From positions 272,053-336,052 of the forward strand of contig CBDEVW010000004.1 of the NCBI GenBank assembly GCA_965243755.1: a stretch of 64,000 nucleotides of DNA. The letters run 5' to 3'. Position numbers and translations under genes: made by a program. How positions within the stretch are numbered: the first letter of the stretch is position 1; each line of letters begins with the position of its first letter. The notes beneath the pieces were generated by a model. That model saw only the letters and a list, made by a program, of their open reading frames with translations. It searched no databases and had not been told where the DNA came from. Of this stretch, positions 1-64,000 are shown piece after piece. Source of the DNA: Cyclobacteriaceae bacterium (lineage in GTDB: Bacteria; Bacteroidota; Bacteroidia; Cytophagales; Cyclobacteriaceae).

Positions 1-788
1 TATTGAAGCGCTTTTTCCAGTTCGCCGCTACTTTTATAGATATCTCCAAGCCCCACATAGGTGGTGGCAACATCCGGGTGACTGTCTCCAAAAGTATTGA
101 TATAGATTTCCAGCGCTTCATTGTAATGATCTTTCGCCAGGTTGTAACTCCCTTTGTTTCTATAAAGGTTGCCCAGGCTTAATAACGAGTTGGCCACATA
201 TGGATGGTTTCTTCCCAGAATTTCTGTATTGGTATTTAAGGCATTTTTGAAATAATTGAATGCTTCCTTGTACTGCAGCTTACCATAGTACACATTTCCA
301 ATTCCCATATTTGTTGGTGCAGCATACAGGTGCTTCTCGTCATGACTAATGTCATCGATGATCTTTTTGGCCTTGTTGTACTCTTCCAAAGCCTGTTCAT
401 GCTGGCCGGTCAGGTAATGTACGTTACCGATGTTGAGATATGCATTGGCCTCTTCCAGGTGATCTGGTTTTAGGTGTTGATGACAAAGCCTGAGGGCCTC
501 TTCGGCAATAGTGAGTGCCTCATCCAGTAAAAAATCAGCACTTAAGTTTTCTGCAATTTTATTTTTACAACTGATGACTCCCTCATAGTTTTGGATCTCC
601 GCAAATATTTTTTCCGCTTTTTTGAAGTAATGGATGGAGCTGTCATGCAGGTTAAACAGTAAAAGTGTATCCGCTTTTTGATAATATTTCACCGCTTGCA
701 GGCTATCATTTGGAACAGTTCTGGCAAAAGTGCTGAAAGTGTTTAAAGTGAAAAAGATAGCAGTGACAGCCAAATATAGGTAGTTCAT
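1..788 (-). CDS. TPR-repeat protein, N-terminal part (ORF open at left window edge)
   Basis: Not in the ORF track because it is open at the window edge. My reverse-complement translation from the ATG at 788-786 gives MNYLYLAVTAIFFTLNTFSTFARTVPNDS (signal-like). Repeated helical TPR-like units follow (..IAEEALRLC.., ..HEQALEEYNKAKKI..). The N-terminal architecture matches the TPR histidine kinase at 36854-38995. Confidence 0.65.
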   Translation of the reverse strand, partial: MNYLYLAVTAIFFTLNTFSTFARTVPNDSLQAVKYYQKADTLLLFNLHDSSIHYFKKAEKIFAEIQNYEGVISCKNKIAENLSADFLLDEALTIAEEALRLCHQHLKPDHLEEANAYLNIGNVHYLTGQHEQALEEYNKAKKIIDDISHDEKHLYAAPTNMGIGNVYYGKLQYKEAFNYFKNALNTNTEILGRNHPYVANSLLSLGNLYRNKGSYNLAKDHYNEALEIYINTFGDSHPDVATTYVGLGDIYKSSGELEKALQ

Positions 789-877
789 CTAATAATTAAT
801 TTCTGTATTAAAATGTTTCCTAATTTAGGTAAATTATTATCAATTAATTATTTCCTCATTACGAACCGATCAAAAAA

Positions 878-2629
878 ATGAATATCCTACGCAGCATAAT
901 CACACTATGTTTGTCAATTCTATTGACTAGTTACGCCCTTCAAACTACTGCCCAGCCGCCGGATGCCGTTACCCAATACTATGTTTCTGAAAGCGGTAAA
1001 TTATACTGGCCGGCAGATAAGCCAGTCTATTTATTTGTTTCTGATGCTCCTGATGGTGCAAGACCACAGCGCCTAAAAAGTGACTCCAGCAACCAATATG
1101 CAGATCCATTTTTTCTGGATACTGAAGGAGTAAATTATATCCGAACCAAATGGGCCGTTGACCCTGAAACAAAGAAATATGTACTTCCGATGCGGGAAGT
1201 AGTTTTTGAAATATACCGGGATGGAACAACCCCGGCAACAGATATCAGCCTTACTGGCGCAAATTCTTTCAACAAGGAAGGAGTACAGTATTACGGTAAA
1301 AATTTACAACTAAGTTTGTCATCCAAAGACCAGCTTTCAGGATCAAGAGTTACATATGTTTCGGCAAATGGCTCTGATTTTCAGCCATATAGTACTGCAC
1401 TGAAGCTCGAAGAAAACAAACCCTACACGTTTAAATATTATACTGTTGATAATGTGGGTAACCGTGAAAACACCAAAGAAAGGTCCTTCATTGTAGATGT
1501 AGTAGCTCCTACAACTGAAATTGAATTTACTGGTGACCGACGAAACAACATCTTTTCACCAAGAGCCAAATTTTCCTTGAAAGCAATGGATACAGGCTCG
1601 GGCGTGAAGGCATTGTATTACAGTATTGATGGGGGACAGGAAAAACGCTTTTATAATGAAGTGCCACTCAAAGATCTTGTTGATGGAGACCATAAAGTGT
1701 CTTTTTATAGTATAGATCAGGTAGGCAATAAAGAGGAAGTTAAAACAATGGACTTCTATCTGGATAAAACTGCTCCTGAGGTTAAAGCTACCGTTGTGGG
1801 TGATCAATATCAAAACAGAGGTAGAGTGTTTGTGTCTGTTAGAACAAAGGTGAAGCTGGAGGTGTCGGATAATAAGGCAGGGGTTAAAAAAGTATGGTAC
1901 AAAATTGATGACAACCCAGAGCGACCATACGTCGAGCCTTTTGAACTGCCGCAATCAAAAGGAAAACATGTGATCATGTATTATGCTACAGATAATGTAA
2001 ACAATAATTTCAAATCACTATTTGACGAGTCTGCGAGTGACCGATCAAGTCTGGATATAGATATGGTAGCACCTGAGATCAGTTACAACTTCAAAGGAAA
2101 GATGCATGTGACAAGAGATACGTCCTTCATTACTTCCGAAACAAAAATTGACCTGGGAGCAGTGGATGATGATAGTGGAGTGAAGAAAGTAGGCTATAAG
2201 ATCAATGGTGGTAAAGGAATTGAATATGTAGCTCCGTTTAACATTCCTGAAGAAGGAAGATATGTGATTGATTTCTATGGTATGGACCAGGTCAATAACA
2301 GAAATTCCAAAGAGTTTTTCTTTATAGTTGATAATACAGGTCCGGAGATAGAAACTATTCTGAGTAGTGATCCCATTGGAAGCATTAGCCTGGATGATAA
2401 GGACAGTGATCTCAAAGTGTACTCATCCGGCGTGAAATTATACCTGGGAGCCACAGACATGGTGGTTAATACAGCCGCAATTTATTATCAGATCAATGAT
2501 GGCAAAGAAGTGGAGTATAGCGGACCGATCGCAATTAAGCAAAAGGGTATTGTAACCTATAAGGTCAGAGCCGTGGATGATCTTGGAAATGAAAGCACCA
2601 GTGAAACATTTGAGATTTTTATAAAGTAA
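878..2629 (+). CDS. Secreted protein with five tandem Ig-like/beta-sandwich repeats
   Basis: 583-aa track ORF with signal peptide MNILRSIITLCLSILLTSYALQTTAQ. Five ~90-aa repeats each end in an aromatic-x-x-D-x-[VL]-[GN]-N motif (YYTVDNVGNRE, FYSIDQVGNKE, YYATDNVNNN, FYGMDQVNNRN, VRAVDDLGNES). Linkers of type D-x-x-[AG]-P-[TE] follow the first four (DVVAPTTE, DKTAPEVK, DMVAPEIS, DNTGPEIE). Resembles chitobiase-C-terminal / OmpL47-type repeats. Confidence 0.75.
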   Translation: MNILRSIITLCLSILLTSYALQTTAQPPDAVTQYYVSESGKLYWPADKPVYLFVSDAPDGARPQRLKSDSSNQYADPFFLDTEGVNYIRTKWAVDPETKKYVLPMREVVFEIYRDGTTPATDISLTGANSFNKEGVQYYGKNLQLSLSSKDQLSGSRVTYVSANGSDFQPYSTALKLEENKPYTFKYYTVDNVGNRENTKERSFIVDVVAPTTEIEFTGDRRNNIFSPRAKFSLKAMDTGSGVKALYYSIDGGQEKRFYNEVPLKDLVDGDHKVSFYSIDQVGNKEEVKTMDFYLDKTAPEVKATVVGDQYQNRGRVFVSVRTKVKLEVSDNKAGVKKVWYKIDDNPERPYVEPFELPQSKGKHVIMYYATDNVNNNFKSLFDESASDRSSLDIDMVAPEISYNFKGKMHVTRDTSFITSETKIDLGAVDDDSGVKKVGYKINGGKGIEYVAPFNIPEEGRYVIDFYGMDQVNNRNSKEFFFIVDNTGPEIETILSSDPIGSISLDDKDSDLKVYSSGVKLYLGATDMVVNTAAIYYQINDGKEVEYSGPIAIKQKGIVTYKVRAVDDLGNESTSETFEIFIK

Positions 2630-2642
2630 TATAAGTTTAAGT

Positions 2643-2663
2643 CCTGCTCCATTAAGGAGCAGG
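2643..2663 (+). terminator. Putative intrinsic terminator hairpin
   Basis: Inverted repeat CCTGCTCC-ATTAA-GGAGCAGG begins 14 nt after the stop at 2629 and is followed by CATGTTTT. The T tract is short. Confidence 0.5.
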
Positions 2664-2758
2664 CATGTTTTCCAGGGGATTGGATCTTAGTGCGTAGGAT
2701 ATTTATTTATTAGAAGAATAATAGCTATTTTATATAACACTGATCATACTGGACGGGA

Positions 2759-4141
2759 ATGGCAAGATTCATTCTATTAAAAAAGAGTTTTTATCAATCA
2801 GTACTTACGAAAATTGGTGTATTGGCACTTACAATGCTAATATTGTCCATACTATCCTACCTTATCATTAATAATAGCAAGGCACAACAATACCAAAGAG
2901 ATCTGGACCTTGTCAGTCATATGAAGGTTTTATCTCAACAGATAGGAATTGCCTCGTTGACCAATGAAAAAACAGCTCAATTGATCACACAATTTGATAG
3001 CTGCTACAGCAGGATCAATAGGAAAATTGAAGACCCTAAAACTTTAGATAAGCTTAATGTACATTGGCAGGCTTTTAAGAATTTGTTAGATGTTGAAACT
3101 GAACAATTGGTTTTGGTTGAATCTTCCAGGGAATTACTGCGACAATGTGAAGTAGTTTACAACAGTGCTTATTTGAAAAAAGAGGCAGAAAACAGGTTCA
3201 CCAATACCATAGTGATCATCATATTAAGTCTTTCAGCCTCAGTGATTGCTGTTGGAGCATTTGTCATGCAAAAACAAATGATCACACCTTTAAAGTCGAT
3301 TGTGAAGTTTTTGAGGGCCTTTGGCAATGGAGACCTTACGCATAAACTCAATCAGTCTATTCGGAATGAGATCGGTTATGTGGCCTATAATCTGGATATG
3401 GTCATTGATCAACTTTCCGAGATCATAAAAAAGGTAAATGGGCAATCGAAGCAACTTTTGGATGCCAGCGGCCCACTGACTTCCAATGCAGATAGCCTAA
3501 GTGTGAATGCCGCAGATTTGTCCAGCTCAGCAAGTGAAATTGCCTCCTTGATTGAGGAAATGACAGCCAGTATCGAATCAAATGTTCATACGACCACTAA
3601 TACCAACCAGGAAATCCTTAATGTACTCAAGGAGCTGGACCGATTGAAGAAACTGGTGACCGAAGGTACCAAGTCAGCCAAAGAGGTGAGGGAAAAGACC
3701 AAGATGATCAATATGATTGCCGGCCAAACGAATTTATTGGCGCTGAATGCTGCCATTGAGGCAAAAAGGGCAGGAGAGGCCGGAAAGGGTTTTGCAGTGG
3801 TGGCCCAGGAAGTTCGAAACCTGGCTGAACTCAGTAAACGAGCTGCGGATGATATCATTACCATTTCTGCCAGCAGGGTTACGCTGGCACAGGAAATAGA
3901 ACAACTTTTTGACCAGGTGGTGGAAATCATCAGGGAATCTTCCAAATCTATTGAAGCCATTACTACAGCAAGTCAGGAACAGAAAATCAGTACCCAACAG
4001 ATCAATTCGTCCATGCAGGGTTTAAACAATATTTCAATCTCCACTGAAAATGCAGCGGCAATACTGAAGGACTATGCCGACACCCTTGCCAGGATGTCGG
4101 TAGAACTCAATGAGATAGTTTCCGCTTTCAAAATCAGGTAA
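2759..4141 (+). CDS. Methyl-accepting chemotaxis protein (TM sensor, HAMP, MCP signalling domain)
   Basis: 460 aa with two hydrophobic segments. HAMP-like [23 protein letters not shown]. Highly conserved MCP hairpin tip [35 protein letters not shown]. Confidence 0.9.
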
Positions 4142-5078
4142 TTTCTTTAAAAATGCCAACACCTCGCTCTTCGTCTGAGCTGAGCCATCCACGATACATG
4201 CCTTCGGAATTAAAGGAAATGCCAATATGACCATCCGGGTCCACCGCTATGACACCACCTTCACCTCCCATTGCAACAAGTTTATTCTGAATCACTTCAT
4301 CCGCCGCTTCCTGCAGGCTCATTCCTTTGTATTTAACAAGTGCAGCAATATCATGTGCGACCACAGCGCGAATGAAGAATTCTCCATATCCGGTGCTGGA
4401 CACTGCACACGATTGATTGTCAGCAAAACAGCCACATCCAATTAATGAACTGTCACCAATTCTTCCATATTTTTTATTGGTGAGCCCTCCAGTAGATGTG
4501 CCGGCAGCAAGGTTATCATTCAGATCCAACGCCACTGCACCAACAGTCCCGAATTTTTTCTCACCATCATGATCTAGCAGCACTTTTCCTATCTTCTTGG
4601 CGGCCATCAATTGATTGTACCGGAAATCCGTATAGAAATAAACCGGATCAACCAGTTTCATGTGATGCTCTGCGGCGTACTGTTCCGCACCTTTTCCAGA
4701 GAGATAAACATATTCATCGTCATGCAGGATCTTTCTGGAAAGTACAATTGGGTTTTTAACCCGACTTATAGCAGAAACTGCGCCTGCTCTGGCAGTGGCA
4801 CCATCCATGATAGACGCTTCCATCTCGTGCGTCTCATCATTGGTGAATACTGAACCTTTACCAGCATTGAACAAGGGAGAGTCTTCCAAAGATTTGATAG
4901 TGGCCTCTACAGCATCCAGTGCTGTACCACCTACTTTCAATATACTTTCACCTGCATCTAATGCTTCGTTAAGTGCTGTTTTATATTGCTCCTCCAGTTG
5001 CGGAGTGATTTCATTTCTTAATAAAGTACCTGCACCACCATGGATGGCCAGGGCATATTTTCCTAACATACTACTCAA
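4134..5078 (-). CDS. iaaA: Isoaspartyl peptidase / L-asparaginase (Ntn hydrolase, IaaA type)
   Basis: 314 aa, colinear with E. coli IaaA as I recall it: [33 protein letters not shown], autoprocessing site [26 protein letters not shown]. Confidence 0.9.
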
Positions 5079-5121
5079 TATTTTTAATGTTTTTTCTATT
5101 TACCGGAGCAATGCTCCTTAT

Positions 5122-6516
5122 CTAAAAAGGTCCCCAATCGAATAATAGAACAGGTGGTATCAGCAATAGCATGGCAATAAGAAAGAATGTAATCATTACC
5201 GGGAGCATCCATCTCATCCATTTGTCGTAAGGGACTTTTCCCATGGCCAATACTCCCATTGTTACCCCACTGGTGGGAATGATCAGGTTGGTTAGCCCAT
5301 CACCAAATTGAAAAGCCAATACTGCTGTTTGCCTGCTGATTCCCAATAGATCACTCAATGGGCTCATTATTGGCATGGTCAATGCTGCTTGTCCTGACCC
5401 GGATGGAACAAACAGATTTAAAAAACTCTGCACAAGAAACATGGCTTGTACCGAAATATATGAAGGCAGGTCTTTTACCGAAGATGCAATATGATATAAA
5501 ATTGTATCAAGGATTTTGCCATCCTGGGCAATGATCAAAATGGCTTTAGAGAAGGCGATGACAAGTCCCGCAACCAAAATATCCTTCGCACCATCCACAA
5601 AAGAATCGGCAGCATCATTGGGTGACATTCTGTATATAATTGCACTGATTATGGCCAGAGCGAAAAACAGCCCACCAATTTCATTGATGTACCAACCAAG
5701 ATTACTGACGCCATAGATGAGCAAACCAATGGCAATGAAAAAAAGCGCAAGAATTATTTTCCTAGCGGGAGTGAATACGATCACATCAACCTGATCCAGT
5801 CGATTTTCTCTTTTTTGATCCACCTCATACATTGGGCTGACTGAAGGATTTTTTTCCAGCCGTTTGATATACTTCATGATGAAGAATATTGGAACCAGTG
5901 TTAGGATACCCCAACAAATGATACGATATCCTGATCCACTGAAGGGAGGCAATTCAGCTATACCTTGTGCGATACCAACGGTAAAAGGATTGCTGAACGC
6001 ACCAGCAAAGCCAGCTCCGGCACCAACGAATGGGATAGCCACCCCAACGATGGAATCATAGCCCAAAGCCAATGAAAGTGGGATAGTGATCAAAACGAAT
6101 ACAATTACTTCCTCACTCATACCAAATGTTGCCCCAGCCAGTGAAAACAAAGCAATGAGCGCTGGAATGATCACATTTTTTAATGCAGGCTTGCGTTTGC
6201 ACAACCTGATTAAGCTTTGCAGTGCTGCATTAATGGCTTGCGAGCGATTGATCACGGAAAATGCCCCTCCCACAATCAAAACAAATGCAATGATTTGACC
6301 AGCAGAAATAAAACCTTTCAAGGGACTTGTGAAAAACGCAAAGAAACCCTGAGGAGCCTGCTCGGTGACCTGATAGGAACCAGGCACCACCACTTCACGA
6401 CCACTATTGGTAATTCTTTCAAACTCACCCGCCGGGATCACCCAGGTAAGCCCGGTGAAAATGAGAAGAATAGCGATCAGTATGATCAGGGTATGGGGTA
6501 TTTTTTTTGCTGTCAT
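5122..6516 (-). CDS. yfcC: YfcC / DcuC-type (C4-dicarboxylate anaerobic carrier family) permease
   Basis: 464 aa and polytopic. The N-terminus PHTLIILIAILLIFTGLTWVIPAGEFERI is typical of the YfcC family. The start overlaps the upstream cyanophycinase stop by 4 nt (6513-6516). Confidence 0.8.
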   Translation of the reverse strand: MTAKKIPHTLIILIAILLIFTGLTWVIPAGEFERITNSGREVVVPGSYQVTEQAPQGFFAFFTSPLKGFISAGQIIAFVLIVGGAFSVINRSQAINAALQSLIRLCKRKPALKNVIIPALIALFSLAGATFGMSEEVIVFVLITIPLSLALGYDSIVGVAIPFVGAGAGFAGAFSNPFTVGIAQGIAELPPFSGSGYRIICWGILTLVPIFFIMKYIKRLEKNPSVSPMYEVDQKRENRLDQVDVIVFTPARKIILALFFIAIGLLIYGVSNLGWYINEIGGLFFALAIISAIIYRMSPNDAADSFVDGAKDILVAGLVIAFSKAILIIAQDGKILDTILYHIASSVKDLPSYISVQAMFLVQSFLNLFVPSGSGQAALTMPIMSPLSDLLGISRQTAVLAFQFGDGLTNLIIPTSGVTMGVLAMGKVPYDKWMRWMLPVMITFFLIAMLLLIPPVLLFDWGPF

Positions 6517-7367
6517 TCTATTGGAAATGATTGTTCAGAAGTAAATATGCTCATAATGAGCTGATTTGCACTCAACTTACCGTTAGGGTTACTTTTAATT
6601 CCATCTGGTGAGTGAAACACAAGTACCTGGGATTCACCAATTACAGTAGCCATCCCTTTCACTACTACAATAGCTGTCGATTCATCAATACCAACGCCCT
6701 TGTAGTCAGGGTTTTCCAGGACAGCACTTATCAATCGGTTATGTCTGCTTCTTTTTACAAAGTGTTGATCAATTATAGCTGTTTTGATGAACCCCAGGCC
6801 TTGTTTCAGTTCTATGTTGTTTGTTTCAATGTTGCGAAATGTGCTGTGATACTCAGGGTATTTCAGCTCATTTCCGGTAATCATTTTTTGACTCATCACT
6901 GCTGCCCCTGCACTTGTTCCTGCGATAACTCCTCCGTTTAGATAACATTTTTCAATGGCTTCCTGAATGGCTGTGCCACCGGCAATGTCCATGAATTTAT
7001 TCTGGTCACCACCTGTGATATAGATCAAACGTGCATTTTCAATGCTATCGGTCCGGGTTTTATCGATTGCCTCTCCTTTGTTAAAGTTGAATCCAACAAT
7101 ATTGGTTAATCCCTGTTCTGTGAATTGTTTTCCGGCATAATAAATTGCAGAATCAGGTTCGGAGCTGGACATTGGTAAAATAATGCCATATCCTCCGGAA
7201 TCCAATTGAGCTACCTTGATGAGCCTCTTTATCATTGAAGGAGGACGTTTGCCCCCTCCAATGATAAAGAGTTTGCCAGATGGCCATTCCTTTTGGGTTA
7301 ATGTTTCGGAATTTTGGCCCGTACAGCTTAGGATTATTAAAAGTGCAATTGCAGTGAGTACTCTCAT
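6513..7367 (-). CDS. cphE: Cyanophycinase (peptidase S51) with lipoprotein-type signal
   Basis: 284 aa with signal ..IILSC-TGQ. S51/cyanophycinase motif order: FIIGGGKRPP, ITGGDQNKF, nucleophile elbow GTSAGAAVM, IDQHFVKRSRHNRL. Confidence 0.85.
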   Translation of the reverse strand: MRVLTAIALLIILSCTGQNSETLTQKEWPSGKLFIIGGGKRPPSMIKRLIKVAQLDSGGYGIILPMSSSEPDSAIYYAGKQFTEQGLTNIVGFNFNKGEAIDKTRTDSIENARLIYITGGDQNKFMDIAGGTAIQEAIEKCYLNGGVIAGTSAGAAVMSQKMITGNELKYPEYHSTFRNIETNNIELKQGLGFIKTAIIDQHFVKRSRHNRLISAVLENPDYKGVGIDESTAIVVVKGMATVIGESQVLVFHSPDGIKSNPNGKLSANQLIMSIFTSEQSFPIE

Positions 7368-7422
7368 TTTTGGTGTTATTTGAAAATTGCTTTGTTACGG
7401 CCTACTTTTAGTAACCTAATCA

Positions 7423-8547
7423 CTATTCAATAAAAAAAAGTCCCCTTGGATCATTGTAATCTGCAGTAAGCGTCACTTGACCGGAACCATCAAGGTTGGC
7501 CATAAATACACTTCCTGAGTTTCTTTCGGTCCAGTATATTTTATCATTGGTGTTGTCAATCCCGATCCCATATACGCGGTTACCTGTATCCACAAGTGAT
7601 TCTATATTAGAACCGTCCAGGTTGGCTCTCATCAACTGGCCTGTGTCCGAATTATCAAATATAATTTTTTCATTGACCGGATCCACAGTGATACCATATC
7701 CAAAGCCTCCAGCAGTATAACCGATGATTCTGGTCACTCCACTGCCATCTACATTTCCTACCCAAACGGCTTCTGCATCAACTGCAACGCATGTGATGTA
7801 GAGGTCACCATTGTGGAGGTCTAAGCCTACTGGTAGTTCTCCGAGTCCATGTGTGGCATTGTCGTAAAGTACCGTGCTGGTTTTGGTACTAAGATCCACT
7901 TCCCATATGGCATTGATCCCTGTACCGCGATCAGCAACATAAACTTTGTTGTTGGGGATGTCAAGTGCTATGTCTCTCGGTGCTCCAAACACATCGCTGA
8001 TCACCTCAGAATTGCTTCCATCCAGATCTACTCTCATTAATGTAAGATCATCGTCGTTGGTGTAATAGATGTGTTCATTGACCGGATCATACGCAATACC
8101 AGTTCCATACGCTCCAATATCTATGGATCCTCCTCCAATTTCATTGATGCTTCCACCAGCTGCGTCAATAAAGAAGAGCCTTACCAATAAGGCATTCGGG
8201 TCCTTGATCGTGACCTGTTTTTCAATGAAATCCAGGTCATTGTCAGAAGTTACGGTCATTGAAACAGTGTAGGTGCCTGGGTTAGTATACAAATGAGAAG
8301 GGCTTGCCTCGGTAGAGGAGGTGCCATCACCGAAGTTCCATGCATACGCAACACCGCCAGCATCTTCAGTAAGGTAGGTGGTGTTACTAAATGCGACAGT
8401 AGCAGGAGCAAATCCTTCATTTTCAATGGTGAAGCTGTAGTCAGCCACTACCGAACTGGCCTGTGGCACTGGAAACTCGTCATCTCCACAGGCGCCCAGG
8501 GTTATTGAAAGTATCAGCGTTGCTATTATTGATTTTATGCTTTTCAT
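7423..8547 (-). CDS. Lipoprotein: PKD domain + YWTD (LDL-receptor class B type) beta-propeller
   Basis: 374 aa with lipobox LGAC followed by the acidic stretch GDDE. PKD signature WNFGDGTSSTEASPSHLYTNPGTYTVSMTV. Propeller blades: IYYTNDDDLTLMRVDLDGSN, VYVADRGTG, IIFDNSDTGQLMRANLDGSN, IYWTERNSGSVFMANLDGS. Confidence 0.8.
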   Translation of the reverse strand: MKSIKSIIATLILSITLGACGDDEFPVPQASSVVADYSFTIENEGFAPATVAFSNTTYLTEDAGGVAYAWNFGDGTSSTEASPSHLYTNPGTYTVSMTVTSDNDLDFIEKQVTIKDPNALLVRLFFIDAAGGSINEIGGGSIDIGAYGTGIAYDPVNEHIYYTNDDDLTLMRVDLDGSNSEVISDVFGAPRDIALDIPNNKVYVADRGTGINAIWEVDLSTKTSTVLYDNATHGLGELPVGLDLHNGDLYITCVAVDAEAVWVGNVDGSGVTRIIGYTAGGFGYGITVDPVNEKIIFDNSDTGQLMRANLDGSNIESLVDTGNRVYGIGIDNTNDKIYWTERNSGSVFMANLDGSGQVTLTADYNDPRGLFFIE

Positions 8548-8549
8548 GA

Positions 8550-9929
8550 TTATTCTGCTTTTCTTATGACCATACCTCTAATATCAACACCCGTTTCATT
8601 CACAATCTCTTCATTGCTACCATCCAGATTGGCTGCACGGATGACTCCATCCCGTCCGGCCCAATAAAACTTGCCACTCTCATTGTCAATGGCTATTCCA
8701 TAAGTGCGGTCAGTCGTATTTCCAACCTTCTCTACATTACTCCCATCGAGATCAGCTCTTAAAATCTGGCTGCCATCACTGTCATCAAAGTATATCTTAT
8801 CATTCACTTTATCCACTTCAATGCCATAGCCAAATCCTCCTGCTCCATAGTCAATGATTTTTGAGATGCCTGAGCCATCCGTACTGCCAGTCCATACTGT
8901 TTCAGCATCAAAATCAACAGCTGTGGCAAATACGGTCCCATTGTGAATGTCCAGACCAACAGGAAGGAGAAAGTTTGCGTCATCTACGACACTGTATAGT
9001 GCCGATTTTGAATTATCTGACAGATCAATGGCTGAGATCTGATCAGCACTTCGTTCAACCACATAGACCATATTATTGGAGATGTCCAGGGCAATGTCGC
9101 GCCCACCATTCAAACCAGTGGCAATTTCTACCTGGTTGGTTCCCAGAAGGTTATTTTTATACAGTATCGCACTATCGTCATCCGTATAATAGAATTCTTC
9201 ATTTTCTGCATCATATGCAAGTCCAAAACAGAAACCGGGTAAATCAAAGACATCTTCTACTACCGCAGCATCGCTCAGCGAAATTTTCCGAAGTTTCAGA
9301 TTATCATTATCGATAAAGTACAGCTCAAACTGATTGGGCTGGATGGTAATGACCCGTGAAGCATCACTTGAACCTCCTGTACCTGTTGCAGTTAGTGTTA
9401 CCGTATAATCACCAGCCGTTAAATATGTAAACGTAGGGTTGGTTTCAGTACTGGTGGAATTACCAGGATCACCAAATGACCAAAGCAAACTGGTGGCATT
9501 TTCGGTAGTGCTCATAAAGCTAACTGCCTGACCAACTTTCAGGTCATTTTCATTTTCTATGGTAAAACCAGGTGTAGGAATGATTCCAGCAATGGTTATG
9601 GTTTGAGACGTTACGTCTCTTTGCCCGTTTCCACTTGCTTCCAATGTAACAGTATAATCACCAGGAGTTTCATAAATATGAGTTACTGTTTCCCCAACAG
9701 CTGAAAGTCCATCTCCAAAAGTCCAGTTGAATGTTACCGCATTCTCTGAGGTACTGGCAGAAAAAGTAATGGATTCTCCTTCCATGAGAACGCTTTCATT
9801 GGAGATTTCAAATGAAGCAACCGGATTCAAAGAAGCGTCTTCATCTTCATTACACGACGTAAATAACGCCGCAATTGACAGCACGATAACACATCGTGAT
9901 AAGAGTGTATTGATATATTTAAAATTCAT
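8550..9929 (-). CDS. Lipoprotein: two PKD domains + YWTD-type beta-propeller (paralog of 7423-8547)
   Basis: 459 aa with lipobox FTSC followed by NEDED. Two PKD signatures (WTFGDGLSAVGETVTHIYETPGDYTVTL, WSFGDPGNSTSTETNPTFTYLTAGDYTVTL). Blades: FYYTDDDSAILYKNNLLG, VYVVERSADQISAIDL, IYFDDSDGSQILRADLDGSN, FYWAGRDGVIRAANLDGSN. Confidence 0.8.
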   Translation of the reverse strand: MNFKYINTLLSRCVIVLSIAALFTSCNEDEDASLNPVASFEISNESVLMEGESITFSASTSENAVTFNWTFGDGLSAVGETVTHIYETPGDYTVTLEASGNGQRDVTSQTITIAGIIPTPGFTIENENDLKVGQAVSFMSTTENATSLLWSFGDPGNSTSTETNPTFTYLTAGDYTVTLTATGTGGSSDASRVITIQPNQFELYFIDNDNLKLRKISLSDAAVVEDVFDLPGFCFGLAYDAENEEFYYTDDDSAILYKNNLLGTNQVEIATGLNGGRDIALDISNNMVYVVERSADQISAIDLSDNSKSALYSVVDDANFLLPVGLDIHNGTVFATAVDFDAETVWTGSTDGSGISKIIDYGAGGFGYGIEVDKVNDKIYFDDSDGSQILRADLDGSNVEKVGNTTDRTYGIAIDNESGKFYWAGRDGVIRAANLDGSNEEIVNETGVDIRGMVIRKAE

Positions 9930-9941
9930 GATTTCTATCTT

Positions 9942-11300
9942 TTAGTAAGAAGGATTCTGGATCAATGTCCCGTCAGTGATATTGATCTCTCTTTGTGGAA
10001 TTGGAAAGATGCGCCTGAAGGATTCTAACCCTCTGGTTGATTCCAACCGGTCAAGTCGCACCAAATCAAACCAGTAATGCCCCTCAAAAGCAAACTCTGC
10101 TCTTCGTTCATTCAGGAGAACATCAATTAACTGGCTCTCAGAAGCAACATTTGCAGCGGTCAAACTCGTCAGGCCTGCCCGGTTCCTGATTGTATTGATG
10201 TCTGGAAGCGCATCGGCTGGTGTACCTCCACTCATCATCGCTCTTGCTTCCCCTCTTATAAGATACATTTCTGATAACCTGAGCAAAATGGTATTACCAC
10301 CTTCATCTGCAGGTTCGCTTCCATATTTGGTACACCGTATAAAATTCCCAACTTGCTGGAACAATTGGCCTCTTTCAGCCTCATTGCTGCTCACAGGATC
10401 GAGAAATGATATGAGGTCTGTACTTACGGTTACTTCTGGTGGAGAAATGTACATTTCGATAGCCCACGCACTTGGGTCTTCGAGTGCAATAAAATTCAGC
10501 TCGAATATGGACTCTGCACTGCCTTCTGAAAGGTAAATTTCATTGTAGTCTTCGCTTAGACTATAACTGGAATTATTAATCACCTCGGTAGCTAGTTGTT
10601 CAGCTTCCTGGTATTCACGCTGATACAAATGGACCCTTGCCTTAAGTGCCTGAGCCGCTCCGGAAGAGGCGAAGAATTTGTCTCCATGACTTTCCAGTAA
10701 CTGAATGGCAAGATCCAGATCACTTTCTATTTGTGCATATGATAGGGATACGGTACTTCTTGCCGTTTCCTGAATACTCGATGAGGGGGTCAATGGCAGT
10801 GGAATACCGTAAGCAGAACCACCATCAAAGAATTCACCATATTGCCGGAGGGCATCAAAAAATGCCAGACTTCTCAGAAAGTATGCTGTGCCCAATAATC
10901 TATTTTCATCAGAAGCATCAAGGTCCAGTCCAGGTACTTTTTCAATGACACTGTTTGCAACATTTACCACATCGTATATTGCTACCCAGTTGTCCTGAAT
11001 ATGGAAATTGGATGTAGGCACTATACCAGTCTCCAGTTCTTTCCAAAACTGTTGAAATGCTGCCGCCCTACCATTTCCAGCTGCCATCTCTGTGGCCATA
11101 ATGAAGCGACCACCATAATAGTCACCATCTTGCAGGGCATTGTAGATTCCTATTACTGCGGCTTCAGCCGTTTGAAGATCCACAATAGCATTCTCATTGG
11201 AAATTAAAGTGGGAGGTTCCTGGTCGAGTAAGTCACATGCCGGAACTAACCATACCAGCATTACCATTGCAATTAGCGTATTTCTTGTTTGCTTTTTCAT
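9942..11300 (-). CDS. susD: SusD/RagB-family outer-membrane nutrient-binding lipoprotein
   Basis: Lies immediately downstream of SusC. Lipobox LVPAC. C-terminal ERRAEFAFEGHYWFDLVR motif typical of SusD-like proteins. The ATG at 11300 (MKKQTRN) is preferred over the track's TTG at 11324, which would overlap susC. Confidence 0.9.
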   Translation of the reverse strand: MKKQTRNTLIAMVMLVWLVPACDLLDQEPPTLISNENAIVDLQTAEAAVIGIYNALQDGDYYGGRFIMATEMAAGNGRAAAFQQFWKELETGIVPTSNFHIQDNWVAIYDVVNVANSVIEKVPGLDLDASDENRLLGTAYFLRSLAFFDALRQYGEFFDGGSAYGIPLPLTPSSSIQETARSTVSLSYAQIESDLDLAIQLLESHGDKFFASSGAAQALKARVHLYQREYQEAEQLATEVINNSSYSLSEDYNEIYLSEGSAESIFELNFIALEDPSAWAIEMYISPPEVTVSTDLISFLDPVSSNEAERGQLFQQVGNFIRCTKYGSEPADEGGNTILLRLSEMYLIRGEARAMMSGGTPADALPDINTIRNRAGLTSLTAANVASESQLIDVLLNERRAEFAFEGHYWFDLVRLDRLESTRGLESFRRIFPIPQREINITDGTLIQNPSY

Positions 11301-11313
11301 GATTGGTTCCATT

Positions 11314-14300
11314 TTAAAATTCAAAGTTTAACCCTACTGAATATGTTCTGGCTTGTCCCAGTGTACCAAAGTCTTCGCCTTGAAGTGTGTTGAGTGATTC
11401 ACCACTGCTGGTATTGGTACTTACTTCCGGATCAAAACCCAGGTAGTCGGTCCATGTGAGCAGGTTTTGTCCCTGGGCAAATATCATGGCATTTGACAGT
11501 TTGAGTTTTTGCAGGAGGGCAGCAGGAAGTCGATATGTAAGCTTCACATTTTTAAGTCTCACAAAGTCCCCATCCTCCAGGTATTGTGTGCTAAACCTCT
11601 GCCATTGTAATTGAGGGTTACCGGCATCTTCCGGCCCAACCATAGAAGGTCTTGGAATTTGAGTGATGTCACCGGGTTCACGCCAATAGTCTAAACTTCT
11701 TCTGGTTTGATTTCCATAAGGGATACCACTTCTCGTAGTACCATAATTTTCATAAGCATGACGGCTTTGATTAAAAATTTTATTGCCGCCACTGAATTGA
11801 AAGAAGACCGCTAGCGAGAGGTTTTTATAACTAAAAGTATTCGTGAATCCTCCAAAATAGGAGGGTAGTCCCGATCCCACCGCCTGGCGATCATCCAGGT
11901 TGATCAGGCCATCGCTGTTGATGTCTTCAAATACGGCATCTCCTGTTGTTGGGTCAACTCCCAGAAATTTGATCAAATAAAGCTGGCTCAGCGATTCATC
12001 TTCCAGAAGAATGAAATTTCTACTTAAAATTTGCCCATGATTCAGCACATCAACTACTCTATTTTGTAGTGTGGTGAAATTAATTCCTGTTGTCCATTGG
12101 AATTCTTTCCCGGAAATATTCTGGCTGTTGATGGCCAACTCAAATCCTTCATTTTCTATTTCTCCAATGTTGGAGGTGGTGCTGAAGAAACCCAGTGTTC
12201 CGGGCACATCTACATCCATAAGCAGATTAGTAGTGTTTTTCTTAAAATAATCTGCGACAATACTGACTTTGTTAAATAGAGACAGGTCTATTCCGACATC
12301 CAACTGAGCAGTTTGCTCCCAGCCTAATTTAGGATTACCCAGAACAGATGGGTTGGATCCTCCAATTCCATTGTATGAAGAAGCACCCCACAAGCCCTGC
12401 CAGGTGTAGTTTCCAATTTCAGCATTTCCAACCAGGCCGTAGCTGGCACGTAGTTTTCCATCTGAGAATATATTTCGAATGCCTTCAAAGAATGCCTCGT
12501 TGGAGAACCGCCATCCGATGGACCCAGAAGGCAACAACGCATAGCGATTGTCTGGTCCAAATCTTGATGACCCATCCATTCGTACAGATCCCTGAATCAA
12601 ATACTTTCCCTGAAAATCGTAGGTAACCCTTCCAAGGTAGGATAAAAATCCATAGGCGGTGGCACTTGAAGTACCAGTAGTGTTTGCTGCTGCACCAATT
12701 TTAATGATTTGATTATTGGGGAAGCCATTACCTGAAATCTCGGAAAGATCCATTTGAGATTCCTGAAAGCTAAAGCCACCTAAAATATTGAAATGGTGAT
12801 CCTCACCAATGGTGGTCGCATAGGTCAAGGTGTTTTCATTGATCCATACCAACTCCTCCAAAGTAGCGAATATGCCAGCGCCAGTAGGGGCCTCATTACT
12901 GCCTACAGGAACAAATGATTCCTCCATTAAGGAGTTGTAATCAGCTGACCAGGTAGTCTTAAAAGTAAGGTTGTTCAGGATCTCCCATTCCACATAGGTG
13001 GAGGCAAGAATTCTGTTAGATGCAGAATTATTCACATATTGTTCAGCAATGTATAAGGGGTTTTCCAATGCCCACCAGCCATTATATGAAAATGGGTTAG
13101 TGTAGGTGCCATCATCATTTTTTAGTGGAGCGGTTGGATCCCACGCCTGTGCATTGACTACTACACCATATTCATCATTTTCGTTGATAGTTCGTTGATG
13201 GACACCTCGGGTAAGTAAGACATTCGTCCCAACTCCAACTTTCTCATTTAGAGAGTGATCAAGCCTCAAACGGGTACTGAATCGTTCAAACGCCTGGCCC
13301 AACTGTATGCCTTTTTGGTCAAAATAGTTGCCGGAAATCACGTATCTGGTACTCTCATTTCCTCCTGAAAGGCTGAGGTCAACATTTTGGGTAATTCCAG
13401 TTCTGAATATTTCATCATACACATTATGATTGGGAAGGTTTGGATCATTTGGATCTCCCAACACATCATTCCAATAATTTTCGCCTAACCCATCAAATGC
13501 AGCTGCTGCGTTCATGAACTGTATCCATTCACTTGAACTCATCATTTCAGGGGTATTGCTTATTTCTGATACTCCCATGCTATAGCCTACATTGACTTTG
13601 GTTTTGCCAACCTGTCCACTTTTGGTTGTGATGATAATTACTCCATTAGCACCCCGTGTACCATAAATTGCCGCGGCGCTGGCATCCTTCAATACTGAAA
13701 TAGATTCAATTTCATTTGGATTGATATTAGCCAATGGGTTAATGGGTTGAATATTGCTATTCAGAGCAGACTGATTGCCAGTAAGAATCGGTATGCCATC
13801 CACAACGATCAAGGGTTGGCTACTGGCACCAATAGAGGTTACACCACGGATATTCAAATTGAATGCAGAACCAGGTGTGGCAGACGCGCTTCCAATATAA
13901 ACACCTGACAATTTGCCCTGTATCGCACCATCGAAACTGTAGGTTGCTGCTACATTAGCTACATCTTCATTATCGACACTTGCTATTGAGCTGGTAATGT
14001 CACGTTTCTTTTGTGTGCCATATCCCACAACTACGATTTCATCTAATTCTGTTACATCTTCAGATAGGGTGACATTCAGTATATCCCCGGTGATGTTCAA
14101 TTCATTGGAGACATATCCAACAAATGAAAAAATCAGTACAGAGGAATCATCCGTCACTTCAAGCTTGTATTGACCATCGAAATCTGTGATCGTCCCTTTT
14201 GAAGTTCCTTTGATGACTATGCTTACCCCGGGTAGCGGCTCTCCCTTTTCATCGGTCACCTGGCCAGATACAATTGTCTGGGCCCATCCGGTAGTTGCTG

Positions 14301-14340
14301 TCAGTAATAACAGCAGGTTAAGTAATAGTTTTATTTTCAT
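11314..14340 (-). CDS. susC: SusC/RagA-family TonB-linked outer-membrane transporter
   Basis: 1008 aa. Signal peptide, then a carboxypeptidase-regulatory-like domain (VSGQVTDEKGEPLPGVSIVIKGTSKGTITDFDGQYKL). Plug region (VVVGYGTQKKRDITSSI; ISVLKDASAAAIYGTRGANGVIIITTK). Beta-barrel ends in YSVGLNFEF. Confidence 0.95.
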   Translation of the reverse strand: MKIKLLLNLLLLLTATTGWAQTIVSGQVTDEKGEPLPGVSIVIKGTSKGTITDFDGQYKLEVTDDSSVLIFSFVGYVSNELNITGDILNVTLSEDVTELDEIVVVGYGTQKKRDITSSIASVDNEDVANVAATYSFDGAIQGKLSGVYIGSASATPGSAFNLNIRGVTSIGASSQPLIVVDGIPILTGNQSALNSNIQPINPLANINPNEIESISVLKDASAAAIYGTRGANGVIIITTKSGQVGKTKVNVGYSMGVSEISNTPEMMSSSEWIQFMNAAAAFDGLGENYWNDVLGDPNDPNLPNHNVYDEIFRTGITQNVDLSLSGGNESTRYVISGNYFDQKGIQLGQAFERFSTRLRLDHSLNEKVGVGTNVLLTRGVHQRTINENDEYGVVVNAQAWDPTAPLKNDDGTYTNPFSYNGWWALENPLYIAEQYVNNSASNRILASTYVEWEILNNLTFKTTWSADYNSLMEESFVPVGSNEAPTGAGIFATLEELVWINENTLTYATTIGEDHHFNILGGFSFQESQMDLSEISGNGFPNNQIIKIGAAANTTGTSSATAYGFLSYLGRVTYDFQGKYLIQGSVRMDGSSRFGPDNRYALLPSGSIGWRFSNEAFFEGIRNIFSDGKLRASYGLVGNAEIGNYTWQGLWGASSYNGIGGSNPSVLGNPKLGWEQTAQLDVGIDLSLFNKVSIVADYFKKNTTNLLMDVDVPGTLGFFSTTSNIGEIENEGFELAINSQNISGKEFQWTTGINFTTLQNRVVDVLNHGQILSRNFILLEDESLSQLYLIKFLGVDPTTGDAVFEDINSDGLINLDDRQAVGSGLPSYFGGFTNTFSYKNLSLAVFFQFSGGNKIFNQSRHAYENYGTTRSGIPYGNQTRRSLDYWREPGDITQIPRPSMVGPEDAGNPQLQWQRFSTQYLEDGDFVRLKNVKLTYRLPAALLQKLKLSNAMIFAQGQNLLTWTDYLGFDPEVSTNTSSGESLNTLQGEDFGTLGQARTYSVGLNFEF

Positions 14341-14434
14341 GCTTGGTATAATTTAAATTTCAATTGAGCAGCCAGTGAGTAGCTACTTTTAATAGTGGTC
14401 GCTCCGGGTAAGGAGCTGACGTCATTGAAAGATA

Positions 14435-14462
14435 CCTAGCAATCGAAGATAGGCTGCAGGTT
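14435..14462 (-). promoter_or_regulatory. Conserved 28-nt intergenic motif, copy 1 (94 nt upstream of susC start)
   Basis: CCTAGCAATCGAAGATAGGCTGCAGGTT, 24/28 identical to copy 3. Its 3' part (GGCTGCA, 14452-14458) pairs with TGCAGCC at 14481-14487. Confidence 0.55.
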
Positions 14463-14529
14463 CATTAAACCCAGTGATTTTGCAGCCTGAAGCAGAATGA
14501 TTTTAGTTTTAGCGCCTAACATCTTTACA

Positions 14530-16494
14530 TTAATTAAAATATAGTTTTTGAGTAAACATATATTGTTGATCCTGGTCTTTGATCACCAGTATTTTCAATC
14601 CGGAGATAAGAAGTTGATCGGTTATTTCCAGATTGCCATTAATCTGCTGCATGCTCACGCATCGACCGGTAAGGTCAAAGAGCTGCACTTGTAAATTTTT
14701 ACTATTCGGGTTGTTGATGAAAAGTCCTTTACCCGTGTTAATAATTTCTATCTGTAAATGTTTCCCGGATTTTGTGATCGTTGAGGGGATTTCCAGCTCA
14801 TAGTCAGGGTCATCTGTTGGAACTGGAGTCCCAATATCAAAGGTGCTTGTCCCTACCATAACCTGATATGTAAACCGGTCATAAGCGACGACATTTCTTA
14901 CGGTACTAAAATCGTGTCGGGAGCTTTCGTTATTTATAAGTAAAGTGGGCAGATCTCCATATGTCTGAAGCATGTTCCTGCCATTCAACTGACCCAATTT
15001 CACATAGCTTCCTTCCATTAAGTAAAGTCCATATTTCAGTGATTGTTGGGCCATCATAAATGGAATGGAAGAAGTTGTGTTTTCATAATATTCCGTGGTT
15101 GACCGATCAATAGTATTGGGCATTACGGCAGTAGTTTTCAGCAAACCGAGCCCTTCTCGAAAATCCAGCCGGTTCCTGTAGGATGCTGCCGGATCCGTCA
15201 GATGGTTGGTCACGAAGACCGGGCCGGAAAAACGGCTGTCCTGTCCCATAAACCCAATGATCATTTCATTTCTGAACAAATGACTGTGTAGTAGTTCGCC
15301 TGTAGGTCCACCTTCTAAAAAGGAAAATAACTGATCATCATTATTTCCGACAAACAATACTTTTCTCGACTGACGAATATTGTTTCTGATTGAAATACTA
15401 TCCACATGATTATAAGTGTCCAGAGTAGGAAGCACGGTGACATGGGGAGCACCATAGTTGTGAAGCCTGCTTTTGATGGCATTTGCGGTTGATGTAACTC
15501 CGGACACAATAACTATTGCCTCCGACGACTCATGCTCATTGACAAATGCTTCTAAAAAATTGAGGTTATCGCCAATTTCATCATTTCCGCTTAGCAATAA
15601 GGTGTAATTACCATTTTCTTCGATTTGCGTTACCTCGGTATTTAATGCAGGCGCTGAAATAATTTCGAAATTGAGGAGATTGAATGACTGACCATCGGTT
15701 AGCGAAAAAACATTCAACGAGTCAGATGTAAAAGTGTGGGCTTCCCTGGTAAATGAGGAAGGGGTAATTACAGTAACTGCACCAGTCCCATAAACTTGTC
15801 CTACGTTATTACTATCGATACATAATGCGGTTTGATCGTCCACTCCAATTCCACCAATAGAGGCTCCATTATTGAAATCCCAATGGGCCATGAACGCCAT
15901 TAGTCGGAAAATTCTTCCTCTTTCAATGAAATGGGTGTCAAAAATGTAATCTGGTTGAAGGTTAAGAAAATCTTTTTTGAGATTGAAAAGTGGAGAGGTA
16001 ATGTCCACTAAACCATCATCCGGATAAACAGAACCATTGGATGCTGTAAACACCACCTGGGATAGTATTGCCATACCTGCAGACGTTCCACCAATGACTC
16101 CACCATCATTGAACTTTTGGGTGATAATATCCATGAGGTTGGTTCCTTTGTACGTCTCATAATAATTCGACTGGTCGCCACCTTTGAAAAAGAAAAAATC
16201 AAATTCTAATAATTCATTTTCCAGTGCTTGCGAGTTCGCATATTCACTGGAATTGATCTGAAAGTTTGTGGCCTCTGATGCGCCAAGGGATATGAAATAC
16301 TCGGGAAGGTCTTCGGTTTCACTGTTGAAACTAATAATGGCTACTTTGTGATTGGCAGCTTGCTCAATGCCCCAGGAGTACGGAGTATCACTCCATGATC
16401 CCTCAGCACCACCGCCAACAAGTAACAACTTTCCCTGTCCAAACAACAGGTTTGAAAAGAATAAACCAAAAAGTAATAAATAGATTTTTTGCAT
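14530..16494 (-). CDS. Secreted tandem peptidase-S51 (cyanophycinase-like) protein with putative T9SS C-terminal sorting domain
   Basis: 654 aa with a signal peptide. The first S51 module is intact (LLLVGGGAEGS, FFFKGGDQSNYY, GGTSAGMAILS, FDTHFIERGRIFRL). The second module has the same motif order but degenerate residues (LLLSGNDE, LFVGNNDDQ, GFMGQDSRFSG). The last ~75 aa (..NNPNSKNLQVQLFDLTGRCV..SGLKILVIKDQ..QKLYFN) resemble a Por-secretion tail. Confidence 0.8.
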   Translation of the reverse strand: MQKIYLLLFGLFFSNLLFGQGKLLLVGGGAEGSWSDTPYSWGIEQAANHKVAIISFNSETEDLPEYFISLGASEATNFQINSSEYANSQALENELLEFDFFFFKGGDQSNYYETYKGTNLMDIITQKFNDGGVIGGTSAGMAILSQVVFTASNGSVYPDDGLVDITSPLFNLKKDFLNLQPDYIFDTHFIERGRIFRLMAFMAHWDFNNGASIGGIGVDDQTALCIDSNNVGQVYGTGAVTVITPSSFTREAHTFTSDSLNVFSLTDGQSFNLLNFEIISAPALNTEVTQIEENGNYTLLLSGNDEIGDNLNFLEAFVNEHESSEAIVIVSGVTSTANAIKSRLHNYGAPHVTVLPTLDTYNHVDSISIRNNIRQSRKVLFVGNNDDQLFSFLEGGPTGELLHSHLFRNEMIIGFMGQDSRFSGPVFVTNHLTDPAASYRNRLDFREGLGLLKTTAVMPNTIDRSTTEYYENTTSSIPFMMAQQSLKYGLYLMEGSYVKLGQLNGRNMLQTYGDLPTLLINNESSRHDFSTVRNVVAYDRFTYQVMVGTSTFDIGTPVPTDDPDYELEIPSTITKSGKHLQIEIINTGKGLFINNPNSKNLQVQLFDLTGRCVSMQQINGNLEITDQLLISGLKILVIKDQDQQYMFTQKLYFN

Positions 16495-16541
16495 CGTAGT
16501 AACAATATAAAGTAGATAAATATCCGGACTTTATAGTGTTT

Positions 16542-16569
16542 ACTAGCAGTTGAAAATGGGTTGAAGATT
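16542..16569 (-). promoter_or_regulatory. Conserved 28-nt intergenic motif, copy 2 (47 nt upstream of the tandem-S51 gene start)
   Basis: ACTAGCAGTTGAAAATGGGTTGAAGATT, 23/28 identical to copy 3. Confidence 0.55.
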
Positions 16570-16733
16570 TTGCAATGAAAGGGACTTTACATAGGAGATT
16601 TTGCCTATGAAAACACTAAGAGGTTTGTATGTTAGTTGTCCGTTCATTACATGAATATGACCCTAATATTAAGAGGAATTCTGGAAAAATAAAATTTTTT
16701 GCAATGAATAATATCGGATGAAGAGGTGGAAAT

Positions 16734-16775
16734 GAAACCGTGAATCATGGTTTTTAAGTCATAAATCACGGTTTC
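16734..16775 (-). terminator. Hairpin downstream of S51 lipoprotein gene (possible terminator/attenuator)
   Basis: Perfect 10-nt inverted repeat GAAACCGTGA (16734-16743) / TCACGGTTTC (16766-16775) with a 22-nt loop, 8 nt past the stop at 16783. The T tract on the minus strand is weak. Confidence 0.4.
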
Positions 16776-16782
16776 AGCTGTT

Positions 16783-17835
16783 TTAATTGGTCCTAAATCT
16801 TCCTCTGTCCACATAAAAATACTCCCATGATCCACCACTGCCGGAATTCCAGTTGGTCAGCCAGAAATACCTGGATCCGCTGGTGTTTGCCAGAATTTTG
16901 TACACCTTAACGGCTTGTCTGTTTCTATACCAGTCCAGTTTTTGGCCTGGAGAACAAACTTCAGGACCCTGATTGTTCTGTTGCAGGAAAAAGGCATACC
17001 CATAGCCATATATAGAAGCTTTTCCATTACTATCGATACAAACAGCGGTTTCTTCATCCACTCCGATCCCCTTAGCTGACCACCCCCAATCAGTATTTGC
17101 TCTGGCAAGAAAGGCCATATGTCTGCCTCTTCTGTCCGGGTTGTCGTAGTGTGTGTCTGTGATGGTGTTACCCAGGTATGGGTTGTTCAGGAAATCACTT
17201 CCTCCAAGTGTGAGGTAGTGGTTATAGGGATTTCGTAATGCTTCTCTGGACCTAATGGTGCCATTTTCCGCACTAAAATAACCTTCACCCTGAATGGCAC
17301 ACCCGGCACTTGTACCTCCAATTGGTACGTTTTTAGTGTTTCTTAAGTAATTAATGGCATCTTCCACTTTGGTGTTTTTCCAGTAATTCACATAATCCCA
17401 CTGATCGCCTCCGGCAATGAAAAGCGCCTCTGCATCCCTGATGGTTTGTTCCACCTGGGAGTTATTGGCGAGACTTCTGCTATCAATAAGCAATGTTTCT
17501 ACAGAATTGGCATTGCCCAGGTCATAGATGTACTGATTATATCCGGTCCCACCAGATGCCCGAATGACTACAAAGTCACCACCCCCGGCTTTGTTGAGCA
17601 TCCATTCTATGGCTTCATCCACATCGGGACCACCACCCATTAAAACTGTCCCTCCGGAAGTGGAAGTATTGACATCCTGCGTGCTACCAACGATCCCTAT
17701 GGATGCTGGTGAACTACCACCTGCGGCCGACGGAACTTCCGGCAGCTGATCAGTAGTAGAGAGCTCCTCCTGACATGCTGAAAACAGCAGTACAGCAATT
17801 AGTGAAAACAAAGGTTTTCTGATTGAATTGTACAT
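16783..17835 (-). CDS. Peptidase S51 (cyanophycinase-like) lipoprotein
   Basis: 350 aa with lipobox LFSAC followed by QEEL. Motifs: VLMGGGPDVDEA, FIAGGDQWDYV, GGTSAGCAIQ, TDTHYDNPDRRGRHMAFL. Confidence 0.8.
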   Translation of the reverse strand: MYNSIRKPLFSLIAVLLFSACQEELSTTDQLPEVPSAAGGSSPASIGIVGSTQDVNTSTSGGTVLMGGGPDVDEAIEWMLNKAGGGDFVVIRASGGTGYNQYIYDLGNANSVETLLIDSRSLANNSQVEQTIRDAEALFIAGGDQWDYVNYWKNTKVEDAINYLRNTKNVPIGGTSAGCAIQGEGYFSAENGTIRSREALRNPYNHYLTLGGSDFLNNPYLGNTITDTHYDNPDRRGRHMAFLARANTDWGWSAKGIGVDEETAVCIDSNGKASIYGYGYAFFLQQNNQGPEVCSPGQKLDWYRNRQAVKVYKILANTSGSRYFWLTNWNSGSGGSWEYFYVDRGRFRTN

Positions 17836-17975
17836 AATTACAATGTTTGGTTAGAAATAGATTGCAAAAAAGATGGGCTTCAAATCCCGGTTTGGAATTC
17901 GATAATATGAGACTTCCAACAAGACAGCTTTAGTTGCCTGTTTTACTTAGTGGATATGAAGCTTTATGGAGATGT

Positions 17976-18003
17976 CCTAGCAGTTGAAAATTGGCTGCAG
18001 GTT
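17976..18003 (-). promoter_or_regulatory. Conserved 28-nt intergenic motif, copy 3 (140 nt upstream of S51 lipoprotein gene start)
   Basis: CCTAGCAGTTGAAAATTGGCTGCAGGTT. The left flank (CTTTATGGAGATGT) also resembles the flank of copy 2 (CTTTATAGTGTTTA). Confidence 0.55.
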
Positions 18004-18219
18004 TCTGAGATGTACTGGTTTTACAGGCGTAGCAAAGACATGCTTAAGAGTGCCTGAATATGTAGATATGGTACATTCCATGTGTGGAATATAAGACGCC
18101 TAAAAAATTAAACCAAACAAAGTACCGAAAAATCCTGTCAATAAGAATAATATTTTGATATAATTAATAATTCAGAATAATATACCTTACAAGAACTAAG
18201 TTGGGCTAGGAAATATAAA

Positions 18220-18244
18220 AGGTGACTATCAGAAATAGTCACCT
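18220..18244 (-). terminator. Intrinsic terminator after the IscA-like gene
   Basis: AGGTGACTAT-CAGAA-ATAGTCACCT 20 nt past the stop (18264), followed on the minus strand by TTTTATATTT. Confidence 0.6.
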
Positions 18245-18263
18245 TCATATCTATTGAATAAGT

Positions 18264-18599
18264 TTAAATTGAGAAGCTTTCTCCACAACCACAGGTCCTG
18301 GAGGCATTGGGGTTGATGAATTGAAAGCCTTTTCCGTTGAGGCCATCGGAGAAGTCGAGGGTTGTCCCTAACAGATAGAGGAGGCTTTTTTTATCTACTA
18401 TGACCTTTACTCCTTTATCTTCAAATACATCATCAGCATCAGTGATCTTGTCATCAAATTCCAGGTCATACATTAATCCTGAGCAACCTCCACCTTTCAC
18501 AGCCACGCGAACATTGTGTTGATCACTGTGGCCTTCTTCTGTACGCAGTTCGAATAATCTCTCTTTAGCTTTTTCTGTGACGTTAATCATGGCTTTCAA
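18264..18599 (-). CDS. HesB/IscA-family iron-sulfur cluster insertion protein
   Basis: 111 aa with GGGCSG and the C-terminal CGCGESF cysteine ligands. Confidence 0.9.
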
Positions 18600-18600
18600 A

Positions 18601-19008
18601 TTAGGCTATTGGGTTCAATACAACACTAAATACGGTAATACCATTGACATCTCTGCCATAGTATAATTTATCAAGCGCATCGTACATGTTTTTGGCTCGG
18701 AAATAAGAAGTCTGTAATTCCTTCATGCCTTTCACCATCCACTGAATTGTAAAAGAACCTTCTTTATCCTGATGATTCTTTACATAATCCAACAATTTAT
18801 TGAGTGCATCGGTCTTATCAAATCCTAATACAGATTGAAACAGGAATGACTGATTGTGCCTTGGGTTTATTGTAATTAAATCCAATTTCACTTTTCCATC
18901 AACGGTTGCATACTCAAATACAACTTCCTCGTCCCGCAATCCCAGAAATTTTTTTATTTCATTTTGGATCCTTGCTGCTTCAACATGTACATCTGTTCTT
19001 AATTCCAT
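18601..19008 (-). CDS. Hypothetical protein
   Basis: 135-aa track ORF with a 1-nt gap to the downstream IscA-like gene, suggesting co-transcription. No family recognised. Confidence 0.55.
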
Positions 19009-19165
19009 AGTAAAGGGTTTTTAAACGGTCTTAATTCAACAATCAAGTTTGGGATTGCGAAGAATAACCACCCAACGAGTTATTCATCATTGGAACCTTT
19101 CGGCTTCACGAAAAGTTTCCGCATTTTTGCGAAATTAAAGAATTGTGAAGAAATAATTCTAAAAT

Positions 19166-19567
19166 ATGTTAAAAGTTGAGCATATAGGTATTGCGGTGAA
19201 AGACCTGGAAAATAGCAATGCGCTGTTTGAAAAGTTGTTTGGGAAGTCCCAATATAAAATAGAATCTGTAGCCAGTGAGGGAGTAAATACCTCCTTTTTT
19301 CAAATGGGCGAAACAAAGATTGAACTACTGGAGGCGGAGACTGAAGATAGCGCAATCGCCAAGTTTATTGAAAAGCGGGGAGAGGGAATTCATCATATCG
19401 CCTTCGAAGTAGAGGACATATATGCCGAGATGGACCGATTGAAAAAAGAAGGGTTTACCCTGTTGAATACAGAACCAAAACATGGTGCTGACAATAAACT
19501 CATTTGCTTTGTACACCCCAGGTCGGCCAATGGAGTCCTGATAGAATTGTGCCAGGATAGGGGGTAG
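19166..19567 (+). CDS. mce: Methylmalonyl-CoA epimerase (VOC/glyoxalase fold)
   Basis: 133 aa: VEHIGIAVKDLE, IELLE, GEGIHHIAFEVEDI, and a C-terminal FVHPRSANGVLIELCQ typical of the epimerase. Confidence 0.8.
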   Translation: MLKVEHIGIAVKDLENSNALFEKLFGKSQYKIESVASEGVNTSFFQMGETKIELLEAETEDSAIAKFIEKRGEGIHHIAFEVEDIYAEMDRLKKEGFTLLNTEPKHGADNKLICFVHPRSANGVLIELCQDRG

Positions 19568-19637
19568 AGTTTTGAGTTTTGAGTTTAGAGTTTTTGAGTT
19601 TTGAGTTTTGTGATTAGGGTTTAGGATTTAGGGTTTG
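19567..19637. repeat. Degenerate GT-rich heptamer tandem repeat (~10 x GRGTTTW)
   Basis: GAGTTTT GAGTTTT GAGTTTA GAGTTTTT GAGTTTT GAGTTTT GTGATTA GGGTTTA GGATTTA GGGTTTG, beginning at the last base of the mce stop codon. Confidence 0.85.
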
Positions 19638-19683
19638 ATTAACTTCTTTAATATTTGGTGGTTATGAAAGCCAATCTGAAAGT

Positions 19684-19727
19684 CAGGGACCAAAAACTAT
19701 AGGAGCAAAATCAGGAACCAAAAACTA
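19684..19727. repeat. Two copies of a 16-mer CAGGRACCAAAAACTA spaced 28 nt
   Basis: 19684-19699 CAGGGACCAAAAACTA and 19712-19727 CAGGAACCAAAAACTA (15/16 identical). This A/C-rich segment is partly complementary to the GT-rich heptamers upstream. Confidence 0.7.
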
Positions 19728-19775
19728 AGAACACTAAGAACCAGAAATGAAAAAAAAACCAGGAACTAAATACAA

Positions 19776-20801
19776 ATGGAAGAAAGAAAAGAAATAGCGG
19801 ATTTGGGTGAGTTTGGGTTGATCAAGCACCTTTCGGAAAAGTTTGAAAATGTACAGGAAAGTACTGTAAAAGGAATTGGTGATGATGCAGCTGTTATAGA
19901 CAAAGGAGACCACTATGAGATCATTTCTTCTGATATGTTGTTGGAAGGTGTTCATTTTGATTTGTCTTATGCACCACTACCGCATTTAGGTTTTAAAGCA
20001 ATTGCGGTTAATATATCAGACATTGCTGCGATGAATGGTGTGCCAAGGCAGGTGACTGTAAACATTGGCATTAGCAATCGGTTTTCATTGCAGGCTGTTG
20101 AGGCCCTTTATCAGGGAATAAAATATGCTTGCGATGGCTATAAGGTAGATTTGGTTGGGGGAGATACTACAAGCACACCGTCTGGTTTGGTAATATCTGT
20201 GACTGCTATCGGCACAGTGGATAAGGATAAGATCACTTACAGAAGCACCGCGAAGGAAAATGATATTGTTTGTGTTACGGGAGATCTTGGAGGAGCTTAT
20301 GTGGGATTGCAGGTATTGGAAAGAGAGAAGCAGGTATTTTTGGCCAATCCTAATATGCAGCCTCAACTGGAACAATATGATTACCTGGTGAGAAGGCAAC
20401 TTAGAGCTGAAGCACGTACCGATATTATTCATGAGCTGAGGGATTTGGGTGTAGTGCCTACAGCAATGATTGATGTATCCGATGGACTGGCCTCTGATCT
20501 GTTTCATATTTGTGAGCAATCAGAGATGGGAGTAGCGATTTATGAGGACAAGTTACCAATCGATAAGTCAACATACGATACGGCTGTGGAGTTTAACCTC
20601 GACCCAATTACTTGTGTGCTAAATGGGGGCGAAGATTACGAATTGCTCTTTACACTCAAACAGGAGGACTTTGAAAAAATTAAGAAACATCCGGATATAG
20701 CAACAATAGGCTATATGCACCCGGCAAAAAAGGGAAAAGTGTTTGTGACCAAAAACAATAACGTGGTTGAATTAAAAGCTCAGGGTTGGAAACATTTTTA
20801 G
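19776..20801 (+). CDS. thiL: Thiamine-monophosphate kinase
   Basis: 341 aa. N-terminal LGEFGLIKHL...GIGDDAAVI and the AIR-synthase-related fold motifs (GGDTTS, DVSDGL). Confidence 0.9.
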   Translation: MEERKEIADLGEFGLIKHLSEKFENVQESTVKGIGDDAAVIDKGDHYEIISSDMLLEGVHFDLSYAPLPHLGFKAIAVNISDIAAMNGVPRQVTVNIGISNRFSLQAVEALYQGIKYACDGYKVDLVGGDTTSTPSGLVISVTAIGTVDKDKITYRSTAKENDIVCVTGDLGGAYVGLQVLEREKQVFLANPNMQPQLEQYDYLVRRQLRAEARTDIIHELRDLGVVPTAMIDVSDGLASDLFHICEQSEMGVAIYEDKLPIDKSTYDTAVEFNLDPITCVLNGGEDYELLFTLKQEDFEKIKKHPDIATIGYMHPAKKGKVFVTKNNNVVELKAQGWKHF

Positions 20802-20820
20802 AAGGCTGATAAAAAGAAAT

Positions 20821-20852
20821 AAAGAAGGAAGCCAGGGTTCTTCCTTCTTTTC
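20821..20852. terminator. Bidirectional terminator hairpin between convergent thiL and blaR1-like genes
   Basis: AGAAGGAAG-CCAGGGTT-CTTCCTTCT flanked by an A run upstream and a T run downstream. Confidence 0.55.
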
Positions 20853-20858
20853 TAATTA

Positions 20859-22136
20859 CTACAATTTGAATGAAATCGGGAGTACCATTTTTGCGTTTAC
20901 CGGCTGACCAGCGATTTCACCTGGCTTCCATCCAGACATATTGGAAATCACTCTGGCTGCTTCAGTTTCAAATTTTCTGGTATAAGTGGCTTTAGTTTCA
21001 TCATCCAATGCTGTCAGGATTTTGGTTTTAATACAAGAGACATCCTTGATATTACCGGTCTTATCAATTACAAATGAGACATAAGTTTTAGCCTCCACTT
21101 TATTTTCCATGGCCATAACAGGGTACTTTATTGAACTACCCAAAGCAGCACTGAGGTTCTCAAATCCCCCGTTAAATGAAGGTGCTACATCAAATCCTTC
21201 TGTATAAACTTTGCTTTCAGTTTCTACCGGATTTTGTGTGGGAAGTTCGGTACCGTCACAACTAACGATCGCAAACACAACCGCAATTGCCAACACAGGA
21301 ATGATATACCTGATTGGGTTCATTTCATTGGTTTTCTTTTTCATCATTTTAATTCGTTTTAAAGTAATAGATTTATAAAACCCAATTGGATTATTTGAAG
21401 GGCTTCCAAAATGGTTGCCCAGGCTTAAGCCAACATTTGAAAGTGTCTGATTCACCAGTAGATTGATGTATTTGCCAGAATCCAAATACGCAATGACCCC
21501 TTGATCTGCCTGATATTCGTGAACTAATTTTAGCGCATTTGAATATAAGTGCACCATGGGGTGGAACCAGAAGATCGTTTTAACCATTTCCAGGATGATT
21601 AAATCAATACCATGTTTAAGTCGAACATGAACATATTCATGGGCCAGAACTTGTTTTTGATCATCCTCATTTAATGATTCAGCATTAAAGAAAATTGCAT
21701 TTTGAAATGTGAATGTACCAAGATCTCTTTGCATCAGATATAAATCTGCATCGTTGTACTTTTTTCTTACAGATTCATATTTCAATAATCGTAACCGGTA
21801 CAGTTGATACAGCAATTTGGTGGTGACCAGGAGTAATCCTACACCATAAATCCACCAGCAAATCTCACCAACAATTTCACCAGGCATAGGGGAGGTATTG
21901 CCCAAACTATTCACCACGATTTCATCCAAACTTACTTCAGGTGATAAGGAAATCTCACCTACCCGAATGCCAGATAAACTGATCAATGGGAATAAGCAGC
22001 AAAGCAGTAAACTACCAACCAAATAAATCCTGACAAATTGAAACCTGGTTTCATTACGCAAAAACAGTAGATAAACTACATAGCAGATGGCTAACCCAAG
22101 TGTAAGTTCCAGGATATAGTTTAGTACACTAGTCAT
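20859..22136 (-). CDS. BlaR1/M56-family membrane metallopeptidase fused to a TonB-type C-terminal domain
   Basis: 425 aa with N-terminal TM helices and the HEXXH motif in LAHEYVHVRLKH. The C-terminal ~90 aa (..KTYVSFVIDKTGNIKDV..GWKPGEIAGQPVNAKMVLPISFKL) is TonB-C-like. Overlaps the upstream BlaI gene by 8 nt. Confidence 0.85.
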   Translation of the reverse strand: MTSVLNYILELTLGLAICYVVYLLFLRNETRFQFVRIYLVGSLLLCCLFPLISLSGIRVGEISLSPEVSLDEIVVNSLGNTSPMPGEIVGEICWWIYGVGLLLVTTKLLYQLYRLRLLKYESVRKKYNDADLYLMQRDLGTFTFQNAIFFNAESLNEDDQKQVLAHEYVHVRLKHGIDLIILEMVKTIFWFHPMVHLYSNALKLVHEYQADQGVIAYLDSGKYINLLVNQTLSNVGLSLGNHFGSPSNNPIGFYKSITLKRIKMMKKKTNEMNPIRYIIPVLAIAVVFAIVSCDGTELPTQNPVETESKVYTEGFDVAPSFNGGFENLSAALGSSIKYPVMAMENKVEAKTYVSFVIDKTGNIKDVSCIKTKILTALDDETKATYTRKFETEAARVISNMSGWKPGEIAGQPVNAKMVLPISFKL

Positions 22137-22518
22137 TGTTCTCCTCCTTTAATTCATCTTTTACTTCATTTAGCAGTTCATCCAATTCGGTGATGTCCAT
22201 GTTGTGTTCTTTCGCAAAAAACGAAACCATCTTCTGGAATGAGCCACTGAAATAATCGGAAACCAGGTTTTTCATGAAGAAACTCCTGTATTCATCCTTT
22301 CCTATAATGGGGTAGTACTCATGACTTTTTCCATAAGATTTAAATCCAACGAATTCTTTCTTAACCAGAATTCTGACAATAGTGGAGACCGTATTGTATG
22401 CAGGTTTTGGGGAAGGCATTTTATCTATAATGTCTTTCACAAATCCTTTCTCAATTTCCCACAGTATTTTCATTATCTGCTGTTCGGCCTTAGTAAGCTC
22501 CTTCATGGATTCTAACAT
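22129..22518 (-). CDS. BlaI/MecI/CopY-family transcriptional repressor
   Basis: 129 aa. Winged-helix N-terminus LTKAEQQIMKILWE...AYNTVSTIVRILVKKEFV. Confidence 0.9.
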   Translation of the reverse strand: MLESMKELTKAEQQIMKILWEIEKGFVKDIIDKMPSPKPAYNTVSTIVRILVKKEFVGFKSYGKSHEYYPIIGKDEYRSFFMKNLVSDYFSGSFQKMVSFFAKEHNMDITELDELLNEVKDELKEENND

Positions 22519-22546
22519 TTGATTGAGACAAATGTATAACTAAATC

Positions 22547-22564
22547 TTTAGTTTACAAACTAAA
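22547..22564. promoter_or_regulatory. Candidate BlaI operator (perfect 8-nt inverted repeat)
   Basis: TTTAGTTT-AC-AAACTAAA lies 29 nt upstream of the blaI start. An extra half-site copy CTTTAGTTT sits at 22566-22574. It contains the TACA core known from BlaI/MecI operators. Confidence 0.5.
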
Positions 22565-22646
22565 ACTTTAGTTTTTGTAATCTTTTGTGATTTTGAACAA
22601 GGAGACCGGTTTGGCAATTCGTTCCAACCAATGTAGTTTTGCAGTT

Positions 22647-23210
22647 ATGATTATTTTGGATAATGCGGTACTTTCAGATGACATCAAAGAGAATTTTTTT
22701 GTGTGCAATCTGGAAAAGTGCAAAGGAGCCTGTTGTGTTGAAGGAGATTTGGGAGCACCACTTGAAAAGGATGAGTTACTGGAAATCGAAAATAATCTTG
22801 AAACCATCAAACCATATTTGTCTGAGGAAGGGTTGAAGGCAATTGAAGAAAATGGGCCTTACCTATTGGATGAAGAAGGGGATTACTCCACCACCACCAT
22901 TGGAAACAGGGAGTGTGCCTTTGCTATCTACGATGATCAGGGCATTCTGAAATGTGGTATTGAACAAGCCTATATGGATGGTAAAATTGATTGGAAAAAG
23001 CCAATTTCCTGCCACCTATACCCAATAAGAATTACCAAATATGATCATTACGATGCATTGAACTATGATCGATGGGATATTTGTTCACCTGCATGTGATT
23101 TTGGGGCTCAACTTAAGGTCCCAATCTACAAATTTCTGAAAGATGCCCTTGTGCGAAAATATGGAAAAGAGTGGTATGATGCACTTGTGAAGTTGATTGA
23201 AGAGGATTAG
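22647..23210 (+). CDS. Cys-rich DUF3109-like protein
   Basis: The track ORF starts at GTG 22587; the ATG at 22647 ([12 protein letters not shown]) is more plausible. Motifs: [32 protein letters not shown]. Confidence 0.7.
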
Positions 23211-23263
23211 CCTGCCTTACCGTTATTTTTAATTAATATCTGAAGCAACCATTTTCCTGATTC

Positions 23264-23905
23264 ATGAGTTTTGGTTCCACCAAAGTTCATATCATGTTCA
23301 AAGAAGAATTCAAAAGCTCATGGTTAGTTGAATCCCGACTACCAACAAAACACGGTTTGTTTGATGTATTAGCCTTTAAAAGCGAGTTTCATACGTTCCC
23401 TCATATTGTTTTGAAGAAAGGTGATATTTCTTCGAAAGAAATCATTGATGTTCGCATTCACTCTGAATGCATGACCGGAGACGTATTTTCTTCATTGAGA
23501 TGTGAATGCGGTGATCAACTTGATTTTTCAATGAACTGGATTCAAAATCATGGTGGCTTATTAATCTATCTACGGCAGGAAGGCAGGGGAATTGGTCTGG
23601 TAAACAAACTGAAGGCTTATAATTTACAGGACAAAGGACTGAATACTAAAGAAGCCAATTTAACATTGGGATTTCACAGTGATCTACGAACATATGAAGT
23701 GGCCGTAGACATATTAAGGTTCCTTAAGGTGGGTAAAATACGGTTGCTAACCAACAATCCTGAAAAAATTGATGCTTTTAAAGATTCTGGGGTAACGATA
23801 ATTGATAGAATTCCTATTGAAATATCACCATCTGCAGAAAACTTAAAGTATCTTAAAACAAAAAAGGTGGAAATGGGACACCTGCTGACCAAACTAAATG
23901 ACTGA
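23264..23905 (+). CDS. ribA: GTP cyclohydrolase II (stand-alone, not fused to RibB)
   Basis: 213 aa: RIHSECMTGDVFSSLRCECGDQL (zinc Cys triad region), YLRQEGRGIGLVNKLKAYNLQD, DLRTYEVAVDILRFLKV..IRLLTNNP. Confidence 0.9.
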   Translation: MSFGSTKVHIMFKEEFKSSWLVESRLPTKHGLFDVLAFKSEFHTFPHIVLKKGDISSKEIIDVRIHSECMTGDVFSSLRCECGDQLDFSMNWIQNHGGLLIYLRQEGRGIGLVNKLKAYNLQDKGLNTKEANLTLGFHSDLRTYEVAVDILRFLKVGKIRLLTNNPEKIDAFKDSGVTIIDRIPIEISPSAENLKYLKTKKVEMGHLLTKLND

Positions 23906-23907
23906 TT

Positions 23908-24843
23908 ATGATTTGGGATTTATTAGTAAGAATAAGAAATGTATTAGAAAAGCAAAGTAAACCCATTGACTATATTTCAGTAACTGGTTCTTTAAATTCG
24001 TATGAAATTTCTTTTGATATTACAGATAGGCCATGTCTGCTGGTTATAGTATTTGAGCAAAAAGATATTACACTAAATACGGCGTTATTTATAGCTGAAA
24101 CTCCACTAAAAGTTCTTTGTTTAAAAAAAGGCAACCTAACCAGCGACCAACTTGCTGAGTTACAAATGTACCTACCATATGCGCTCATTCCGTACTTCGC
24201 CAGGAAACTCAATAAATGTTTTGCAATCTCACACTTTGCGCAAACGCTTGATGGTAAAATAGCGTCGATCTCAGGAGACAGCAAATGGATAGGAAATGAA
24301 GAAAATCTTATTCACGCACACAAAATGAGGGCGCTGTGTGATGGTGTATTAATTGGTTCCAAAACACTGGAAATAGATAATCCCAGACTAAATGTAAGGC
24401 ATGTTAAAGGTGAAGATCCGATTAAAATAATTCTTGGAGGCGATTCCCTTGATTTGACCATGTTCAATGCGATAGATGAAAAATCAATTGTTATTTGTCA
24501 TAATCATTACACATTACAGGATCAGCGGTTTAAAAAGATTAACCTCAACAGCAATTCGCAATATGATCCCAGAGAATTGTTGCGGCAGCTGTATTCTTTA
24601 GGGATCCAATCTATCTATATTGAAGGAGGTTCATTTACCACTTCGAAATTTTTAAAGATGGAATCCTTAGATCAGATCCAAATCCATATCTCCGCGAAAA
24701 TACTTGGATCTGGGACCGCTTCATTTCAGTTCTCAGGTATTTCCAGTATGGCCGAGGCACTCGAATTTGAAGATGCTGAATTTGTGTCTGTAGGTGATGA
24801 AATTATGTTTATAGGAAATCGAAAAGTTAATGGAGATTCTTGA
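23908..24843 (+). CDS. RibD-C-terminal-type (DHFR-fold) pyrimidine reductase with ~100-aa N-terminal extension and no deaminase domain
   Basis: 311 aa. Residues ~100-311 read HFAQTLDGKIASISGDSKWIGNEENLIHAHKMRALCDGVLIGSKTLEIDNPRLNVR ... SIYIEGGSFTTSKFL. No CDA-type H/C-A-E ... PCxxC motif is visible. Confidence 0.75.
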   Translation: MIWDLLVRIRNVLEKQSKPIDYISVTGSLNSYEISFDITDRPCLLVIVFEQKDITLNTALFIAETPLKVLCLKKGNLTSDQLAELQMYLPYALIPYFARKLNKCFAISHFAQTLDGKIASISGDSKWIGNEENLIHAHKMRALCDGVLIGSKTLEIDNPRLNVRHVKGEDPIKIILGGDSLDLTMFNAIDEKSIVICHNHYTLQDQRFKKINLNSNSQYDPRELLRQLYSLGIQSIYIEGGSFTTSKFLKMESLDQIQIHISAKILGSGTASFQFSGISSMAEALEFEDAEFVSVGDEIMFIGNRKVNGDS

Positions 24844-25774
24844 GTTATGGCATAATAATCAGGAGAGTTGGATTCAGTCATCCCACTTTGAGATTGGAGA
24901 TGATGATCAATTAATTGACCCTTGCTATTCTATGATCAGTCAGGGAACCGAACGTAGGATGATCACTGGTCAAATCAATGGTAATTTGGCAGAAAGAATG
25001 AAAGTGCCTTATATGAAAGGTCATTTTAGTAAGAATTTCACCTATGGCTATTCAATGGTAGGCAGACTAATTAATTCTCCTGAAACAATGGTGCACTTAA
25101 TGTGCCCTCATCAAACTCCGGTATACGCCAGGGCCAAAGATTACACAAGCCTTCCTGAAAATTTTGACCCAAAACTAGGCACGCTAATAAGTAATATGGA
25201 GACTGCTGTTAATGCTGTTTGGGACGCCGAAATCGAGCTGGGAGATAAAGTCCTCGTGATTGGGTTTGGGATAATTGGTGCACTAACTAGCCTAATTCTA
25301 GCTCGATGTGTTGGTGTTGACCTTGATGTAGTGGAAAAAGATGCGCATCGGAGAGCCACTGCATGTAGAATGGGCTTGAACGCAACTGAGCATATAAATT
25401 ATTCTGAATATGATGTAGTAATTAATGCTGCAGGGAACAAGCAAGCATTAAATGATGCGACCAAATCGGTAAGAAAAGAAGGAAAAATCATTGAATTGAG
25501 TTGGTATGGTAATGAAGGTGTTTTACTTGATTTGGGGGATGACTTTCATCATAAAAGATTAAGAATTATTTCGTCCCAGGTAAGCACAATTCCTTATAAA
25601 AAACAGCCTACATGGGATTTCAGGAAACGCAAACAGTTGGTCATTAAATTATTGCAAGAGATTAATCCGGTCGAACTTATTGAAACGGAGGTTGATTTTA
25701 ATGATACCCCTGGTTTCTATCAGCAACTCAGGATAGCTTCTCCGCCTGCAATTGGGATAATAATTAAATATTGA
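24830..25774 (+). CDS. Medium-chain dehydrogenase/reductase-like protein (BchC-like, no obvious structural-zinc Cys cluster)
   Basis: 314 aa: SMISQGTERRMITGQ, Rossmann motif VLVIGFGIIGALTSLIL, VVINAAGN. Confidence 0.7.
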   Translation: MEILELWHNNQESWIQSSHFEIGDDDQLIDPCYSMISQGTERRMITGQINGNLAERMKVPYMKGHFSKNFTYGYSMVGRLINSPETMVHLMCPHQTPVYARAKDYTSLPENFDPKLGTLISNMETAVNAVWDAEIELGDKVLVIGFGIIGALTSLILARCVGVDLDVVEKDAHRRATACRMGLNATEHINYSEYDVVINAAGNKQALNDATKSVRKEGKIIELSWYGNEGVLLDLGDDFHHKRLRIISSQVSTIPYKKQPTWDFRKRKQLVIKLLQEINPVELIETEVDFNDTPGFYQQLRIASPPAIGIIIKY

Positions 25775-25775
25775 A

Positions 25776-26150
25776 ATGTTTACAGTAACAGTTAAGGATC
25801 ATATTATGATCGCACACTCACTTCCTGATCCGTTTTTTGGTCCTGCTGCTAAAATGCATGGCGCAACTTATGTGGTAGAAGTTACTTTCAAAAGGAAAGA
25901 ACTCAATCAATTTAATGTGGTCATTGACATTGGTGAAGCAGGAAAAATTACGAATGAGGTGCTGGGGAAATTGGCTTATCAAAATTTGGATGAACTGCCG
26001 GAATTTCAGGGAGTCCTTACTACAACAGAGTTTTTGGCAAAGTACATCCACGACTCTATCATGGAAAATGTTGATAAGGAATTAGCATTAAAAGTTGAAT
26101 TGTTTGAATCACACATTGCTTCTGCTGCTTATGAATCAGCCTGGCCATGA
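25776..26150 (+). CDS. 6-pyruvoyl-tetrahydropterin synthase / QueD-family (T-fold) protein, non-canonical active site
   Basis: 124 aa. IMIAHSL ... KMHGATYVVEV ... VVIDIGEAGKITNEVLGKLAYQNLDELPEF..TTTEFLAKYI follows the PTPS/QueD motif order. The HGH triad reads HGA, and no Cys precedes it. Confidence 0.75.
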   Translation: MFTVTVKDHIMIAHSLPDPFFGPAAKMHGATYVVEVTFKRKELNQFNVVIDIGEAGKITNEVLGKLAYQNLDELPEFQGVLTTTEFLAKYIHDSIMENVDKELALKVELFESHIASAAYESAWP

Positions 26151-27135
26151 ACCGAAAAAGAAACTGATTATTCTGACTACTCACTTTGGAGAGGGGTTTT
26201 CTGGAGGGTCGGATGCAACTGTTGAAGTTTTTTCCAGAATTCAGGAGAATTTCGATCAGATCATAGTTGTAGGTAACCAACTTGGAAACCATACCATTCA
26301 AAACCTCGAATTCTTGGCCTATAAAAACTGGATTCATGCCTTTTTGATTATTAGAAAACATGCAAAGGAAAACCCATTGTATTATGGTGATTTCTATAAT
26401 AGCATCATCTATTGGCTAGCTGGGGTACAATATTACTTTACCTATCATGATAATTGGCCGGAACAGGGTGCATTGGGAGGCTGGGAAAGAATTCGGTCTG
26501 TCTGGTTTACCATCTTGTATGTATTAATTTTAAAGGGAGCAAAAGTCGCTTTTACAGTATCGGCCTTTAAGTACTCTTTTGTGCAAAAGCACAGTGGATC
26601 TGCCAAATTAATTCCCAATGGGTTTTCTTCAAAAATTTGCGAAACAATTGATTATTCCAGGTCCACCAGTAAAATCCTGATGATTGGTAATATCGACAAA
26701 AGAAAGTATGCCCTTGCAGATAAAGTATTCAATGAAATCGATTCAAGTAAGGACTTGAGCATTGAGATATTCGGAAGAATCATAGACAAAACATTGGCAA
26801 GAAAGTTATCGAAGTATCCTTTTGTCACGCTGAAGGGGTATTCGAGGGATATCCCCATCGCAAACTATCGATTATTGCTACACACTTCGGTCAGTGAAAG
26901 TTTCGGAATGATATTTTGTGAAGCAGCACATAACAGGATTCCGGTACTAACTTTTAATGCAGGGGGAGCCAGGGAATTGATTCCTCCAACGAATGGTGTC
27001 TTAATTGAAAAATATGATGTAAAGAAAATGGCCAGATCTCTGCTGGATTTCCCTGGTCTGGAAGTAGATCCTGCAGCGGTTGAGCAATATAGCTGGGAAA
27101 ATACTTCACGAAAATACCTGGAGCATTTAGTATGA
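26131..27135 (+). CDS. Glycosyltransferase, GT-B fold (family 4-like)
   Basis: The track ORF starts at TTG 26095; the ATG at 26131 (MNQPGHEPKKKLIILTTHF) is preferred. The C-terminal half reads LLLHTSVSESFGMIFCEAAHNRIPVLTFNAGGARELI (the E-x7-E type motif of GT4). Confidence 0.8.
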   Translation: MNQPGHEPKKKLIILTTHFGEGFSGGSDATVEVFSRIQENFDQIIVVGNQLGNHTIQNLEFLAYKNWIHAFLIIRKHAKENPLYYGDFYNSIIYWLAGVQYYFTYHDNWPEQGALGGWERIRSVWFTILYVLILKGAKVAFTVSAFKYSFVQKHSGSAKLIPNGFSSKICETIDYSRSTSKILMIGNIDKRKYALADKVFNEIDSSKDLSIEIFGRIIDKTLARKLSKYPFVTLKGYSRDIPIANYRLLLHTSVSESFGMIFCEAAHNRIPVLTFNAGGARELIPPTNGVLIEKYDVKKMARSLLDFPGLEVDPAAVEQYSWENTSRKYLEHLV

Positions 27136-27680
27136 TCACTTATATCATTATATTCATTTATTTGAGTTTTGCTTTGGACTTTATCGTTTGGCCGGTTGCC
27201 AGTGAAGCGTCTACGGGTCAGTTAATTTCAGGGCGAGCAAGTTTGATCAACAAAATAATGTTGGTCGTTGTTTATGCAGTTAATCTTATTTTCTTCAGTT
27301 TTCCCCTGTTGCTGGCCATTGGATGTTTAATTGATGGAGCTTATAATGCGGGATTGCTTTCCTGGTTAGGCATACCCATCGCTCTGATGGGTAGAGTAAT
27401 TTCAATTCTTGGCACATTGGCACTTAGAAACTCTCCAGGAGACTCTCCAGTGACGCATTCAATTTTCAGATATACCAGAAACCCAATTACACTGGGGATT
27501 CACCTTACCAGTATTGGCTTGATTTTGTGTTTTAACCATTGGTATTTGTGGGCTGGCTTATTGTTTTCAGTAGTTAACCTTCATGTTAAAATTAAAATTG
27601 AGGAGCGTAACCTGTTTCAGGTCTTTAAGGAGTCCTACACTCTTTACTTTCAAAAAACCCCTAGGTATTTGATATGGTAG
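27132..27680 (+). CDS. Membrane methyltransferase, ICMT / phospholipid-methyltransferase (PEMT) family
   Basis: 182 aa with 4-5 TM helices. IFRYTRNPITLGIHL matches the RHPxYxG-type motif of this family. ATGA overlap with the upstream GT gene. Confidence 0.7.
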   Translation: MITYIIIFIYLSFALDFIVWPVASEASTGQLISGRASLINKIMLVVVYAVNLIFFSFPLLLAIGCLIDGAYNAGLLSWLGIPIALMGRVISILGTLALRNSPGDSPVTHSIFRYTRNPITLGIHLTSIGLILCFNHWYLWAGLLFSVVNLHVKIKIEERNLFQVFKESYTLYFQKTPRYLIW

Positions 27681-28354
27681 ATCAACAATTACAAATAAAA
27701 CACTGGTTTGATGAGACATACCGGAAAAGAGGGTTTCAGTACCTCAGGCCTGTTCAGGCATACGAGATATTTAAATCTGTGCTTTTACCTGGAAAAGGAA
27801 AGGTGCATTTAGATGTAGGGTGCGGTCCAGGTTTATTGTTGGAGGTTTTTTTGAAAAATGGAGCCATTTGCCACGGACTGGATATATCACAGGAAGCCAT
27901 TGAGTTGTGCAAAAGGAACTGTCCGGAAGCTGTTGCCATAGAAGGAAATGCTGAAAATTTACCTTATAAAGATCAAACATTTGACTCAATCAGTTGTATT
28001 GGATCCCTGGAAAGAATGATTGACCGTAATCGTGTCTTGATGGAAAAAAGACGGGTGTTGAAAGATAGCGGTGAGGTATGCATTATGGTTAGAAATTCAG
28101 AAAATATTACATGGAAGTACTTTTGGAAACCCCTGGGTTTATACAACCGCAAGGGGCATCAGGATGCAAATAACCTACAGCAGTGGAAGTCTTTGTTCGA
28201 ACAGAGTGGATTTGAAATACTGAGGGTTTACCCTGATCATTGGCCATATTACAGACTGATACAATGGTTCAAACCAGACTATAGTAGAATCAGAAGGTTT
28301 CCCTTCAGTATTGAACTTGCCTATGAGTTTATATTTCACTTAAGAAAGAAATGA
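27674..28354 (+). CDS. Class I SAM-dependent methyltransferase
   Basis: 226 aa. Motif I HLDVGCGPGLL, post-I GLDIS, then FDSISCIGSLERM. Confidence 0.85.
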   Translation: MVDQQLQIKHWFDETYRKRGFQYLRPVQAYEIFKSVLLPGKGKVHLDVGCGPGLLLEVFLKNGAICHGLDISQEAIELCKRNCPEAVAIEGNAENLPYKDQTFDSISCIGSLERMIDRNRVLMEKRRVLKDSGEVCIMVRNSENITWKYFWKPLGLYNRKGHQDANNLQQWKSLFEQSGFEILRVYPDHWPYYRLIQWFKPDYSRIRRFPFSIELAYEFIFHLRKK

Positions 28355-29142
28355 GCAAGGTTGCCAATATATATAATGTGCTGTTCGAGATGGAAAGCAA
28401 AAAGAGGAATTTGCCGTACCCTATTCACAAGAGACTGGCAATACCTGATTCTGGCAACCTGATCAATTTTCTGTTGGAAAAAATAAATTTTCAAAATGAT
28501 ATAAATATTCTTGATGCCGGTTGTGGGACAGGAAATACACTTTTTCAGTTAGCGGCTCTATATAGGATCAATGGAATTGGAATATCCTTGAGTGAGGCCG
28601 AAATAAAAAGAGCACAATCTTATCTGGATAAATATTCAAATGGCTCCCGGCTTTCGTTTGAGCAAAAAAATTTTGAATCCAGAATTACAGGTAAGTATCA
28701 AAAAATAATTGCAATTGAATCATTAAAACATGCTGATTCAATCAAAAAAGCCTTGTTTAATTTTAATGAGGTACTTGATGAAGAAGGAGAAATCATAATA
28801 GCAGATGACTTTACTGATTCTGAAGATAAGCTAATATATAAACAAAAAGAGTGTTGGGGGGCTCCCTCGTTTACTTCAATCTCGAGATATACCGATATCC
28901 TCAGTTCTTTAGCTGAATACCAGTACACTATTTATGATGTCACAAGATATGTATTGCAGAAACCCCGGTTGGTGCTAATGGTTTTAACTTCATTCATGGC
29001 TTTATTATTGCCGCTCACCTTTGGGAAATCCCGAACCAAGATGTCCATATTGTATGGAGGGTTAATACTGGAATATTTATATCACCAGAAAAAAGTAAGC
29101 TATGTTGTATTAATTGCTAAAAAGAAGCGCAATGAAAAATGA
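28351..29142 (+). CDS. Class I SAM-dependent methyltransferase with hydrophobic C-terminal segment
   Basis: 263 aa. Motif I ILDAGCGTGNTL, then GIGISLSEAEI. The C-terminal LVLMVLTSFMALLLPLTF is TM-like. Confidence 0.8.
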   Translation: MSKVANIYNVLFEMESKKRNLPYPIHKRLAIPDSGNLINFLLEKINFQNDINILDAGCGTGNTLFQLAALYRINGIGISLSEAEIKRAQSYLDKYSNGSRLSFEQKNFESRITGKYQKIIAIESLKHADSIKKALFNFNEVLDEEGEIIIADDFTDSEDKLIYKQKECWGAPSFTSISRYTDILSSLAEYQYTIYDVTRYVLQKPRLVLMVLTSFMALLLPLTFGKSRTKMSILYGGLILEYLYHQKKVSYVVLIAKKKRNEK

Positions 29143-29503
29143 AAAAGTATCGAAAGAACGATTTATAGCCCTGAAGATTTACTTTGACCGGGCCCGGATG
29201 TACCTTGGATATATTAATTTCTTCTTACTTAATGTGGTTATTATCAATTCATTTGACAATCCCAACTATAGGGATTTGGTAGAGAGCTACAAATGGATCA
29301 TTATGCCTGTTTTATTTCTGGTATACACCATTGGCTTAATTGGTGTGGGGTATTTGGACACAAAACTTGGTTTACGCAGAGAAGAAATGAGGAATAACTC
29401 CCTAATGAACCCGGTGCTTACTGACCTGGTAGAAACGACAAAACGCATAGAGGAGAAAGTCAACTCATTAGAAAGTTTAAAAGAAAACAAATTACAATCT
29501 TGA
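29132..29503 (+). CDS. Small 2-TM membrane protein
   Basis: ATG at 29132 (MKNEKVSKERF); the track start at 29114 is TTG. Two hydrophobic helices are followed by a C-terminal amphipathic/coiled segment. No family recognised. Confidence 0.5.
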   Translation: MKNEKVSKERFIALKIYFDRARMYLGYINFFLLNVVIINSFDNPNYRDLVESYKWIIMPVLFLVYTIGLIGVGYLDTKLGLRREEMRNNSLMNPVLTDLVETTKRIEEKVNSLESLKENKLQS

Positions 29504-30243
29504 TAAGGGTACATGCATCGTTTCATAAGTGCATGACCATGTATTTCATTAGGGTTATGTCAGGAATATACAATACAGTTCCGTTTACCACTCCTTCATT
29601 TCGACACTTCGAGAGCATACAAGGTGAATTCTATAATAATCTCAATAACTATCGAGTACTGTCAACCAATGGATTTGCAGTTGATCCAGACAAGTTTCCT
29701 GATGGTGAAGATTATCGAATTACAAGATTTGTCAGGGATCCGAGGGATTTAATCATTTCGGGATACTTCTATCACTTGCGTGGTGCTGAACCATGGTTTA
29801 GATTTAAACATGTTGACCCTAAATATTGGGAACCTATCAATGGCAATGTGCCAGACAAAATGCCACCAGACATTTCCTTTGCAGAATATCTGCAGTCCAT
29901 ATCCAAGGAAGAGGGCCTAATAGCCGAGATTGAGTTTAGGAAATTTCATTTTCAATCGATAAGAGAATGGAAAATTGATGACAGAATTAGGTTATTCAGG
30001 TATGAAGATATCCTGGGAAATGAGGAACAAAAGTTTGATGAGTTACTTAGGTTTTATGAGGTTTCCCCGATTGAGAGAAAACTGGGTGTGTGGTTAGCCC
30101 GCAGGCAAAAATATGTCAATGGACAAAAACGGAAACACATTAGAAAACCTGAGCCCGGTCAATGGCAGGAGCACTTTACCCCAAGGGTGTTGAAATATTT
30201 CAATAAGCATTATGAAGACGTTTTAAAGATTCTCAATTACTAA
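29500..30243 (+). CDS. Sulfotransferase-family-like protein (start uncertain)
   Basis: RFVRDPRDLIISGYFYH matches the 3'-phosphate-binding RDPRD..S.Y motif of PAPS sulfotransferases. No clear PKxGTT 5'-PSB loop. The track start is TTG at 29500; the first ATG codons are at 29533 and 29539. Confidence 0.5.
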   Translation: MIRVHASFHKCMTMYFIRVMSGIYNTVPFTTPSFRHFESIQGEFYNNLNNYRVLSTNGFAVDPDKFPDGEDYRITRFVRDPRDLIISGYFYHLRGAEPWFRFKHVDPKYWEPINGNVPDKMPPDISFAEYLQSISKEEGLIAEIEFRKFHFQSIREWKIDDRIRLFRYEDILGNEEQKFDELLRFYEVSPIERKLGVWLARRQKYVNGQKRKHIRKPEPGQWQEHFTPRVLKYFNKHYEDVLKILNY

Positions 30244-30965
30244 CTTCTCTTCATAATTATACTTCCAGCTGTGGAGGAAAGAAATGATAAAATAACTAAA
30301 CCACCTGAGCTATATACCAACCATTTAATAACTTCATGCTCAAATATAAATGGTAGTAATAATGAGATGAAAAATAGTACTGCAATGGTACTTCTTATTT
30401 TTTTGCTGAGAAACTCTTGTCCGCTATTTGGAATCCAGAAAAATAAAATTTCATTGATATATTTAAATGCTCCGGGGATTAGTATAAATCCAGATAGTCT
30501 ATCCTCTTCAAAATGAATCCAGGAGAGAGTCAATACCAGAAAGCTATCTACTTCCATGTCAAACTTCTCACCTACTTCGGAGGTTTCTCTAAATTTTCTG
30601 GCTATTAAACCATCCAACCCATCCAGTAAAACTGCCAACGAAAAGCCAATAAATAAGGATAAAGTTCCTAACGCATTCTTATAATAACACGTTAGTAAGA
30701 TCAGAATTATTCTTACCATTGTAATGCTATTGGCAAAACCAAATCTGTTTTTGTTTCTAAAAAAATGAGGGATGTTCCAGAAGAAAAAGATGAACATTAA
30801 TGCAGTGAATAAAATCCAGTGATTTTGAATCAAATTGCCTCGGATTAAAATTACAAGACAAAGCAGCTGTATCACAGCCATTGACATACACCACCTCCTA
30901 TAAAATGTATTAAATCTCCAGTCCATTTGGTTCATAATCAGGAGGAATACTGTTCGGTCCACCAT
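30240..30965 (-). CDS. CDP-alcohol phosphatidyltransferase-family membrane protein
   Basis: DGLDGLIARKFRETSEVGEKFDMEVD fits D-x2-D-G-x2-A-R-x8-G-x3-D-x3-D, and the protein has multiple TM helices. Alternative in-frame ATG starts lie at 30935, 30926 and 30887. Confidence 0.8.
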   Translation of the reverse strand: MVDRTVFLLIMNQMDWRFNTFYRRWCMSMAVIQLLCLVILIRGNLIQNHWILFTALMFIFFFWNIPHFFRNKNRFGFANSITMVRIILILLTCYYKNALGTLSLFIGFSLAVLLDGLDGLIARKFRETSEVGEKFDMEVDSFLVLTLSWIHFEEDRLSGFILIPGAFKYINEILFFWIPNSGQEFLSKKIRSTIAVLFFISLLLPFIFEHEVIKWLVYSSGGLVILSFLSSTAGSIIMKRS

Positions 30966-32622
30966 AAACCCTGATGTACTCCCTTAAAAATATTGAATAT
31001 AATGACTGATGAGTGATTGTTGTACTGGAATTTTCCAGTTCCTCTTGAAAGCCATACGCCTTAAACCCATCGAGGAATCGCTTGTCCTTTGCAATAATGT
31101 GTACTGGCGTGGCAACACCGTGCTCTTCGGTATTAGCCAATACTGGAGGTTGATGATCACCAATTATTAAAAAGATATCACTGTCCTTACCTTGATTTCT
31201 GATAAAATGATCAATTACCTTTAATTGGTAATTGATTGATTTGATGTACTGATCTTGCTTAGGCTGTTTTAAAAATGTGTTGTGAACCCTGGACTTATAT
31301 TCAACATTATTCAACTGCTTCCAGTCATCTTTTATTTCTGGATCAAAAAATGGAGAATGGGAGTTTTGGGTTAAAAAAAACAGTGTGTAAGGTTCCTCAT
31401 TGCTTTTTCTGATAATATCAATGCATTTGTTTAGGGAATATTGATCCGGTGGACTAGCACCAAAACCATAAACATCTCCTTTGTAGTCTAATTTGTCGTT
31501 TAAGATCCAACGATCTATAGCATAAAATTCTCTCATCTGGTCATAGGGGATATTTACACCCAGAATTGGGTTGATAGGATTCAGGTTATAGTTTGTATAA
31601 CCTAACCTTCTGAATAGCCTAAGTAAATTGTTGCTGGAGTGGGCACATTTATCATATAAGAGATTTTGATAATAGCTTTGGTTTGGCATATTAATACCGT
31701 ATAAGAATGAACTATACGCTAACCAGGACTGACCACCTGTAGTTGGGGATTTGCTATATGTGCTTAATGTTACCCAGTTCTGTGAAGACATGTTTGCAAG
31801 AAAGTTCCTATAGTTGGAAAAGGCTACATGTTTATTTTCACCCTGAAAATAGTATGAGCCGTATGACTCAATAAATAAAAAATGAATATTAGGAGTGCTA
31901 ATAGGGTTTTCGACAAGAATTACAGATCTGGCTTCATGAATTTTTTTCCCTAATTCGCTGCTTGCTAATCTGTAATTGTTATAACTCCTGTAAATATTCA
32001 ATGCAAACTCTACCATTGTAAAATGATATCTTAATTTAATATCAGATGGGTAAGGAAAATGAAAACCAAACTTTTGAATTGATCTCAATAAGGGGACAGA
32101 CCAGATAGTTGCTATAGTTACAAATATTGTGTTAGGCTTCAAGGAAAACGAAAATGGTATAAACCATTTGACCAGAGAGAAAGTAATAAGCGATAATAAA
32201 AAAGCTCCGATAATTCCAATAAAAAGGTATATTCTTGAATCTTTCCAGACTATCGCAAGACCAGTTTTAAGGAGTTTTAATTCATTAATTAAGTCGGGTT
32301 CCTGGTGGTACAGCGCTCTAAGCAAGTACTGATGGGTATTGAAAATCAAAATAAATAAGAATAAAATTGTTATTGGAATTTCCAGATTAGACAAATCCTT
32401 GAACCTGGAAATAATTAGAATAATTGAGATTTCAACACTGTATCTGAAGCAATCCTGATTTGCACTTATGATCAATCCAGATTTTTTGAATTTTGTCCAT
32501 TCAGAGATATATGGTAAAAAATAGGATTTTTTAAAATGGACGATGTAGTTAATGACGAAATTCATGGAATTTAATACCAGGAAAATCAGCCAAAAAGTGA
32601 GCTCGTTAAAAACATTATGCAT
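30910..32622 (-). CDS. Membrane-anchored alkaline-phosphatase-superfamily transferase (LtaS / sulfatase-like)
   Basis: 570 aa with ~5 N-terminal TM helices. The extracytoplasmic domain carries HFLFIESYGSY (metal site), SPTTGGQSW (candidate Thr nucleophile) and FLIIGDHQPP. Confidence 0.65.
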   Translation of the reverse strand: MHNVFNELTFWLIFLVLNSMNFVINYIVHFKKSYFLPYISEWTKFKKSGLIISANQDCFRYSVEISIILIISRFKDLSNLEIPITILFLFILIFNTHQYLLRALYHQEPDLINELKLLKTGLAIVWKDSRIYLFIGIIGAFLLSLITFSLVKWFIPFSFSLKPNTIFVTIATIWSVPLLRSIQKFGFHFPYPSDIKLRYHFTMVEFALNIYRSYNNYRLASSELGKKIHEARSVILVENPISTPNIHFLFIESYGSYYFQGENKHVAFSNYRNFLANMSSQNWVTLSTYSKSPTTGGQSWLAYSSFLYGINMPNQSYYQNLLYDKCAHSSNNLLRLFRRLGYTNYNLNPINPILGVNIPYDQMREFYAIDRWILNDKLDYKGDVYGFGASPPDQYSLNKCIDIIRKSNEEPYTLFFLTQNSHSPFFDPEIKDDWKQLNNVEYKSRVHNTFLKQPKQDQYIKSINYQLKVIDHFIRNQGKDSDIFLIIGDHQPPVLANTEEHGVATPVHIIAKDKRFLDGFKAYGFQEELENSSTTITHQSLYSIFLREYIRVYGGPNSIPPDYEPNGLEI

Positions 32623-32836
32623 AATCCTCTAACTTACTCATCAAGGCAAACAGTTGCTTCATCATTTTAAATTAGATTAAAAAACTAAATTATGAATGCT
32701 TTACCTGATGGATTTCATCAGTTTAAGTCCTTCATCATCAGTACTTCCGAATATGGTAGTTATTCACACAAGGTTATCCTAAAATTAAGTATCTTTAGTA
32801 TCCACCTGGAACAATAGGGACATTTTTCTGCCGGGA

Positions 32837-35800
32837 ATGAAACAACTAGCTCAAATAACAACATTTTTGATGTTGCTCATGTGGGTTTGCCTAGGGGATT
32901 TAGCATCCGCTCCTACACCCACAAGATATGAGTTCCATCATATTGAGGTCGATGATGGCCTTCCAAACGGGGTTGTCCGTACTGTTTATCAAGATCGCAA
33001 AGGCTTCATTTGGATAGGGACAGATGCCGGATTGGTAAGATACGATGGCTATAGCTTCGAAATTTTCCTGAATGAATTTATGGACCGGGTATATTCTCCC
33101 GGAAATATTATTCTTGACCTTGCAGAGGATCAGAACGGTCGCTTGATTGCCGGAACTCAGGCGGGCTTGATTATCCTGGATACAAATACCGAAAAGGTAA
33201 AGCATTACAAACCCATTGAAGGGGACTCCACTTCACTATCTGACCGATGGGTAGAAAATATCCTGGTGGACAGCAAGAACAGAATATGGGCTGCCACGAA
33301 TCAGGGATTACATCTCCTCAACGAGGATGAACAGGGGTTTACCAAATTTCCATCTTTTTCCAGCGCTAAGATATTCACCGGAGCAATCGCCATGTCTTTA
33401 ATTGAAGATGAAGAGGGATTCATATGGCTCACATCAAACAAAGGCTTTCTTTACAAATTCAACCCTGATGATGGATCTGTACAGAAATTTGCATTTCCCG
33501 AAAACCAAAAGCTTGAAGTAATCAGCCTTCTCAAAGACAACTATGGGACAATTTGGCTAGGCACACTTGGACAGGGAATTTGGACATTCAATACTACGAC
33601 CAAAGCGTTTAGCCCCTTCCAGGTCGAATGGAAAAACGGCAACCTTAAGGTAGTCAGAGATTTTCTTGAAGCGAGCGACGGAAGAATATGGATGGCCCTT
33701 GACGGAAATGGTATAGCAATGCATGATCCAGTCACGAAGGAAACAAGCTATCTTCGTTTTGACCCATACATGGAAAATGGCCTCAACACCGACCAATTGT
33801 ATAGTTTATATGAAGATAGGGATGGTAATATTTGGGCAGGAACCTTTAGGAAGGGCATCAACCTATTTTCCGTCAACAAAAAGCAGTTCATCACTTACAG
33901 AGCGATTGCCGGGAAAAGTAGAAGTTTGTCCAACAACTCCGTGATGTCCATGTTGGAGAATGATGATGGTAGGATTTGGGTGGCAACAGACGGTGGTGGC
34001 CTTGATTTGTTTGACCCACGAACCGAAGAGTTTTTGCACTTTAAATACTCAGAGAAAGATCCATATTCCATCAGTTCCAATGTCATTACCGCAGTAGCAA
34101 GTGATCATAACGGCTTGATATGGCTTGGGACCTGGCAGGGGGGAGCTAACTTGTTCAATCCTAAAACCGGAAGATCCAAAAGGTTTTATCACGATCCGGA
34201 TGATGCAAAGACGATTGCCGCCAACGACGTATGGTCAGCGCTTGTTGACTCTGAAAACAATATTTGGTTGGGGACTTTCAATGCCGGTCTTGATCGATAC
34301 GATCCTGTTAAAAATGTGTTCATCCACTATACCGGAGGAGATAAAGACCCCTCCATATTGGGTTGTATCCTGTTTAAAATGTTGGAAGATGATGATGGTA
34401 CACTTTGGATTGCCACAGATAAGGGGTTATTTCAGTTTGATCCTAAATCCGAACGGTTTACTCGATACGTCAATGACAAAGACGATCCCAATTCAATTCC
34501 CGGAAACGATGTGAGAGCCATATATTTTGACGAAAATGGAACTTTCTGGATTGGTACCAATCAGGGCATTTGCCAGTTCGATCGGGAAAAGCGACATTTT
34601 GTATCCCTTGATATCAACGATCAGCTAAAAAATAAGGCAATCTATGGGCTGTTAAGTGATAAAAATAATAACCTCTGGATAGGTTCCAAAGGTGGGCTTG
34701 CCAGGTATAATCTGATTACCAGGGAACTGCGAAATTTTGATAAATCTGACGGGATCCAGGGCGCTAACTTTAATTCCAATTCTTCCATATATACCAAAGA
34801 TGGTTTAATGTTTTTTGGAGGAGTCAATGGAATGACCATGTTTGACCCATTAAATATACGAGACAACCAGATTGTGCCTCCTGTCTACATCAGATCCCTC
34901 TATATATTTGATCAGGAAATTGGAATTGGGGATACATTGGACGGCAGGGTATTACTGCCTCAGGCACTCTATACAATGCCCACCATTGAGCTGGAATACA
35001 GGCAAAATTTTAAGGTGACCTTCGCCTCTCTGGACTATACTTCATCACTTAAGAATCAGTACAGGTACAAACTTGAAGGATATAATTCGGACTGGGTCTA
35101 CACTTCATCGAATAACAGAATTGCATCATATATGAATCTGGACCCGGGTGAATATCGGCTAATAGTTGGCGGTACAAATAGCGATGGGGTTTGGAGTCCT
35201 CACGAACATTCCATCAATATCAATATCAAACCTCCATGGTACATGATCGGTTGGGTGAGGGTACTGGCATTGGTCTTTTTGGTTGGATCGTTGGTGATAG
35301 CGTACAAGATGAGAACCAACATGTTGAAGAGAAGGAGTGTAGAACTGGCCAATCTGGTTCGTGAAAAAACCCGTGAAATCAGAGATAAAAATGAAAGGCT
35401 GGAGTCACTTAATCAGGATCTCATTGAAAGTCTGCATCAAAAGAGTAAAACACTGAAGCAGTTAAGACAAACTCAAAATCAATTGATTGAGTCTGAGAAG
35501 ATGGCCTCCGTGGGGCATCTCGTTGCGGGTCTTGCCCATGAGCTCAATAACCCGATGAGTTTCATTAAGGGAGTGGTTGAGCCCATCAAGATGGATGTGA
35601 TGGAGTTGAAATCTCTATTGCCTGAAGAGCTAAAAGTGGCTCATCAGGAGCTGTTAAGTGAACTGCAGATTCTGACCAGTGGAATGGAGGAGGGAGTTGT
35701 AAAAGCTTCTACAATCATCAAAAACCTAATGGACATCTCTCCACTCAACGCCAACAAAGAAGAGTCTAAAATATGTGTAAAAGAGCTGATCTCAAATGCC

Positions 35801-36220
35801 TCCAAATCAATCAACTTACCTCCGGATATAGTTAATGTGTCTTTGCCTTCCAGCGAAGAAATTACGATTCTGGGTAATCAGATGGAATTAAATCAGGCAT
35901 TGGCCAATGTGATCAGAAACTCTGTTGATGCCATACCCATGGGTGCAATCGGACAAATCAATATAAAGGGATACAGGGAAAATGGTCATGTAATTATTGA
36001 AGTAGAGGACAATGGATTTGGGATGGATAAAAGTACAGTTTCTCAGGTATTTGATCCTTTCTTTACTACAAAAGAACCTGGAAAAGGAAAAGGCCTTGGA
36101 CTATACATAGCCTACGGAATTGTTAAAAAACATGGAGGAGAGATATTTGTTACCAGCCAGCAGGGGATTGGTACTAAATTTACTCTGATGCTACCTCCGG
36201 CACCAGAAAACACCGATTAA
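32837..36220 (+). CDS. Sensor histidine kinase with periplasmic two-component-regulator propeller repeats + Y_Y_Y domain
   Basis: 1127 aa with ~14 repeats of the ..D..G.IW.GT..GL..(Y/F)D type. YRYKLEGYNSDWVY (Y_Y_Y), a TM helix, a coiled coil, H-box SVGHLVAGLAHELNNP and ATPase motifs DNGFGM and GKGKGLGLY. No receiver or AraC domain. Confidence 0.9.
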   Translation: MKQLAQITTFLMLLMWVCLGDLASAPTPTRYEFHHIEVDDGLPNGVVRTVYQDRKGFIWIGTDAGLVRYDGYSFEIFLNEFMDRVYSPGNIILDLAEDQNGRLIAGTQAGLIILDTNTEKVKHYKPIEGDSTSLSDRWVENILVDSKNRIWAATNQGLHLLNEDEQGFTKFPSFSSAKIFTGAIAMSLIEDEEGFIWLTSNKGFLYKFNPDDGSVQKFAFPENQKLEVISLLKDNYGTIWLGTLGQGIWTFNTTTKAFSPFQVEWKNGNLKVVRDFLEASDGRIWMALDGNGIAMHDPVTKETSYLRFDPYMENGLNTDQLYSLYEDRDGNIWAGTFRKGINLFSVNKKQFITYRAIAGKSRSLSNNSVMSMLENDDGRIWVATDGGGLDLFDPRTEEFLHFKYSEKDPYSISSNVITAVASDHNGLIWLGTWQGGANLFNPKTGRSKRFYHDPDDAKTIAANDVWSALVDSENNIWLGTFNAGLDRYDPVKNVFIHYTGGDKDPSILGCILFKMLEDDDGTLWIATDKGLFQFDPKSERFTRYVNDKDDPNSIPGNDVRAIYFDENGTFWIGTNQGICQFDREKRHFVSLDINDQLKNKAIYGLLSDKNNNLWIGSKGGLARYNLITRELRNFDKSDGIQGANFNSNSSIYTKDGLMFFGGVNGMTMFDPLNIRDNQIVPPVYIRSLYIFDQEIGIGDTLDGRVLLPQALYTMPTIELEYRQNFKVTFASLDYTSSLKNQYRYKLEGYNSDWVYTSSNNRIASYMNLDPGEYRLIVGGTNSDGVWSPHEHSININIKPPWYMIGWVRVLALVFLVGSLVIAYKMRTNMLKRRSVELANLVREKTREIRDKNERLESLNQDLIESLHQKSKTLKQLRQTQNQLIESEKMASVGHLVAGLAHELNNPMSFIKGVVEPIKMDVMELKSLLPEELKVAHQELLSELQILTSGMEEGVVKASTIIKNLMDISPLNANKEESKICVKELISNASKSINLPPDIVNVSLPSSEEITILGNQMELNQALANVIRNSVDAIPMGAIGQINIKGYRENGHVIIEVEDNGFGMDKSTVSQVFDPFFTTKEPGKGKGLGLYIAYGIVKKHGGEIFVTSQQGIGTKFTLMLPPAPENTD

Positions 36221-36861
36221 TCTGCCAGTCCATTTTCAATGGCATACCTCACCAACCCTGCAGAGTTCTTTACCTGAAGTTTGCTGATGAGGTTTTTTTT
36301 ATGGGTATGAACTGTGTGTGTGCTGATAAACAAAGTGTCCGCTATTTCTTTGGCGGTATATTCCTCCGCCAGGTACCGAAGGATTTCTTTTTCTCTGCGA
36401 CTCAATTTTACGTTCAAAGTTTGGCTTTCGCCATGGAATACCTGGTTCATGTAGGATTCTTTTACTTCCCTCGAAAAATATTTATTGCCGGCATACAATG
36501 TTTCCAACGCTTCCATGAGCTCTCCTTTTTCGGCATTCTTCAACAAATATCCATCCACCTCTTTTTTGATAAGCTTCTCTATTTTATCAGGGTCATTGTG
36601 TGTGCTGAGGATTAACGTTTTAATGTGAGGATAATCTTTCTTGATGATACTATGAAGCGCTATGCCATCCATCTGTGGCATGCTGATGTCTGTAACCACA
36701 ATATCAGGTTTGATATGGTCCAGTTGGTCCAGCAGTTCTTTGGCTGAAGTCGCCTTACAAGCAATGTTGATATGTTGATCCCTTTCAAAAATAGCAGATA
36801 AGCCATCCAGAAACATGGCATGGTCATCTACCAGCGCTATGTTAATGATTTCATTACTCAT
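36217..36861 (-). CDS. NarL/FixJ (LuxR)-family response regulator
   Basis: 214 aa. Receiver domain (IALVDDH, VVTDISMP, K in ..DGYLLK). LuxR HTH REKEILRYLAEEYTAKEIADTLFISTHTVHTHKKNL. Confidence 0.9.
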   Translation of the reverse strand: MSNEIINIALVDDHAMFLDGLSAIFERDQHINIACKATSAKELLDQLDHIKPDIVVTDISMPQMDGIALHSIIKKDYPHIKTLILSTHNDPDKIEKLIKKEVDGYLLKNAEKGELMEALETLYAGNKYFSREVKESYMNQVFHGESQTLNVKLSRREKEILRYLAEEYTAKEIADTLFISTHTVHTHKKNLISKLQVKNSAGLVRYAIENGLAD

Positions 36862-38995
36862 GTACAGGTAAGTCCAGGTTTACAATAGTACCACGATCAA
36901 TTACTGAGTCAATGTTGAAAATGCCATTTAGTTTCTTTACTCTGGATTGAATGTTTTTCAACCCCATGCCCATTTTGGCCGATTGCTGACAAAAGCCTTT
37001 ACCATTGTCTTCTACCAAAATATTAAGATGACCATCCACTTCATTGATAGAAACTTCAATAAATTCAGCATCAGCGTGTTTTACTATGTTGTTCATCAAT
37101 TCCTGTAAAATACGATATGTCTCCAGCTTTTGGTGATCACTCATATTACTGAATGCCTTGTCGACCGAACAGTTGAATTCTATTTCAAATGGATGGAGTT
37201 GATTCAAATCGTTGATATAATTACTCAAAAATGCTGAGAATCCTACCTCTTTGGATTTTATTGGGGATAAATTGGCGGATATGGACCGAACTTCATGGTA
37301 AGTCTGATCAATGTTCTTTTTGACCTGGGTTAAAACCTCTTGGTCACCATTGGAACCTGAGAGCCTTTCTAACCCGAGTTTAATTCCAGCCAGATTACCT
37401 GCAACACTATCGTGCAATTCCTTTGCAATTCTTATCCTTTCTTTCTCCTGTCCGGCGATATTAGCCTTGATTTCTTTCATTTCATTTTCGCGAATGAGTT
37501 CCTTGGTCTTTTGTCGATTGATTTCTTCCGCTTGTTCTGCCAATTGTTTGGTAGCCCGTTCCTTTTGACGATATATCTCCAACAATATCAGTACAGCCAA
37601 TACGATCAGCGTGGCTACTGATGCAATTGCTACCTGCTTCACTTTTTGTCTGTCGAGTTCGGCCTGTTTAAGCTCTTTTTCTTTTTCCAGTAATGCAATT
37701 TGATTTTCCTGCTGGGCCTGCGCCATTTTCTCTTTCTGCAATGAAACAAACTGAAGTTCATTGGTAGCTTTTAATTCACGAATTTTATTCTCAGCAGCTT
37801 GTGCTTCCAACTGCTCCTGCAACTGCTTCTTTTCAAACTGATTTTGTTGATTGATGATCTCAATTTTTCTTAATTCATTCTCCTTCTGAAGTAGTTTGAT
37901 TTCATGTTCCTTTTCCCTTGCCTCATATTTAATCAGCAGGTCCTCCACCTTGCTACTGGTGTTGACCCGCTCCATACTATCCCGAAAATAAAGATGATCG
38001 ATCATGCTTAAATAGGCAGAATCATACATTCCAAGAATTTCATAAGCAAAAGCAAGGTTGGCATGCAGCAGGTGACTTTGCTTGTATTGGGCCTTATTGG
38101 CGATTTTTAATGCTTTTCTGAAATTAGGAATCGCTTTTCTGCCGTCTCCTTTATTCAGAAAGATCAGCCCACGCTGGTTGTACCGTATGATCAGCTCAAC
38201 ATCTTCAGTCCGATCAGTAAATTCTGCTAAAAGTTGATCTGAGTATTTCAGGGCACTATCCAGCTCTTGTTGATTCTGAAATAACATCACCAGTAGACTC
38301 AAAGGTGTATAGGTACAGTCCTTATCAGGAACTTCTTCGCATACATTCAAAGCAGTTTGCAGGTAATACCGGGCACTATCAAATTCCTTTAATTTGATAA
38401 AAGAAAGGGCCATATTACCCATTACTATTGATTTTAACCTTAAACCTGGGTTTCTATCCAAACTTTTTTTGTAGTGTTTGATTGCCTGATGGTACAGGCC
38501 TTTCTCATTGAAAATGGTTGCGAGATTGTTGATTAACACTGTTGCATCATCTTCAATGTTATGCTGAAGGGCCAGTTCGTATGCTTGCAGGTAATTACTT
38601 GTTGCCAGGTCCAGGTTACCTCTCTCATGATGATGTAACCCCAGTATGCGATAGTAGGTAATGAGTTGAGTGGTGTCATTGAGGTGCTCAATGATTTCCA
38701 GACTTGCATCCAGATGTTCCTGTGATTCAGTGTACCTGCCGTGAAAGATCAATTCTTTCGCGATGCGCAACCGGACATTGCATTCATTTTTGTGAAGTCT
38801 GTATTGAACGCAGCGTTTGAGGGCTTCATTTAGTTTGGATAATGTAGAGTCATTGTGGGCATCATCCAGTAATGATTGAATTTCCAGTTCAACCATTTTA
38901 AGGTCTTGAAACAGGCTGTTTTCATGGCATATACCCACATTACTCACCAGTAATAGTGATAGGAAGAGAGCGATGTTTATGAATAATTGCCTCAT
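36854..38995 (-). CDS. TPR-repeat sensor histidine kinase (HisKA_3 type)
   Basis: 713 aa. Signal, ~8 TPR-like repeats, a long coiled coil, a TM helix, H-box IAKELHDSVAGNLAGI, and HATPase (LVEDNGKGF, GMGLKNIQSR). Overlaps the downstream response-regulator gene by 8 nt. Confidence 0.85.
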   Translation of the reverse strand: MRQLFINIALFLSLLLVSNVGICHENSLFQDLKMVELEIQSLLDDAHNDSTLSKLNEALKRCVQYRLHKNECNVRLRIAKELIFHGRYTESQEHLDASLEIIEHLNDTTQLITYYRILGLHHHERGNLDLATSNYLQAYELALQHNIEDDATVLINNLATIFNEKGLYHQAIKHYKKSLDRNPGLRLKSIVMGNMALSFIKLKEFDSARYYLQTALNVCEEVPDKDCTYTPLSLLVMLFQNQQELDSALKYSDQLLAEFTDRTEDVELIIRYNQRGLIFLNKGDGRKAIPNFRKALKIANKAQYKQSHLLHANLAFAYEILGMYDSAYLSMIDHLYFRDSMERVNTSSKVEDLLIKYEAREKEHEIKLLQKENELRKIEIINQQNQFEKKQLQEQLEAQAAENKIRELKATNELQFVSLQKEKMAQAQQENQIALLEKEKELKQAELDRQKVKQVAIASVATLIVLAVLILLEIYRQKERATKQLAEQAEEINRQKTKELIRENEMKEIKANIAGQEKERIRIAKELHDSVAGNLAGIKLGLERLSGSNGDQEVLTQVKKNIDQTYHEVRSISANLSPIKSKEVGFSAFLSNYINDLNQLHPFEIEFNCSVDKAFSNMSDHQKLETYRILQELMNNIVKHADAEFIEVSINEVDGHLNILVEDNGKGFCQQSAKMGMGLKNIQSRVKKLNGIFNIDSVIDRGTIVNLDLPVHE

Positions 38996-39164
38996 TATGT
39001 GATTGTTGCCGCTAATATAGTACGAAGGTGCATTTTCTTACTGAATATATCTATCACTAATTTTAGTGATTTTTCCATTTGACCATATTTGGTGATGTTT
39101 TCCTGCATCGCTCAATCCTACATTTGTCTTACTATTTAAAACCAAAAAACAAATCAATTTTAAG

Positions 39165-39860
39165 ATGAAAACAGTGAAACCACTTATCATGATGATGGCT
39201 ATCGTAATGATGGCATTTGGAGTACAGGCTCAAAAACTTCCTAAGTTTGGAAGCACTATTGAAAAACAGGTAGGACCTAAGACCGTGAGGGTTCCTTATA
39301 CAGATGTAGTAAGTTATCTCGGATATGCTGCACCTGGTAATGAGGATGAAGTGAAGGATGGTAAAAAATTCTACTACATCTACGTATGGATACCTGCAGT
39401 TGCTCCTGAGTTGGGAGTAAGGATGATGTCGCCGGTTCCTGCAAAATTCAAAGCAAAAGGAGCAATTATTGGAGAAGGTTATGAAGATAATGCCAAGTCT
39501 GATGATTATTTTGATACCTACATTACAATTGAAAGATCCAACATCATTGACAAAGCAAAAATCAGTGAAGATGCAGTGCAAAATGCCAATTGGGTTGTTT
39601 TGGAATACAATGATGACAGCAGCGAAATGCCACAGAACCCGGGTGGGTCTTCTTACAACTCCTTGTTGAGATACAAAAGTGAGGTGAGCAATCCAACTAA
39701 AGCATTAACAGTTGGTCTATACAGAATTGGATTTACAACCTACAAAGTAGGAGAAGTTAAAGGAACATTCCTTGCAGAAGTAGCATCCCCAATAAAATTA
39801 CCTGGAGTAGCTATGGCTAAAACGATTGATGAGCTGGTGAAGCAACTTCAGATCAACTAG
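39165..39860 (+). CDS. LipL32-family protein (homolog of the Leptospira major outer-membrane lipoprotein), SPase I-type signal
   Basis: 231 aa. Blocks match L. interrogans LipL32 as I recall it. Query first, LipL32 second: [16 protein letters not shown] / [42 protein letters not shown] / [38 protein letters not shown] / [21 protein letters not shown] / [33 protein letters not shown] / [24 protein letters not shown]. The signal MMAFGVQAQ has no lipobox Cys. Confidence 0.8.
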   Translation: [231 protein letters not shown]

Positions 39861-40029
39861 TTTTTACGGTACGCAACATGTATTGGGGGCCTTTTATGGA
39901 GGTCCTCAATCTGTCCACAAAATGCATTGATGGTTATTCAATGTTTAATTATAGCTACTTGTTCAGTCTTTTTCTGAGTTTTAATTGGTTAATCGTAGCA
40001 GAACTGGCAAGTACTATGGTTTAGGTTGG

Positions 40030-40056
40030 CCCGGCTATTTATAGTCGGGTTTTCTG
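40030..40056 (+). terminator. Possible terminator downstream of the LipL32-like gene
   Basis: CCCGGC-TATTTATA-GTCGGG (one G-T pair) followed by TTTTCTGGTTT, 170 nt after the stop. Confidence 0.35.
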
Positions 40057-40114
40057 GTTTACAAATATTCTATGTGAACCCGGGATACGCTGAGACGTAT
40101 GACTTTGAATACTT

Positions 40115-40966
40115 ATGAGTTTGCACAAATCTTTAGTAGCATTGAAAAATCACTCAATCAGTTATCATAACAATCGCATCATACTTTCTCACGAACGGAG
40201 GGAGCAGGCTACAATGGAAATTTATCCTTCCAACCACCTTCTGACTTTCATCAGGTCAGGATTACTGAATGTTGAAGTCAATGGAGAGACCCGAAGCTAT
40301 TCTAAAGGTGAATTTGTATTGTTTAAAAAATTTGCTCCTGCAAGAATTACAAAAACCTGGGGTCGCGGGGGATCAATGTTTTCTAGTGTGGTGTTCACAT
40401 TTCAGGAAGATCTGGTTCAAAAGGCATTAATGCAAATGGAATTTGATGATCCAGGCAGACAGGATAATCAGAATCAAAATATCATCGCTATTCATTCAAA
40501 TCCAATATTGGATCAGTTTATACAGTCCCTTGAGTTGTTTTTCGAGCAAAAAGTTGAAATGGATCATGCACTGGCCAATCTTAAGACTATGGAGGTCCTT
40601 GTAGGGCTAATCAGATCAAACAAAAGCATATTTTATGAGCTGCAAAGCTTTGCACAAAGAAGCATTGCGGACTTATACCAATACATGCAATATCACTACA
40701 GGGAAAAGAAGAGCCTGGAAGAATTTGCAAGAGATTCCGGCCGTAGTTTGACGACATTTAAAAAGGAATTTTTTCAACTCTTTCAAACCAGCCCTGGCCG
40801 TTGGTTAAAAATGAAAAGACTTGATCATGCCTACCGACTGCTGAAATTCACAAACCGCAAAGCATCAGAAGTCTACCTGGAATGTGGGTTTGAGGATCTT
40901 GCGCATTTTAGCAAATCCTTCAAAAAACAATTTAATGTCAACCCCTCTGAATTAGCGACTGTCTAG
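40115..40966 (+). CDS. AraC-family transcriptional regulator
   Basis: 283 aa with a cupin-like N-terminal half. C-terminal double HTH: SLEEFARDSGRSLTTFKKEFFQLFQTSPGRWL ... ASEVYLECGFEDLAHFSKSFKKQFNVNPSE. Confidence 0.85.
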   Translation: MSLHKSLVALKNHSISYHNNRIILSHERREQATMEIYPSNHLLTFIRSGLLNVEVNGETRSYSKGEFVLFKKFAPARITKTWGRGGSMFSSVVFTFQEDLVQKALMQMEFDDPGRQDNQNQNIIAIHSNPILDQFIQSLELFFEQKVEMDHALANLKTMEVLVGLIRSNKSIFYELQSFAQRSIADLYQYMQYHYREKKSLEEFARDSGRSLTTFKKEFFQLFQTSPGRWLKMKRLDHAYRLLKFTNRKASEVYLECGFEDLAHFSKSFKKQFNVNPSELATV

Positions 40967-41045
40967 ACAAACAATCACGTCCTTATAGACAAACTGTTGA
41001 GCACCACAGGTCAATAGATTTGTACTTAATAAATAAAGATTAAGT

Positions 41046-41900
41046 ATGAAGACAGTTTTAATAACAGGATCCAGCACCGGATTTGGAAACATATTAGCTC
41101 ATCAACTTTCAGGGCAGAATAAATATCATGTAATCGCGACAATGAGAAATACCAGCAGCAGCAATTACCAGGCAAAGCTTGCACTAGAAAAACTTTCCAA
41201 TGTTGATGTAATGGATTTAGATGTTACCAATGATCAGGGAGTGAAGGATTGCATTGCACAGGTCATTGAAAGGTATGATCGATTGGACATCTTGATTAAT
41301 AATGCCGGCCAATTTGGTGGAGGTCTCCTGGAAGCGCACAGTATCCCTCAGGTTCACAAATTATTCGATATCAATGTGTATGGCCCACTGCGAATGATGC
41401 AAGCGGTACTTCCCCAGATGAGGAGACAAAAAGAAGGACTCATCATTAACATCTCCAGTATGCTAGGCTTTTTTTCTATTCCTCTGAATTCAATTTACTG
41501 TAGCACAAAAGCTGCTTTGGAATCGCTGGTTACCGGATCATATGGAGAGCTAATTCAAAAAGGGGTGGAAAATATATTGATAGAACCTGGTTCATTTCCA
41601 ACAGAACTGTATGAAAAAGCGGGAGTTGTGGCAGACCTCAAAGAGATTACTGAATCATATGAAGGACTATATGAACAGATGAGAGACTTTGCAAATGCAA
41701 AAGTTTACAACGCCATAAAAACCCATAAACCTGATCCTTCTGCAGTCGCCAGAAGAGTGATTCAACTGATTGAAATGAATAAAGGCTCCAGGCCAGTTAG
41801 GAATCCAATTGACCATATTTCGGGAGAGGATTTTACCAACAAATTAATTGGGGAACTCACCGAACTCGCTAATACACAGATGAAGTCTTACGGTTTTTAG
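41046..41900 (+). CDS. Short-chain dehydrogenase/reductase (SDR)
   Basis: 284 aa. TGSSTGFG (TGxxxGxG), NNAG, S..YCSTK (YxxxK). Confidence 0.9.
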   Translation: MKTVLITGSSTGFGNILAHQLSGQNKYHVIATMRNTSSSNYQAKLALEKLSNVDVMDLDVTNDQGVKDCIAQVIERYDRLDILINNAGQFGGGLLEAHSIPQVHKLFDINVYGPLRMMQAVLPQMRRQKEGLIINISSMLGFFSIPLNSIYCSTKAALESLVTGSYGELIQKGVENILIEPGSFPTELYEKAGVVADLKEITESYEGLYEQMRDFANAKVYNAIKTHKPDPSAVARRVIQLIEMNKGSRPVRNPIDHISGEDFTNKLIGELTELANTQMKSYGF

Positions 41901-41945
41901 GCTATACCCCAACCTAACTTTCATTATTCGCTAAACGCTTTAATC

Positions 41946-42398
41946 ATGACTAAAATATTTACTTCAACAGCGGTGCTTGTTTGCATTGCAGTACTGCTTT
42001 CATTTAGAACAGAAAACATGGAAAAGAAAAAAATTGAACAATCAATCACCGATAATTACATTCATGGTGCTTTCAATGAGACAAATATTGAGAAATTCCG
42101 ATCAGTATTTCACCAGGAATTTTCAATCATCAATATTCAAGAAGATGGGTCATTTTTCAATTTTACCCGAGACATGTGGGAAGAGGCCTTGAAACAAAGA
42201 AAACAAGACAGCAATTTTGATTATGGTACTGTGGCATTCAGGCCTGTATTCAAACACATTGATATCACCGGGGACAAGGCAAGTGTGTCGATGGACCTGC
42301 TGTTGCATGATAAGGTAATATATTCTGATTATTTGCTACTCTGTAAAGTCGATCAACACTGGAAAATAGTTTCAAAAGTATTTTATGAGCATGATTAA
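41946..42398 (+). CDS. NTF2/SnoaL-like fold protein with N-terminal signal/anchor
   Basis: 150 aa with a hydrophobic N-terminus. Size and pattern (YIHGAFNE..KFRSVFHQEF, ..DQHWKIVSKVF) are consistent with an NTF2-like (lumazine-binding-like) domain. The assignment is weak. Confidence 0.5.
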   Translation: MTKIFTSTAVLVCIAVLLSFRTENMEKKKIEQSITDNYIHGAFNETNIEKFRSVFHQEFSIINIQEDGSFFNFTRDMWEEALKQRKQDSNFDYGTVAFRPVFKHIDITGDKASVSMDLLLHDKVIYSDYLLLCKVDQHWKIVSKVFYEHD

Positions 42399-42474
42399 GT
42401 TCCAATTAGTGAAGTTTTGTAAAAGGGGGACTTGCATGGTCTCCTATCTAAATTTTCTATGCTAAACAACTTTG

Positions 42475-42879
42475 ATGATGTCACTAAAAAACATGAATAC
42501 GAAAGACCTGTTATTTACACTTTGGATATTTCTCACAGTAAATTATCTGTATTGCGATGTATTTACGCTCCATCATGCGCCTGAATTGAATTTATTATTA
42601 ACTGGTAAGGTAGGGGACTTAATTATTTCACAGGAGTTTCTGCTGTATTTTGCATTTATTCTTGAAGTACCAATGCTTATGATCGTACTGACAAGAGTTC
42701 TAAGTGTGAAATGGAGTAAATATTGCAGCCTGATTGCTGCAATATTTACTGGTACTGTCCAAGCCTGGAGCTTGTCCATGGGGGGCAACACTTTGCACTA
42801 CATATTTTTCAGTATTGTTGAAATAAGTACTGCAGTGATAATTGCTGGTATTGCGTTTCGTTGGAAGTCAGTTGCTTAG
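42475..42879 (+). CDS. Small 4-TM membrane protein (DUF6326-like)
   Basis: The track start at 42472 is TTG and ATG codons follow at 42475 and 42478. LFTLWIFLTVNYLYCDVFTL is reminiscent of the DUF6326 family. Low certainty. Confidence 0.5.
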   Translation: MMSLKNMNTKDLLFTLWIFLTVNYLYCDVFTLHHAPELNLLLTGKVGDLIISQEFLLYFAFILEVPMLMIVLTRVLSVKWSKYCSLIAAIFTGTVQAWSLSMGGNTLHYIFFSIVEISTAVIIAGIAFRWKSVA

Positions 42880-43922
42880 TTCTTTTTTAAATTTTCATTC
42901 TCTTGCTCTAGCTCCTGCACTCTTTTGTTCAGGTCAATCAAATGTAATGTTAGTTCTTCCACCTTCTGAAGTAGCATGAGGTTCATCTCTTTCAAATTCA
43001 AACCCTCTGACTCCATCACTTTTGCGGAAGGAATTTCTGGTAAATGCTTGTTGGCTTTGATGTATTCCTCTGTTTCTTCCAGGCTTCTAAGATGGTAGTC
43101 TTCTTCGAATACATAGTCTGGGCCCTGGCCAGCGTCTACTGTTACTTTTACCTCCTGGGATTTGATGTTTCCTGCAACTGTAAGTAGGGCTTCAGGGGTT
43201 GTAGTGCCTATCCCAATCTTGCCGTCACTTTTAATAATCATTCTTGCCTGATATCCGGAGGGCCTGGTTATAAACTTGATATCACCTGTGCCCTGCAATC
43301 CGGTCATTATTAAAGTTGATTTGTTGCTCGTAAACAGGCCAGCTGAGTTATCATATGCCTGGCCTAAAGATCCGTACCCCACCAGGTCAATGATTCCTGT
43401 GGTTTGCTCAAACCTCGCTCTGTCACTTCCTACTACATGAAAATGATATAATGGTGAAGACGTGCCTATACCAAAATTCCCACCGTTAAAATAAGTATCG
43501 TCGTAAGTGTGAAGCTGTATTTTTACATCATTACTATAACCAAATAGCTGATAAAAACTCCCGGATCCAGCTCCATATAAATAGGCTACTTTTTTGTCAA
43601 CCCCTCCGTTGCTTTCACGGGACCAGGTTTGTCCAAGTCCCCATCTACGAGCATGTACTCTAAGGTATGAACTACCTCCATCTGAGGAGTAGAACCTAAT
43701 ACTGGATATCCCATCATTTCTGCCTAATTGAAGGTCTATGCTTTCAGTCCCGTCGGTTGATCCATAAAATTTCCCTGGATTGGTTTGACTGAAAAGATTT
43801 AAACTAATTGTAATGACGAATAGGAAAATGCTGACAGTTTTCATTTGATTTATAGTTTTGAAAAGTAGACTGAATGGTTGAATCGCAAAAATGAATGACT
43901 CAGACCTCAGGTTTGGAGGCAA
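42876..43922 (-). CDS. Secreted protein with Gly-rich beta-strand region and conserved C-terminal coiled-coil module
   Basis: 348 aa with a signal/TM helix (VSIFLFVITISLNLFSQ). The C-terminal GPDYVFEEDYHLRSLEETEEYIKANKHLPEIPSAKVMESEGLNLKEMNLMLLQKVEELTLHLIDL.. module recurs in Bacteroidota proteins that are often annotated as tail-fiber-domain proteins. Confidence 0.6.
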   Translation of the reverse strand: MPPNLRSESFIFAIQPFSLLFKTINQMKTVSIFLFVITISLNLFSQTNPGKFYGSTDGTESIDLQLGRNDGISSIRFYSSDGGSSYLRVHARRWGLGQTWSRESNGGVDKKVAYLYGAGSGSFYQLFGYSNDVKIQLHTYDDTYFNGGNFGIGTSSPLYHFHVVGSDRARFEQTTGIIDLVGYGSLGQAYDNSAGLFTSNKSTLIMTGLQGTGDIKFITRPSGYQARMIIKSDGKIGIGTTTPEALLTVAGNIKSQEVKVTVDAGQGPDYVFEEDYHLRSLEETEEYIKANKHLPEIPSAKVMESEGLNLKEMNLMLLQKVEELTLHLIDLNKRVQELEQENENLKKN

Positions 43923-43953
43923 ATTTAATAAAAAGGATTATAAATTATCTAAT

Positions 43954-43985
43954 AATAAAAAAAGCAGCCCAAACCGAGCTGCTTT
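43954..43985 (-). terminator. Intrinsic terminator of the accB-accC operon
   Basis: On the minus strand AAAGCAGC-TCGGTTTGG-GCTGCTTT is followed by TTTTTTT, 27 nt after the accC stop. Confidence 0.75.
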
Positions 43986-44011
43986 CATCTATCAAAGATA
44001 AAAATCTAATA

Positions 44012-45355
44012 CTAAATAGAACTGAAATCGAAAGTATCCAGGTATGCGGTAGTAAATTTACCCGACTTGAATACCGGATCATCCATCAGTTTTATGTGTA
44101 ATGGAATGGTGGTCTGAATTCCTTCAATAACGGTCTCTTCCAATGCACGCTTCATTCTTACGATAGCTTCTTCGCGGGTTTGCGCAGATACTATCAACTT
44201 AGCAATCATGGAATCGTAGTTTGGCGGAATGGTATAACCAGCGTAAATGTGACTATCTACACGAACTCCGTGTCCACCTGGTAAATGCAGATTAGTGATC
44301 TTTCCAGGAGAAGGACGGAAACCTTTTCTAGGATCCTCAGCATTGATTCTGCATTCTATTGAGTGCAACTGTGGGAAGTAATTCTTACCAGAAATTTCGA
44401 TACCAGCAGCAACTTTAATTTGCTCTTTGATCAGGTCAAAATCTGTTACTTCCTCAGTAATAGGGTGCTCTACCTGTATCCTGGTGTTCATTTCCATGAA
44501 GTAGAAATCACCGTGTTTGTCAACAAGAAACTCAATGGTCCCTGCTCCCTCATAGCCAATGGCCTCAGCGCCAGCTATAGCGGCAGCTCCCATTTTCTCT
44601 CTTAGTTCCTGGCTTACAATTGGAGAAGGCGTTTCTTCAATTAACTTTTGGTGTCTTCTTTGAATTGAACAATCCCTTTCAGACAGGTGACATGCTCTTC
44701 CTCTTTTGTCTCCCACAATCTGGATCTCAATGTGCCTTGGCTCCTCAACGAATTTTTCAAGGTATAAAGCATCATTTCCGAATGCAGCTCCAGACTCTCT
44801 TCTTGCGTCATCCCAGGCTTTTTGGAATTCTTTTTCGTTTTTCACGATCCGCATTCCTCTACCACCACCTCCGGCAGTTGCTTTCAGGATAACAGGATAT
44901 TTTACTTTCTTGGCAATCTTAAGTCCTTCCTCTACAGAATCCAACAGTCCGTCAGATCCGGGAATAGTCGGGACACCTGCTTTTTTCATGGTGTCTTTCG
45001 CAGTGGCCTTATCTCCCATTTTGCTGATCATATCAGCACTTGCTCCGATGAACTTGATGCCGTAATCGTCACATACTTTGGAGAATTCCGCATTTTCAGA
45101 CAAGAATCCATATCCCGGGTGAATAGCATCTGCATTGGTGATCTCAGCAGCAGAAATAATCCTGGGGATATTTAAATACGATTCAGAGCTTGGAGGAGGT
45201 CCAATACATACGGCCTCATCTGCAAATGTTACATGCAAACTGTCCGCATCTGCCTGAGAATACACAGCTACTGTTTTGATTCCCATCTCCCTGCAGGTAC
45301 GGATTACTCGTAGTGCTATTTCGCCTCTGTTGGCAATTAGTATTTTTTTAAACAC
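44012..45355 (-). CDS. accC: Acetyl-CoA carboxylase, biotin carboxylase subunit
   Basis: 447 aa. [29 protein letters not shown]-grasp [22 protein letters not shown]. Confidence 0.97.
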
Positions 45356-45373
45356 GTCGCTTAATGGGTTTGA

Positions 45374-45871
45374 TTATGATGGATCAACTAAGAATAAAGG
45401 CTGGTCGTACTCAACAGGCTGAGCATTTTCTACCAACACTTTTACAATTGTACCGGAAACGTCAGATTCAATTTCATTGAAGAGTTTCATGGCCTCCACG
45501 ATACATACTGCCTGTCCTGCTGAAACTTTGTCGCCAACATTAACAAATGATGGAGAATCAGGATTTGGAGAACGGTAGAAAGTACCAATCATTGGAGACT
45601 TGATCTGTACATATTTTGATTCATCTGATGCGGGTGCTGCTGCTGGTGCAGGAGCTGCCGCTGCAGGAGCTGGTGCCGCTGCTGCAGGTGCTGGAGCCGG
45701 CGCTGGTGCTGGTGCAGCCATTACTGGTGCCGGTGCAGCCTCAATAATTTGATTCGTAACTTCGTTGCTACGTTTTACTTTGATTTTAAATTCTTCAGTC
45801 TCTATATTAACCTCTTCCAATCCGGATTGAGAAATAAAGTCTATCAAATCTCTTAGCTCCTTTGCTTTCAT
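45374..45871 (-). CDS. accB: Acetyl-CoA carboxylase biotin carboxyl carrier protein
   Basis: 165 aa with an Ala/Pro linker and the biotinylation motif [13 protein letters not shown]. Confidence 0.97.
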
Positions 45872-45971
45872 AGGTATATTAAATTAAGTTTTTTCAGGTC
45901 AATTAATTGCTTTGAAATTTGTTCAAACAACTTTTTAGAACAGCGTTTCAAAACAGGGTGGTAAATATAAG

Positions 45972-46535
45972 TTATTTTACACGTTCCACGTAAGATCCCT
46001 TGGTCGTGTCAATTTTAATTTTTTCATCCTGGTCAATAAACAATGGTACCTGGACAGTTGCGCCAGTGTCTATAGTGGCAGGCTTGGTGGCGTTGGTTGC
46101 AGTATCACCTTTGATGCCCGGCTCAGTATAGGTAACAGTCACTTCTACATGCAATGGTAGTTCACAGCCTAATATCTCTTCCTGCTCTTCATGAATGATT
46201 ACCTCACAAACCTGCCCATCATGCAGAAATTGTGGAGCATTGATCAGACTTTCCTGAATACTCACCTGCTCAAATGTTTCATTGTCCATGAAGTGATATC
46301 CCATGTCGTCCTTGTAAAGGAACTGATAAGGTCTTCTGATTACTCTGGCAGTAGTGATCTTGTGTCCTGCAGAAAATGTGTTGTCCACCACTTTTCCGGT
46401 TCGTACACTTTTGAGCTTTGTTCTAACAAAAGCAGGACCTTTACCAGGTTTTACATGTTGAAATTCAACTACAGAATACAGGTCGTGATTGAATTCAATT
46501 ACCAACCCATTTCGAATATCTGCTGTGGTTGCCAT
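45972..46535 (-). CDS. efp: Translation elongation factor P
   Basis: 187 aa. VEFQHVKPGKGPAFVRTKLKSVRTGK. Confidence 0.97.
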   Translation of the reverse strand: MATTADIRNGLVIEFNHDLYSVVEFQHVKPGKGPAFVRTKLKSVRTGKVVDNTFSAGHKITTARVIRRPYQFLYKDDMGYHFMDNETFEQVSIQESLINAPQFLHDGQVCEVIIHEEQEEILGCELPLHVEVTVTYTEPGIKGDTATNATKPATIDTGATVQVPLFIDQDEKIKIDTTKGSYVERVK

Positions 46536-46571
46536 GAAAAGTTTTGTTTATTTGAACTTTGTTAAAATTCT

Positions 46572-47570
46572 TTATTTAGGATCGTAGGACCACTTGATAT
46601 AAGTTGCTCCCCAGGTGAACCCTCCACCAAAAGCAGCAAGGATTATATTGTCACCTTTTTTCAATTTTGATTCGTAATCCCACAAGCATAAGGGGATAGT
46701 GCCACTGGTGGTGTTGCCATACTTGTGAATATTGAGCATCACTTTCTCCTCATCCAATCCAATTCTGTTCGCAGTGGCGTCAATAATTCTTTTGTTGGCC
46801 TGGTGTGGTACCAGGTAAGCGATATCATCCCCTGTAAGGTTATTTCTGGCGGCAACTTCAGCAGCAGTATCTGCCATGTTTTTCACCGCAAATTTGAACA
46901 CTTGTGATCCTTCCTGATAGACGTAATGTTCGCCATTCTTAACAGTTTCGATGGAGGCAGGTTTTCTACTTCCTCCAGCCTTCATATGAAGATAAGGTTC
47001 TCCTGAACCATCTGAATGAAGCTCCGTATCGATGATGCCTGTTTCGTCCGTTGAAGGTTCAAGCATTACTGCTCCTCCACCATCTCCAAAAATGATGCAG
47101 GTAGTTCTGTCAGTATAATCAATGATAGAAGACATCTTGTCTGCACCAACAATGATTACCTTCTTATATAGTCCGGTAGCAATAAACTGGGAACCGGTAG
47201 TTAATGCATATAGAAAACCTGAACATGCAGCCTGCAGATCGTAACTGAATGAGTTGACGGCACCAACAGCATTGGCGATAATGTTGCCAGTTGCCGGAAA
47301 TGCCATATCAGGTGTTGTGGTTGCGCAGATGATCAGATCTATGTCCTCTGCCTTTGTGTTTGTTTTTTCCAACAATCCCTTTACCGCTTCGATACCAATG
47401 ACCGATACACCCTGGTTTTCCCCCTTCAGGATCCTACGCTCCTTAATACCTGTTCTGGTCGTGATCCATTCATCATTAGTGTCCACCATTTTTTCCAGTT
47501 CCTGATTGGTCAGGACATAGTCTGGAACATACCCATGGACTCCAGTTATAGCCGCTCGTTTGACGTTCAT
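46572..47570 (-). CDS. fabH: 3-oxoacyl-ACP synthase III
   Basis: 332 aa with the catalytic triad context [29 protein letters not shown]. Confidence 0.97.
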
Positions 47571-47595
47571 CTAGGTGATTGTGTTTATAAAAACC

Positions 47596-47620
47596 AAAGC
47601 CTGCAATTTATACAGGCTTT
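47596..47620 (-). terminator. Hairpin between rpmF and fabH (terminator/attenuator)
   Basis: AAAGCCTG-CAATTTATA-CAGGCTTT. On the minus strand GGTTTTTATAAA follows it. Confidence 0.5.
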
Positions 47621-47637
47621 TCTATTTCTTCTAACGA

Positions 47638-47829
47638 TTAAGCTAAAACTTCCTTCTCCATTACAACTTTACCTTTGTAGTAAAGTTTACCTTCGTGCCA
47701 GTAAGCCCTGTGAGGCAAATGAGCTTCTCCGGTAGTAGGACAAATCACATAGTTTTTTGGTTCTGCTTTGTAATGCGTTCTTCTCTTATCTCTTCTCTGT
47801 TTCGATATCTTACGCTTAGGATGAGCCAT
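47638..47829 (-). CDS. rpmF: 50S ribosomal protein L32
   Basis: 63 aa. [21 protein letters not shown]. Confidence 0.95.
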
Positions 47830-47846
47830 TTCTTATGTATTTAATG

Positions 47847-48374
47847 TTATTGTTTGTTCAATTTTTTTAATGCTTCCCATCTGGGATCTATTGTTTCCTC
47901 ATTTTGTTCTTCCTCTACTATTTCGTCTTCAGAAGTATAAACAAGTTCATCATTCTCTTCTTCTCCCTCAAACTTAGGGTGGAGCTTCTTCATGGGAATC
48001 GATATGGTCAGGTATTCAAAAATATTCTGAGCCATGTTGAGAGATTGCGTATCTCTTTGAATACTGATAATCTCATCACTCAACTCAGCATCCTCCTCTC
48101 CAAATTTGATGAGCAAAGTTTCTGATTTTTGAATAGGGAACCAGAAAGGCTCCAGACTTCTATCGCAAATCAACTCAACTTCGGCATCTATCTGGAACTC
48201 TGCCGTCATCATCGTTTCCTCTTTCATCAACTCCAGGTGACAGGTGCCTCTGCCTTTTTCAATTAAACTATCTTCAAATAGTTCGAAAAAGTCATTATCA
48301 AACTCAAAATCGAAACTGTGCGTTTTATTCGCCAGCTTGTAAATATCGATTCTATAGTTATCAAAAGCCCTCAT
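47847..48374 (-). CDS. yceD: YceD/DUF177-family protein
   Basis: 175 aa with an acidic C-terminus. It occupies the conserved position immediately upstream of rpmF. Confidence 0.8.
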   Translation of the reverse strand: MRAFDNYRIDIYKLANKTHSFDFEFDNDFFELFEDSLIEKGRGTCHLELMKEETMMTAEFQIDAEVELICDRSLEPFWFPIQKSETLLIKFGEEDAELSDEIISIQRDTQSLNMAQNIFEYLTISIPMKKLHPKFEGEEENDELVYTSEDEIVEEEQNEETIDPRWEALKKLNKQ

Positions 48375-48456
48375 CGACCCTTCTTTTGAGTAAAGAACCG
48401 CAAATTTAAGAACAGTTTTATAAATAATAAAGAAAAAGCAGTAATTAGATTAGCTT

Positions 48457-49479
48457 TTATTGCATTGTCTCCTGACGCATTTTCCAAACATCGTAGGCGA
48501 GATACAGTGCATGCCTCATTGAAGTTTCGCTGGACACGTTTTTACCTGCTATGTTGTAGGCAGTACCATGGTCCGGGGAGGTTCTGATGACAGGAAGGCC
48601 GGCAGTGAAGTTTACCCCGTGCTCAAATGCCAGGCTTTTAAATGGAATCAGGCCCTGATCGTGATACATCGCCAATATGCCATCATAGTTGTTAAACTGA
48701 CTGCTTCCAAAAAATCCATCTGCAGGGAATGGACCAAATACCAGGTTGCCAGACTTTCTTTCCTCTTCCAGGGCTGGTCCAATGATTTCCAGCTCTTCTT
48801 TGCCTAACAAGCCGTTTTCTCCAGCGTGAGGGTTCAGCCCCAAAACAGCAATCTTTGGCTTTTTTATGCCAAAGTCTTTCTGTAATGACCTGATCATTAT
48901 TTTTAGTTTTTTTCTAATGATTTCTCCGTCAATTTTCTGAGGGACATCCTTCAAAGGAATGTGTCCTGTCACCACACCTACACGCAGTGAATCACTTACC
49001 AGAAACATCAGGTTGTCGTCCACTTCAAATTTTTGTGCGAGATACTCGGTATGGCCAGGAAACTTAAAGCTATCGGATTGGATATTGTTTTTATTGATAG
49101 GAGCCGTAACCAGCCCTTGAATTTTACCTTCTTTAAGGTCATTGGCAGCTTTTTCCAGAGACATTAAGGCATATTTACCTCCTGTTTCATTCTCTTCGCC
49201 CGCTGTGATTTCAATATTTTCATCCCAGATGTTAAGCACGTTTACTTTTTTAGGGTTGATATTGTCCAGGCTTTTGGTTTGGAAGTAATTAAAGGATTGT
49301 AAGTCTAGCTGTTTCCTATAGAATGAAATTACTTTAGCTGAGCTGTATATCACAGGTACAAACGATTTGGTCAACCGATTATCCATCAGAGATTTAATGA
49401 TCACCTCAGGTCCCACGCCATTAATGTCTCCTACTGTAATCCCTATCAGGGGCTTTTCAATTTTATTTTTATTGCTCAT
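48457..49479 (-). CDS. pdxA: 4-hydroxythreonine-4-phosphate dehydrogenase
   Basis: 340 aa. FPGHTEYLA, LGLNPHAGENG, IRTSPDHGTAYNIAG. Confidence 0.95.
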   Translation of the reverse strand: MSNKNKIEKPLIGITVGDINGVGPEVIIKSLMDNRLTKSFVPVIYSSAKVISFYRKQLDLQSFNYFQTKSLDNINPKKVNVLNIWDENIEITAGEENETGGKYALMSLEKAANDLKEGKIQGLVTAPINKNNIQSDSFKFPGHTEYLAQKFEVDDNLMFLVSDSLRVGVVTGHIPLKDVPQKIDGEIIRKKLKIMIRSLQKDFGIKKPKIAVLGLNPHAGENGLLGKEELEIIGPALEEERKSGNLVFGPFPADGFFGSSQFNNYDGILAMYHDQGLIPFKSLAFEHGVNFTAGLPVIRTSPDHGTAYNIAGKNVSSETSMRHALYLAYDVWKMRQETMQ

Positions 49480-49583
49480 TTTTTGCCTTCAGCGCTAAAC
49501 AATTTCTACCATCGGGTGAATCTTCCCAAAGAATAACCCTTACTTTGCCACTGCAAGTTAAAATATTTGAAAAATATATTGCA

Positions 49584-50360
49584 ATGGATTCAGTAAGGCC
49601 AAAGAAGAAGTTAGGACAACATTTCCTGAAGGATGAAAACATCGCCAGGAAAATCGTAGAATCCATGAGGCTGGAGCAGGAGGAACAATTGGTGTTGGAA
49701 ATTGGTCCGGGAACCGGTGTGCTTACAAAATATCTGCTCGAAAAAGATATTCCATCTTTCCAGGCGCTTGATGTGGACCAGGAATCGATCGATTATTTGA
49801 GAAAACACTACCCAGAAGATAAAGACAAGTTTCAACTCAGGGACTTTTTGAAGTCAGGTCTTCCGGAAAGCAACCTCGCAATCATTGGAAACTTCCCTTA
49901 TAATATTAGTTCTCAGATTTTTTTTAAAATATACGATCATCGTCAACATGTCACTGAAGTGGTTGGGATGGTCCAGAAAGAAGTAGCCGATCGCATATGT
50001 TCCAGGGAGGGGAATAAAGTTTATGGGATACTGAGTGTTTTGATTCAGGCATTTTATGAAGTGGAATATTTGTTCAGCGTTTCACCGGGTGTGTTCAACC
50101 CACCCCCGAAGGTAACCTCAGCTGTAATCAGGTTTTCAAGGAACAACGTAAAAGCGCTCTCCTGTGATGAAACGCTCTTTAAAAGAGTGGTGAAAGAGGG
50201 GTTTCAAAAGCGACGCAAAACATTGTGGAACGCCCTAAAAAATTTAAATTTGCCCGAAACATTAAGAGAGTCTCCCATGCTATCAATGAGGGCCGAACAG
50301 CTCTCTGTTAACCAGTTTATAGAATTAACCGCTTTGATTGAAAAATCATGGAGCAAGTAA
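49584..50360 (+). CDS. rsmA: 16S rRNA (adenine1518/1519-N6)-dimethyltransferase
   Basis: ATG at 49584 (MDSVRPKKKLGQHFL); the track start at 49545 is TTG. Motifs EIGPGTGVLT and IGNFPYNISS. Confidence 0.92.
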   Translation: MDSVRPKKKLGQHFLKDENIARKIVESMRLEQEEQLVLEIGPGTGVLTKYLLEKDIPSFQALDVDQESIDYLRKHYPEDKDKFQLRDFLKSGLPESNLAIIGNFPYNISSQIFFKIYDHRQHVTEVVGMVQKEVADRICSREGNKVYGILSVLIQAFYEVEYLFSVSPGVFNPPPKVTSAVIRFSRNNVKALSCDETLFKRVVKEGFQKRRKTLWNALKNLNLPETLRESPMLSMRAEQLSVNQFIELTALIEKSWSK

Positions 50361-51712
50361 CTCAATTTGAACTTTCCAAAGAGTTCCTCGATCAGTTCCA
50401 GCATTCGCTGAACATTCGGGATGATGAGTTTGTGCTTCAAACCCTTGAAGGGGTTAATCCCGCTGATATTTCAGCCTTACTTGACGAGTTTGAGACGGAC
50501 GAATGCCGATACGTTCTGGAGCTGCTGGATGATAAAATCAGTGCTGAAATCATCAGTGACCTGGATGAAGATGTAAAGGAAAAGTTTATTCAGGAATTTG
50601 ATGCAGCAAGTATTGCCCGGTTCATCGAACATCTCGACTCTGATGATGCGGTGGATATCCTTGCACTGATCCCTCTTAAAAAGCGAGAGGAGATCATCAG
50701 TTTACTTCACAATGAGGAGAAAGCGTCAAACATTCTTGACCTGTTGCGCTATGATGATGATGTAGCTGGGGGGTTGATGGCCAAGGAGTTGATCAAGGCG
50801 AACCTAAACTGGACCGTACTTCAGTGCATTGATGAAATCCGCAAACAGGCCGAAAATGTTGAAAAAATATATTCTGTTTATGTAGTAGACGATCATGAAA
50901 AGCTAATCGGAAAGGTTTCTTTAAAAAGAATTATCCTGGCCAGCGATGTGATGAAAATCTCGGACATCTACGATCCGGATGTTGTTTCGGTTGAGACATA
51001 TATGGAAGAGGAAGAAGTAGCCATTGTCATGCAAAAGTATGACCTGGATGCAATCCCCGTTGTAAACGCAAGAGGCAGGTTGGTTGGAAGGATTACCATA
51101 GATGATATCGTAGATGTGATCACCGAGATGGCCGAGGAAGAGCGTCAGATCATGGCAGGTATTTCTTCCGATGTGGAAGAAGATGATTCCGTATGGATGC
51201 TATCAAAAGCACGTTTACCATGGTTGGTTATTGGGTTGGTTGGAGGACTTTTGGGGGCATTTTTCATCAGTTTTTTCGAAGGGGAAATTAAACTCATTCC
51301 CATTATGGCCTTTTTCATTCCTCTTATTACGGCGACAGGAGGCAATGTGGGCATTCAGTCTTCCTCTTTGGTCGTTCAAAGCCTTGCAAATAGAAGCGCC
51401 TTTACGGACACATTGGTCAATAGATTGGTAAAGGTGTTGTTTGTTGCGGTTGTTAATGGTGTAATCCTGGCATTAATTGTATTTGGTGTAGTGATTTTAT
51501 TTACCAAGGACCAGAGGATTGCACTTACGGTATCACTGGCATTGTTTAGTGTTGTGTTGCTTGCTTCTTTTATGGGAACCATCACACCATTGTTGTTAGA
51601 CAGGTTTGGAATTAACCCCGCACTGGCCTCTGGACCGTTCATTACAACAGCGAACGATTTGCTGGGATTAATCGTTTATTTTGCTGTAGCCCATTCGCTC
51701 TATGGCCTATAA
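50348..51712 (+). CDS. mgtE: Magnesium transporter MgtE
   Basis: 454 aa with an N-domain, a CBS pair and a TM domain (ATGGNVGIQSSSLVVQ, FITTANDLLGLIVYF). Confidence 0.95.
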   Translation: MEQVTQFELSKEFLDQFQHSLNIRDDEFVLQTLEGVNPADISALLDEFETDECRYVLELLDDKISAEIISDLDEDVKEKFIQEFDAASIARFIEHLDSDDAVDILALIPLKKREEIISLLHNEEKASNILDLLRYDDDVAGGLMAKELIKANLNWTVLQCIDEIRKQAENVEKIYSVYVVDDHEKLIGKVSLKRIILASDVMKISDIYDPDVVSVETYMEEEEVAIVMQKYDLDAIPVVNARGRLVGRITIDDIVDVITEMAEEERQIMAGISSDVEEDDSVWMLSKARLPWLVIGLVGGLLGAFFISFFEGEIKLIPIMAFFIPLITATGGNVGIQSSSLVVQSLANRSAFTDTLVNRLVKVLFVAVVNGVILALIVFGVVILFTKDQRIALTVSLALFSVVLLASFMGTITPLLLDRFGINPALASGPFITTANDLLGLIVYFAVAHSLYGL

Positions 51713-51725
51713 AATACATTGAGTA

Positions 51726-52682
51726 ATGACCACCAAAAAAATTCTTATAGTAAATGATTTGCACGATAGTTTTATGAAGCTATTGGAGCGTGACTGGATT
51801 GAAATCAATTATCAGCCAAAAATCTCTAAAGAGGAAGTTCTGAGGATGATCCCTGACTATCACGGCATTGTAGTCAGGAGCAAATTAAGAATTGATCAGG
51901 AACTGGTAGAGAAAGCCAGAAAACTGGAATTTGTTGCCCGTGCGGGAGCTGGTATTGATAACATTGATGAATCAGCACTGAAAGGAACAAATATTGAAGT
52001 ATTTAATGCGCCGGAAGGAAACAGGGATGCCGTTGGGGAACATACAATCGGAATGATCCTTAACCTGTTTAATCACCTGTCAAGGGCTGATCAGGAAGTG
52101 AAGAATGGGGTTTGGGAAAGAGAAAGAAACAGGGGAATCGAACTGAGCGGAAAAACTGTTGGAATTATCGGGTTTGGAAATACCGGGCAATCACTGGCAA
52201 GAAAGTTATCGGGTTTTAATGTTGAAGTCCTGGCGTACGATAAATATCATGCAGATCGTATTTTTCCAAATACCACCATGGTGTCAATGGAGACGCTTCA
52301 GGCAAAGGCAGATATCGTCAGCCTTCACGTGCCGTTAACAAGAGAAACAGAGTTTTTTGCTGATGAAGAATTTTTAATGGGATTCTCAAAAAATATTTTT
52401 CTCATCAATACATCCAGGGGCAAGGTTTTGTCGTTGAAGGCTTTGGCCAAATGTATAGAGCAGGGTAAAGTGCTTGGAGCAGGACTGGATGTCTTGGAAA
52501 ATGAAAAGCTGGATACGTTCACGGAAGAGCAGAAAACAGTATTTCAGTCATTGGTAAAATCAGGTAGCGTATTGTTCACACCGCACGTAGCAGGATGGAC
52601 CTACGAATCTTACCAGAAAATCAGTGAAGTTCTGGCCGGGAAAATCCTCAAACATTATCAAGAGTTGGCTAAAGTTGTTTGA
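51726..52682 (+). CDS. D-isomer-specific 2-hydroxyacid dehydrogenase (phosphoglycerate dehydrogenase-like)
   Basis: 318 aa. GIIGFGNTGQSLARKL, INTSRG, LDVLENE, TPHVAGWT. Confidence 0.85.
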   Translation: MTTKKILIVNDLHDSFMKLLERDWIEINYQPKISKEEVLRMIPDYHGIVVRSKLRIDQELVEKARKLEFVARAGAGIDNIDESALKGTNIEVFNAPEGNRDAVGEHTIGMILNLFNHLSRADQEVKNGVWERERNRGIELSGKTVGIIGFGNTGQSLARKLSGFNVEVLAYDKYHADRIFPNTTMVSMETLQAKADIVSLHVPLTRETEFFADEEFLMGFSKNIFLINTSRGKVLSLKALAKCIEQGKVLGAGLDVLENEKLDTFTEEQKTVFQSLVKSGSVLFTPHVAGWTYESYQKISEVLAGKILKHYQELAKVV

Positions 52683-52731
52683 TATAAGCTAATTTCTGTA
52701 TATTTGTGCTTTAAAATAAGATTTTAAGATA

Positions 52732-52766
52732 AAGACGGTTCTAGCGATAGGGCCGTTCTTTTTTGT
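52732..52766 (+). terminator. Possible terminator after the dehydrogenase gene
   Basis: AAGACGG...CCGTTCTT stem (7 bp with one bulge) followed by TTTTTG. Confidence 0.35.
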
Positions 52767-52783
52767 TTATAAACGTAGAAGAT

Positions 52784-53257
52784 ATGAGTAATATAAGTTA
52801 TTACACACCAGAAGGATTAGAGAGGTTGAAAAATGAGCTTCAGGAATTGAAAACCAAGGGGAGAGCCGATATGGCCAGGCAAATAGCTGAAGCTCGTGAT
52901 AAAGGAGACCTCAGTGAGAACGCTGAATATGATGCTGCAAAAGATGCACAGGGATTATTGGAACTCAAGATATCTAAGCTGGAAGAGGTGGTTGCTAATG
53001 CCAGGGTGATTGATGAGTCTTCTATCGATACTTCTAAGGCCGGTATCCTTTCTACAGTGAAGATCAAAAATAAAAAGAACGGCATGGAAGTGAAGTACAC
53101 TTTGGTTTCTGAAGAAGAGGCTGACCTGAAAGCCGGTAAAATCTCTATCAAATCACCGATTGGAAAAGGACTGATGGGCAAAGAAGTGGGACAGGTTGCA
53201 ATCGTTGATGCACCTGCTGGTAAAATTGAATTTGATATCCTGGAGATTTCATACTAG
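52784..53257 (+). CDS. greA: Transcription elongation factor GreA
   Basis: ATG at 52784 (MSNISYYTPEGLERLKNEL); the track start is TTG at 52763. Motif GDLSENAEYDAAKD. Confidence 0.95.
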   Translation: MSNISYYTPEGLERLKNELQELKTKGRADMARQIAEARDKGDLSENAEYDAAKDAQGLLELKISKLEEVVANARVIDESSIDTSKAGILSTVKIKNKKNGMEVKYTLVSEEEADLKAGKISIKSPIGKGLMGKEVGQVAIVDAPAGKIEFDILEISY

Positions 53258-53261
53258 ATCA

Positions 53262-53654
53262 ATGGCAAGCATTTTTTCTAAAATCATCAGTCGGGAGATA
53301 CCAGCACACATTGTAGCTGAAAATGATCAATACCTGGCTTTTCTCGATATCAATCCGCTAATGGAGGGGCATACACTGGTAATCCCAAAAGTAGAGGTAG
53401 ACTATGTGTTCGACCTTGATGATGAAACATTATCAGGGCTTCACCTTTTCGCAAAAAAAATCGCACTAGCCATACAAAAAACAGTTCCATGCGAGCGAAT
53501 TGGGATGACAGTAATGGGGCTCGAGGTACCACATGCCCATGTACACCTTATTCCAATTAACAATATGGAAGACATGAATTTCAGCAGAATGAAACTGAAG
53601 CCCACTCAGGATGAGCTGAAAGACATGGCCGACCAAATCAAATCAAACTTGTAG
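53262..53654 (+). CDS. HIT-family nucleotide hydrolase/transferase
   Basis: ATG at 53262 (MASIFSKIISREIPAH). Histidine triad HAHVHLIP. Confidence 0.9.
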   Translation: MASIFSKIISREIPAHIVAENDQYLAFLDINPLMEGHTLVIPKVEVDYVFDLDDETLSGLHLFAKKIALAIQKTVPCERIGMTVMGLEVPHAHVHLIPINNMEDMNFSRMKLKPTQDELKDMADQIKSNL

Positions 53655-53659
53655 GAAAA

Positions 53660-54217
53660 TTATTTCATGCGTCTGGGATTCTCACTAAGGAATGCCTTCC
53701 AGCTTTTAAATGATGGAGTGGTATTTCCACCCTGAAAGTGATGACAGACCGCAACAGCTAAAGCATCCGAAGCATCCAGTAACTTGGGTGCTTCTTTAAA
53801 TTTTAGCAGGTTTTTCAACATTGCAGCAACCTGTTCCTTCGATGCATTACCATTTCCGGTTACAGATTGCTTTACTTTTTTAGGTGCATATTCAGTAATG
53901 GGAATTTCTCTGGCCAGGGCGGCAGCCATGGCAACACCCTGGGCACGACCCAGTTTCAACATCGACTGAACATTTTTACCATAAAATGGAGCTTCCAGTG
54001 CCAGTTCATCAGGATGATATTCATCGATAATTGATGTAACCCTTTCAAAAATCTTCTTAAGCTTTATTTCATGGTTAGTATATTTGCTAAGATGAATAAC
54101 ACCAAATTGCAATAACCTGAAATCTGAGCCTTTGACAATGATCAGACCATATCCCATCACAGTTGTTCCCGGGTCAATGCCCAGGATAATCTTTTCTTTC
54201 TTTGTCTGATTACTCAT
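53660..54217 (-). CDS. ruvC: Crossover junction endodeoxyribonuclease RuvC
   Basis: [42 protein letters not shown]. The ATG at 54217 (MSNQTKK) is preferred over the TTG at 54226. Confidence 0.92.
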
Positions 54218-54220
54218 GTT

Positions 54221-55141
54221 ATGCAATTTATGAATAAGGAACCCATATTAAAAAATCACCAACAATTCCTTAATTATTTTTGGAAGTCGTTTGTCCTTTT
54301 ACTGATTGTAATCTTCATTTATCAGCAGGACTGGAGCTCGTTGGAGGTTGATTTTGTAAATCCTCTTATTCCAGCATTGGTTATAGTGATGATGGCATTT
54401 AATTGGGGACTGGAAGCGAAGAAATGGCAGTTATTGGTGGGTGAAGGCACATTTCTGGAAGCTTTGAAATCAGTACTTGTAGGTTTGCTATTTCGTCAGT
54501 TTATAAGCGCTGTAGGAGATGCTTCTGGTAGGCTGGCTGGGATATCCGGCAATAGATCCACCCAACTGAGCTCATTTTTTATCAATGCTGTATGTCAAAA
54601 CCTGATTACAGTATCTATGGGGATGATCGGTGCATTTACACTATTGGAAAACCAGACAATTATTAAGTGGGGAGAATCTGTATATGTGTATTTGATGGGA
54701 GCAGCGCTGATATTTTTACTGTTGATAGTAATTTTGTTTTTGAGACAGAAAATATCTCGCTTCCTCGGCCAGGGGATACTTATTTTGAAGAATCACTCAT
54801 GGCAACAAATTGCTCCTACTTTACTTTATTCACTGTTGAGGTATGCCGTGTTCTTTACGCAATTCTTTATGGTGTTTAAAATGCTTGTTCCTGATCTGGA
54901 CCCGTGGATTTTGATGAATGGTATTGCGTTTATTTTTCTCATGAAGTCTATAGTGCCTACCATCAATCTTTTTGGAGATATCGGTATCAGGGAATTTTCA
55001 GCTATCGTATTTTTTGGTCAGTTTGGAGTATCCACACCATTGGTGGTCTCTGCTACTTTGGTCTTATGGATCATTAATATTTTTATTCCGGCAATATCAG
55101 CCATAGTTTTCATTCCCAAACTTAAACTGGTACATCATTGA
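54221..55141 (+). CDS. Flippase-like polytopic membrane protein (lysyl-PG synthase TM-region / UPF0104-like)
   Basis: 306 aa with ~8 TM helices. Overlaps the downstream GT2 gene by 4 nt. The family call rests on topology and the conserved pairing with GT2; confidence is moderate. Confidence 0.6.
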
Positions 55142-56259
55142 TTTTAGCTGGAGCATTTACACTAACCTTACTTTACACCATTTATTTGGTGACATTAAGG
55201 ATCGCCTGGATCAATATTCCTGTCCTTTCAAATGAAAGTAATGAAAGCGAGTATCAAGTGTCTGTCATTATCCCTGTTAGAAATGAAGCGAAACACATAT
55301 TAAGTCTGCTAACTGATTTCGAACTTCAGACTTTCCCCAGGGAACAGTTTGAAATTCTGGTGGTTGATGACTATTCGCAAGACCAAACAGTCAATTTGGT
55401 CAAAGGGTATATACCACACAGCAAGTTGGCTATTAGAGTTATTTCACTGGATGCGCTAGATGCTGCAGAAGGAAAAAAAAGTGCCATTACACAAGGAGTT
55501 AAGGCGGCAAAAAATGAGATTATACTCTGTACCGACGGAGATTGTACTGTCCCAAAATACTGGATAGAACAATATGCCCATCAATTTTCTGATCCAGAGG
55601 TCCAAATGGTGCTGGGGCCTGTCAGGTTTCTGGAAGGAAACACAACTTTTAACAGAATGCAGCAACTGGAGTTCGCAGGTCTTATCGGCTTAGGAGGTGC
55701 GTCTTTGCAATTGGGGTTACCTACTATGTGTAATGGTGCTAATCTTGGTTACAGAAAATCATTATTTAACAGCGTCAGAGGCTATGAGGGAAATCAGGAT
55801 ATTGCTTCTGGTGATGATGAGTTTTTATTACAGAAAGCGTTTGACGAAAATCCAAAATCCGTTAGGTTCCTGAAATCTTCCAAAGCTATTGTTGGCACCT
55901 TTGCCAAGAAATCCTTCAGCTCCTTCCTAAGTCAACGTATCAGATGGGCAGGTAAATGGAAATACCATAAACAGCTCAGGGTAATTATTTGGGCAATCTC
56001 AATGTTTTTGTTTCATATTGCACTACTGATGTCCGGGCTTGGAATCTCATTGCTGGAGCGTCCGGAAATAGGCCTGGGAATTATTATGATTAAGATATTA
56101 GCAGAATATTTTTATATAAAATCTGTTTCTAATAGTATGAAGCTAAAGGTACCGATCAAAGAGTTTCTGCTGATCCAGCTGATTTACCCTTTTTATATTG
56201 TTTTTTTATCTCTAATTTCATTGTTCGTTAACTATCGGTGGAAAGGAAGGAGTTATTAA
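55138..56259 (+). CDS. Processive-type family 2 glycosyltransferase (D, DxD, D, QxxRW)
   Basis: 373 aa. VSVIIPVRNE, VVDDYSQD, CTDGDC, SGDDEFL, QRIRWAGKW, with flanking TM helices. Confidence 0.85.
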   Translation: MILAGAFTLTLLYTIYLVTLRIAWINIPVLSNESNESEYQVSVIIPVRNEAKHILSLLTDFELQTFPREQFEILVVDDYSQDQTVNLVKGYIPHSKLAIRVISLDALDAAEGKKSAITQGVKAAKNEIILCTDGDCTVPKYWIEQYAHQFSDPEVQMVLGPVRFLEGNTTFNRMQQLEFAGLIGLGGASLQLGLPTMCNGANLGYRKSLFNSVRGYEGNQDIASGDDEFLLQKAFDENPKSVRFLKSSKAIVGTFAKKSFSSFLSQRIRWAGKWKYHKQLRVIIWAISMFLFHIALLMSGLGISLLERPEIGLGIIMIKILAEYFYIKSVSNSMKLKVPIKEFLLIQLIYPFYIVFLSLISLFVNYRWKGRSY

Positions 56260-56519
56260 TGAGTGATTTAGAGTACGACGTATTAGATGAGCTATATTTT
56301 GTGATTTCTTTTGAGGATCTGATGAACAAAACAGACCTGGAAGATCATGAATTGAAAAAGATCTTACAGAAGTTGCTGCAAAAGAAGTGGATTAAGTGTC
56401 TTTCTTCCAGTACAGAGGACGTTCTTGAAGAGGATCTTAATTTAGAAAGGGATGCAAGAAGATATTACTATCTGGCTACCAAAGCTGGTCTTATGGCACA
56501 CAATAGTAATGGACAATGA
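56259..56519 (+). CDS. Small acidic cytoplasmic protein (possible winged-helix)
   Basis: The ATG at 56259 overlaps the GT2 stop (TAATG), and the gene's own stop overlaps the downstream PP2C start (ATGA). 86 aa; no family recognised. Confidence 0.5.
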   Translation: MSDLEYDVLDELYFVISFEDLMNKTDLEDHELKKILQKLLQKKWIKCLSSSTEDVLEEDLNLERDARRYYYLATKAGLMAHNSNGQ

Positions 56520-57715
56520 TTGAATCAAAGGACTCACAAATAAAGGATTTGCAACTGAAAGCGTTGCTGGAGATCACTCAGGCCATTAATAATAACCTGT
56601 CTGAAGAATCTTTATATAAAATCTATCGGTTTACACTTCTGGCAGATCTCAAAATTGAAAAGATTGCGTTATTTGTGCTGGACGCGGAATGGATTTGTAA
56701 GGTGAATTATGGGACAAGCATTAAAATGGATGGCCATTCTTTACCTGAGGAGTACCAGAAAATCACCAAGCCTCAGAAAATGGATTCCTGTGATGAGGAA
56801 TTTTGTGAGTTTGATGAGGTATTTCCGGTTTCGCATAAAGATAAATTGCTGGCTGTGGTCTTTTTGGGAGGAATAGCGGATGTTGAAGAACAAGCTGTAG
56901 ATGTTACCTTCTTGCAGGCTTTAACTAATATCATTATTGTGGCTATCGAAAACAAAAAGCTGGCCAGGAAGCAAATTGAGCAAGAAGCCTACAGGAAAGA
57001 ACTCGAAATCGCCAAGCAGGTACAGAATTATCTGATACCAAATAAGTTGCCCTATGATACAGATTTGCAACTGGAGGCAAGCTATATACCACATCAGGAC
57101 GTAGGTGGCGACTATTATGATTACATCCCTCTGCCTGATAATAAGTTCATGGTTTGTATTGCCGATGTTAGCGGAAAGGGAGTCCCGGCCGCACTGCTGA
57201 TGTCCAATTTCCAGGCATCACTTCGTACGTTGGTGAGGAAGTCATCAGATTTGAAAGAAATTATAGAGGAATTGAATTACCAAATCAATTTCAGTGGTAA
57301 CGGAGAAAACTTCATTACCTTTTTTATCGCCATATTTGATAGTAACTCACGGGAACTTCATTTTGTAAATTGCGGTCATAATCCGCCAATCCTGGTGAGG
57401 AACAATAAGCATGAGTTGTTGGAAGCGGGCACTACAGTTTTAGGCATGTTCAACCCATTGCCATTCATTGAAGTAGGGCATCTGGAGCTCAAAGAAGATT
57501 TTCTTTTATTTTCTTACACTGACGGTGTGATTGAAACCTTTAACGATCAGGGAGAGGAGTTTGGACAGGAACGATTGGTTGAGATCATAGTAGCATATGG
57601 AAGCGAGGAACCAGCTCAAATACATGCAGCAGTTTTTAATGAAGTGGACGACTTCAGAGGGGAAAACAGCTACAGAGATGACATCACCATGTTGTCGTGC
57701 AAAGTAACCCGATAG
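56516..57715 (+). CDS. GAF-domain PP2C-family (SpoIIE/RsbU-like) serine phosphatase
   Basis: 399 aa. The N-terminal ~160 aa are GAF-like. PP2C motifs: DVGGDYYD, IADVSGKGVPAALLMS, NCGHNPP, FSYTDGV, DDITML. Confidence 0.85.
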   Translation: MIESKDSQIKDLQLKALLEITQAINNNLSEESLYKIYRFTLLADLKIEKIALFVLDAEWICKVNYGTSIKMDGHSLPEEYQKITKPQKMDSCDEEFCEFDEVFPVSHKDKLLAVVFLGGIADVEEQAVDVTFLQALTNIIIVAIENKKLARKQIEQEAYRKELEIAKQVQNYLIPNKLPYDTDLQLEASYIPHQDVGGDYYDYIPLPDNKFMVCIADVSGKGVPAALLMSNFQASLRTLVRKSSDLKEIIEELNYQINFSGNGENFITFFIAIFDSNSRELHFVNCGHNPPILVRNNKHELLEAGTTVLGMFNPLPFIEVGHLELKEDFLLFSYTDGVIETFNDQGEEFGQERLVEIIVAYGSEEPAQIHAAVFNEVDDFRGENSYRDDITMLSCKVTR

Positions 57716-58350
57716 CGGTGAGGTCCTATTTTTTCAAAACTCCTTTCTGGTTAAAATGGGCATTCCCAACTTTGGTTTGGAACGCAGAAGGCAGTACTGA
57801 TAAAAGCATAGCGCTGACCTTTGATGATGGCCCAATTCCGGAAATCACACCATGGGTGCTCAAAATACTGGAGGAAAGAGCGGTCAAAGCTACCTTTTTT
57901 GTTGTTGGTCAAAACGCTGAAAAATATCCGGAGTTATTGAAGGAATTAGTCAGCAACGGACACCGAATAGGTAATCATACCCAAAATCACCTGAATGGCT
58001 GGAAGACATCTGATGCTGCTTATATTAAAAGTATCCTTCAGTGTCAGTCGGTGATTGATCGCTATTATGATGGTGAAAAATTGTTTCGTCCTCCTTATGG
58101 GAAAATAAAGCCTTCACAAATCAAACGAATTGCGAAATCTCATAAAATTGTAATGTGGGATTATCTGATCGGTGATTTTGACATGTCACAAAATTCAGAG
58201 GAACTGTATTCCAGAGCCGTTGATGGCGTGAAAAATAACTCGATCGTAATATTTCATGATAGCATAAAAGCAGAAAAACATTTGAGAGCGCTACTGCCTC
58301 GATTTCTTGATCATTTTCTTGAACAGGAGTACACATTTAAGACCTTATAG
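57697..58350 (+). CDS. Polysaccharide deacetylase (NodB homology domain)
   Basis: ALTFDDGP, GNHTQNH, LFRPPYG. Start is GTG 57697 or GTG 57718; there is no nearby ATG. Confidence 0.85.
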   Translation: MQSNPIAVRSYFFKTPFWLKWAFPTLVWNAEGSTDKSIALTFDDGPIPEITPWVLKILEERAVKATFFVVGQNAEKYPELLKELVSNGHRIGNHTQNHLNGWKTSDAAYIKSILQCQSVIDRYYDGEKLFRPPYGKIKPSQIKRIAKSHKIVMWDYLIGDFDMSQNSEELYSRAVDGVKNNSIVIFHDSIKAEKHLRALLPRFLDHFLEQEYTFKTL

Positions 58351-58387
58351 TTTTAATTTGCCGTTTGGCCGTTAACCCAGTTGTCAA

Positions 58388-59164
58388 ATGCGATATGTTG
58401 AAACACATGCTCATATCTATTTGGAGCATTTTGAGAAAGATTTAGACGATATTATTTCCAGGGCACAGGAAGCTGGCATTGGCAAAATATATATGCCAAA
58501 CATTGATCATACGTCCATAGACCGCATGATGGAACTGGAAATGAAATACCCCGACCTTTGTGTAGCAACTATGGGCCTTCATCCATGTAGTGTAAATAAA
58601 GACTTTGAGAAACAGCTATACGAAGTGGAGGAATGGCTGGGTAAAAGAAAGTTTGCTGCAGTAGGAGAGATGGGTACCGACCTGTATTGGGACAAAACCA
58701 ACTATAAATACCAGGTAGAAGCATTTAAGATTCAGTGTCAGTTGGCCATACAGCATGAAGTGCCAATCATCATTCATTGCAGAGACTCTCTGAGGGAAAC
58801 AATTGATTTGGTGAAGGAAATCAATGACGACCAGCTAAAGGGAGTATTTCATTGTTTTGGTGGATCTTTGGAGGAAGCGAAGGAGATCACCGAACTTGGA
58901 TTTTACCTGGGGATTGGCGGGGTTTTGACCTTTAAGAATAGTAGCTTGAAGGAGTACATCGCAGATATCGACATTAACAAAATTGTTCTGGAGACGGATT
59001 CCCCATATTTGACACCCGCTCCGCATCGAGGAAAAAGAAACGAACCTTCTTATATACCACTCATTGCTGAAAAGCTAAGGGAACACACAAGCCTGGAAGA
59101 AGATGAGATTGCCAGTATTACAACCAAAAATGCATTAAAATTATTTCAGGCCAATGAACTATAA
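58388..59164 (+). CDS. TatD-family metal-dependent hydrolase
   Basis: 258 aa. ETHAHIY, VGEMGTDLYW, IIIHCRDS, FHCFGG, LETDSPYL. Confidence 0.9.
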   Translation: MRYVETHAHIYLEHFEKDLDDIISRAQEAGIGKIYMPNIDHTSIDRMMELEMKYPDLCVATMGLHPCSVNKDFEKQLYEVEEWLGKRKFAAVGEMGTDLYWDKTNYKYQVEAFKIQCQLAIQHEVPIIIHCRDSLRETIDLVKEINDDQLKGVFHCFGGSLEEAKEITELGFYLGIGGVLTFKNSSLKEYIADIDINKIVLETDSPYLTPAPHRGKRNEPSYIPLIAEKLREHTSLEEDEIASITTKNALKLFQANEL

Positions 59165-60221
59165 GATAGTCAACATAAAAACCACTGCCGGCAAAGATCC
59201 GGATTCCAGTATTTTGATTATTTACACCGGAGGAACATTCGGGATGGCCTATGATAAGTCTGGAAGCCTGGCGCCATTCAACTTTGGGCGAGTATTAGAA
59301 AGTATTCCGGAATTAAGTGCCCTGGAACTAAAATTAACAGTGATTTCCTTCCCAGAACCTCAGGATTCATCCAATGTGAATCATGAGCACTGGGTAGACC
59401 TTGGTTATATCATCTATGAGAATTATGCGCAGTACGACGGGTTTGTCATTCTTCATGGCACAGACACCATGGCCTATTCAGCATCAGCATTGAGTTTTAT
59501 GCTAAAAGGCCTGAATAAACCGGTGATTTTCACCGGAGCACAAATTCCAATTGGGTTTATCCGATCAGATGCCAGGGAAAATCTGATCACAGCACTTGAA
59601 ATTGCTTCCTCTAAAAAGGATGGGGTGCCAATCATCAATGAGGTTTGTATCTATTTTAACTTTTTTCTGCTGCGTGGAAATAGATCTCAAAAAATCAGGA
59701 GTAGTACATTCGCGGCATTTGAATCCGAGAATTACCCGAAGTTAGCAGAAGCTGGTATTTTCATCGAATACAATTTTTCGGCACTGCAACCACATGACCC
59801 CAACGCCAAGCTGACCATGAAGAAGAATTTTGATGATAATGTGGTGGTTTTAAAGCTATTTCCAGGAATCAATGAAACATTGGTGAAGAGCATTTTGGGA
59901 ACTGAGGGGCTAAAAGGGGTGGTATTAGAGACCTATGGATCAGGAAATACAATGAATTACCCCTGGTTCCTTGATTGCCTGAAAGATGCTAACGATAGAG
60001 GTATACTACTGTTTAATGTATCGCAATGTAGTGGCGGTGAGGTGATTATGGGAAGATATGAAACCAGCAAGACACTTAGTGATCTTGGAGTGTTGAGTGG
60101 AGGTGATATTACTACAGAAGCGGCCCTTACTAAAATGATGCTTTTACTGGGTGAGGAGAAGAAACTTGAAATAATTAAAAATAAACTCCAAATGCCACTA
60201 AATGGCGAAATGGACTATTAA
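59154..60221 (+). CDS. ansA: L-asparaginase, type I (cytoplasmic)
   Basis: 355 aa. IIYTGGTFGM (Thr nucleophile), LHGTDTMAYSASAL, FTGAQIP. Confidence 0.9.
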   Translation: MNYKIVNIKTTAGKDPDSSILIIYTGGTFGMAYDKSGSLAPFNFGRVLESIPELSALELKLTVISFPEPQDSSNVNHEHWVDLGYIIYENYAQYDGFVILHGTDTMAYSASALSFMLKGLNKPVIFTGAQIPIGFIRSDARENLITALEIASSKKDGVPIINEVCIYFNFFLLRGNRSQKIRSSTFAAFESENYPKLAEAGIFIEYNFSALQPHDPNAKLTMKKNFDDNVVVLKLFPGINETLVKSILGTEGLKGVVLETYGSGNTMNYPWFLDCLKDANDRGILLFNVSQCSGGEVIMGRYETSKTLSDLGVLSGGDITTEAALTKMMLLLGEEKKLEIIKNKLQMPLNGEMDY

Positions 60222-60306
60222 ATGCCATTAAGGTAAATTTGATTGCAAAACTTGCATAACGTAATTTTTATTATTTGATTTGTTGCCGGAGAAAATCCGG
60301 GTATTT

Positions 60307-60395
60307 GGAGAGGTGGCCGAGTGGTTGAAGGCGCACGCCTGGAAAGTGTGTATACTCTTCACGGGGTATCGAGGGTTCGAATCCCTCTCTCTCCG
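60307..60395 (+). tRNA. tRNA-Ser (anticodon GGA)
   Basis: Acceptor GGAGAGG / TCTCTCC (one G-U pair). D-arm GCCGAGTGGTTGAAGGC. Anticodon stem-loop with CTGGAAA. Long variable arm. T-arm GAGGG-TTCGAAT-CCCTC. Discriminator G; no encoded CCA. Confidence 0.9.
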
Positions 60396-60469
60396 CTGTA
60401 TTAACCGGGAAATAAATAAACAAGAATAGATTAGTTAAACTTAACCGAAGATTCAATTTAAACTAGATT

Positions 60470-61309
60470 ATGAAAAAGCTATTTACATTATTGATGCTTA
60501 CCGGTGTTCTTATGTTCAGCCAGAACACTTACGCACAAGAGGAGCAAGAGGGAGATACTACTGAAGTGGCTACTGATACTGCATCTACTGAGGAAGTTGT
60601 TTTTGATGACAATGCAGATGCAACTGATGAGGCTGATACTCAAACTTTCGTTGAAGAAGAGCCTGTAAGTGATGCCGGATTTCATCAAGTAATCAAAAAG
60701 CAGTTTATTGATGGTGGATGGCAGTTCATGAGTATCGTACTTGCATGTTTGATACTTGGTCTTGCTATTGCAATTGAAAGAATTATCACCTTGAACCTGG
60801 CCAGCACTAACACTAAGAAATTATTGGCTCGAGTAGAAGATGCACTTTCTTCTGGTGGAGTTGAAGCTGCTAAGGATGTTTGTAGAAATACAAGAGGTCC
60901 TGTAGCATCTATTTTCGTTCAGGGATTAATGAGAATGTCAGAAGGTATAGAAATGGTTGAAAAATCAATCATCGCTTACGGATCTGTTGAAATGGGTAAA
61001 TTGGAAAGAGGTATGGTTTGGGTTTCTCTATTCATCTCTCTGGCTCCAATGCTTGGTTTCATGGGAACTGTAATTGGTATGATCGATGCATTCGACGCTA
61101 TCGCTGAAGCTGGTGACGTATCTCCTGCACTTGTGGCAGATGGTATTAAGCAGGCACTTTTAACTACAGTAGGTGGACTGATCGTTGCGGTAATTCTTCA
61201 GTTATTCTACAACTACCTGATTTCTAAAATTGACTCTATTGTAAACTCAATGGAAGATGCGTCTATTTCATTAGTAGACATGCTTGTTAAGCACAACCTA
61301 ACTAAATAA
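60470..61309 (+). CDS. exbB: MotA/TolQ/ExbB-family proton channel with acidic N-terminal periplasmic extension
   Basis: 279 aa with a signal peptide and a D/E/T-rich ~45-aa stretch. Three TM helices; LAPMLGFMGTVIGMIDAF. Confidence 0.9.
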   Translation: MKKLFTLLMLTGVLMFSQNTYAQEEQEGDTTEVATDTASTEEVVFDDNADATDEADTQTFVEEEPVSDAGFHQVIKKQFIDGGWQFMSIVLACLILGLAIAIERIITLNLASTNTKKLLARVEDALSSGGVEAAKDVCRNTRGPVASIFVQGLMRMSEGIEMVEKSIIAYGSVEMGKLERGMVWVSLFISLAPMLGFMGTVIGMIDAFDAIAEAGDVSPALVADGIKQALLTTVGGLIVAVILQLFYNYLISKIDSIVNSMEDASISLVDMLVKHNLTK

Positions 61310-61318
61310 GAAGACTGC

Positions 61319-61630
61319 ATGGAAAATTTTGTAAATATAATGCTATGGGCGAGCTATGTTTTAGTAGCAGCCTCAGTAGTACTGGCGATTGTACTACCGC
61401 TTATCAATGCAATTGATAACCCTAAAGGACTTGTGAAAGGAGCTGTTGGTCTTGTTGGCCTTTTGGTGATCTTTTTCCTAGGCTGGGCAATTGCAGACGG
61501 TACGGCTGTAGGGACATCCAGTGCGGGAGTAGCCAAGTTTGTTGGTGGAGCTCTGATCACTATGTATATTTTGACAATTGGTGCCCTGGGAGGCATTGTT
61601 TATACTGAAATAGCAAAAGCAATTAAATAA
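61319..61630 (+). CDS. Small 3-TM membrane protein between exbB and exbD
   Basis: 103 aa and hydrophobic. Its stop overlaps the exbD start by 1 nt (TAATG). Confidence 0.55.
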   Translation: MENFVNIMLWASYVLVAASVVLAIVLPLINAIDNPKGLVKGAVGLVGLLVIFFLGWAIADGTAVGTSSAGVAKFVGGALITMYILTIGALGGIVYTEIAKAIK

Positions 61631-62277
61631 TGGCAAGAAGCAAGAATAGAGGATCAACAGAGGTGAATGCCGGTTCAATGGCCGACATTGCATTCTTGTT
61701 GCTTATCTTCTTCCTGGTTACTACTACGATAGCTAACGATAAGGGGATAGCAATGCGACTGCCACCGCCTCCAGATCCAAATAACCCACCACCTGAGGTG
61801 ACCAAGAATGATAAAAACATATTTAAGATTCTTGCTAACTCACAGGATAGACTTTTGGTGGAGGATGAACCCTGGGAACAAGATCCAGGGGAACTGAAAG
61901 AGGAAATCAAGAAGTTTATATTGAACTTTGGAAACCCAAGTCCGGAAGGTCTGGATATTTACAACTCCTTACCTCCTAAAATGAAGGCATACATCAGTGC
62001 GAACGGACGAAGAGAGGATTCTTCGGAAGATCCTACTGAAGCTGTGGTTTCATTTAAGGCACAAAGGGGAACCAGCTATGAACTGTACATTCAGGTATTG
62101 GATGCTATTAACAAGGCATACAATGAGGTGTATGGAGAAAGAGTTGGTTTAACTGCTGAAGAGTTTCTTAACCTGGATAAGAGTAACGACATTCAGAAGG
62201 ATCTCTATGACAGGGCTCGTCAGGGAATTCCAAGAGCGATTTCAATTGCAGAACCAGATAAAGTAGGAAGTAGATAA
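61630..62277 (+). CDS. exbD: ExbD/TolR-family protein (long form)
   Basis: 215 aa. VNAGSMADIAFLLLIFFLVTT, followed by a Pro-rich linker. Confidence 0.85.
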   Translation: MARSKNRGSTEVNAGSMADIAFLLLIFFLVTTTIANDKGIAMRLPPPPDPNNPPPEVTKNDKNIFKILANSQDRLLVEDEPWEQDPGELKEEIKKFILNFGNPSPEGLDIYNSLPPKMKAYISANGRREDSSEDPTEAVVSFKAQRGTSYELYIQVLDAINKAYNEVYGERVGLTAEEFLNLDKSNDIQKDLYDRARQGIPRAISIAEPDKVGSR

Positions 62278-62741
62278 TGGGAAAGTTTAGCAAAAGTTCA
62301 AGAACATCTCAGGATATCCCTACGGCGGCACTTCCTGATATTATTTTCATGCTGTTATTCTTCTTCATGGTAACAACTGTACTTAGAGAAGATGATATTT
62401 TGGTAGTACAAAAATTACCAAAAGCTACGCAGCTTACGAAAATCGAGAAGAAGTCTTTGGTCAGTTACATATACATAGGCGCTCCAAAAAATACGGAGCA
62501 ATATGGATCTGAGCCTAAGATTCAGACCAACGATGTGTTTACTGAAATCGACGATATCATACAGTTTGTGAATCAGGAGAAGGATGCTCTTGATGAAAAC
62601 CAGAGAGATAAGATTACAATGTCTTTCAAGGTGGACCAGGAAACTGAAATGGGTATTGTATCTGATGTTCAGGAGAAATTACGTGAAGCAAATGCATTAA
62701 AAGTATTGTACAGCTCACGAAAAACTGCATCTGAGGAATAG
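62277..62741 (+). CDS. exbD: ExbD/TolR-family protein
   Basis: 154 aa. IPTAALPDIIFMLLFFFMVTT. Its start overlaps the upstream stop by 1 nt. Confidence 0.85.
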   Translation: MGKFSKSSRTSQDIPTAALPDIIFMLLFFFMVTTVLREDDILVVQKLPKATQLTKIEKKSLVSYIYIGAPKNTEQYGSEPKIQTNDVFTEIDDIIQFVNQEKDALDENQRDKITMSFKVDQETEMGIVSDVQEKLREANALKVLYSSRKTASEE

Positions 62742-62770
62742 CGAATTGATTATTCCAAAATAGAAATATG

Positions 62771-62800
62771 AAAGGTGACTGTAATTGTCACCTTTTTTAT
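62771..62800. terminator. Bidirectional intrinsic terminator between exbD and the convergent HNH gene
   Basis: AAAGGTGAC-TGTAATT-GTCACCTTT followed by TTTAT, with an A-rich stretch upstream. Confidence 0.7.
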
Positions 62801-62824
62801 TTAATAATTATCCTGTCTTCTAAT

Positions 62825-63337
62825 TTAAGAGACTGATTTTTTAGGATTTAAATAGGGGAGCCACTCATTTTGAACCCGGCCATTTGACTCACGAAGGAAC
62901 ATCACATACGAAGGCTTCATTGGTTGATTCATGAGCTTTAAGCCAACTTCTTCCAGACTATAATCTCCTTTTTTCGCATTGCACTTTTGACATGCCGTAG
63001 CAAGATTAGTCCAGGTGGATTTACCCCCTTTTGATTTAGGGATTACATGGTCAATGGTGAGATTTTTACTAGTGCCACAATACTGACACTGATGTTTATC
63101 TCTTTTGAATATATTGTAGCGGGTTAATACCACGCCACGGTAAGGAATGTTTATATAACGGTTGATTCGGATCACCGCTGGTAACGGATAAGATTTAGAG
63201 ACTGTTCTGAGATATCGGTTTTCTGACTGATCAATCATTTCAGCCTTGTTTAAATAAACTAATAGAAAAGCCCGATATGCAGAACAGACAGTGATAGGAC
63301 TGTAATCCTGATTCAATACCAGTACTTTTCCTTGCAT
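62825..63337 (-). CDS. HNH endonuclease-family protein
   Basis: 170 aa. CQYCGTSKNLTIDHVIPKSKGGKSTWTNLATACQKCNAKK. Confidence 0.85.
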   Translation of the reverse strand: MQGKVLVLNQDYSPITVCSAYRAFLLVYLNKAEMIDQSENRYLRTVSKSYPLPAVIRINRYINIPYRGVVLTRYNIFKRDKHQCQYCGTSKNLTIDHVIPKSKGGKSTWTNLATACQKCNAKKGDYSLEEVGLKLMNQPMKPSYVMFLRESNGRVQNEWLPYLNPKKSVS

Positions 63338-63338
63338 A

Positions 63339-63803
63339 TCAGTATTTCATTTGTTTCAACTCTCTTTCCTGATCCTTTTTCTTCATGCTTTCCCTCTTGT
63401 CGTACAATTTCTTGCCTTTAGCAAGACCAACCTCAAGCTTGGCAAAACCACGTTTGTTAATGTACAGTTTTGTAGGTACAATGGTGAATCCTTTTTCTTC
63501 GGTTTTGCCTTTTAGCTTTTCAATTTCTCTTTTATTCAAAAGAAGTTTCCGTTCCCTGGTCGGTTCATGATTTGTGAATGAACCCTGTTCGTAGGGAGAG
63601 ATTGTCATTCCTTTTACAAACAATTCATCTCTGTGAATGTGGCAATAGGCCTCTTGTAAAGAAACCTTCCCTTCACGGATAGATTTAATCTCAGTACCCT
63701 TAAGCACCATCCCAGCTTCGAAAGTGTCAGAAATGGTAAACTCATGAAATGCTTTACGGTTCTTTATGCTGACGTTATTCGAAAATCTCTCCTTTCCTCC
63801 CAT
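63339..63803 (-). CDS. smpB: SsrA-binding protein
   Basis: 154 aa. NRKAFHEFTISDTFEAGMVLKGTEIKSIREGKVSL, with a basic C-terminal tail. Confidence 0.95.
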   Translation of the reverse strand: MGGKERFSNNVSIKNRKAFHEFTISDTFEAGMVLKGTEIKSIREGKVSLQEAYCHIHRDELFVKGMTISPYEQGSFTNHEPTRERKLLLNKREIEKLKGKTEEKGFTIVPTKLYINKRGFAKLEVGLAKGKKLYDKRESMKKKDQERELKQMKY

Positions 63804-63848
63804 GTTACTAAAATTACTTTACAATTGTTATTTATCAAATTAATCTAT

Positions 63849-64000
63849 TTAAAACCGCATTCTTGGCGCTGGGGTTTCGGTAAGTGGCTCAAATCTTTGC
63901 TCCAGGTAACTAAAATGACCTGCCATGGCAATCATTCCGGCATTGTCTGTACAGTATTCCATTTTTGGTATATAGACATTCCATTGACTACTACTAGCAA
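63849..64000 (-). CDS. tsaD: tRNA N6-adenosine threonylcarbamoyltransferase TsaD, C-terminal fragment (runs off right edge)
   Basis: My reverse-complement translation gives ..VYIPKMEYCTDNAGMIAMAGHFSYLEQRFEPLTETPAPRMRF*, with the stop at 63849-63851. CTDNA(A/G)MIA is the conserved TsaD/Kae1 C-terminal motif. Confidence 0.8.
   Translation of the reverse strand, partial: ASSSQWNVYIPKMEYCTDNAGMIAMAGHFSYLEQRFEPLTETPAPRMRF

Follow-up and report, generated by a model that had tools for sequence, protein, structure and literature searches.

Cyanophycin is a nitrogen-storage polymer of cyanobacteria. The concept of a locus for its utilization in Bacteroidota is not new, as Ben Hania et al. (2017, Environ Microbiol 19:1134) proposed a polysaccharide utilization locus (PUL)-like 'cyanophycin utilization locus' (CUL) in Salinivirga cyanobacteriivorans L21-Spi-D4, which is cited in PMC10206079 and PMC6243061 and is taken here and below as these sources describe it. 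In Proteobacteria and Firmicutes, genomes that are not necessarily cyanophycin producers carry clusters of a cyanophycinase, a dipeptide hydrolase (IaaA, IadA or CphZ) and an amino-acid transporter (PMC10206079, PMC9974463), and where cyanophycinase and IaaA/IadA cluster in genomes lacking cphA1 they are regarded as scavenging clusters (PMC10206079). The literature yielded no experimentally characterised cyanophycin utilization locus; the initial annotation likewise knew of no characterised SusCD/T9SS system for this polymer, but the PUL-like locus of 2017 had already been proposed.

The locus described here lies in a 64,000-nucleotide stretch of DNA from a Cyclobacteriaceae bacterium (the window). 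We think it fairly probable that it is a cyanophycin utilization locus of a Cytophagales type, built of three units that are each headed by a leader small ORF, and the functional reading appears well supported in silico.

Gene content, synteny and a proposed relay

A re-check of the ORFs in the window recovered all nine co-directional minus-strand genes of the initial annotation, in the same positions and order, and profile searches confirmed their families (three Peptidase_S51 proteins, SusC, SusD, two PKD-propeller proteins, YfcC and IaaA). They encode, in order, a 350-aa S51 lipoprotein (16783..17835; Peptidase_S51 match), hereafter the S51a type; a secreted, T9SS-tailed 654-aa S51 protein (14530..16494; Peptidase_S51 and fold matches); a 1008-aa SusC/RagA-type TonB-dependent transporter (11314..14340; TIGR04056, 883.6 bits); a SusD-family lipoprotein (9942..11324, a 460-aa ORF with SusD_RagB and SusD-like_3 matches), whose real start is likely the ATG at 11300 (MKKQTRN...); two lipoproteins of pI 4.05 in which a YWTD-type beta-propeller is joined to two PKD domains (459 aa, 8550..9929) or to one (374 aa, 7423..8547); a 284-aa S51 lipoprotein (6513..7367), a cyanophycinase by its TIGR02069 score; a 464-aa YfcC/DcuC-family inner-membrane permease (5122..6516; DcuC 364 bits, NF008611 388 bits); and a 314-aa IaaA-type isoaspartyl peptidase, an Ntn hydrolase (4134..5078; Asparaginase_2, 360 bits).

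The stop of the 284-aa gene does overlap the yfcC start (ATGA), with iaaA 43 nt past yfcC. The short gaps or overlaps originally described between all genes hold for six of the eight junctions but not for the other two, where gaps of 288 nt and 189 nt contain one small ORF each, as does the region upstream of the first gene. Just past the S51a stop, a 17-bp inverted repeat (16733..16776, minus strand; 88% complementary, 10-nt loop) would form a terminator-like hairpin splitting unit 1 from unit 2. As first reported, glycoside hydrolases, lyases, esterases and sulfatases are absent: profile searches of the nine genes and their immediate flanks returned no domain of these classes. No transcription-factor genes flank the locus in the window, Marivirga or Chryseolinea, and no HTCS, SusR or ECF/anti-sigma regulator adjoins it in the window.

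The lipobox and post-Cys sequences of all five lipoproteins likewise read as originally given. Acidic residues follow the lipobox Cys in S51a (FSAC, then QEEL; CQEEL), in SusD (VPAC, then DLLDQE; CDLLDQE) and in the two propeller proteins (CNEDED, CGDDE), while the post-Cys sequence of the 284-aa S51 enzyme is non-acidic (CTGQNS) and this enzyme is therefore probably periplasmic. Both propeller proteins match PKD and Ldl_recept_b/DUF5050/NHL profiles, with the YWTD propellers of LRP4/LRP2/LRP6 as best PDB sequence matches, and are candidate surface substrate-binding proteins. The NCBIfam model matched by YfcC is titled 'putative basic amino acid antiporter'. IaaA has no signal peptide and aligns over its full length to the E. 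coli isoaspartyl peptidase (E=1e-96), with its Thr178 at residue 1 of the solved beta subunits and the autoprocessing nucleophile Thr kept.

This gene order is recurrent in many Cytophagales genomes and identical in cultured Marivirga sericea, Fulvivirga kasyanovii and Chryseolinea serpens; in Reichenbachiella an S51a-type gene sits between yfcC and iaaA, and in Bacteroidales the order is rearranged. In our genome scan the T9SS S51 protein had 198 relatives, and 80 loci were kept. Gene-content counts rest on the 49 loci with enough flank, and there SusC occurs in 35, SusD in 34, the 284-aa-type S51 in 32 and the propeller proteins in 29. The gene order is kept across genera. A Salinivirgaceae locus (T9SS S51, IadA-like amidohydrolase, SusCD and a 291-aa S51) matches the published CUL as described in the citing sources.

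Domains and sorting signals suggest an outside-to-inside relay, and every in-silico test run agrees with this reading, which had been proposed at the outset. The T9SS-exported S51 enzyme and the surface S51 lipoprotein would attack released cyanophycin granules, the degenerate S51-like domain of the former perhaps holding the polymer; SusD, together with the pair of very acidic PKD-propeller lipoproteins, would capture soluble fragments, and SusC would import them. In the periplasm the 284-aa cyanophycinase, which lacks the acidic surface-export signature, would trim the fragments to beta-Asp-Arg dipeptides, YfcC would carry these across the inner membrane, and cytoplasmic IaaA would split them into Asp and Arg. 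The cyanophycinases known so far act as exopeptidases and yield dipeptides (PMC10206079, PMC3235067), and because dipeptides so released would need no SusCD importer, the relay requires a hypothetical oligomer-producing step.

Candidate leader small ORFs

The initial annotation did not mention the small ORFs. All three lie on the minus strand: small ORF 1 (17977..18081; 34 aa, MECTISTYSGTLKHVFATPVKPVHLRNLQPIFNC-stop) is 141 nt upstream of the S51a gene, small ORF 2 (16543..16647; 34 aa, MNGQLTYKPLSVFIGKISYVKSLSLQNLQPIFNC-stop) is 48 nt upstream of the T9SS S51 gene, and small ORF 3 (14436..14522; 28 aa, MLGAKTKIILLQAAKSLGLMNLQPIFDC-stop) begins 7 nt past the T9SS S51 stop and is 95 nt upstream of susC. 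We count 41 copies in 22 loci, at most three per locus and one before each unit, with lengths of 21-43 aa (28-34 aa in the window) and unrelated N-termini. Every copy ends in K-x-x-x-L-x-(N/G)-LQPIF(D/N)C-stop. Over the last 14 codons the entropy at codon positions 1/2/3 is 0.84/0.40/1.45, as against 1.82 directly behind the stop and 1.84 ahead of the conserved Lys. Five synonymous codons spell the invariant Leu at -7, and each of the three stop codons occurs. It is the peptide that is conserved, over its 14 C-terminal residues alone, and the conservation breaks off right at the stop. The next AUG follows after 46-60 nt in the case of the T9SS S51 gene; for susC the spacing is mostly 70-100 nt but reaches 178 nt. 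Searches of Pfam, NCBIfam and Rfam returned no match. A Bacteroidetes-type -7 box (TAnnTTTG) stands in the preceding 120 nt for 28% of the small ORFs, compared with a background of 5%, and is frequently placed 13-14 nt ahead of the ATG.

The association with this gene set is exclusive among the contexts surveyed. The four contexts looked up for protein-database matches all carry genes of the cyanophycin-type set, three as full loci and the fourth with only a ~290-aa T9SS-tail protein after the small ORF. In an unbiased pattern scan of metagenomes, 35 of 35 classifiable downstream ORFs belonged to five cyanophycin-locus families (SusC 17, a ~300-aa T9SS protein 9, IaaA 5, T9SS S51 3, S51a type 1), and in the genomic loci examined the SusC genes preceded by a small ORF head cyanophycin-type loci. 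Our survey of loci found the small ORF absent from those of Chryseolinea type and of Bacteroidales, and it is therefore not essential to the system.

RNA folding predicts a hairpin between small ORF 2 and the T9SS S51 gene (16497..16548, minus strand; -14.4 kcal/mol, z -4.03), whose 5' arm would hold the last codon and stop codon of the small ORF and whose 3' arm would end a few nt short of the AUG at 16494. Between small ORF 3 and susC, a second predicted structure (14338..14441, minus strand; -30.3 kcal/mol, z -4.40) pairs the stop region with bases just before the susC AUG (14340). Such a predicted hairpin links stop codon to next AUG in six of the eight spacers tested (z -2.6 to -4.8), with different sequences in different lineages; two of the eight showed no significant structure. 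In the window, the S51a spacer showed none.

The small ORFs had gone unnoticed before and are what is most original about the locus. We put them forward as candidate ribosome-arrest leader peptides by which the cluster would be switched on. Three transcription units would each be headed by a conserved leader, and where stop-codon RNA pairs with the region before the next gene's AUG, as predicted for the T9SS S51 and susC spacers, a ribosome paused at the stop would keep the helix open and permit downstream translation (or read-through). A product, for example Arg or beta-Asp-Arg, might be needed for the pause. Alternatively, though we hold this to be rather unlikely, the small ORFs might encode a small protein that acts in trans, as a signal, as a chaperone-like partner or as part of a transporter, or be mere translational-coupling uORFs. 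Peptide-level conservation means only that the product or the act of translation matters, stalling is a prediction, and two spacers are without significant structure; however, the up to three short copies per locus, one before each unit and with unrelated N-termini, the retention of the C-terminal residues alone up to the stop, the constant position relative to the next AUG, the stop-to-AUG pairing that recurs in lineage-specific sequence and the lack of an apparent signal peptide form the pattern of TnaC/SpeFL/Erm-type leaders, not of a folded small protein.

S51 enzymes and the probable substrate

Profile searches, recommended in the initial annotation, score all three S51 proteins far better on the cyanophycinase model (TIGR02069; 149.5, 115 and 63.2 bits) than on PepE (35.2, none and 22.8), and by sequence and fold their closest solved structures are cyanophycinases, ahead of PepE. 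The equivalog cut-off is 126.6 and true CphB scores about 310; only the 284-aa protein (149.5) is above the cut-off, narrowly, and the two other paralogs fall below. The best solved-structure match of the 284-aa protein, 7uqv, carries the depositors' title 'pseudo-CphB' and scores 285.8 on the same model, so that membership in TIGR02069 is no guarantee of cyanophycin activity.

The catalytic Ser and His are present in all three proteins, along with most residues of the cyanophycin pocket, and among the residues listed as critical for cyanophycinase (PMC3235067) the equivalents of Ser132, His174, Gln101, Asp172, Arg180 and Arg183 are invariant in alignments of all three paralog families. None of the nine key residues of CphB is missing from the 284-aa enzyme, which is of D-Q-H type, while the secreted and surface paralogs have Thr at the Gln173 position (D-T-H), as does extracellular CphE (PMC3235067); by this marker the former is CphB-like and the latter two are CphE-like. 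S51a retains the Ser, His, Glu, Q101, D172, R180 and R183 equivalents with Pro at the Arg178 position, and the T9SS S51 enzyme has Asp instead of Glu201.

The latter enzyme had been described as a tandem S51 protein. It has a Sec signal, and its first domain (~residues 20-288, nt 15631-16437, minus strand) is intact and cyanophycinase-like, but the second half (~residues 289-565, nt 14800-15630, minus strand) lacks the conserved Ser and His; scored alone, it reaches E=7.6e-4 on TIGR02069 and E=0.0056 against domain 1 (hhalign), and judged from its sequence it is a degenerate, remotely S51-like, non-catalytic domain. The proposed T9SS tail (~residues 580-654) scores 21.2 bits, below the NCBIfam cut-off of 23, yet PF18962 is matched in most homologs and the fold matches solved T9SS C-terminal domains. 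We found no published assay of any locus protein or ortholog.

It is improbable that the locus instead feeds on decaying protein, scavenging its ordinary Asp-containing or isoaspartyl peptides; the S51 proteins would then be aspartyl (di)peptidases like PepE, SusCD would import peptides in the manner of RagAB, and IaaA would remove the isoAsp dipeptides of aged protein. S51 does include dipeptidase E, of which there are weak matches here, IaaA and IadA are promiscuous with roles outside cyanophycin metabolism (PMC10206079), two of the three paralogs score below the cyanophycinase cut-off, and the third is closest to the pseudo-CphB structure; but cyanophycinase scores greatly exceed PepE scores in every paralog, the critical Arg/Asp/Gln pocket is kept, the locus holds no general endopeptidase, and the strict co-occurrence across genera of secreted, surface and periplasmic S51 proteins, IaaA and a basic-amino-acid-type permease is easier to reconcile with a single specific beta-Asp polymer than with bulk protein. 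A different polyamide (Lys-rich or cyanophycin-like from non-cyanobacterial CphA1, or poly-aspartate), with Arg-cyanophycin at best a side substrate, is less probable still: S51a and the T9SS paralog differ at Arg178 or Glu201 from CphB/CphE, and their scores fall far short of the equivalog one, and cyanophycin synthetases are widespread outside cyanobacteria with Lys able to replace Arg (PMC10206079), but the Arg-binding Asp172 and the Gln101 equivalents are invariant, the 284-aa enzyme has the complete CphB residue set, and the published homologous locus is from a specialist scavenger of cyanobacteria.

Comparison with known systems

Read as a cyanophycin utilization locus, the gene cluster in the window shares with the Salinivirga CUL, as the citing sources describe it, SusC/SusD, a T9SS-tailed two-domain S51 protein, a ~290-aa S51 protein, an isoaspartyl dipeptidase and the lack of CAZymes; S51 proteins of a Salinivirgaceae genome have 34% and 52% identity to their homologues in the window. 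The cluster in the window differs in having IaaA instead of an IadA-type amidohydrolase and a SusD of SusD_RagB/SusD-like_3 rather than SusD-like_2 type, in adding two PKD-propeller lipoproteins, YfcC, a third S51 protein (the surface lipoprotein) and the candidate leader small ORFs, and in lacking the ~290-aa T9SS protein. With CphB (Synechocystis, PDB 3EN0/7UQW) and CphE (Pseudomonas anguilliseptica / P. alcaligenes) the window enzymes share the S51 fold, the Ser-His-acid triad, the Gln101/Asp172/Arg180/Arg183 pocket and the D-Q-H (CphB; the 284-aa paralog) or D-T-H (CphE; the two exported paralogs) variant, but they are only 19-34% identical and are lipoproteins or T9SS cargo rather than cytoplasmic or Sec-secreted, with one fused to a degenerate S51-like domain and one lacking Arg178.

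Classical SusCD PULs and the Porphyromonas gingivalis peptide importer RagAB have a SusC/SusD core and acidic-signal surface lipoproteins. The present locus shares this core and such lipoproteins and resembles them in its predicted surface binding proteins and periplasmic finishing enzymes; it differs in that it has no CAZymes or adjoining HTCS/SusR/ECF-anti-sigma regulator and would act on a polyamide. The Proteobacterial and Firmicute clusters share its combination of cyanophycinase, dipeptide hydrolase and transporter, but rely on one secreted enzyme and on inner-membrane transporters of ABC or other type, without outer-membrane SusCD import, T9SS or a periplasmic second enzyme.

Metabolite-sensing leader arrest peptides include TnaC (Trp), SpeFL (ornithine), the fungal arginine attenuator peptide and the Erm/Cat leaders, and Bacteroidota largely lack Shine-Dalgarno-led initiation. 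Like those leaders, the small ORFs of the window are short, stand at the 5' end of the unit they would regulate, are conserved only in the C-terminal ~14 residues up to the stop codon, and, except before S51a, precede a predicted RNA structure that joins the stop region to the next start site. They have no sequence similarity to TnaC, SpeFL, the arginine attenuator peptide or the Erm/Cat leaders, and in contrast to these they are found in Bacteroidota, with stalling and a ligand as our proposals.

Gene content and surroundings of the locus

Nine minus-strand open reading frames had been proposed for this locus, and all nine were recovered at the same coordinates, with their family assignments borne out by Pfam and NCBIfam: three Peptidase_S51 proteins (S51a, a lipoprotein of 350 aa at 16783–17835; the T9SS S51, 654 aa at 14530–16494; and a lipoprotein of 284 aa at 6513–7367), a SusC (883.6 bits on TIGR04056), a SusD-family lipoprotein, two lipoproteins in which PKD domains precede a YWTD/LDL-receptor-type beta-propeller, a permease of the YfcC/DcuC type (364 bits on DcuC) and, as the last gene of the locus, an Asparaginase_2/IaaA protein (4134–5078; 360 bits). 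The ATGA overlap between the 284 aa S51 gene and the permease gene and the 43 nt gap before iaaA were both verified in sequence, and the lipobox and post-cysteine sequences quoted in the initial annotation match; the short gaps that it described between genes do not hold at two junctions, which measure 288 and 189 nt. A SusC/SusD pair is present and, as had been claimed, Pfam and NCBIfam detect no CAZyme, esterase or sulfatase domain within the locus, nor are CAZyme domains found in its immediate flanks; the locus is like a polysaccharide utilization locus by architecture only.

Immediately flanking the locus are genes for proteins of the MCP-signal, Fe-S assembly, AIR-synthase-like and BlaR1/TonB_C types. 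The first of these, a 460 aa MCPsignal-domain protein (2759–4141, plus strand), is convergent with iaaA, whose 3′ end it overlaps over 8 nt; in Bacteroidota that glide and lack flagella, a protein of the MCP type is unusual. No transcription-factor gene adjoining the locus was found here, in Marivirga or in Chryseolinea. About 15 kb from the locus, a 1127 aa sensor (32837–36220, plus strand) combines Reg_prop/Y_Y_Y propellers with HisKA/HATPase domains, with no receiver or HTH domain detected, and adjoins a TPR-HisKA_3 kinase (36854–38995, minus strand); no link between this pair and the locus is evident. Directly after the S51a stop lies a 17-bp inverted repeat (16733–16776, minus strand), terminator-like with no clear U-run, for which Rfam returned only spurious miRNA-like matches.

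S51 enzymes and the putative pathway

On the cyanophycinase model TIGR02069 the 284 aa protein, the T9SS S51 and S51a score 149.5, 115 and 63.2 bits, far above their scores on the dipeptidase E (PepE) model NF003642 (35.2 bits, none and 22.8 bits, all below its cut-off of 156), and only the 284 aa protein exceeds the curated equivalog cut-off of TIGR02069 (126.6 bits). The model was rejected as a means of telling true from pseudo cyanophycinases: 7uqv, the best solved-structure match to the 284 aa protein and titled ‘pseudo-CphB’ by its depositors, itself scores 285.8 bits and keeps all the canonical residues.

The cyanophycinase triad is Ser132/His174/Glu201, and the critical pocket comprises Gln101, Asp172, Gln173, Arg178, Arg180 and Arg183 (Law et al., 2009, as summarized in PMC3235067); the same summary gives extracellular CphE a Thr where CphB has Gln173. 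When solved CphB was aligned with orthologs of the three paralogs from several genera, Ser and His of the triad were invariant across all three, and the triad Glu was kept in the 284 aa and S51a proteins and replaced by Asp in the T9SS S51 family. Proteins of the 284 aa type carry nine of the nine CphB key residues and the motif D-Q-H, the N-terminal domain of the 654 aa protein has a complete pocket with Thr at 173 (D-T-H) and Asp for Glu201, and S51a has D-T-H (Thr at 173), Pro at the Arg178 position and the other key residues. Because of these D-T-H versus D-Q-H motifs, we assign a CphE-type signature to the two exported S51 enzymes and a CphB-type signature to the probably periplasmic 284 aa enzyme, which the initial annotation had called ‘CphE-like’. 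Hydrolysis of cyanophycin to beta-Asp-Arg is a putative activity of these S51 proteins.

For an AlphaFold model of the 654 aa protein (26-sequence alignment; pLDDT 89.7), the best PDB matches are cyanophycinases, with PepE behind them; the fold of the model's C-terminal domain agrees with those of the mirolase, NucA and RemA T9SS C-terminal domains with probability 1.00. The T9SS-type tail proposed for this protein is consistent with that fold and with PF18962, recorded in most homologs; on the sorting-domain model TIGR04183 the window protein scores 21.2 bits, short of the cut-off of 23. The description ‘tandem S51’ stands for the N-terminal domain and fails for the second half (residues ~289–565), which has the same alpha/beta secondary-structure pattern, matches TIGR02069 on its own at E=7.6e-4 and, in the homolog alignment, retains an invariant E-N pair and no conserved Ser or His. 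Given the lack of a conserved Ser or His and the remote similarity, a true second peptidase was rejected, and from its sequence we interpret this region as an S51-like domain that has degenerated and may bind substrate; predicted by AlphaFold from a single sequence, the second half gave a model too poor for use (pLDDT 38.7).

In the IaaA protein, Thr178 aligns with residue 1 of solved beta subunits and the autoprocessing Gly-Thr site is present. Its similarity to the E. coli isoaspartyl peptidase is full-length (E=1.2e-96), and it reaches 356 bits on the NF007589 equivalog, under the cut-off of 567; no signal peptide is found.

Acidic residues, reportedly a surface-export signal in Bacteroidota (Lauber, 2016; Valguarnera, 2018), follow the Cys in four lipoproteins and are lacking in the 284 aa enzyme, whose mature form is of neutral charge; the mature surface proteins have a pI of 4.05–4.9. 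These features would place the four lipoproteins on the cell surface and the 284 aa enzyme probably in the periplasm, and IaaA, with its nucleophile Thr and no export signal, would sit at the cytoplasmic end of the pathway. The scheme has one gap: the dipeptides released by known cyanophycinases would not need SusCD, and oligomers would have to come from the exported enzymes or be passed on by the degenerate domain.

Conservation and relation to a previously predicted locus

The T9SS S51 has 532 homologs, mostly in Cytophagales and most with a Por_Secre_tail. Scanning a single genome for each species yielded 198 relatives of this protein, the best 80 loci of which were compared with the nine window proteins; among the 49 of these with enough flank, SusC was present in 35, SusD in 34, a separate S51 of the 284 aa type in 32, propeller proteins in 29 and YfcC in 18, this last count being limited by flank length. 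The conserved order is T9SS S51, SusC, SusD, propeller, propeller and 284 aa S51, followed in some loci by YfcC and IaaA, and is seen in Marivirga sericea DSM 4125, Fulvivirga kasyanovii and many MAGs. It holds as far as the 284 aa S51 in Chryseolinea serpens DSM 24574 and Pseudochryseolinea flava, where YfcC and IaaA were not found in the flanks of the loci, and Bacteroidales MAGs carry rearranged versions. In the closest genome, MAG OZ245848.1 (‘Cyclobacteriaceae bacterium’), all nine genes are colinear.

S51a belongs to a large family annotated by NCBI as cyanophycinase. Its type stands alone in Hymenobacter and in one Flavobacteriaceae genome, lies between yfcC and iaaA in Reichenbachiella and adjoins yfcC in Phaeodactylibacter; its recruitment to the system has therefore happened more than once. 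Assemblies of bdelloid rotifers (Rotaria spp., Adineta vaga) also contain homologs 57–65% identical to S51a (database homologs P0170, P0176, P0184, P0196, P0207, P0210 and P0218), one of them on an 18-Mb scaffold; the gene was either transferred horizontally into rotifers or these assemblies are contaminated.

The 2017 abstract of Ben Hania and colleagues is said to describe a cyanophycin transport complex homologous to polysaccharide utilization loci. According to PMC6243061, Salinivirga has one monomeric S51 and one S51 with a Por secretion domain, and clusters of cyanophycinase with IaaA/IadA in a genome without cphA1 have been read as scavenging clusters (PMC10206079). With the published cyanophycin utilization locus the window shares an adjacent SusC/SusD pair accompanied by S51 genes of cyanophycinase type, one of them with a Por/T9SS domain, and its cluster includes an isoaspartyl dipeptidase (IaaA, not IadA) and a product transporter (YfcC). 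The homologous locus of a Salinivirgaceae MAG combines a T9SS S51 with an IadA-like amidohydrolase, SusD-like_2 and SusC proteins, a 287 aa T9SS protein and a 291 aa S51, and the window locus is therefore a Cytophagales variant of the previously predicted system. Cyanophycin utilization, as proposed in the initial annotation, is well supported in silico and in our judgement probable, although a locus of this kind was anticipated in 2017.

The cyanophycin freed as cyanobacterial blooms and mats decay makes up a large store of fixed nitrogen, and Bacteroidota are the main particle degraders. Their use of this store has been predicted once; our full-text literature searches found no test of it and no experimental characterization of any ortholog, including growth on or induction by cyanophycin. 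All steps of the predicted pathway, from outside the cell to the cytoplasm, are conserved across many Cytophagales and Saprospiraceae, cultured type strains among them, and the prediction is therefore testable immediately.

Small ORFs ahead of the three units

The most original result, absent from the initial annotation, is a set of small ORFs, one heading each of the three units of the locus: small ORF 1 (17977–18081, minus strand; 34 aa, MECTISTYSGTLKHVFATPVKPVHLRNLQPIFNC) upstream of S51a, small ORF 2 (16543–16647, minus strand; 34 aa, MNGQLTYKPLSVFIGKISYVKSLSLQNLQPIFNC) upstream of the T9SS S51, and small ORF 3 (14436–14522, minus strand; 28 aa, MLGAKTKIILLQAAKSLGLMNLQPIFDC) upstream of susC. 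No family in Pfam, NCBIfam or Rfam matches them. An element of ~50 nt, repeated upstream of each unit, is the 3′ end of the small ORF. A promoter/operator or an RNA hairpin was rejected as the main reading of this element: 16 susC-upstream copies align gap-free with invariant columns at period 3, a stop codon ends every copy, and synonymous changes keep Leu, Pro and the stop.

Across 41 small ORFs in 22 loci, the N-termini are unrelated, the peptides are 21–43 aa long and the ends are near-invariant: K-x-x-x-L-x-(N/G)-L-Q-P-I-F-(D/N)-C-stop. For 46 unique sequences, entropy over the last 14 codons is 0.84, 0.40 and 1.45 at codon positions 1, 2 and 3, compared with 1.82 in the 30 nt past the stop and 1.84 ahead of the conserved Lys. 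The Leu at position −7 never varies and is encoded by TTG, CTT, CTG, TTA or CTA, all four Pro codons are used, the stops are TAG (34), TAA (8) and TGA (4), and pairwise differences comprise 3970 synonymous and 1182 non-synonymous changes. Selection on the small ORFs acts at the peptide level and is confined to the C-terminal part.

Small ORFs lie directly upstream of S51, susC, iaaA and ~300 aa T9SS-protein genes (loci L001–L003, L005, L006, L009, L010, L024, L032, L033, L036, L041, L043, L044, L046, L047, L050, L056, L057, L073 and L083–L087; metagenome loci L088–L122), and are absent from the Chryseolinea-type and Bacteroidales loci. Among cultured strains, Marivirga sericea DSM 4125, Fulvivirga kasyanovii JCM 16186 and Phaeodactylibacter luteus have them and Chryseolinea serpens DSM 24574 lacks them. 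A profile search returned 69 called proteins that end in the same way. In Phaeodactylibacter one small ORF is followed by a 289 aa T9SS protein, an S51a-type enzyme and YfcC and, divergent from this set, a second is followed by SusC, SusD and IaaA; the other contexts were a SusCD-propeller locus, an IaaA gene and a 290 aa T9SS protein. An unbiased search for the DNA pattern turned up 47 matches in metagenome contigs, and every one of the 35 with a classifiable downstream ORF preceded SusC (17), the ~300 aa T9SS protein (9), IaaA (5), a T9SS S51 (3) or an S51a type (1); the other 12 were at contig ends, had downstream ORFs too short to classify, or were chance matches without the (N/G)-L context.

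The T9SS protein of ~290–300 aa that recurs in the putative small-ORF regulon has a T9SS C-terminal domain (FlgD_ig or Cleaved_Adhesin matches) and occurs in Saprospiraceae, Salinivirgaceae and metagenomes (L079:17929–18792, L084:9358–10227, L085:9203–10075 and nine metagenome loci); it has no homolog in the window.

Most lineages have 46–60 nt between the small-ORF stop and the T9SS S51 start, and two have up to 83 nt; the distance to susC is mostly 70–100 nt (up to 178 nt). Eight such spacers were folded with dinucleotide-shuffle controls, and six have a predicted helix (z −2.6 to −4.8) whose 5′ arm contains the final codon of the small ORF with its stop, and whose 3′ arm adjoins or covers the next AUG: the window T9SS S51 and susC spacers (−4.03 and −4.40) and those of Fulvivirga (−4.78), Marivirga aurantiaca (−4.34) and two MAGs (−4.47 and −2.58). 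Significant structure is absent from the window S51a and Marivirga sericea spacers, and the helix arm sequences vary by lineage. Within 120 nt upstream, 28% of small ORFs have an exact Bacteroidetes −7 box TAnnTTTG (background 5%), often 13–14 nt ahead of the ATG; this enrichment suggests that translation of each transcript begins with the small ORF.

Tentatively, and with somewhat less than even confidence, we propose a new Bacteroidota family of arrest leaders that would stall at the stop codon in response to a product of cyanophycin breakdown (Arg or beta-Asp-Arg) and so switch on a dispersed cyanophycin-scavenging regulon. That regulon would take in SusCD, the T9SS and surface S51 enzymes, the ~300 aa T9SS protein and IaaA, with the nutrient polymer sensed by the ribosome itself in place of a hybrid two-component or sigma/anti-sigma system. 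The motif LQPIFDC-stop offers a simple sequence marker for the whole proposed regulon in metagenomes. Such leaders would matter more than the pathway itself: should they prove to be arrest peptides, they would be the first sensor of this kind linked to a SusCD system, and would give the study of translation control a new tool in a phylum whose initiation does without Shine-Dalgarno pairing.

As in leader peptides, each small ORF is short, co-oriented with and upstream of the gene that it precedes, and under peptide-level selection in its C-terminal part. The wider pattern, a variable N-terminus, a C-terminus of 14 conserved residues running to the stop, a fixed distance and, in six of the eight spacers, predicted stop-to-AUG pairing, makes these ORFs candidate arrest or leader peptides, for which stalling and any ligand (Arg, beta-Asp-Arg) are inferred by analogy; it is the pattern of the known leader arrest peptides TnaC, SpeFL, the fungal arginine attenuator peptide and the Erm leaders.

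Follow-up and report, generated by a model that had tools for sequence, protein, structure and literature searches.

To our knowledge, and antibiotic sensors aside, only a handful of metabolite-sensing leader peptides are known in bacteria (TnaC, SpeFL), none of them in the Bacteroidota or before SusC/D uptake systems. The regulation of SusC/D systems is generally attributed to HTCS, SusR-like and ECF/anti-sigma proteins; the known PUL regulators that provide locus-specific control of SusC/D-type uptake include hybrid two-component systems, SusR, ECF sigma/anti-sigma pairs and cis-antisense sRNAs. We know of no description of leader-peptide control of a SusCD locus, and our literature search found no report of it.

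TnaC, a 24-aa uORF in the leader of the catabolic and transport operon tnaCAB of E. coli, has conserved residues in the part of the peptide that occupies the exit tunnel, and its stalled ribosome blocks Rho at a site adjoining the stop codon (PMC8450073). SpeFL, a 34-aa uORF, is the ornithine-sensing leader of speF-potE and controls an enzyme and a basic-amino-acid antiporter; the nascent chain and the tunnel capture the metabolite, translation arrests at the UAG stop with RF1 blocked, and the read-out is Rho-dependent (bioRxiv 10.1101/604074). Both set a precedent for catabolic operons induced by their substrate (PMC8450073; bioRxiv 10.1101/604074). Stop-codon arrest peptides are also documented in the Bacteroidota, where the NSP-stop and NAP-stop peptides end in proline, carry N-terminal localisation signals, lie before secA or secDF, and monitor secretion (PMC10987492).

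The stretch of DNA analyzed here (the window; 64,000 nt of a Cyclobacteriaceae genome) contains a cyanophycin-type locus of three transcription units, all on the minus strand. The downstream operon (unit a; 4134..14340, annotated with Pfam and NCBIfam) encodes SusC (11314-14340), SusD (9942-11324) and two PKD/propeller proteins (8550-9929 and 7423-8547), all assigned by Pfam, followed by a cyanophycinase (6513-7367; TIGR02069 at 149.5 bits, above the 126.6 cut-off), a YfcC/DcuC-type permease (5122-6516; YfcC is the best NCBIfam match, below the equivalog cut-off), and a beta-aspartyl (isoaspartyl) peptidase (4134-5078; beta-aspartyl-peptidase is the best NCBIfam match, below the equivalog cut-off). 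Unit b is the gene of a tandem S51 peptidase (14530..16494; 654 aa, Pfam PF03575, TIGR02069 at 115 bits), and unit c that of an S51 (cyanophycinase-family) lipoprotein (16783..17835; 350 aa, PF03575, with a TIGR02069 match below the cut-off). Beyond it, a terminator scan placed the intrinsic terminator of the upstream Fe-S (IscA-like) gene at 18218..18246 on the minus strand; judged by its 13-pair stem and the T-rich tail that follows, this terminator insulates unit c from read-through.

According to the original prediction, three same-orientation copies of a 28-nt motif precede these units and could serve as a shared operator or alternative-sigma promoter. The copies are present on the plus strand at 14435-14462 (copy 1), 16542-16569 (copy 2) and 17976-18003 (copy 3), at 94, 47 and 140 nt, respectively, from the downstream ATG, and a recount returned the predicted identities (24/28 for copies 1 and 3, 23/28 for copies 2 and 3), together with 20/28 for copies 1 and 2. 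Similarity extends 5' beyond the 28-mer, with a second conserved block, G-Y-AAA-N-YC, approximately 20 nt upstream. The motif had been seen in this locus only, and a genome-wide fuzzy scan (6.14 Mb, up to 6 mismatches) likewise found three copies, all of them here, while shuffles of the window gave an expectation of 0 matches at up to 3 mismatches; the motif is therefore not a dispersed repeat of the REP or MITE kind. Congeneric genomes, in which the tandem-S51 proteins share only 60-63% identity, have the motif at these same three intergenic sites, and so does another genus of the family. As predicted, the locus contains no regulator gene, and neither do distant versions of it: in three distant lineages, no conserved regulator gene is present in or beside the locus, and no HTCS, SusR or ECF sigma/anti-sigma protein is encoded in or next to it. 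Because the element is locus-specific, stands before each of the three units, is conserved in orthologous loci, and has no regulator encoded with it, a shared cis-regulatory role is the best reading. This part of the prediction stands; the identification of the element as a DNA operator or an ECF or alternative-sigma promoter does not, since its conservation is codon-periodic.

Read along the gene strand, the motif is CAG CCN ATN TTY RAY TGY TAR, which encodes Q-P-I-F-D/N-C-stop, and the 28-mers are the 3' ends of three short uORFs of 28-34 codons, covering approximately the last nine codons and the stop codon. Copy 1 ends uORF a (14436..14522, minus strand; 28 codons and TAG, MLGAKTKIILLQAAKSLGLMNLQPIFDC), which starts 7 nt past the stop of the tandem S51 gene and is followed by spacer a (14341..14435, minus strand; 95 nt), predicted to fold with the susC AUG. 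Copy 2 ends uORF b (16543..16647, minus strand; 34 codons and TAG, MNGQLTYKPLSVFIGKISYVKSLSLQNLQPIFNC), followed by spacer b (16495..16542, minus strand; 48 nt), in which a long hairpin is predicted. Copy 3 ends uORF c (17977..18081, minus strand; 34 codons and TAG, MECTISTYSGTLKHVFATPVKPVHLRNLQPIFNC), of which the ATG and translation were checked; spacer c, from its stop to the ATG of the S51 lipoprotein, measures 141 nt (17836..17976, minus strand). The ortholog of uORF c in genome G003 is equal in length, and a profile recovers uORF c in its own genome with an E value of 1.8e-9. All three peptides terminate in LQPIF(D/N)C-stop.

We assembled 177 non-redundant copies from the Cytophagales, Saprospiraceae/Lewinellaceae and Flavobacteriales. 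The tail consensus of the family is K-x-[LPV]-x-L-x-[GN]-L-Q-P-[IV]-F-[DN]-C, ending exactly at the stop, and the N-terminal half is variable; median peptide length is 31 aa (interquartile range 28-34), and in 24 of the 177 frames no in-frame ATG would yield a peptide of 15 aa or more. Conservation follows a strict 3-nt period, with codon positions 1 and 2 invariant and third positions close to maximal entropy, at 1.0-1.9 bits, and leucine at -7 is encoded by all six of its codons (TTG 46, TTA 35, CTG 33, CTT 31, CTA 18, CTC 14). Because L, Q, P, I, F, D, C and TAR were written into the contig search pattern, part of the invariance at these positions is ascertainment; residues left free by the pattern are also conserved (K at -14 in 77%, L at -10 in 90%, G/N at -8 in 97%), and a looser family-level scan and a profile search agree with the pattern-based conservation. 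Between this genome (G000) and G003, the last 14 codons carry 12 synonymous changes and 1 non-synonymous change, the N-terminal part of the uORFs carries 8 and 19, respectively, and the position of the ATG and the length of the uORFs are conserved. The stop codon is TAG in 138 copies (78%), TAA in 35 and TGA in 4, copies being counted irrespective of shared ancestry; long ORFs of G000 use TAA in 57% and TAG in 22% of cases. Judged by this codon pattern, what has been conserved is the peptide sequence rather than a site in the DNA. Pfam and NCBIfam gave no match, a profile search of all PDB chains, including nascent chains of stalled ribosomes, gave spurious matches only (E > 0.3), and no match to the family was found in the literature; it is apparently a Bacteroidota leader-peptide family undescribed so far. 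An assignment as RiPP precursors was rejected, as there are no maturases (no maturase-type domain is encoded in or beside the locus) and the pattern is reversed, with a variable N-terminus and an invariant C-terminus.

Every transcription unit of the cyanophycin-type locus (with its S51 peptidases, SusCD, YfcC-type permease and isoaspartyl peptidase) has one uORF in its 5' leader, and 173 of the 177 copies precede SusC (77), a T9SS adhesin-like protein (40), IaaA (25), the tandem S51 peptidase (21) or the S51 lipoprotein (10), with a gap to the main ATG of about 30-370 nt, mostly 45-200. A locus may hold up to four paralogous uORFs, each directly 5' of a different unit and co-diverging with it. 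The same gene set has two tandem uORFs ahead of one operon in Flavobacteriaceae and divergent uORFs in Phaeodactylibacter. Spread of the family in the Bacteroidota is patchy. The locus occurs in Cytophagales, Saprospiraceae and Flavobacteriales from sea and soil, and relatives without the locus (G001, G002, G030) also lack the uORF. The uORFs are thus ORFs tied by position to this locus, selected at the level of the peptide and biased in their stop codon. Promoter-like boxes (exact TAnnTTTG) are most frequent 100-140 nt before the stop of the uORF, and spacers contain only 3 of them, which places the uORF within the 5' leader.

We consider it probable that the uORFs are cis-acting leader peptides undergoing arrest of the TnaC/SpeFL type at their own stop codon, the stalled ribosome switching on the downstream gene and so itself serving as the regulator of the locus. 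We infer translation, stalling, an effector and a read-out in the following form. The nascent peptide would still be wholly within the exit tunnel as the stop codon reaches the A site and would inhibit its own release there. Such a termination arrest would probably require a cytoplasmic pathway product, beta-Asp-Arg or arginine for example, and the ribosome, once stalled, would turn on the downstream gene. In some leaders (as predicted for units a and b), it may act by opening a helix formed between the end of the uORF and the main start codon; a more general option is that it masks the pyrimidine-rich, G-poor stretch just past the stop from Rho, and an alternative general option that it keeps a terminator hairpin from forming. 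C-terminal cysteine is not known to be a poor release substrate, unlike the proline of TnaC or the NSP/NAP-stop peptides, and this residue counts against termination arrest. More tentatively, this could be the first metabolite-sensing arrest-peptide family of the Bacteroidota, in which the ...LQPIFDC chain and the tunnel would bind a cyanophycin product (beta-Asp-Arg or arginine), block RF1 at UAG, and turn on every unit of a SusCD-type cyanophycin utilisation locus, a PUL-like system that the ribosome would control with no protein sensor; we regard this fuller version as possible rather than probable.

Predicted folds differ among the leaders. Leader a folds at -31.6 kcal/mol (z -4.10), with UUC-GAU-UGC-UAG-G-UAU paired to the susC AUG and the 9 nt before it, but the ensemble opening energy of its start region is low, 2.7 kcal/mol. 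Leader b folds at -14.6 kcal/mol (z -3.81; 0 of 200 shuffles were as good) into a predicted hairpin in which the Cys codon of the uORF, the stop and the following bases pair with the region through the main AUG; masking the footprint of a stalled ribosome halves the computed opening energy of the start region, from 10.0 to 5.1 kcal/mol. The fold of spacer c is indistinguishable from shuffles (z -1.1). Across the family, spacers average z -2.0 against mononucleotide shuffles and are rich in C and poor in G (22% and 13%, versus 17% and 17% in ordinary leaders, counted irrespective of shared ancestry), and terminator-like hairpins occur in 19 of 175 spacers versus 3.2 expected. The start-region opening energy is not raised family-wide (6.3 versus 7.1 kcal/mol in ordinary genes), uORF ends pair with the main start region above background in the tandem-S51 class only, and there is no enrichment (p = 0.19) of hairpins whose start falls within the stretch covered by a ribosome at the stop codon; no uniform read-out structure was found across the family.

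The lack of a uniform stall read-out structure would also suit uORFs that act in cis without sequence-specific arrest, through translational coupling or re-initiation, bringing ribosomes to Shine-Dalgarno-less mRNAs, or by sensing supply at their Asp/Asn or Cys codons, which we regard as unlikely. Coupling is consistent with the short spacers and with the start of uORF a so close behind the preceding gene, but neither it nor re-initiation needs a seven-residue peptide that is invariant over three orders. For supply sensing, it is suggestive that the pathway yields Asp, that the Asp/Asn and Cys codons adjoin the stop, and that D/N at -2 is among the few positions varying only within a metabolically related pair; however, the conserved tail holds one D/N codon and one C codon rather than a run of codons for a regulating amino acid, invariance is just as strong at L, Q, P, I and F, and paired terminator/antiterminator hairpins are not general. 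Classical attenuator leaders of the trpL and hisL type were rejected on the absence of codon runs and on terminator-like sites in only 19 of the 175 spacers.

Selection on the peptide sequence is clear, and the small ORFs might instead encode peptides acting in trans, as micro-proteins, signals, or substrates or partners of the S51 peptidases or the SusC transporter. The invariant C-terminal Cys could be chemically reactive, and the tail ends in Asp-Cys while the substrates of S51 enzymes are Asp-containing peptides (PMC9239234). A product acting in trans would need one gene only, however, and here up to four paralogs co-diverge, each with the unit directly behind it; N-terminal halves vary freely while length stays near 31 aa, conservation stops exactly at a stop codon that is preferably TAG, a signal- or TM-like stretch that might serve export occurs in only 2 of 153 peptides, and a modifying enzyme is absent from the locus. 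We think such a role improbable.

An operator or an ECF-like or alternative-sigma promoter served by a regulator encoded elsewhere would fit a locus-specific element that stands before each unit of a locus with no regulator, yet is very improbable given the 3-nt period, the free third positions, the six Leu codons, the variable stops, and the 12 synonymous changes against 1 non-synonymous change between orthologous tails. The element also has no palindrome or fixed direct repeat, and it lies at a variable distance (about 30 to 370 nt) from the main ATG. The predicted likeness to AAC...CGT ECF promoters dissolves in the same way, appearing only with particular synonymous codons, as does the -7-box-like TATTTTTG: the codons CCT-ATT-TTT-GAY spell a TAnnTTTG box in 33 of 177 copies, and the box-like sequence is missing from about 80%. 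A structured RNA (a riboswitch-like leader or antisense sRNA) open in one frame by chance is scarcely credible, for although leaders a and b fold better than shuffles and spacers average z -2.0, Rfam finds only a tRNA in the window, variation falls at third codon positions instead of covarying pairs, and the conserved block has no conserved helix across the family.

Cis-acting leader peptides arresting at their own stop would account for a conserved cyanophycin-type locus with no regulator gene. This hypothesis is directly testable, because the family is a sharply defined peptide of approximately 31 aa with an invariant seven-residue tail and a preferred UAG stop, candidate ligands are few and dictated by the pathway, and natural replicates exist in the three to four paralogs per locus and the tandem pairs of Flavobacteriaceae. 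More generally, a check for codon periodicity should come before an "intergenic motif" is called an operator.

Among the known systems, the NSP-stop and NAP-stop peptides share the phylum, but membership in this Sec-monitoring group was rejected: the present peptides end in Cys instead of Pro, carry no localisation signal (a hydrophobic N-terminal stretch in 2 of 153), and precede catabolic and uptake genes (SusC, S51, IaaA, adhesin-like) instead of secA or secDF. No sequence similarity to TnaC or SpeFL was detected with Pfam, NCBIfam or the PDB profile search; as in leader peptides of that kind, the uORFs are short same-strand ORFs in 5' leaders whose C-terminal amino-acid conservation ends at the stop. 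Like TnaC, they are short uORFs followed by spacers that are C-rich and G-poor right after the stop; they differ in ending in Cys with TAG (RF1) preferred, where TnaC ends in Pro and TGA (RF2), and in having several paralogs per locus, in Bacteroidota; stalling, Rho dependence and a ligand are putative here. SpeFL is a single-copy peptide of gamma-proteobacteria with an unrelated sequence and senses ornithine, whereas the effector here is a guess (beta-Asp-Arg or Arg), yet its 34 aa are close to the 31-aa median of the present family.

The three copies of the 28-nt motif lie where the original prediction placed them, on the plus strand at 14435-14462, 16542-16569 and 17976-18003. We recounted their identities as 24/28, 23/28 and 20/28, and the gaps to the downstream ATGs are, as predicted, 94, 47 and 140 nt; the genes of the locus all run on the minus strand. 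No further copy occurs in the window at up to three mismatches (shuffles: 0 expected) or, at up to six, anywhere in the 6.14-Mb assembly, so the motif is not the dispersed repeat that had been named as its possible refutation. The expected conservation in orthologous loci was borne out: the motif occupies the same intergenic positions in three congeneric genomes, with tandem S51 proteins only 60-63% identical, and is likewise positioned in another genus of the family (40% identity). Two kinds of additional match were discarded as chance: 'KVPIFDC*' on contig C3 of the same genome sits within another ORF, as do two pattern matches in the congener G001.

Read on the gene strand, the motif spells Q-P-I-F-D/N-C-stop. 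Scanning 301 genomes of the same family with a degenerate pattern gave about 50 exact matches, whose variable positions fall at every third base (CAG CCN ATN TTY RAY TGY TAR). Extended upstream in frame, these matches open into frames of 20-70 codons, most of which hold an ATG that would give a peptide of roughly 23-45 aa. The corresponding small upstream ORFs (uORFs) in the window, all on the minus strand, are uORF c (17977-18081; MECTISTYSGTLKHVFATPVKPVHLRNLQPIFNC), uORF b (16543-16647; MNGQLTYKPLSVFIGKISYVKSLSLQNLQPIFNC) and uORF a (14436-14522; MLGAKTKIILLQAAKSLGLMNLQPIFDC), which precede the S51 lipoprotein gene (unit c), the tandem S51 gene (unit b) and the susC operon (unit a; 4134-14340). 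A semi-conserved block 20 nt upstream of the 28-mer is a Lys-(Pro/Ser) pair at residues -14 and -13, counted back from the stop.

A strong terminator at 18218-18246 shields unit c from read-through. Directly after the S51 lipoprotein stop, inspection by eye revealed a 10-bp inverted repeat with a 22-nt loop (GAAACCGTGA...TCACGGTTTC; 16734-16775, minus strand), missing from the terminator scan because of its long loop; it is probably the terminator of this gene and would part unit c from unit b. Only 7 nt separate the TAA of the tandem S51 gene from the start of uORF a (14523-14532), with no terminator between them; uORF a is thus an intercistronic leader, and ribosomes finishing translation of the tandem S51 gene may reach it.

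Sequence comparison leaves us highly confident that the uORFs exist and that selection acts on the peptide. A scan with the back-translated pattern, one genome per species, gave at least 119 stretches, and by our own estimate a pattern of ~36 bits would match ~13 times by chance in 596 Gb. The listed stretches and the family loci together comprise 177 non-redundant copies with a downstream gene; these and the other cross-genome counts take no account of shared ancestry. In the 177 listed copies the last seven codons do not vary at their first and second positions, in part by construction as the pattern preset L, Q, P, I, F, D, C and TAR, and the third positions have entropies of 0.7-1.8 bits; all six codons are used for Leu -7 (46/35/33/31/18/14). 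Outside the pattern constraint, Lys -14 (77%), Leu -10 (90%) and Gly/Asn -8 (97%) are conserved among the listed copies, and a looser family scan together with a profile search found as alternatives only I/V, D/N and TAG/TAA/TGA. In a comparison of the window's genome with genome G003, ATG and length are the same in all three orthologous uORFs; the last 14 codons show 12 synonymous codon changes and 1 non-synonymous, the N-terminal part 8 and 19, respectively.

Conservation stops exactly at the stop codon, which is TAG in 138, TAA in 35 and TGA in 4 of the 177 listed copies, the search pattern having permitted TAG and TAA equally; long ORFs of the window's genome end in TAA (57%), TAG (22%) or TGA (21%). 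Exact TAnnTTTG boxes in the listed copies are most frequent 100-140 nt before the uORF stop and fall in the spacers (the stretch between uORF stop and main ATG) in only 3 cases, indicating that the small ORFs lie inside leaders. When codons -5 to -2 are CCT-ATT-TTT-GAY, they spell TATTTTTG, which matches the -7 promoter box of Bacteroidota. We rejected this TAnnTTTG-like element as an explanation of the motif because its presence depends on which synonymous codons are used, and only 33 of the 177 listed copies have it; it looks like a by-product of codon choice and could provide internal promoters in some genomes. Compared by eye, the 28-mer showed no consistent fit to an ECF, sigma-54 or Bacteroidota -33/-7 element.

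Counted from the first ATG, the peptides have a median length of 31 aa (IQR 28-34), and a hydrophobic stretch of possible signal or membrane type is found in only 2 of 153. They match no Pfam or NCBIfam family, and a profile search of all PDB chains returned only noise; among 5.8 billion predicted proteins the profile found 66 members, of which those with a name are all 'hypothetical protein' and none has a Pfam domain. A literature text search found 'QPIFDC' in none of the papers covered, and searches on leader and arrest peptides, whether of Bacteroidota or ahead of SusC, yielded nothing relevant to the LQPIF(D/N)C family; we thus found no prior description of it. At least two pattern matches occur in 19 of the 301 genomes of the window's family, and a peptide-profile search of an even 300-genome sample of the phylum added only one further solid genome, so the distribution is patchy. 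Matches in Chloroflexia, Melainabacteria and Rhodothermales MAGs were set aside, since their open frames span only 10-28 codons and no gene follows them.

Besides SusC, SusD and two PKD/propeller proteins, the products of the window locus include three S51 proteins (a lipoprotein, a tandem protein and a third one), a permease of YfcC/DcuC type and a beta-aspartyl (isoaspartyl) peptidase. Cyanophycin is broken down by cyanophycinase to beta-Asp-Arg, which is then cleaved by isoaspartyl dipeptidase (PMC10206079, PMC9974463), and, as judged from protein matches, the gene set is the enzyme set for this pathway. The third S51 protein passes the NCBI cyanophycinase equivalog cut-off (149.5 versus 126.6 bits); the permease and the peptidase have strong Pfam matches and best NCBIfam matches below equivalog cut-offs. 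Of the three S51 proteins, only the third (6513-7367) reaches the cyanophycinase cut-off; the tandem S51 protein (14530-16494) scores 115 bits and the lipoprotein (16783-17835) 63 bits, which may reflect divergence in substrate or role.

Behind the 177 listed uORFs are genes for SusC (77), isoaspartyl peptidase (25), tandem S51 (21) and S51 lipoprotein (10); a further 40 precede a T9SS-secreted, cleaved-adhesin-like protein of ~290 aa that heads the S51-YfcC operon in Saprospiraceae and Cryomorphaceae and is a candidate for binding the substrate at the surface. Gene order shifts between lineages, and the uORFs stay with the transcription units. Galbibacter and Aquimarina have two tandem uORFs before a single operon, SusC-SusD-IaaA-S51-YfcC-S51-S51 (locus L196 of Galbibacter, 17020 and 17208; L197 of Aquimarina, 17181 and 17374; also L205 of genome G373); the ~160-190-nt separation of such pairs in Flavobacteriaceae gives a layout that recalls tandem riboswitches. 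Phaeodactylibacter has divergent operons, each headed by one of two back-to-back uORFs (P. luteus locus L199, 7146-7513, with ~40 similar loci). In the back-to-back pairs of Saprospiraceae, Lewinellaceae and Cryomorphaceae, one uORF heads SusC-SusD-IaaA and the other the ~290-aa T9SS protein, followed by S51 and YfcC.

Genomes without the locus (G001, G002, G030) are also without the uORF. Two of these, G002 and G030, have a stand-alone tandem S51 gene (L022, 7774-9321, 44% identity; L025, 3888-5891, 37%) with neither a SusCD/IaaA locus nor a uORF, which ties the leader to the locus and not to the enzyme family. Across three lineages the locus has unrelated neighbors (ThrRS, an ion-channel-like protein, OmpH, AlaDH and, once, an NrtR-like protein), leaving the uORFs as the only conserved candidate regulator. 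Adjoining the window locus at 2759-4141 (plus strand) is an MCP signaling-domain protein with a weak, sub-threshold HAMP-like match, an unusual neighbor for a SusCD system that is not kept beside the locus in the other lineages examined.

Functional statements throughout are drawn from comparison. On this basis the uORFs probably have a cis-regulatory role, and we lean towards their being termination-arrest peptides: an invariant tail that would lie near the peptidyl-transferase center, a second conserved patch 10-14 residues back and a bias to the stop codon read only by RF1 together make up the signature of such arrest. A cis role without arrest, either coupling or sensing of the Asp or Cys supply, does not explain this invariance, leaving L, Q, P, I and F unaccounted for. 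A trans-acting peptide fits poorly with multiple paralogs, one per transcription unit, and with an N-terminal sequence that is free while length is fixed; the peptides have neither an export signal nor maturation enzymes. An RNA motif is unlikely, as variation falls on wobble positions and not on covarying pairs, and the Rfam scan of the window matches only a tRNA. The operator or alternative-sigma promoter originally proposed for a trans-encoded regulator is excluded by the codon-periodic conservation.

If the uORFs act by termination arrest, the ~31-residue peptide would be wholly within the exit tunnel at termination, and a cytoplasmic product of the pathway would stabilize the arrest. The effector step is a guess: beta-Asp-Arg would be the more logical candidate because the dipeptidase gene itself carries a leader, with arginine as the alternative, and either identification of the ligand is tentative.

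How arrest might be read out was examined in the leaders. Leaders b and a of the window fold significantly better than shuffles (z -3.8 and -4.1), and in both predicted folds the main AUG and the bases preceding it are paired with the Phe-Asp-Cys-stop codons. When the footprint of a stalled ribosome is masked on leader b, the predicted energy for opening the start region drops from 10.0 to 5.1 kcal/mol, and its modeled fold would resemble an ermC-like translational switch. As a general read-out, start-region occlusion was rejected (opening energy 6.3 versus 7.1 kcal/mol in ordinary genes), as was pairing of the uORF end with the start region, which is stronger than in controls for the tandem-S51 class alone (-9.0 versus -5.6 and -7.0 kcal/mol). 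Nor is there an enrichment of hairpins that begin in the region covered by a ribosome at the stop (p = 0.19). What is general across the family is a C-rich, G-poor spacer (C 22%, G 13%, T 38%, compared with C 17% and G 17% in ordinary leaders), with a C:G ratio of ~2 over the first 30 nt past the stop; Rho-binding sites have such a composition, which is also reminiscent of the tna and speF leaders. Of 175 spacers, 19 hold a terminator-like hairpin with a T-tail (3.2 expected), and the spacers show more structure than mononucleotide shuffles do (mean z -2.0). Composition, hairpins and structure suggest a switch that may operate on transcription (Rho or intrinsic) in most leaders and on translation in short ones.

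Termination arrest has precedents in TnaC (PMC8450073) and in SpeFL, a 34-aa peptide with a UAG stop at which RF1 is blocked and Rho provides the read-out (bioRxiv 10.1101/604074); in both, the pathway substrate switches on catabolic and transport operons (PMC8450073; bioRxiv 10.1101/604074). In Bacteroidota, arrest at stop codons is documented for Sec-related uORFs (PMC10987492). The LQPIF(D/N)C family is homologous neither to TnaC and SpeFL, with which we group it by its putative function, nor to the Bacteroidota peptides ending in NSP- or NAP-stop. It differs from them by its Cys-stop end and by the several uORFs per locus, is further distinguished by phylum (Bacteroidota), and would act on a different target: a locus for SusCD-type uptake and degradation that has no protein regulator.

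Follow-up and report, generated by a model that had tools for sequence, protein, structure and literature searches.

The locus at positions 23264-32622 of the 64,000-nt stretch of DNA analysed here (the window) raises the question of what is made by a gene cluster that opens with a stand-alone GTP cyclohydrolase II (GCH II), if it is not riboflavin. Our answer is that the first riboflavin intermediate, formed from GTP, is probably diverted to a glycosylated, methylated, sulfated and lipid-linked product.

Organisation of the locus

The region contains ten closely packed plus-strand genes and two convergent genes for membrane enzymes. ORFs were present at all of the following coordinates, and the domain assignments of the original prediction were all borne out by profile searches (Pfam, NCBIfam).

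23264..23905, plus strand: stand-alone GCH II, canonical DARPP-forming type (PF00925, 2.6e-57; NF001591, 248.8 bits)
23908..24843, plus strand: RibD_C-type pyrimidine reductase without a deaminase domain (PF01872, 4.6e-34, residues 107-300)
24830..25774, plus strand: zinc-less MDR dehydrogenase, polyol/secondary-alcohol type (weak ADH_zinc_N; best named family BchC, 46 bits)
25776..26150, plus strand: PTPS-IV (SCO6650-type) T-fold protein (PF01242, 2.7e-24; PDB 3D7J)
26131..27135 (ORF open from TTG 26095), plus strand: GT4 glycosyltransferase (PF00534, PF13692, ~2e-10)
27132..27680, plus strand: PEMT/ICMT-type integral-membrane methyltransferase (PF04191, 3.7e-7; PF04140; four hydrophobic segments)
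27674..28354, plus strand: class I SAM methyltransferase (Methyltransf_11, 1.7e-20), with orthologs in Bacteroidota loci
28351..29142, plus strand: class I SAM methyltransferase, CMAS-like (Methyltransf_31, 2.4e-12; CMAS, 3.6e-11)
29132..29503 (ORF open from TTG 29114), plus strand: small membrane protein (by hydropathy)
29500..30243, plus strand: sulfotransferase (PF00685, Sulfotransfer_1, 6.5e-11)
30240..30965, minus strand: CDP-alcohol phosphatidyltransferase (CDP-OH), distinct subfamily (PF01066, 1.1e-13)
30910..32622, minus strand: LtaS/EptA-like membrane phospho-head-group transferase, alkaline-phosphatase superfamily (PF00884, 1.5e-8, residues 274-496)
Divergent from these: sensor kinase (Reg_prop, Y_Y_Y, HisKA and HATPase domains)

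Gaps of at most 2 nt, or overlaps, had been claimed for every junction with ATG starts, and this held for all junctions except the last. With ATG starts, GCH II and RibD_C are separated by +2 nt, RibD_C and MDR by -14, MDR and T-fold by +1, T-fold and GT4 by -20 (ATG 26131), GT4 and the PEMT-type gene by -4, the latter and the first class I methyltransferase by -7, the two class I methyltransferases by -4, and the second of these and the small membrane protein by -11 (ATG 29132). At the last junction, a 4-nt overlap is obtained only if the sulfotransferase starts from TTG 29500, as with its first ATG (29533) the two genes would lie 29 nt apart. The longer form is favoured because the Flexithrix ortholog is 247 aa long and overlaps its neighbour by 8 nt.

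The distance from the upstream DUF3109 gene to ribA is exactly the predicted 53 nt, and an Rfam search returned no riboswitch in the whole window, in agreement with the claim that an FMN riboswitch is missing. Neither the sensor kinase nor the DUF3109 neighbour was conserved with the cluster in Flexithrix, Catalinimonas and Sediminicola.

Distribution of the cluster

In a genome scan, the core of MDR, T-fold, GT4 and methyltransferase genes was found together in at least 586 confirmed genome stretches, and the best 80 of these belonged to Bacteroidota, Actinomycetota, Proteobacteria and Myxococcota. GCH II and the RibD_C reductase are the usual neighbours of the core, together with the CDP-alcohol phosphatidyltransferase in Bacteroidota and Actinomycetota. 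In 70 of 78 loci the gene immediately upstream of T-fold is MDR, and 56 of 72 have MDR, T-fold and GT4 in collinear order. Since many genomes share this gene set, the grouping is more than chance, and the locus is a real, conserved biosynthetic unit, as had been proposed. Synteny was observed in Flexithrix, Catalinimonas and Sediminicola, and also in Streptomyces; of the ten-gene order, a five-gene core is widely syntenic, while the full order is kept only in close relatives (e.g. Flexithrix).

The cluster is not the orphan it was first taken for, being a member of the PTPS-IV / SCO6650-SCO6655 family of clusters, which had been noted before and to which the searchable literature assigns no product. 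PTPS-IV neighbourhoods include PF00925 and PF01872 (PMC5445326). Judged by sequence, the locus is the Bacteroidota form of a PTPS-IV (SCO6650-type) pathway conserved across four bacterial phyla.

GTP cyclohydrolase II and a proposed deformylation step

The equivalents of Cys54, Cys65, Cys67, Arg49, Glu92, Arg94, Lys101, Tyr105 and Arg128 are all retained in the GCH II, indicative of a catalytically complete enzyme that should yield DARPP (2,5-diamino-6-ribosylamino-4(3H)-pyrimidinone 5'-phosphate). A creatininase-family gene was absent from all 21 clusters with a Tyr105-type GCH II, and present in 31 of the 33 clusters in which position 105 is Met, His, Gln or Leu; the two exceptions were both on short contigs. 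The creatininase-type protein of Streptomyces gave a weak score on the ArfB deformylase model. This alternation between Tyr105 and a creatininase-type deformylase suggests that the pathway needs deformylated DARPP. Among full-flank loci, 4 of 13 from Bacteroidota and 8 of 11 from proteobacteria had no GCH II within 10 kb. In S. coelicolor, one of three RibA copies has a role outside flavin synthesis (PMC13151069).

The same enzymes could be read as supplying a primary-cofactor precursor, by a paralogous early branch of riboflavin or F420 (FO) synthesis. The archaeal steps of ArfA/ArfB/ArfC have parallels in GCH II, the creatininase-type deformylase and the RibD_C reductase, and F420 is made by many Actinomycetota. 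Zallot et al. remark on an involvement of PTPS-IV in F420 synthesis. We nevertheless hold this reading to be very improbable: no F420, riboflavin or folate gene was recurrent near 21 Bacteroidota-type, 15 proteobacterial/myxobacterial and 23 actinobacterial loci, GT4 and methyltransferases are invariant partners that neither cofactor pathway needs, and the operon is devoid of a deaminase, RibB, RibH, RibE and an FMN riboswitch, which also upholds the claim that it is not a riboflavin operon. Bacteroidota are not known to produce F420.

Reductase, dehydrogenase and T-fold protein

The RibD_C reductase had its best PDB match in the M. jannaschii reductase (2AZN, 5.7e-21), and carries a cluster-specific N-terminal extension of ~100 aa with W..LL and YLPY motifs common to orthologs from other phyla. 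For the MDR protein, 372 homologs were found; Ser37, Tyr74 and Ser75 are invariant at positions equivalent, by manual motif alignment, to the zinc ligands of classical MDR enzymes. Its AF2 model (pLDDT 94.4) was placed by Foldseek among sorbitol, threonine and butanediol dehydrogenases and the TarJ ribulose-5-P reductase (TM ~0.75-0.78), matches that do not tell substrates apart. The modelled fold resembles polyol/secondary-alcohol dehydrogenases and would support polyol chemistry. A route of reduction followed by oxidation is not universal, because most Streptomyces-type clusters are without RibD_C (present in 3 of 45); in these, isomerisation would need the T-fold protein or a housekeeping RibD.

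The T-fold protein was placed in the PTPS-IV subfamily because of its match to Streptomyces coelicolor SCO6650 (3D7J, E 8.8e-33). The subfamily signature is FGPA[Q/A], and the pterin-anchor residues are invariant across phyla. Here FGPAAKMHGA replaces CxxxHGH, and the protein has kept the TTE pterin anchor and Glu111 but not the third Zn His, the catalytic Cys or the Asp-His pair. It thus has neither the zinc site nor the catalytic triad of PTPS, but retains the residues predicted to anchor a 2-amino-4-oxopyrimidine or pterin ring. Spoonamore et al. reportedly found in 2008 that SCO6650 showed no PTPS activity, and its role could be binding alone.

The original prediction favoured an open pyrimidine ring with no pterin, i.e. 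a ribityl- or ribosyl-diaminopyrimidine phosphate oxidised on the side chain, also glycosylated, methylated and sulfated, and lipid-linked or not. GCH II and the deaminase-less RibD_C point directly to 2,5-diamino-6-ribitylamino-pyrimidinone 5'-phosphate, the 2-amino-4-oxopyrimidine face to which the T-fold protein anchors the ring is identical in open and closed forms, and the nearest named relatives of GT4, MDR and the LtaS-like enzyme (TarM, TarJ and LtaS) act on ribitol- or glycerol-phosphate. However, pathways seldom end in diaminopyrimidines of this kind, which are reactive, and an open ring leaves no specific job for the universally conserved, adjacent pair of MDR and T-fold. Moreover, if the MDR enzyme gave a 2'-keto product, ring closure with the free 5-amino group would be the expected outcome, by analogy with GCH I and the chlamydial RibA/TrpF route. 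The latter two proteins produce dihydroneopterin monophosphate (PMC4161248), a precedent for a pterin from DARPP. An open-ring product is accordingly considered unlikely, and the pterin route no less likely than one that ends in an open ribityl-diaminopyrimidine.

Probable glycosylation, tailoring and membrane linkage

The weakly closest named relatives of the GT4 in the window were GlcNAc-PG synthase, BshA, PimB and TarM, whose acceptors are all polyol phosphates or phospholipids, and its Streptomyces counterpart was closest to MshA, an inositol-phosphate GlcNAc transferase. These relatives suggest a polyol-phosphate acceptor. Of 24 Bacteroidota-type loci, 13 contain the PEMT/ICMT-type methyltransferase. 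The CMAS-like methyltransferase has a C-terminal hydrophobic segment (residues 207-225). The small membrane protein, without a match in Pfam or NCBIfam, had been assigned two transmembrane segments, which a simple hydropathy scan did not confirm, only one segment (residues 61-79) passing its threshold; its orthologs were limited to the closest relatives (loci L001, L011, L014). Sulfotransferases, from three Pfam families, are the commonest accessory genes in Bacteroidota loci.

The CDP-alcohol phosphatidyltransferase has a complete D115GxxAR(x8)G(x3)D(x3)D motif, and scored far under the cut-offs of the PgsA, PssA and AIP-synthase models. Its gene accompanies that of the T-fold protein in 18 of 24 loci of the Bacteroidota type and in 42 of 45 from Actinomycetota, and in this locus its stop overlaps the last operon gene. 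The LtaS-like protein has hydrophobic segments at its N-terminus, and Glu of FIESYG (250-255), Thr of PTTGGQS (293-299) and Asp-His of GDHQPP (488-493), which we take to match the metal/nucleophile set of LtaS; 14 of 24 Bacteroidota-type loci have the gene, as do a few loci from other phyla. The membrane/export module comprises CDP-OH, the LtaS-like enzyme and Polysacc_synt flippases in Bacteroidota, CDP-OH and a flippase-like membrane protein in Actinomycetota, and adjoining 600-700-aa membrane GT2 and GT-C proteins in Alphaproteobacteria. Lipid linkage is not universal, because alphaproteobacterial clusters are mostly without CDP-OH.

This gap, with the LtaS-like gene likewise missing from most alphaproteobacterial clusters, would suit a soluble pterin or pyrimidine glycoside, made by MDR, T-fold, GT4 and methyltransferase, with the membrane enzymes serving another substrate. 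Such a compound would be comparable to the pteridine glycosides of cyanobacteria and Chlorobium (cofactor, sunscreen or signal), and the order of T-fold, reductase/dehydrogenase and glycosyltransferase mirrors PTPS, sepiapterin reductase and pteridine glycosyltransferase. The Chlorobium enzyme CtPGT uses UDP-GlcNAc (PMC5683033). Yet no known pteridine glycosyltransferase was among the PDB sequence matches of the window GT4 or the Streptomyces GT4, and an integral-membrane PEMT-type methyltransferase lies inside the Bacteroidota operon. Furthermore, CDP-OH adjoins the cluster in 11/13 Bacteroidota and 34/36 Actinomycetota full-flank loci, making the originally proposed membrane link real, and loci without it have another membrane glycosyltransferase adjoining. 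We therefore rate a soluble glycoside as improbable.

Proposed pathway

As no family member has a detected product, we infer all chemical steps after GCH II. The reductase would give a ribityl-5'-phosphate compound, the 2'-OH of which the MDR enzyme would re-oxidise, in a "polyol-pathway" equivalent of the Amadori rearrangement. The 5-amino group could then close the ring to a compound of the 7,8-dihydroneopterin-3'-phosphate type, with the T-fold protein as a putative ring holder that aids closure or side-chain chemistry. The polyol phosphate would be glycosylated by GT4, and the product tailored by the methyltransferases and the sulfotransferase. The CDP-alcohol transferase may link it to CDP-diacylglycerol, and after flipping the LtaS/EptA-like enzyme would transfer the phospho-head group to, or polymerise it on, an envelope acceptor.

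The general scheme of a non-riboflavin, GTP-derived, glycosylated and lipid-linked product is held with fair confidence, and its specific version with a pterin ring is a tentative proposal, clearly short of an even chance. That the PTPS-IV pathway draws GTP off the riboflavin route into a decorated head group of a membrane or envelope lipid is the best overall explanation, at a probability only slightly below one half. The product class originally suggested, an oxidised, glycosylated, methylated and sulfated GTP-derived aminopyrimidine or pteridine, is the best fit.

Comparison with known systems

Toxoflavin had been named as the best precedent, and tox clusters do likewise combine GCH II with a RibD-like enzyme and SAM methyltransferases. 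A toxoflavin-like azapteridine, or another diffusible antibiotic from GCH II and RibD chemistry, is nonetheless hardly credible: the other tox genes are without counterparts here, T-fold, MDR, GT4 and CDP-OH are foreign to tox clusters, and the distribution of the cluster over four phyla is wide and vertical, not sporadic. As a precedent, the PTPS-IV / SCO6650-SCO6655 family is far closer.

Gene layout and domain content of the cluster

An ORF scan of the locus (23264-32622) recovered every gene of the original prediction, and the domain calls made there were all upheld by Pfam and NCBIfam searches.

Domain content of the cluster and of the adjoining kinase gene, with E-values of the matches where applicable
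GCH II, plus strand, 2.6e-57
RibD_C reductase, plus strand, 4.6e-34, residues 107-300 only
MDR (zinc-less dehydrogenase), plus strand, weak match, BchC-like
T-fold protein, plus strand, PF01242 PTPS at 2.7e-24, 117/121 positions
GT4 glycosyltransferase, PEMT/ICMT methyltransferase and two class I methyltransferases, plus strand, Pfam/NCBIfam matches
Small protein, plus strand, no family in Pfam/NCBIfam
Sulfotransferase, plus strand, Sulfotransfer_1
CDP-OH (CDP-alcohol phosphatidyltransferase), convergent, CDP-OH_P_transf PF01066 at 1.1e-13
LtaS-like membrane enzyme (alkaline-phosphatase superfamily), 570 aa, convergent, PF00884 Sulfatase-family domain at 1.5e-8 behind hydrophobic segments
Histidine kinase beside the cluster, propeller/Y_Y_Y domains

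Tight joining of all ten plus-strand genes from ATG starts had been claimed, and this held for eight junctions (+2, -14, +1, -20, -4, -7, -4 and -11 nt) but not for the sulfotransferase, which requires TTG 29500 to give an overlap (-4), its first ATG leaving a 29-nt gap. The sequence of the Flexithrix ortholog supports the predicted long form. The sulfotransferase and the convergent CDP-OH genes share a 4-nt stop-to-stop overlap, and the CDP-OH ORF in turn overlaps the LtaS-like ORF. In the window, neither promoter-like sites (43 versus 39.8 ± 7.7 in shuffled controls) nor terminator-like sites (15 versus 7.8 ± 3.8) were in clear excess.

A riboflavin operon was rejected, as the locus lacks the RibD deaminase, RibB, RibH, RibE and an FMN riboswitch leader. 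The absence of these four enzymes, already read from the sequence, was borne out by the domains of the 12 proteins, and none of them was among the strongest NCBIfam matches listed for 29 other window ORFs. The leader before the GCH II gene indeed measures 53 nt, and an Rfam scan of the window returned one tRNA only.

Neither the sensor kinase nor the DUF3109 neighbour is conserved with the cluster, which has the following genes nearby.

20859-22136, minus strand, BlaR1/M56 sensor with TonB_C domain
22129-22518, minus strand, BlaI-type repressor, overlapping the sensor gene
32837-38995, Reg_prop/Y_Y_Y histidine kinase (without receiver or HTH), LuxR-type response regulator and TPR/HisKA_3 kinase

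The BlaI/BlaR1 pair lies just upstream of the cluster region and is likewise not conserved with it; the kinase and regulator genes adjoin the cluster and are missing from syntenic loci in other genomes. Two further groups of paralogs were observed in the window.

6513-7367, minus strand, cyanophycinase-family paralog
14530-16494, minus strand, cyanophycinase-family paralog
16783-17835, minus strand, cyanophycinase-family paralog
11314-14340, minus strand, SusC/RagA transporter gene flanked by the mutually similar cyanophycinase-family paralogs
7423-8547 and 8550-9929, minus strand, adjacent strong tandem paralogs (248 bits mutually)

The 29 surveyed ORFs also include matches to beta-aspartyl peptidase/asparaginase and a YfcC-type transporter, and the cyanophycinase region may be a locus for utilisation of cyanophycin or beta-Asp-dipeptides.

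T-fold protein of the PTPS-IV subfamily

The T-fold protein matched PDB 3D7J (Streptomyces coelicolor SCO6650, labelled “Uncharacterized protein”) over residues 1-122 with an E-value of 8.8e-33 and ca. 51% identity, when true PTPS enzymes matched at 2e-4 only. Invariant positions in an alignment of Bacteroidota and Streptomyces sequences were D8, H9, H14, F21-G22, A24, H28-G29-A30, T82, T84, E85 and E111. Where QueD and PTPS have CxxxHGH, the window protein reads FGPAAKMHGA and its orthologs FGPAQ.MHGA. On the basis of alignments to rat and human PTPS and SCO6650, the positions of the third zinc His and the catalytic Cys are both Ala in this family, the Asp-His of the PTPS triad is replaced by Ala-Tyr, and the TTE segment and the Glu133 equivalent are retained; the roles of these residues (zinc His, catalytic triad, TTE as pterin anchor, Glu133) are those described for PTPS. 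SCO6650 itself, and this protein only, is reportedly without PTPS activity and without bound zinc. By its PTPS domain, FGPA[Q/A] motif, residue losses and similarity to SCO6650, the predicted protein belongs to the PTPS-IV subfamily of COG0720, for which FGPAQ is the signature (PMC5445326).

In the representative protein library, eight proteins (P0362-P0364, P0368, P0376, P0391, P0440 and P0491) of 223-855 aa carry two to four tandem PTPS-IV-like domains; P0491 has only 223 aa, and two of ca. 830-855 aa contain a long stretch free of Pfam matches.

Conservation across genomes

The cluster had been described as orphan, which did not stand: the T-fold protein matches SCO6650, and the gene set recurs across phyla. 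A scan of one genome per species gave at least 586 confirmed stretches in four phyla, and the module is not confined to actinomycetes; the best 80 of these belonged to Cytophagales, Flavobacteriales, Saprospiraceae, Bacteroidales, Alpha- and Gammaproteobacteria, Polyangiales and many Actinomycetota. MDR homologs (n=372) were nearly all from Cytophagales and other Bacteroidota. Conservation of the ten-gene order proved partial. In Flexithrix dorotheae all ten plus-strand genes follow the window order, with one additional sulfotransferase and the CDP-OH/LtaS-like pair, but Catalinimonas and a Sediminicola MAG keep the five-gene set GCH II, RibD_C, MDR, T-fold and GT4, together with CDP-OH, beside different tailoring genes. 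The Streptomyces locus comprises a divergent CDP-OH, MDR, T-fold, GT4, a class I methyltransferase, a flippase-like membrane protein, a creatininase-family gene and a Met-type GCH II.

In 85 loci searched with the window and Streptomyces proteins, MDR was directly upstream of the T-fold gene in 70/78, and MDR, T-fold and GT4 were collinear in 56/72, these and the following counts coming from phylogenetically related and thus not independent loci. In high-GC loci ORFs were called stop-to-stop, and some locus coordinates are approximate.

Occurrence of genes within 10 kb of the T-fold gene, full-flank loci only
GCH II: Bacteroidota 9/13, Proteobacteria/Myxococcota 3/11, Actinomycetota 28/36
RibD_C: Bacteroidota 12/13, Proteobacteria/Myxococcota 7/11, Actinomycetota 3/36
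CDP-OH: Bacteroidota 11/13, Proteobacteria/Myxococcota 1/11, Actinomycetota 34/36
LtaS-like: Bacteroidota 9/13, Proteobacteria/Myxococcota 1/11, Actinomycetota 2/36

Locus-wide occurrence thus defines a universal core of MDR, T-fold, GT4 and a methyltransferase, with GCH II and RibD_C as frequent feeders. Accessory genes are group-specific. Bacteroidota loci repeatedly include sulfotransferases (from three Pfam families), methyltransferases of the FkbM family and Polysacc_synt flippases; in Ekhidna, three sulfotransferases and one flippase separate the methyltransferases from CDP-OH. In Alphaproteobacteria CDP-OH is mostly missing, at least five loci have an adjoining 600-700-aa membrane GT2 (Glyco_trans_2_3), and both FkbM methyltransferases and GT-C proteins (PMT_2, YfhO) were found repeatedly; in Actinomycetota neighbourhoods no further recurrent gene was found. 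In each phylum the soluble module thus adjoins machinery for lipid-bound substrates or export. A soluble glycoside as the product, with which the scarcity of CDP-OH in Alphaproteobacteria would agree, is for this gene company the less likely reading.

PTPS-IV is said, on unpublished work, to be involved in F420 synthesis (review, PMC5041015), a hint at odds with the Bacteroidota gene context. No F420, folate or riboflavin gene recurs near the cluster in any of the three taxon groups, and the F420 link was rejected; a cofactor-precursor role of the pathway, of which F420 would be one case, is similarly less likely.

Two loci with proteobacterial labels, L011 (uncultured Thalassobius sp.) and L030 (Granulosicoccaceae), carry clusters of Bacteroidota type, with T-fold proteins 70% and 54% identical to that of the window and GT4, PEMT and RibD_C of Bacteroidota type; they look like cases of mis-binned MAGs or of a recent horizontal transfer. 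Apparent T-fold-GT4 and MDR-T-fold fusions were present in the 50%-identity representative library and in 0/85 genome loci. In the T-fold-GT4 type (P0375, P0382, P0393, P0399, P0409, P0421, P0461, P0473, P0474 and others) the first ca. 100 residues are T-fold. If real, they would link the T-fold protein physically to the glycosyltransferase. This was rejected, with none in the 85 loci and frameshift read-through in high-GC genes as the simplest explanation, and the T-fold-GT4 fusions are probably such read-throughs in metagenome assemblies.

GCH II type and entry metabolite

In an alignment with E. coli RibA, all zinc cysteines and catalytic arginines were found retained in the GCH II proteins of the clusters. 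Tyr105 was present in 21 clusters, i.e. 15 of Bacteroidota (all those with GCH II), three of Alphaproteobacteria, one of Ornithinimicrobium and two of Actinoplanes, and a creatininase-family gene in none of these 21. Such a gene accompanied 31/33 clusters with Met, His, Gln or Leu at position 105, the two exceptions being on short contigs (8 and 12 kb). The window GCH II is of the Tyr type (KAYNLQD) and has no creatininase homolog beside it. The creatininase-family protein of Streptomyces gave a weak score on the model of ArfB, the archaeal deformylase of FAPy (2-amino-5-formylamino-6-ribosylamino-4(3H)-pyrimidinone 5′-phosphate).

This covariation suggests that deformylated DARPP (2,5-diamino-6-ribosylamino-4(3H)-pyrimidinone 5′-phosphate), made in one step or two, is required in all versions of the pathway, which is the simplest reading of a pattern among related sequences and no statistical proof. 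SCO6655 reportedly halts at FAPy because its residue at Tyr105 is Met, and we take it to be the RibA copy of S. coelicolor that is unrelated to flavin. Of the three RibA copies in that species, one is described as functionally unconnected with flavin (PMC13151069).

GCH I as an alternative entry was also rejected: a single FolE homolog among 85 loci (L042, 17722-18420, plus strand, a Defluviicoccus MAG) is too little to use. The L042 cluster has RibD_C and a creatininase-family gene, with GCH II not within 10 kb.

RibD_C, MDR and GT4

RibD_C, whose best PDB match was the M. jannaschii reductase (2AZN, 5.7e-21), is an ordinary reductase-family protein. Its N-terminal ca. 100 aa (23908-24210, plus strand) form a cluster-specific extension with no family match, the motifs W..LL and (L)YLP(Y) of which recur in the Streptomyces (L058) and Steroidobacteraceae (L075) orthologs. 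The single-sequence AF2 model of RibD_C reached a pLDDT of 35.6.

In MDR, manual motif alignment placed invariant Ser37, Tyr74 and Ser75 where zinc MDRs carry Cys, His and Glu. Foldseek searches with its AF2 model (pLDDT 94.4) returned generic polyol and alcohol MDRs that did not resolve the substrate, i.e. sorbitol, threonine, butanediol, idonate and arabinitol dehydrogenases and the ribulose-5-phosphate reductase TarJ. The model fits a dehydrogenase that would act on a secondary alcohol of a polyol or polyol phosphate.

The Streptomyces GT4 was closest to MshA, which places GlcNAc on inositol phosphate, and the window GT4 weakly closest to GlcNAc-PG synthase, BshA, PimB and TarM. No pteridine glycosyltransferase was among the PDB matches of either.

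Membrane enzymes

CDP-OH has the complete DG(x2)AR(x8)G(x3)D(x3)D motif from D115 and five hydrophobic segments, and scored far below all curated equivalog cut-offs. The LtaS-like protein, which had no NCBIfam match, was compared with the features of LtaS/EptA-type enzymes, namely an N-terminal TM domain, an alkaline-phosphatase-fold domain with Glu, Thr nucleophile and Asp-His, and no sulfatase CxPxR. Hydrophobic segments were observed in its N-terminal part, together with the motifs FIESYG, PTTGGQS and GDHQPP, which we tentatively equate, by motif comparison rather than structural alignment, with E255, T300, D475 and H476 of LtaS.

Proposed pathway

The predicted enzymes carry intact catalytic motifs and stand in a conserved arrangement. 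A general scheme in which the cluster makes a non-riboflavin, GTP-derived, glycosylated and lipid-linked product is considered probable. In the version with a pterin ring, RibD_C would reduce DARPP to the ribityl-5′-phosphate compound, and MDR would oxidise the 2′-hydroxyl of the latter to the 1-deoxy-ribulosylamino ketone, the intermediate that GCH I reaches via Amadori rearrangement. The ketone could close with the 5-amino group to 7,8-dihydroneopterin 3′-phosphate. The T-fold protein, with a pterin-type site and without PTPS chemistry, might hold the ring and help either to close it or in the chemistry of the side chain; where a cluster lacks RibD_C, the T-fold protein may itself isomerise, as the T-fold enzyme GCH I does. 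That DARPP can feed pterins is known from Chlamydia, where RibA and TrpF lead to dihydroneopterin monophosphate (PMC4161248). This pterin-ring version is judged possible and somewhat doubtful. Its main rival, the primary reading of the original prediction, is that the ring stays open and the product is a ribityl-diaminopyrimidine; the predicted RibD_C product would be consistent with that, and the conserved pair of MDR and T-fold protein has no particular task in it.

In the pterin-ring version, GT4 would next glycosylate the polyol phosphate, and the methyltransferases and the sulfotransferase would tailor the glycoside. CDP-OH could then join the tailored product to diacylglycerol phosphate, and the resulting lipid may serve the LtaS/EptA-like enzyme as donor of head groups outside the membrane. 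The most specific proposal, a new class of membrane lipid with a methylated and sulfated pterin glycoside (neopterin-phosphate type) as head group, made via a new GCH II/RibD_C/MDR route and used by the LtaS/EptA-like enzyme to decorate or build an envelope structure, is speculative and, taken as a whole, unlikely.

Significance

The PTPS-IV/SCO6650-SCO6655 module has been a problem since 2006-2008, with one enzyme characterised and one crystal structure solved. A full-text literature search on the gene combination and the SCO numbers found no paper assigning a product, and a 2026 review of bacterial pterins does not mention the PTPS-IV cluster and its chemistry. The invariable core of the module (MDR, T-fold, GT4 and methyltransferase) is repeatedly coupled to lipid-carrier or export enzymes, and the Bacteroidota version contributes a canonical GCH II, a dedicated reductase and CDP-OH paired with an LtaS-like enzyme. 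These three additions lead to a concrete, testable hypothesis of a GTP-derived head group on a phospholipid. If it is true, the riboflavin branch point would lead to pterins by a second natural route, common marine and soil bacteria would have a new decoration of their lipids or envelope, and a function could be given to a T-fold subfamily now mislabelled QueD or PTPS in genome annotation.

Comparison with known systems

Toxoflavin clusters share GCH II (ToxB), a RibD-like enzyme (ToxE) and SAM methyltransferases (ToxA) with the window. The remaining tox genes are missing, as had been anticipated: the domain content of the 12 proteins offers no candidate for ToxC or ToxD, and the conserved partners are all foreign to tox clusters. 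A toxoflavin-like product is accordingly among the less likely readings.

Pteridine glycoside pathways consist of GCH I, PTPS, sepiapterin reductase and a pteridine glycosyltransferase. Those of cyanobacteria and Chlorobium resemble the window in the succession of a T-fold enzyme, an oxidoreductase and a glycosyltransferase, and the UDP-GlcNAc used by CtPGT (PMC5683033) is also the donor of the GT4 relatives MshA and BshA. In contrast, entry in the window is via GCH II, the T-fold protein has lost the catalytic residues of PTPS, an MDR takes the place of an SDR as oxidoreductase, and the membrane module is additional. The classical pathway was rejected on the missing GCH I entry, the lost PTPS residues and the lack of a PGT-family protein among the PDB matches of the GT4 proteins.

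Head-group systems of the PgsA/PIP synthase and LtaS, EptA or OpgB kind are similar in pairing CDP-OH, which would load a polyol(-phosphate) onto diacylglycerol phosphate, with a membrane enzyme of the alkaline-phosphatase superfamily that in the window carries a putative LtaS-type Glu/Thr/Asp-His set. They differ in that the window CDP-OH and LtaS-like proteins reach no curated equivalog cut-off, and we know of no precedent for a GTP-derived glycoside as lipid head group.

The chlamydial RibA and TrpF bypass, the sole published precedent found for the favoured pterin route, likewise enters pterins from the GCH II product DARPP and not from that of GCH I. The window, however, has no TrpF-like isomerase, and its end product would not be folate; the isomerisation carried out by TrpF in Chlamydia could be done here by the reductase and dehydrogenase and/or the T-fold protein.

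With the PTPS-IV subfamily the window shares the PTPS fold, FGPA[Q/A] instead of CxxxHGH, and the neighbours PF00925 and PF01872, already recorded beside PTPS-IV in a neighbourhood-network paper (PMC5445326); it reads FGPAA where the subfamily signature is FGPAQ. The closest known system is the SCO6648-SCO6655 cluster of S. coelicolor, which has the same T-fold subfamily, MDR, T-fold and GT4 in the same order, a class I methyltransferase, a nearby CDP-OH and a dedicated GCH II (the paralog SCO6655). Compared with the Streptomyces locus L005, the window has the core of MDR, T-fold and GT4 collinear, with methyltransferase and CDP-OH adjacent. In the Streptomyces GCH II, Met replaces Tyr105, a change reported by Spoonamore 2006 to mark the FAPy-forming type, and the enzyme is paired with a creatininase-type putative deformylase; the cluster is usually without RibD_C and carries a flippase-like membrane protein. 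The window has instead a Tyr-type GCH II, RibD_C, a PEMT-type and a second methyltransferase, a sulfotransferase and an LtaS-like enzyme, and with its Tyr-type GCH II and no creatininase it represents a variant of this system and not the Streptomyces type.
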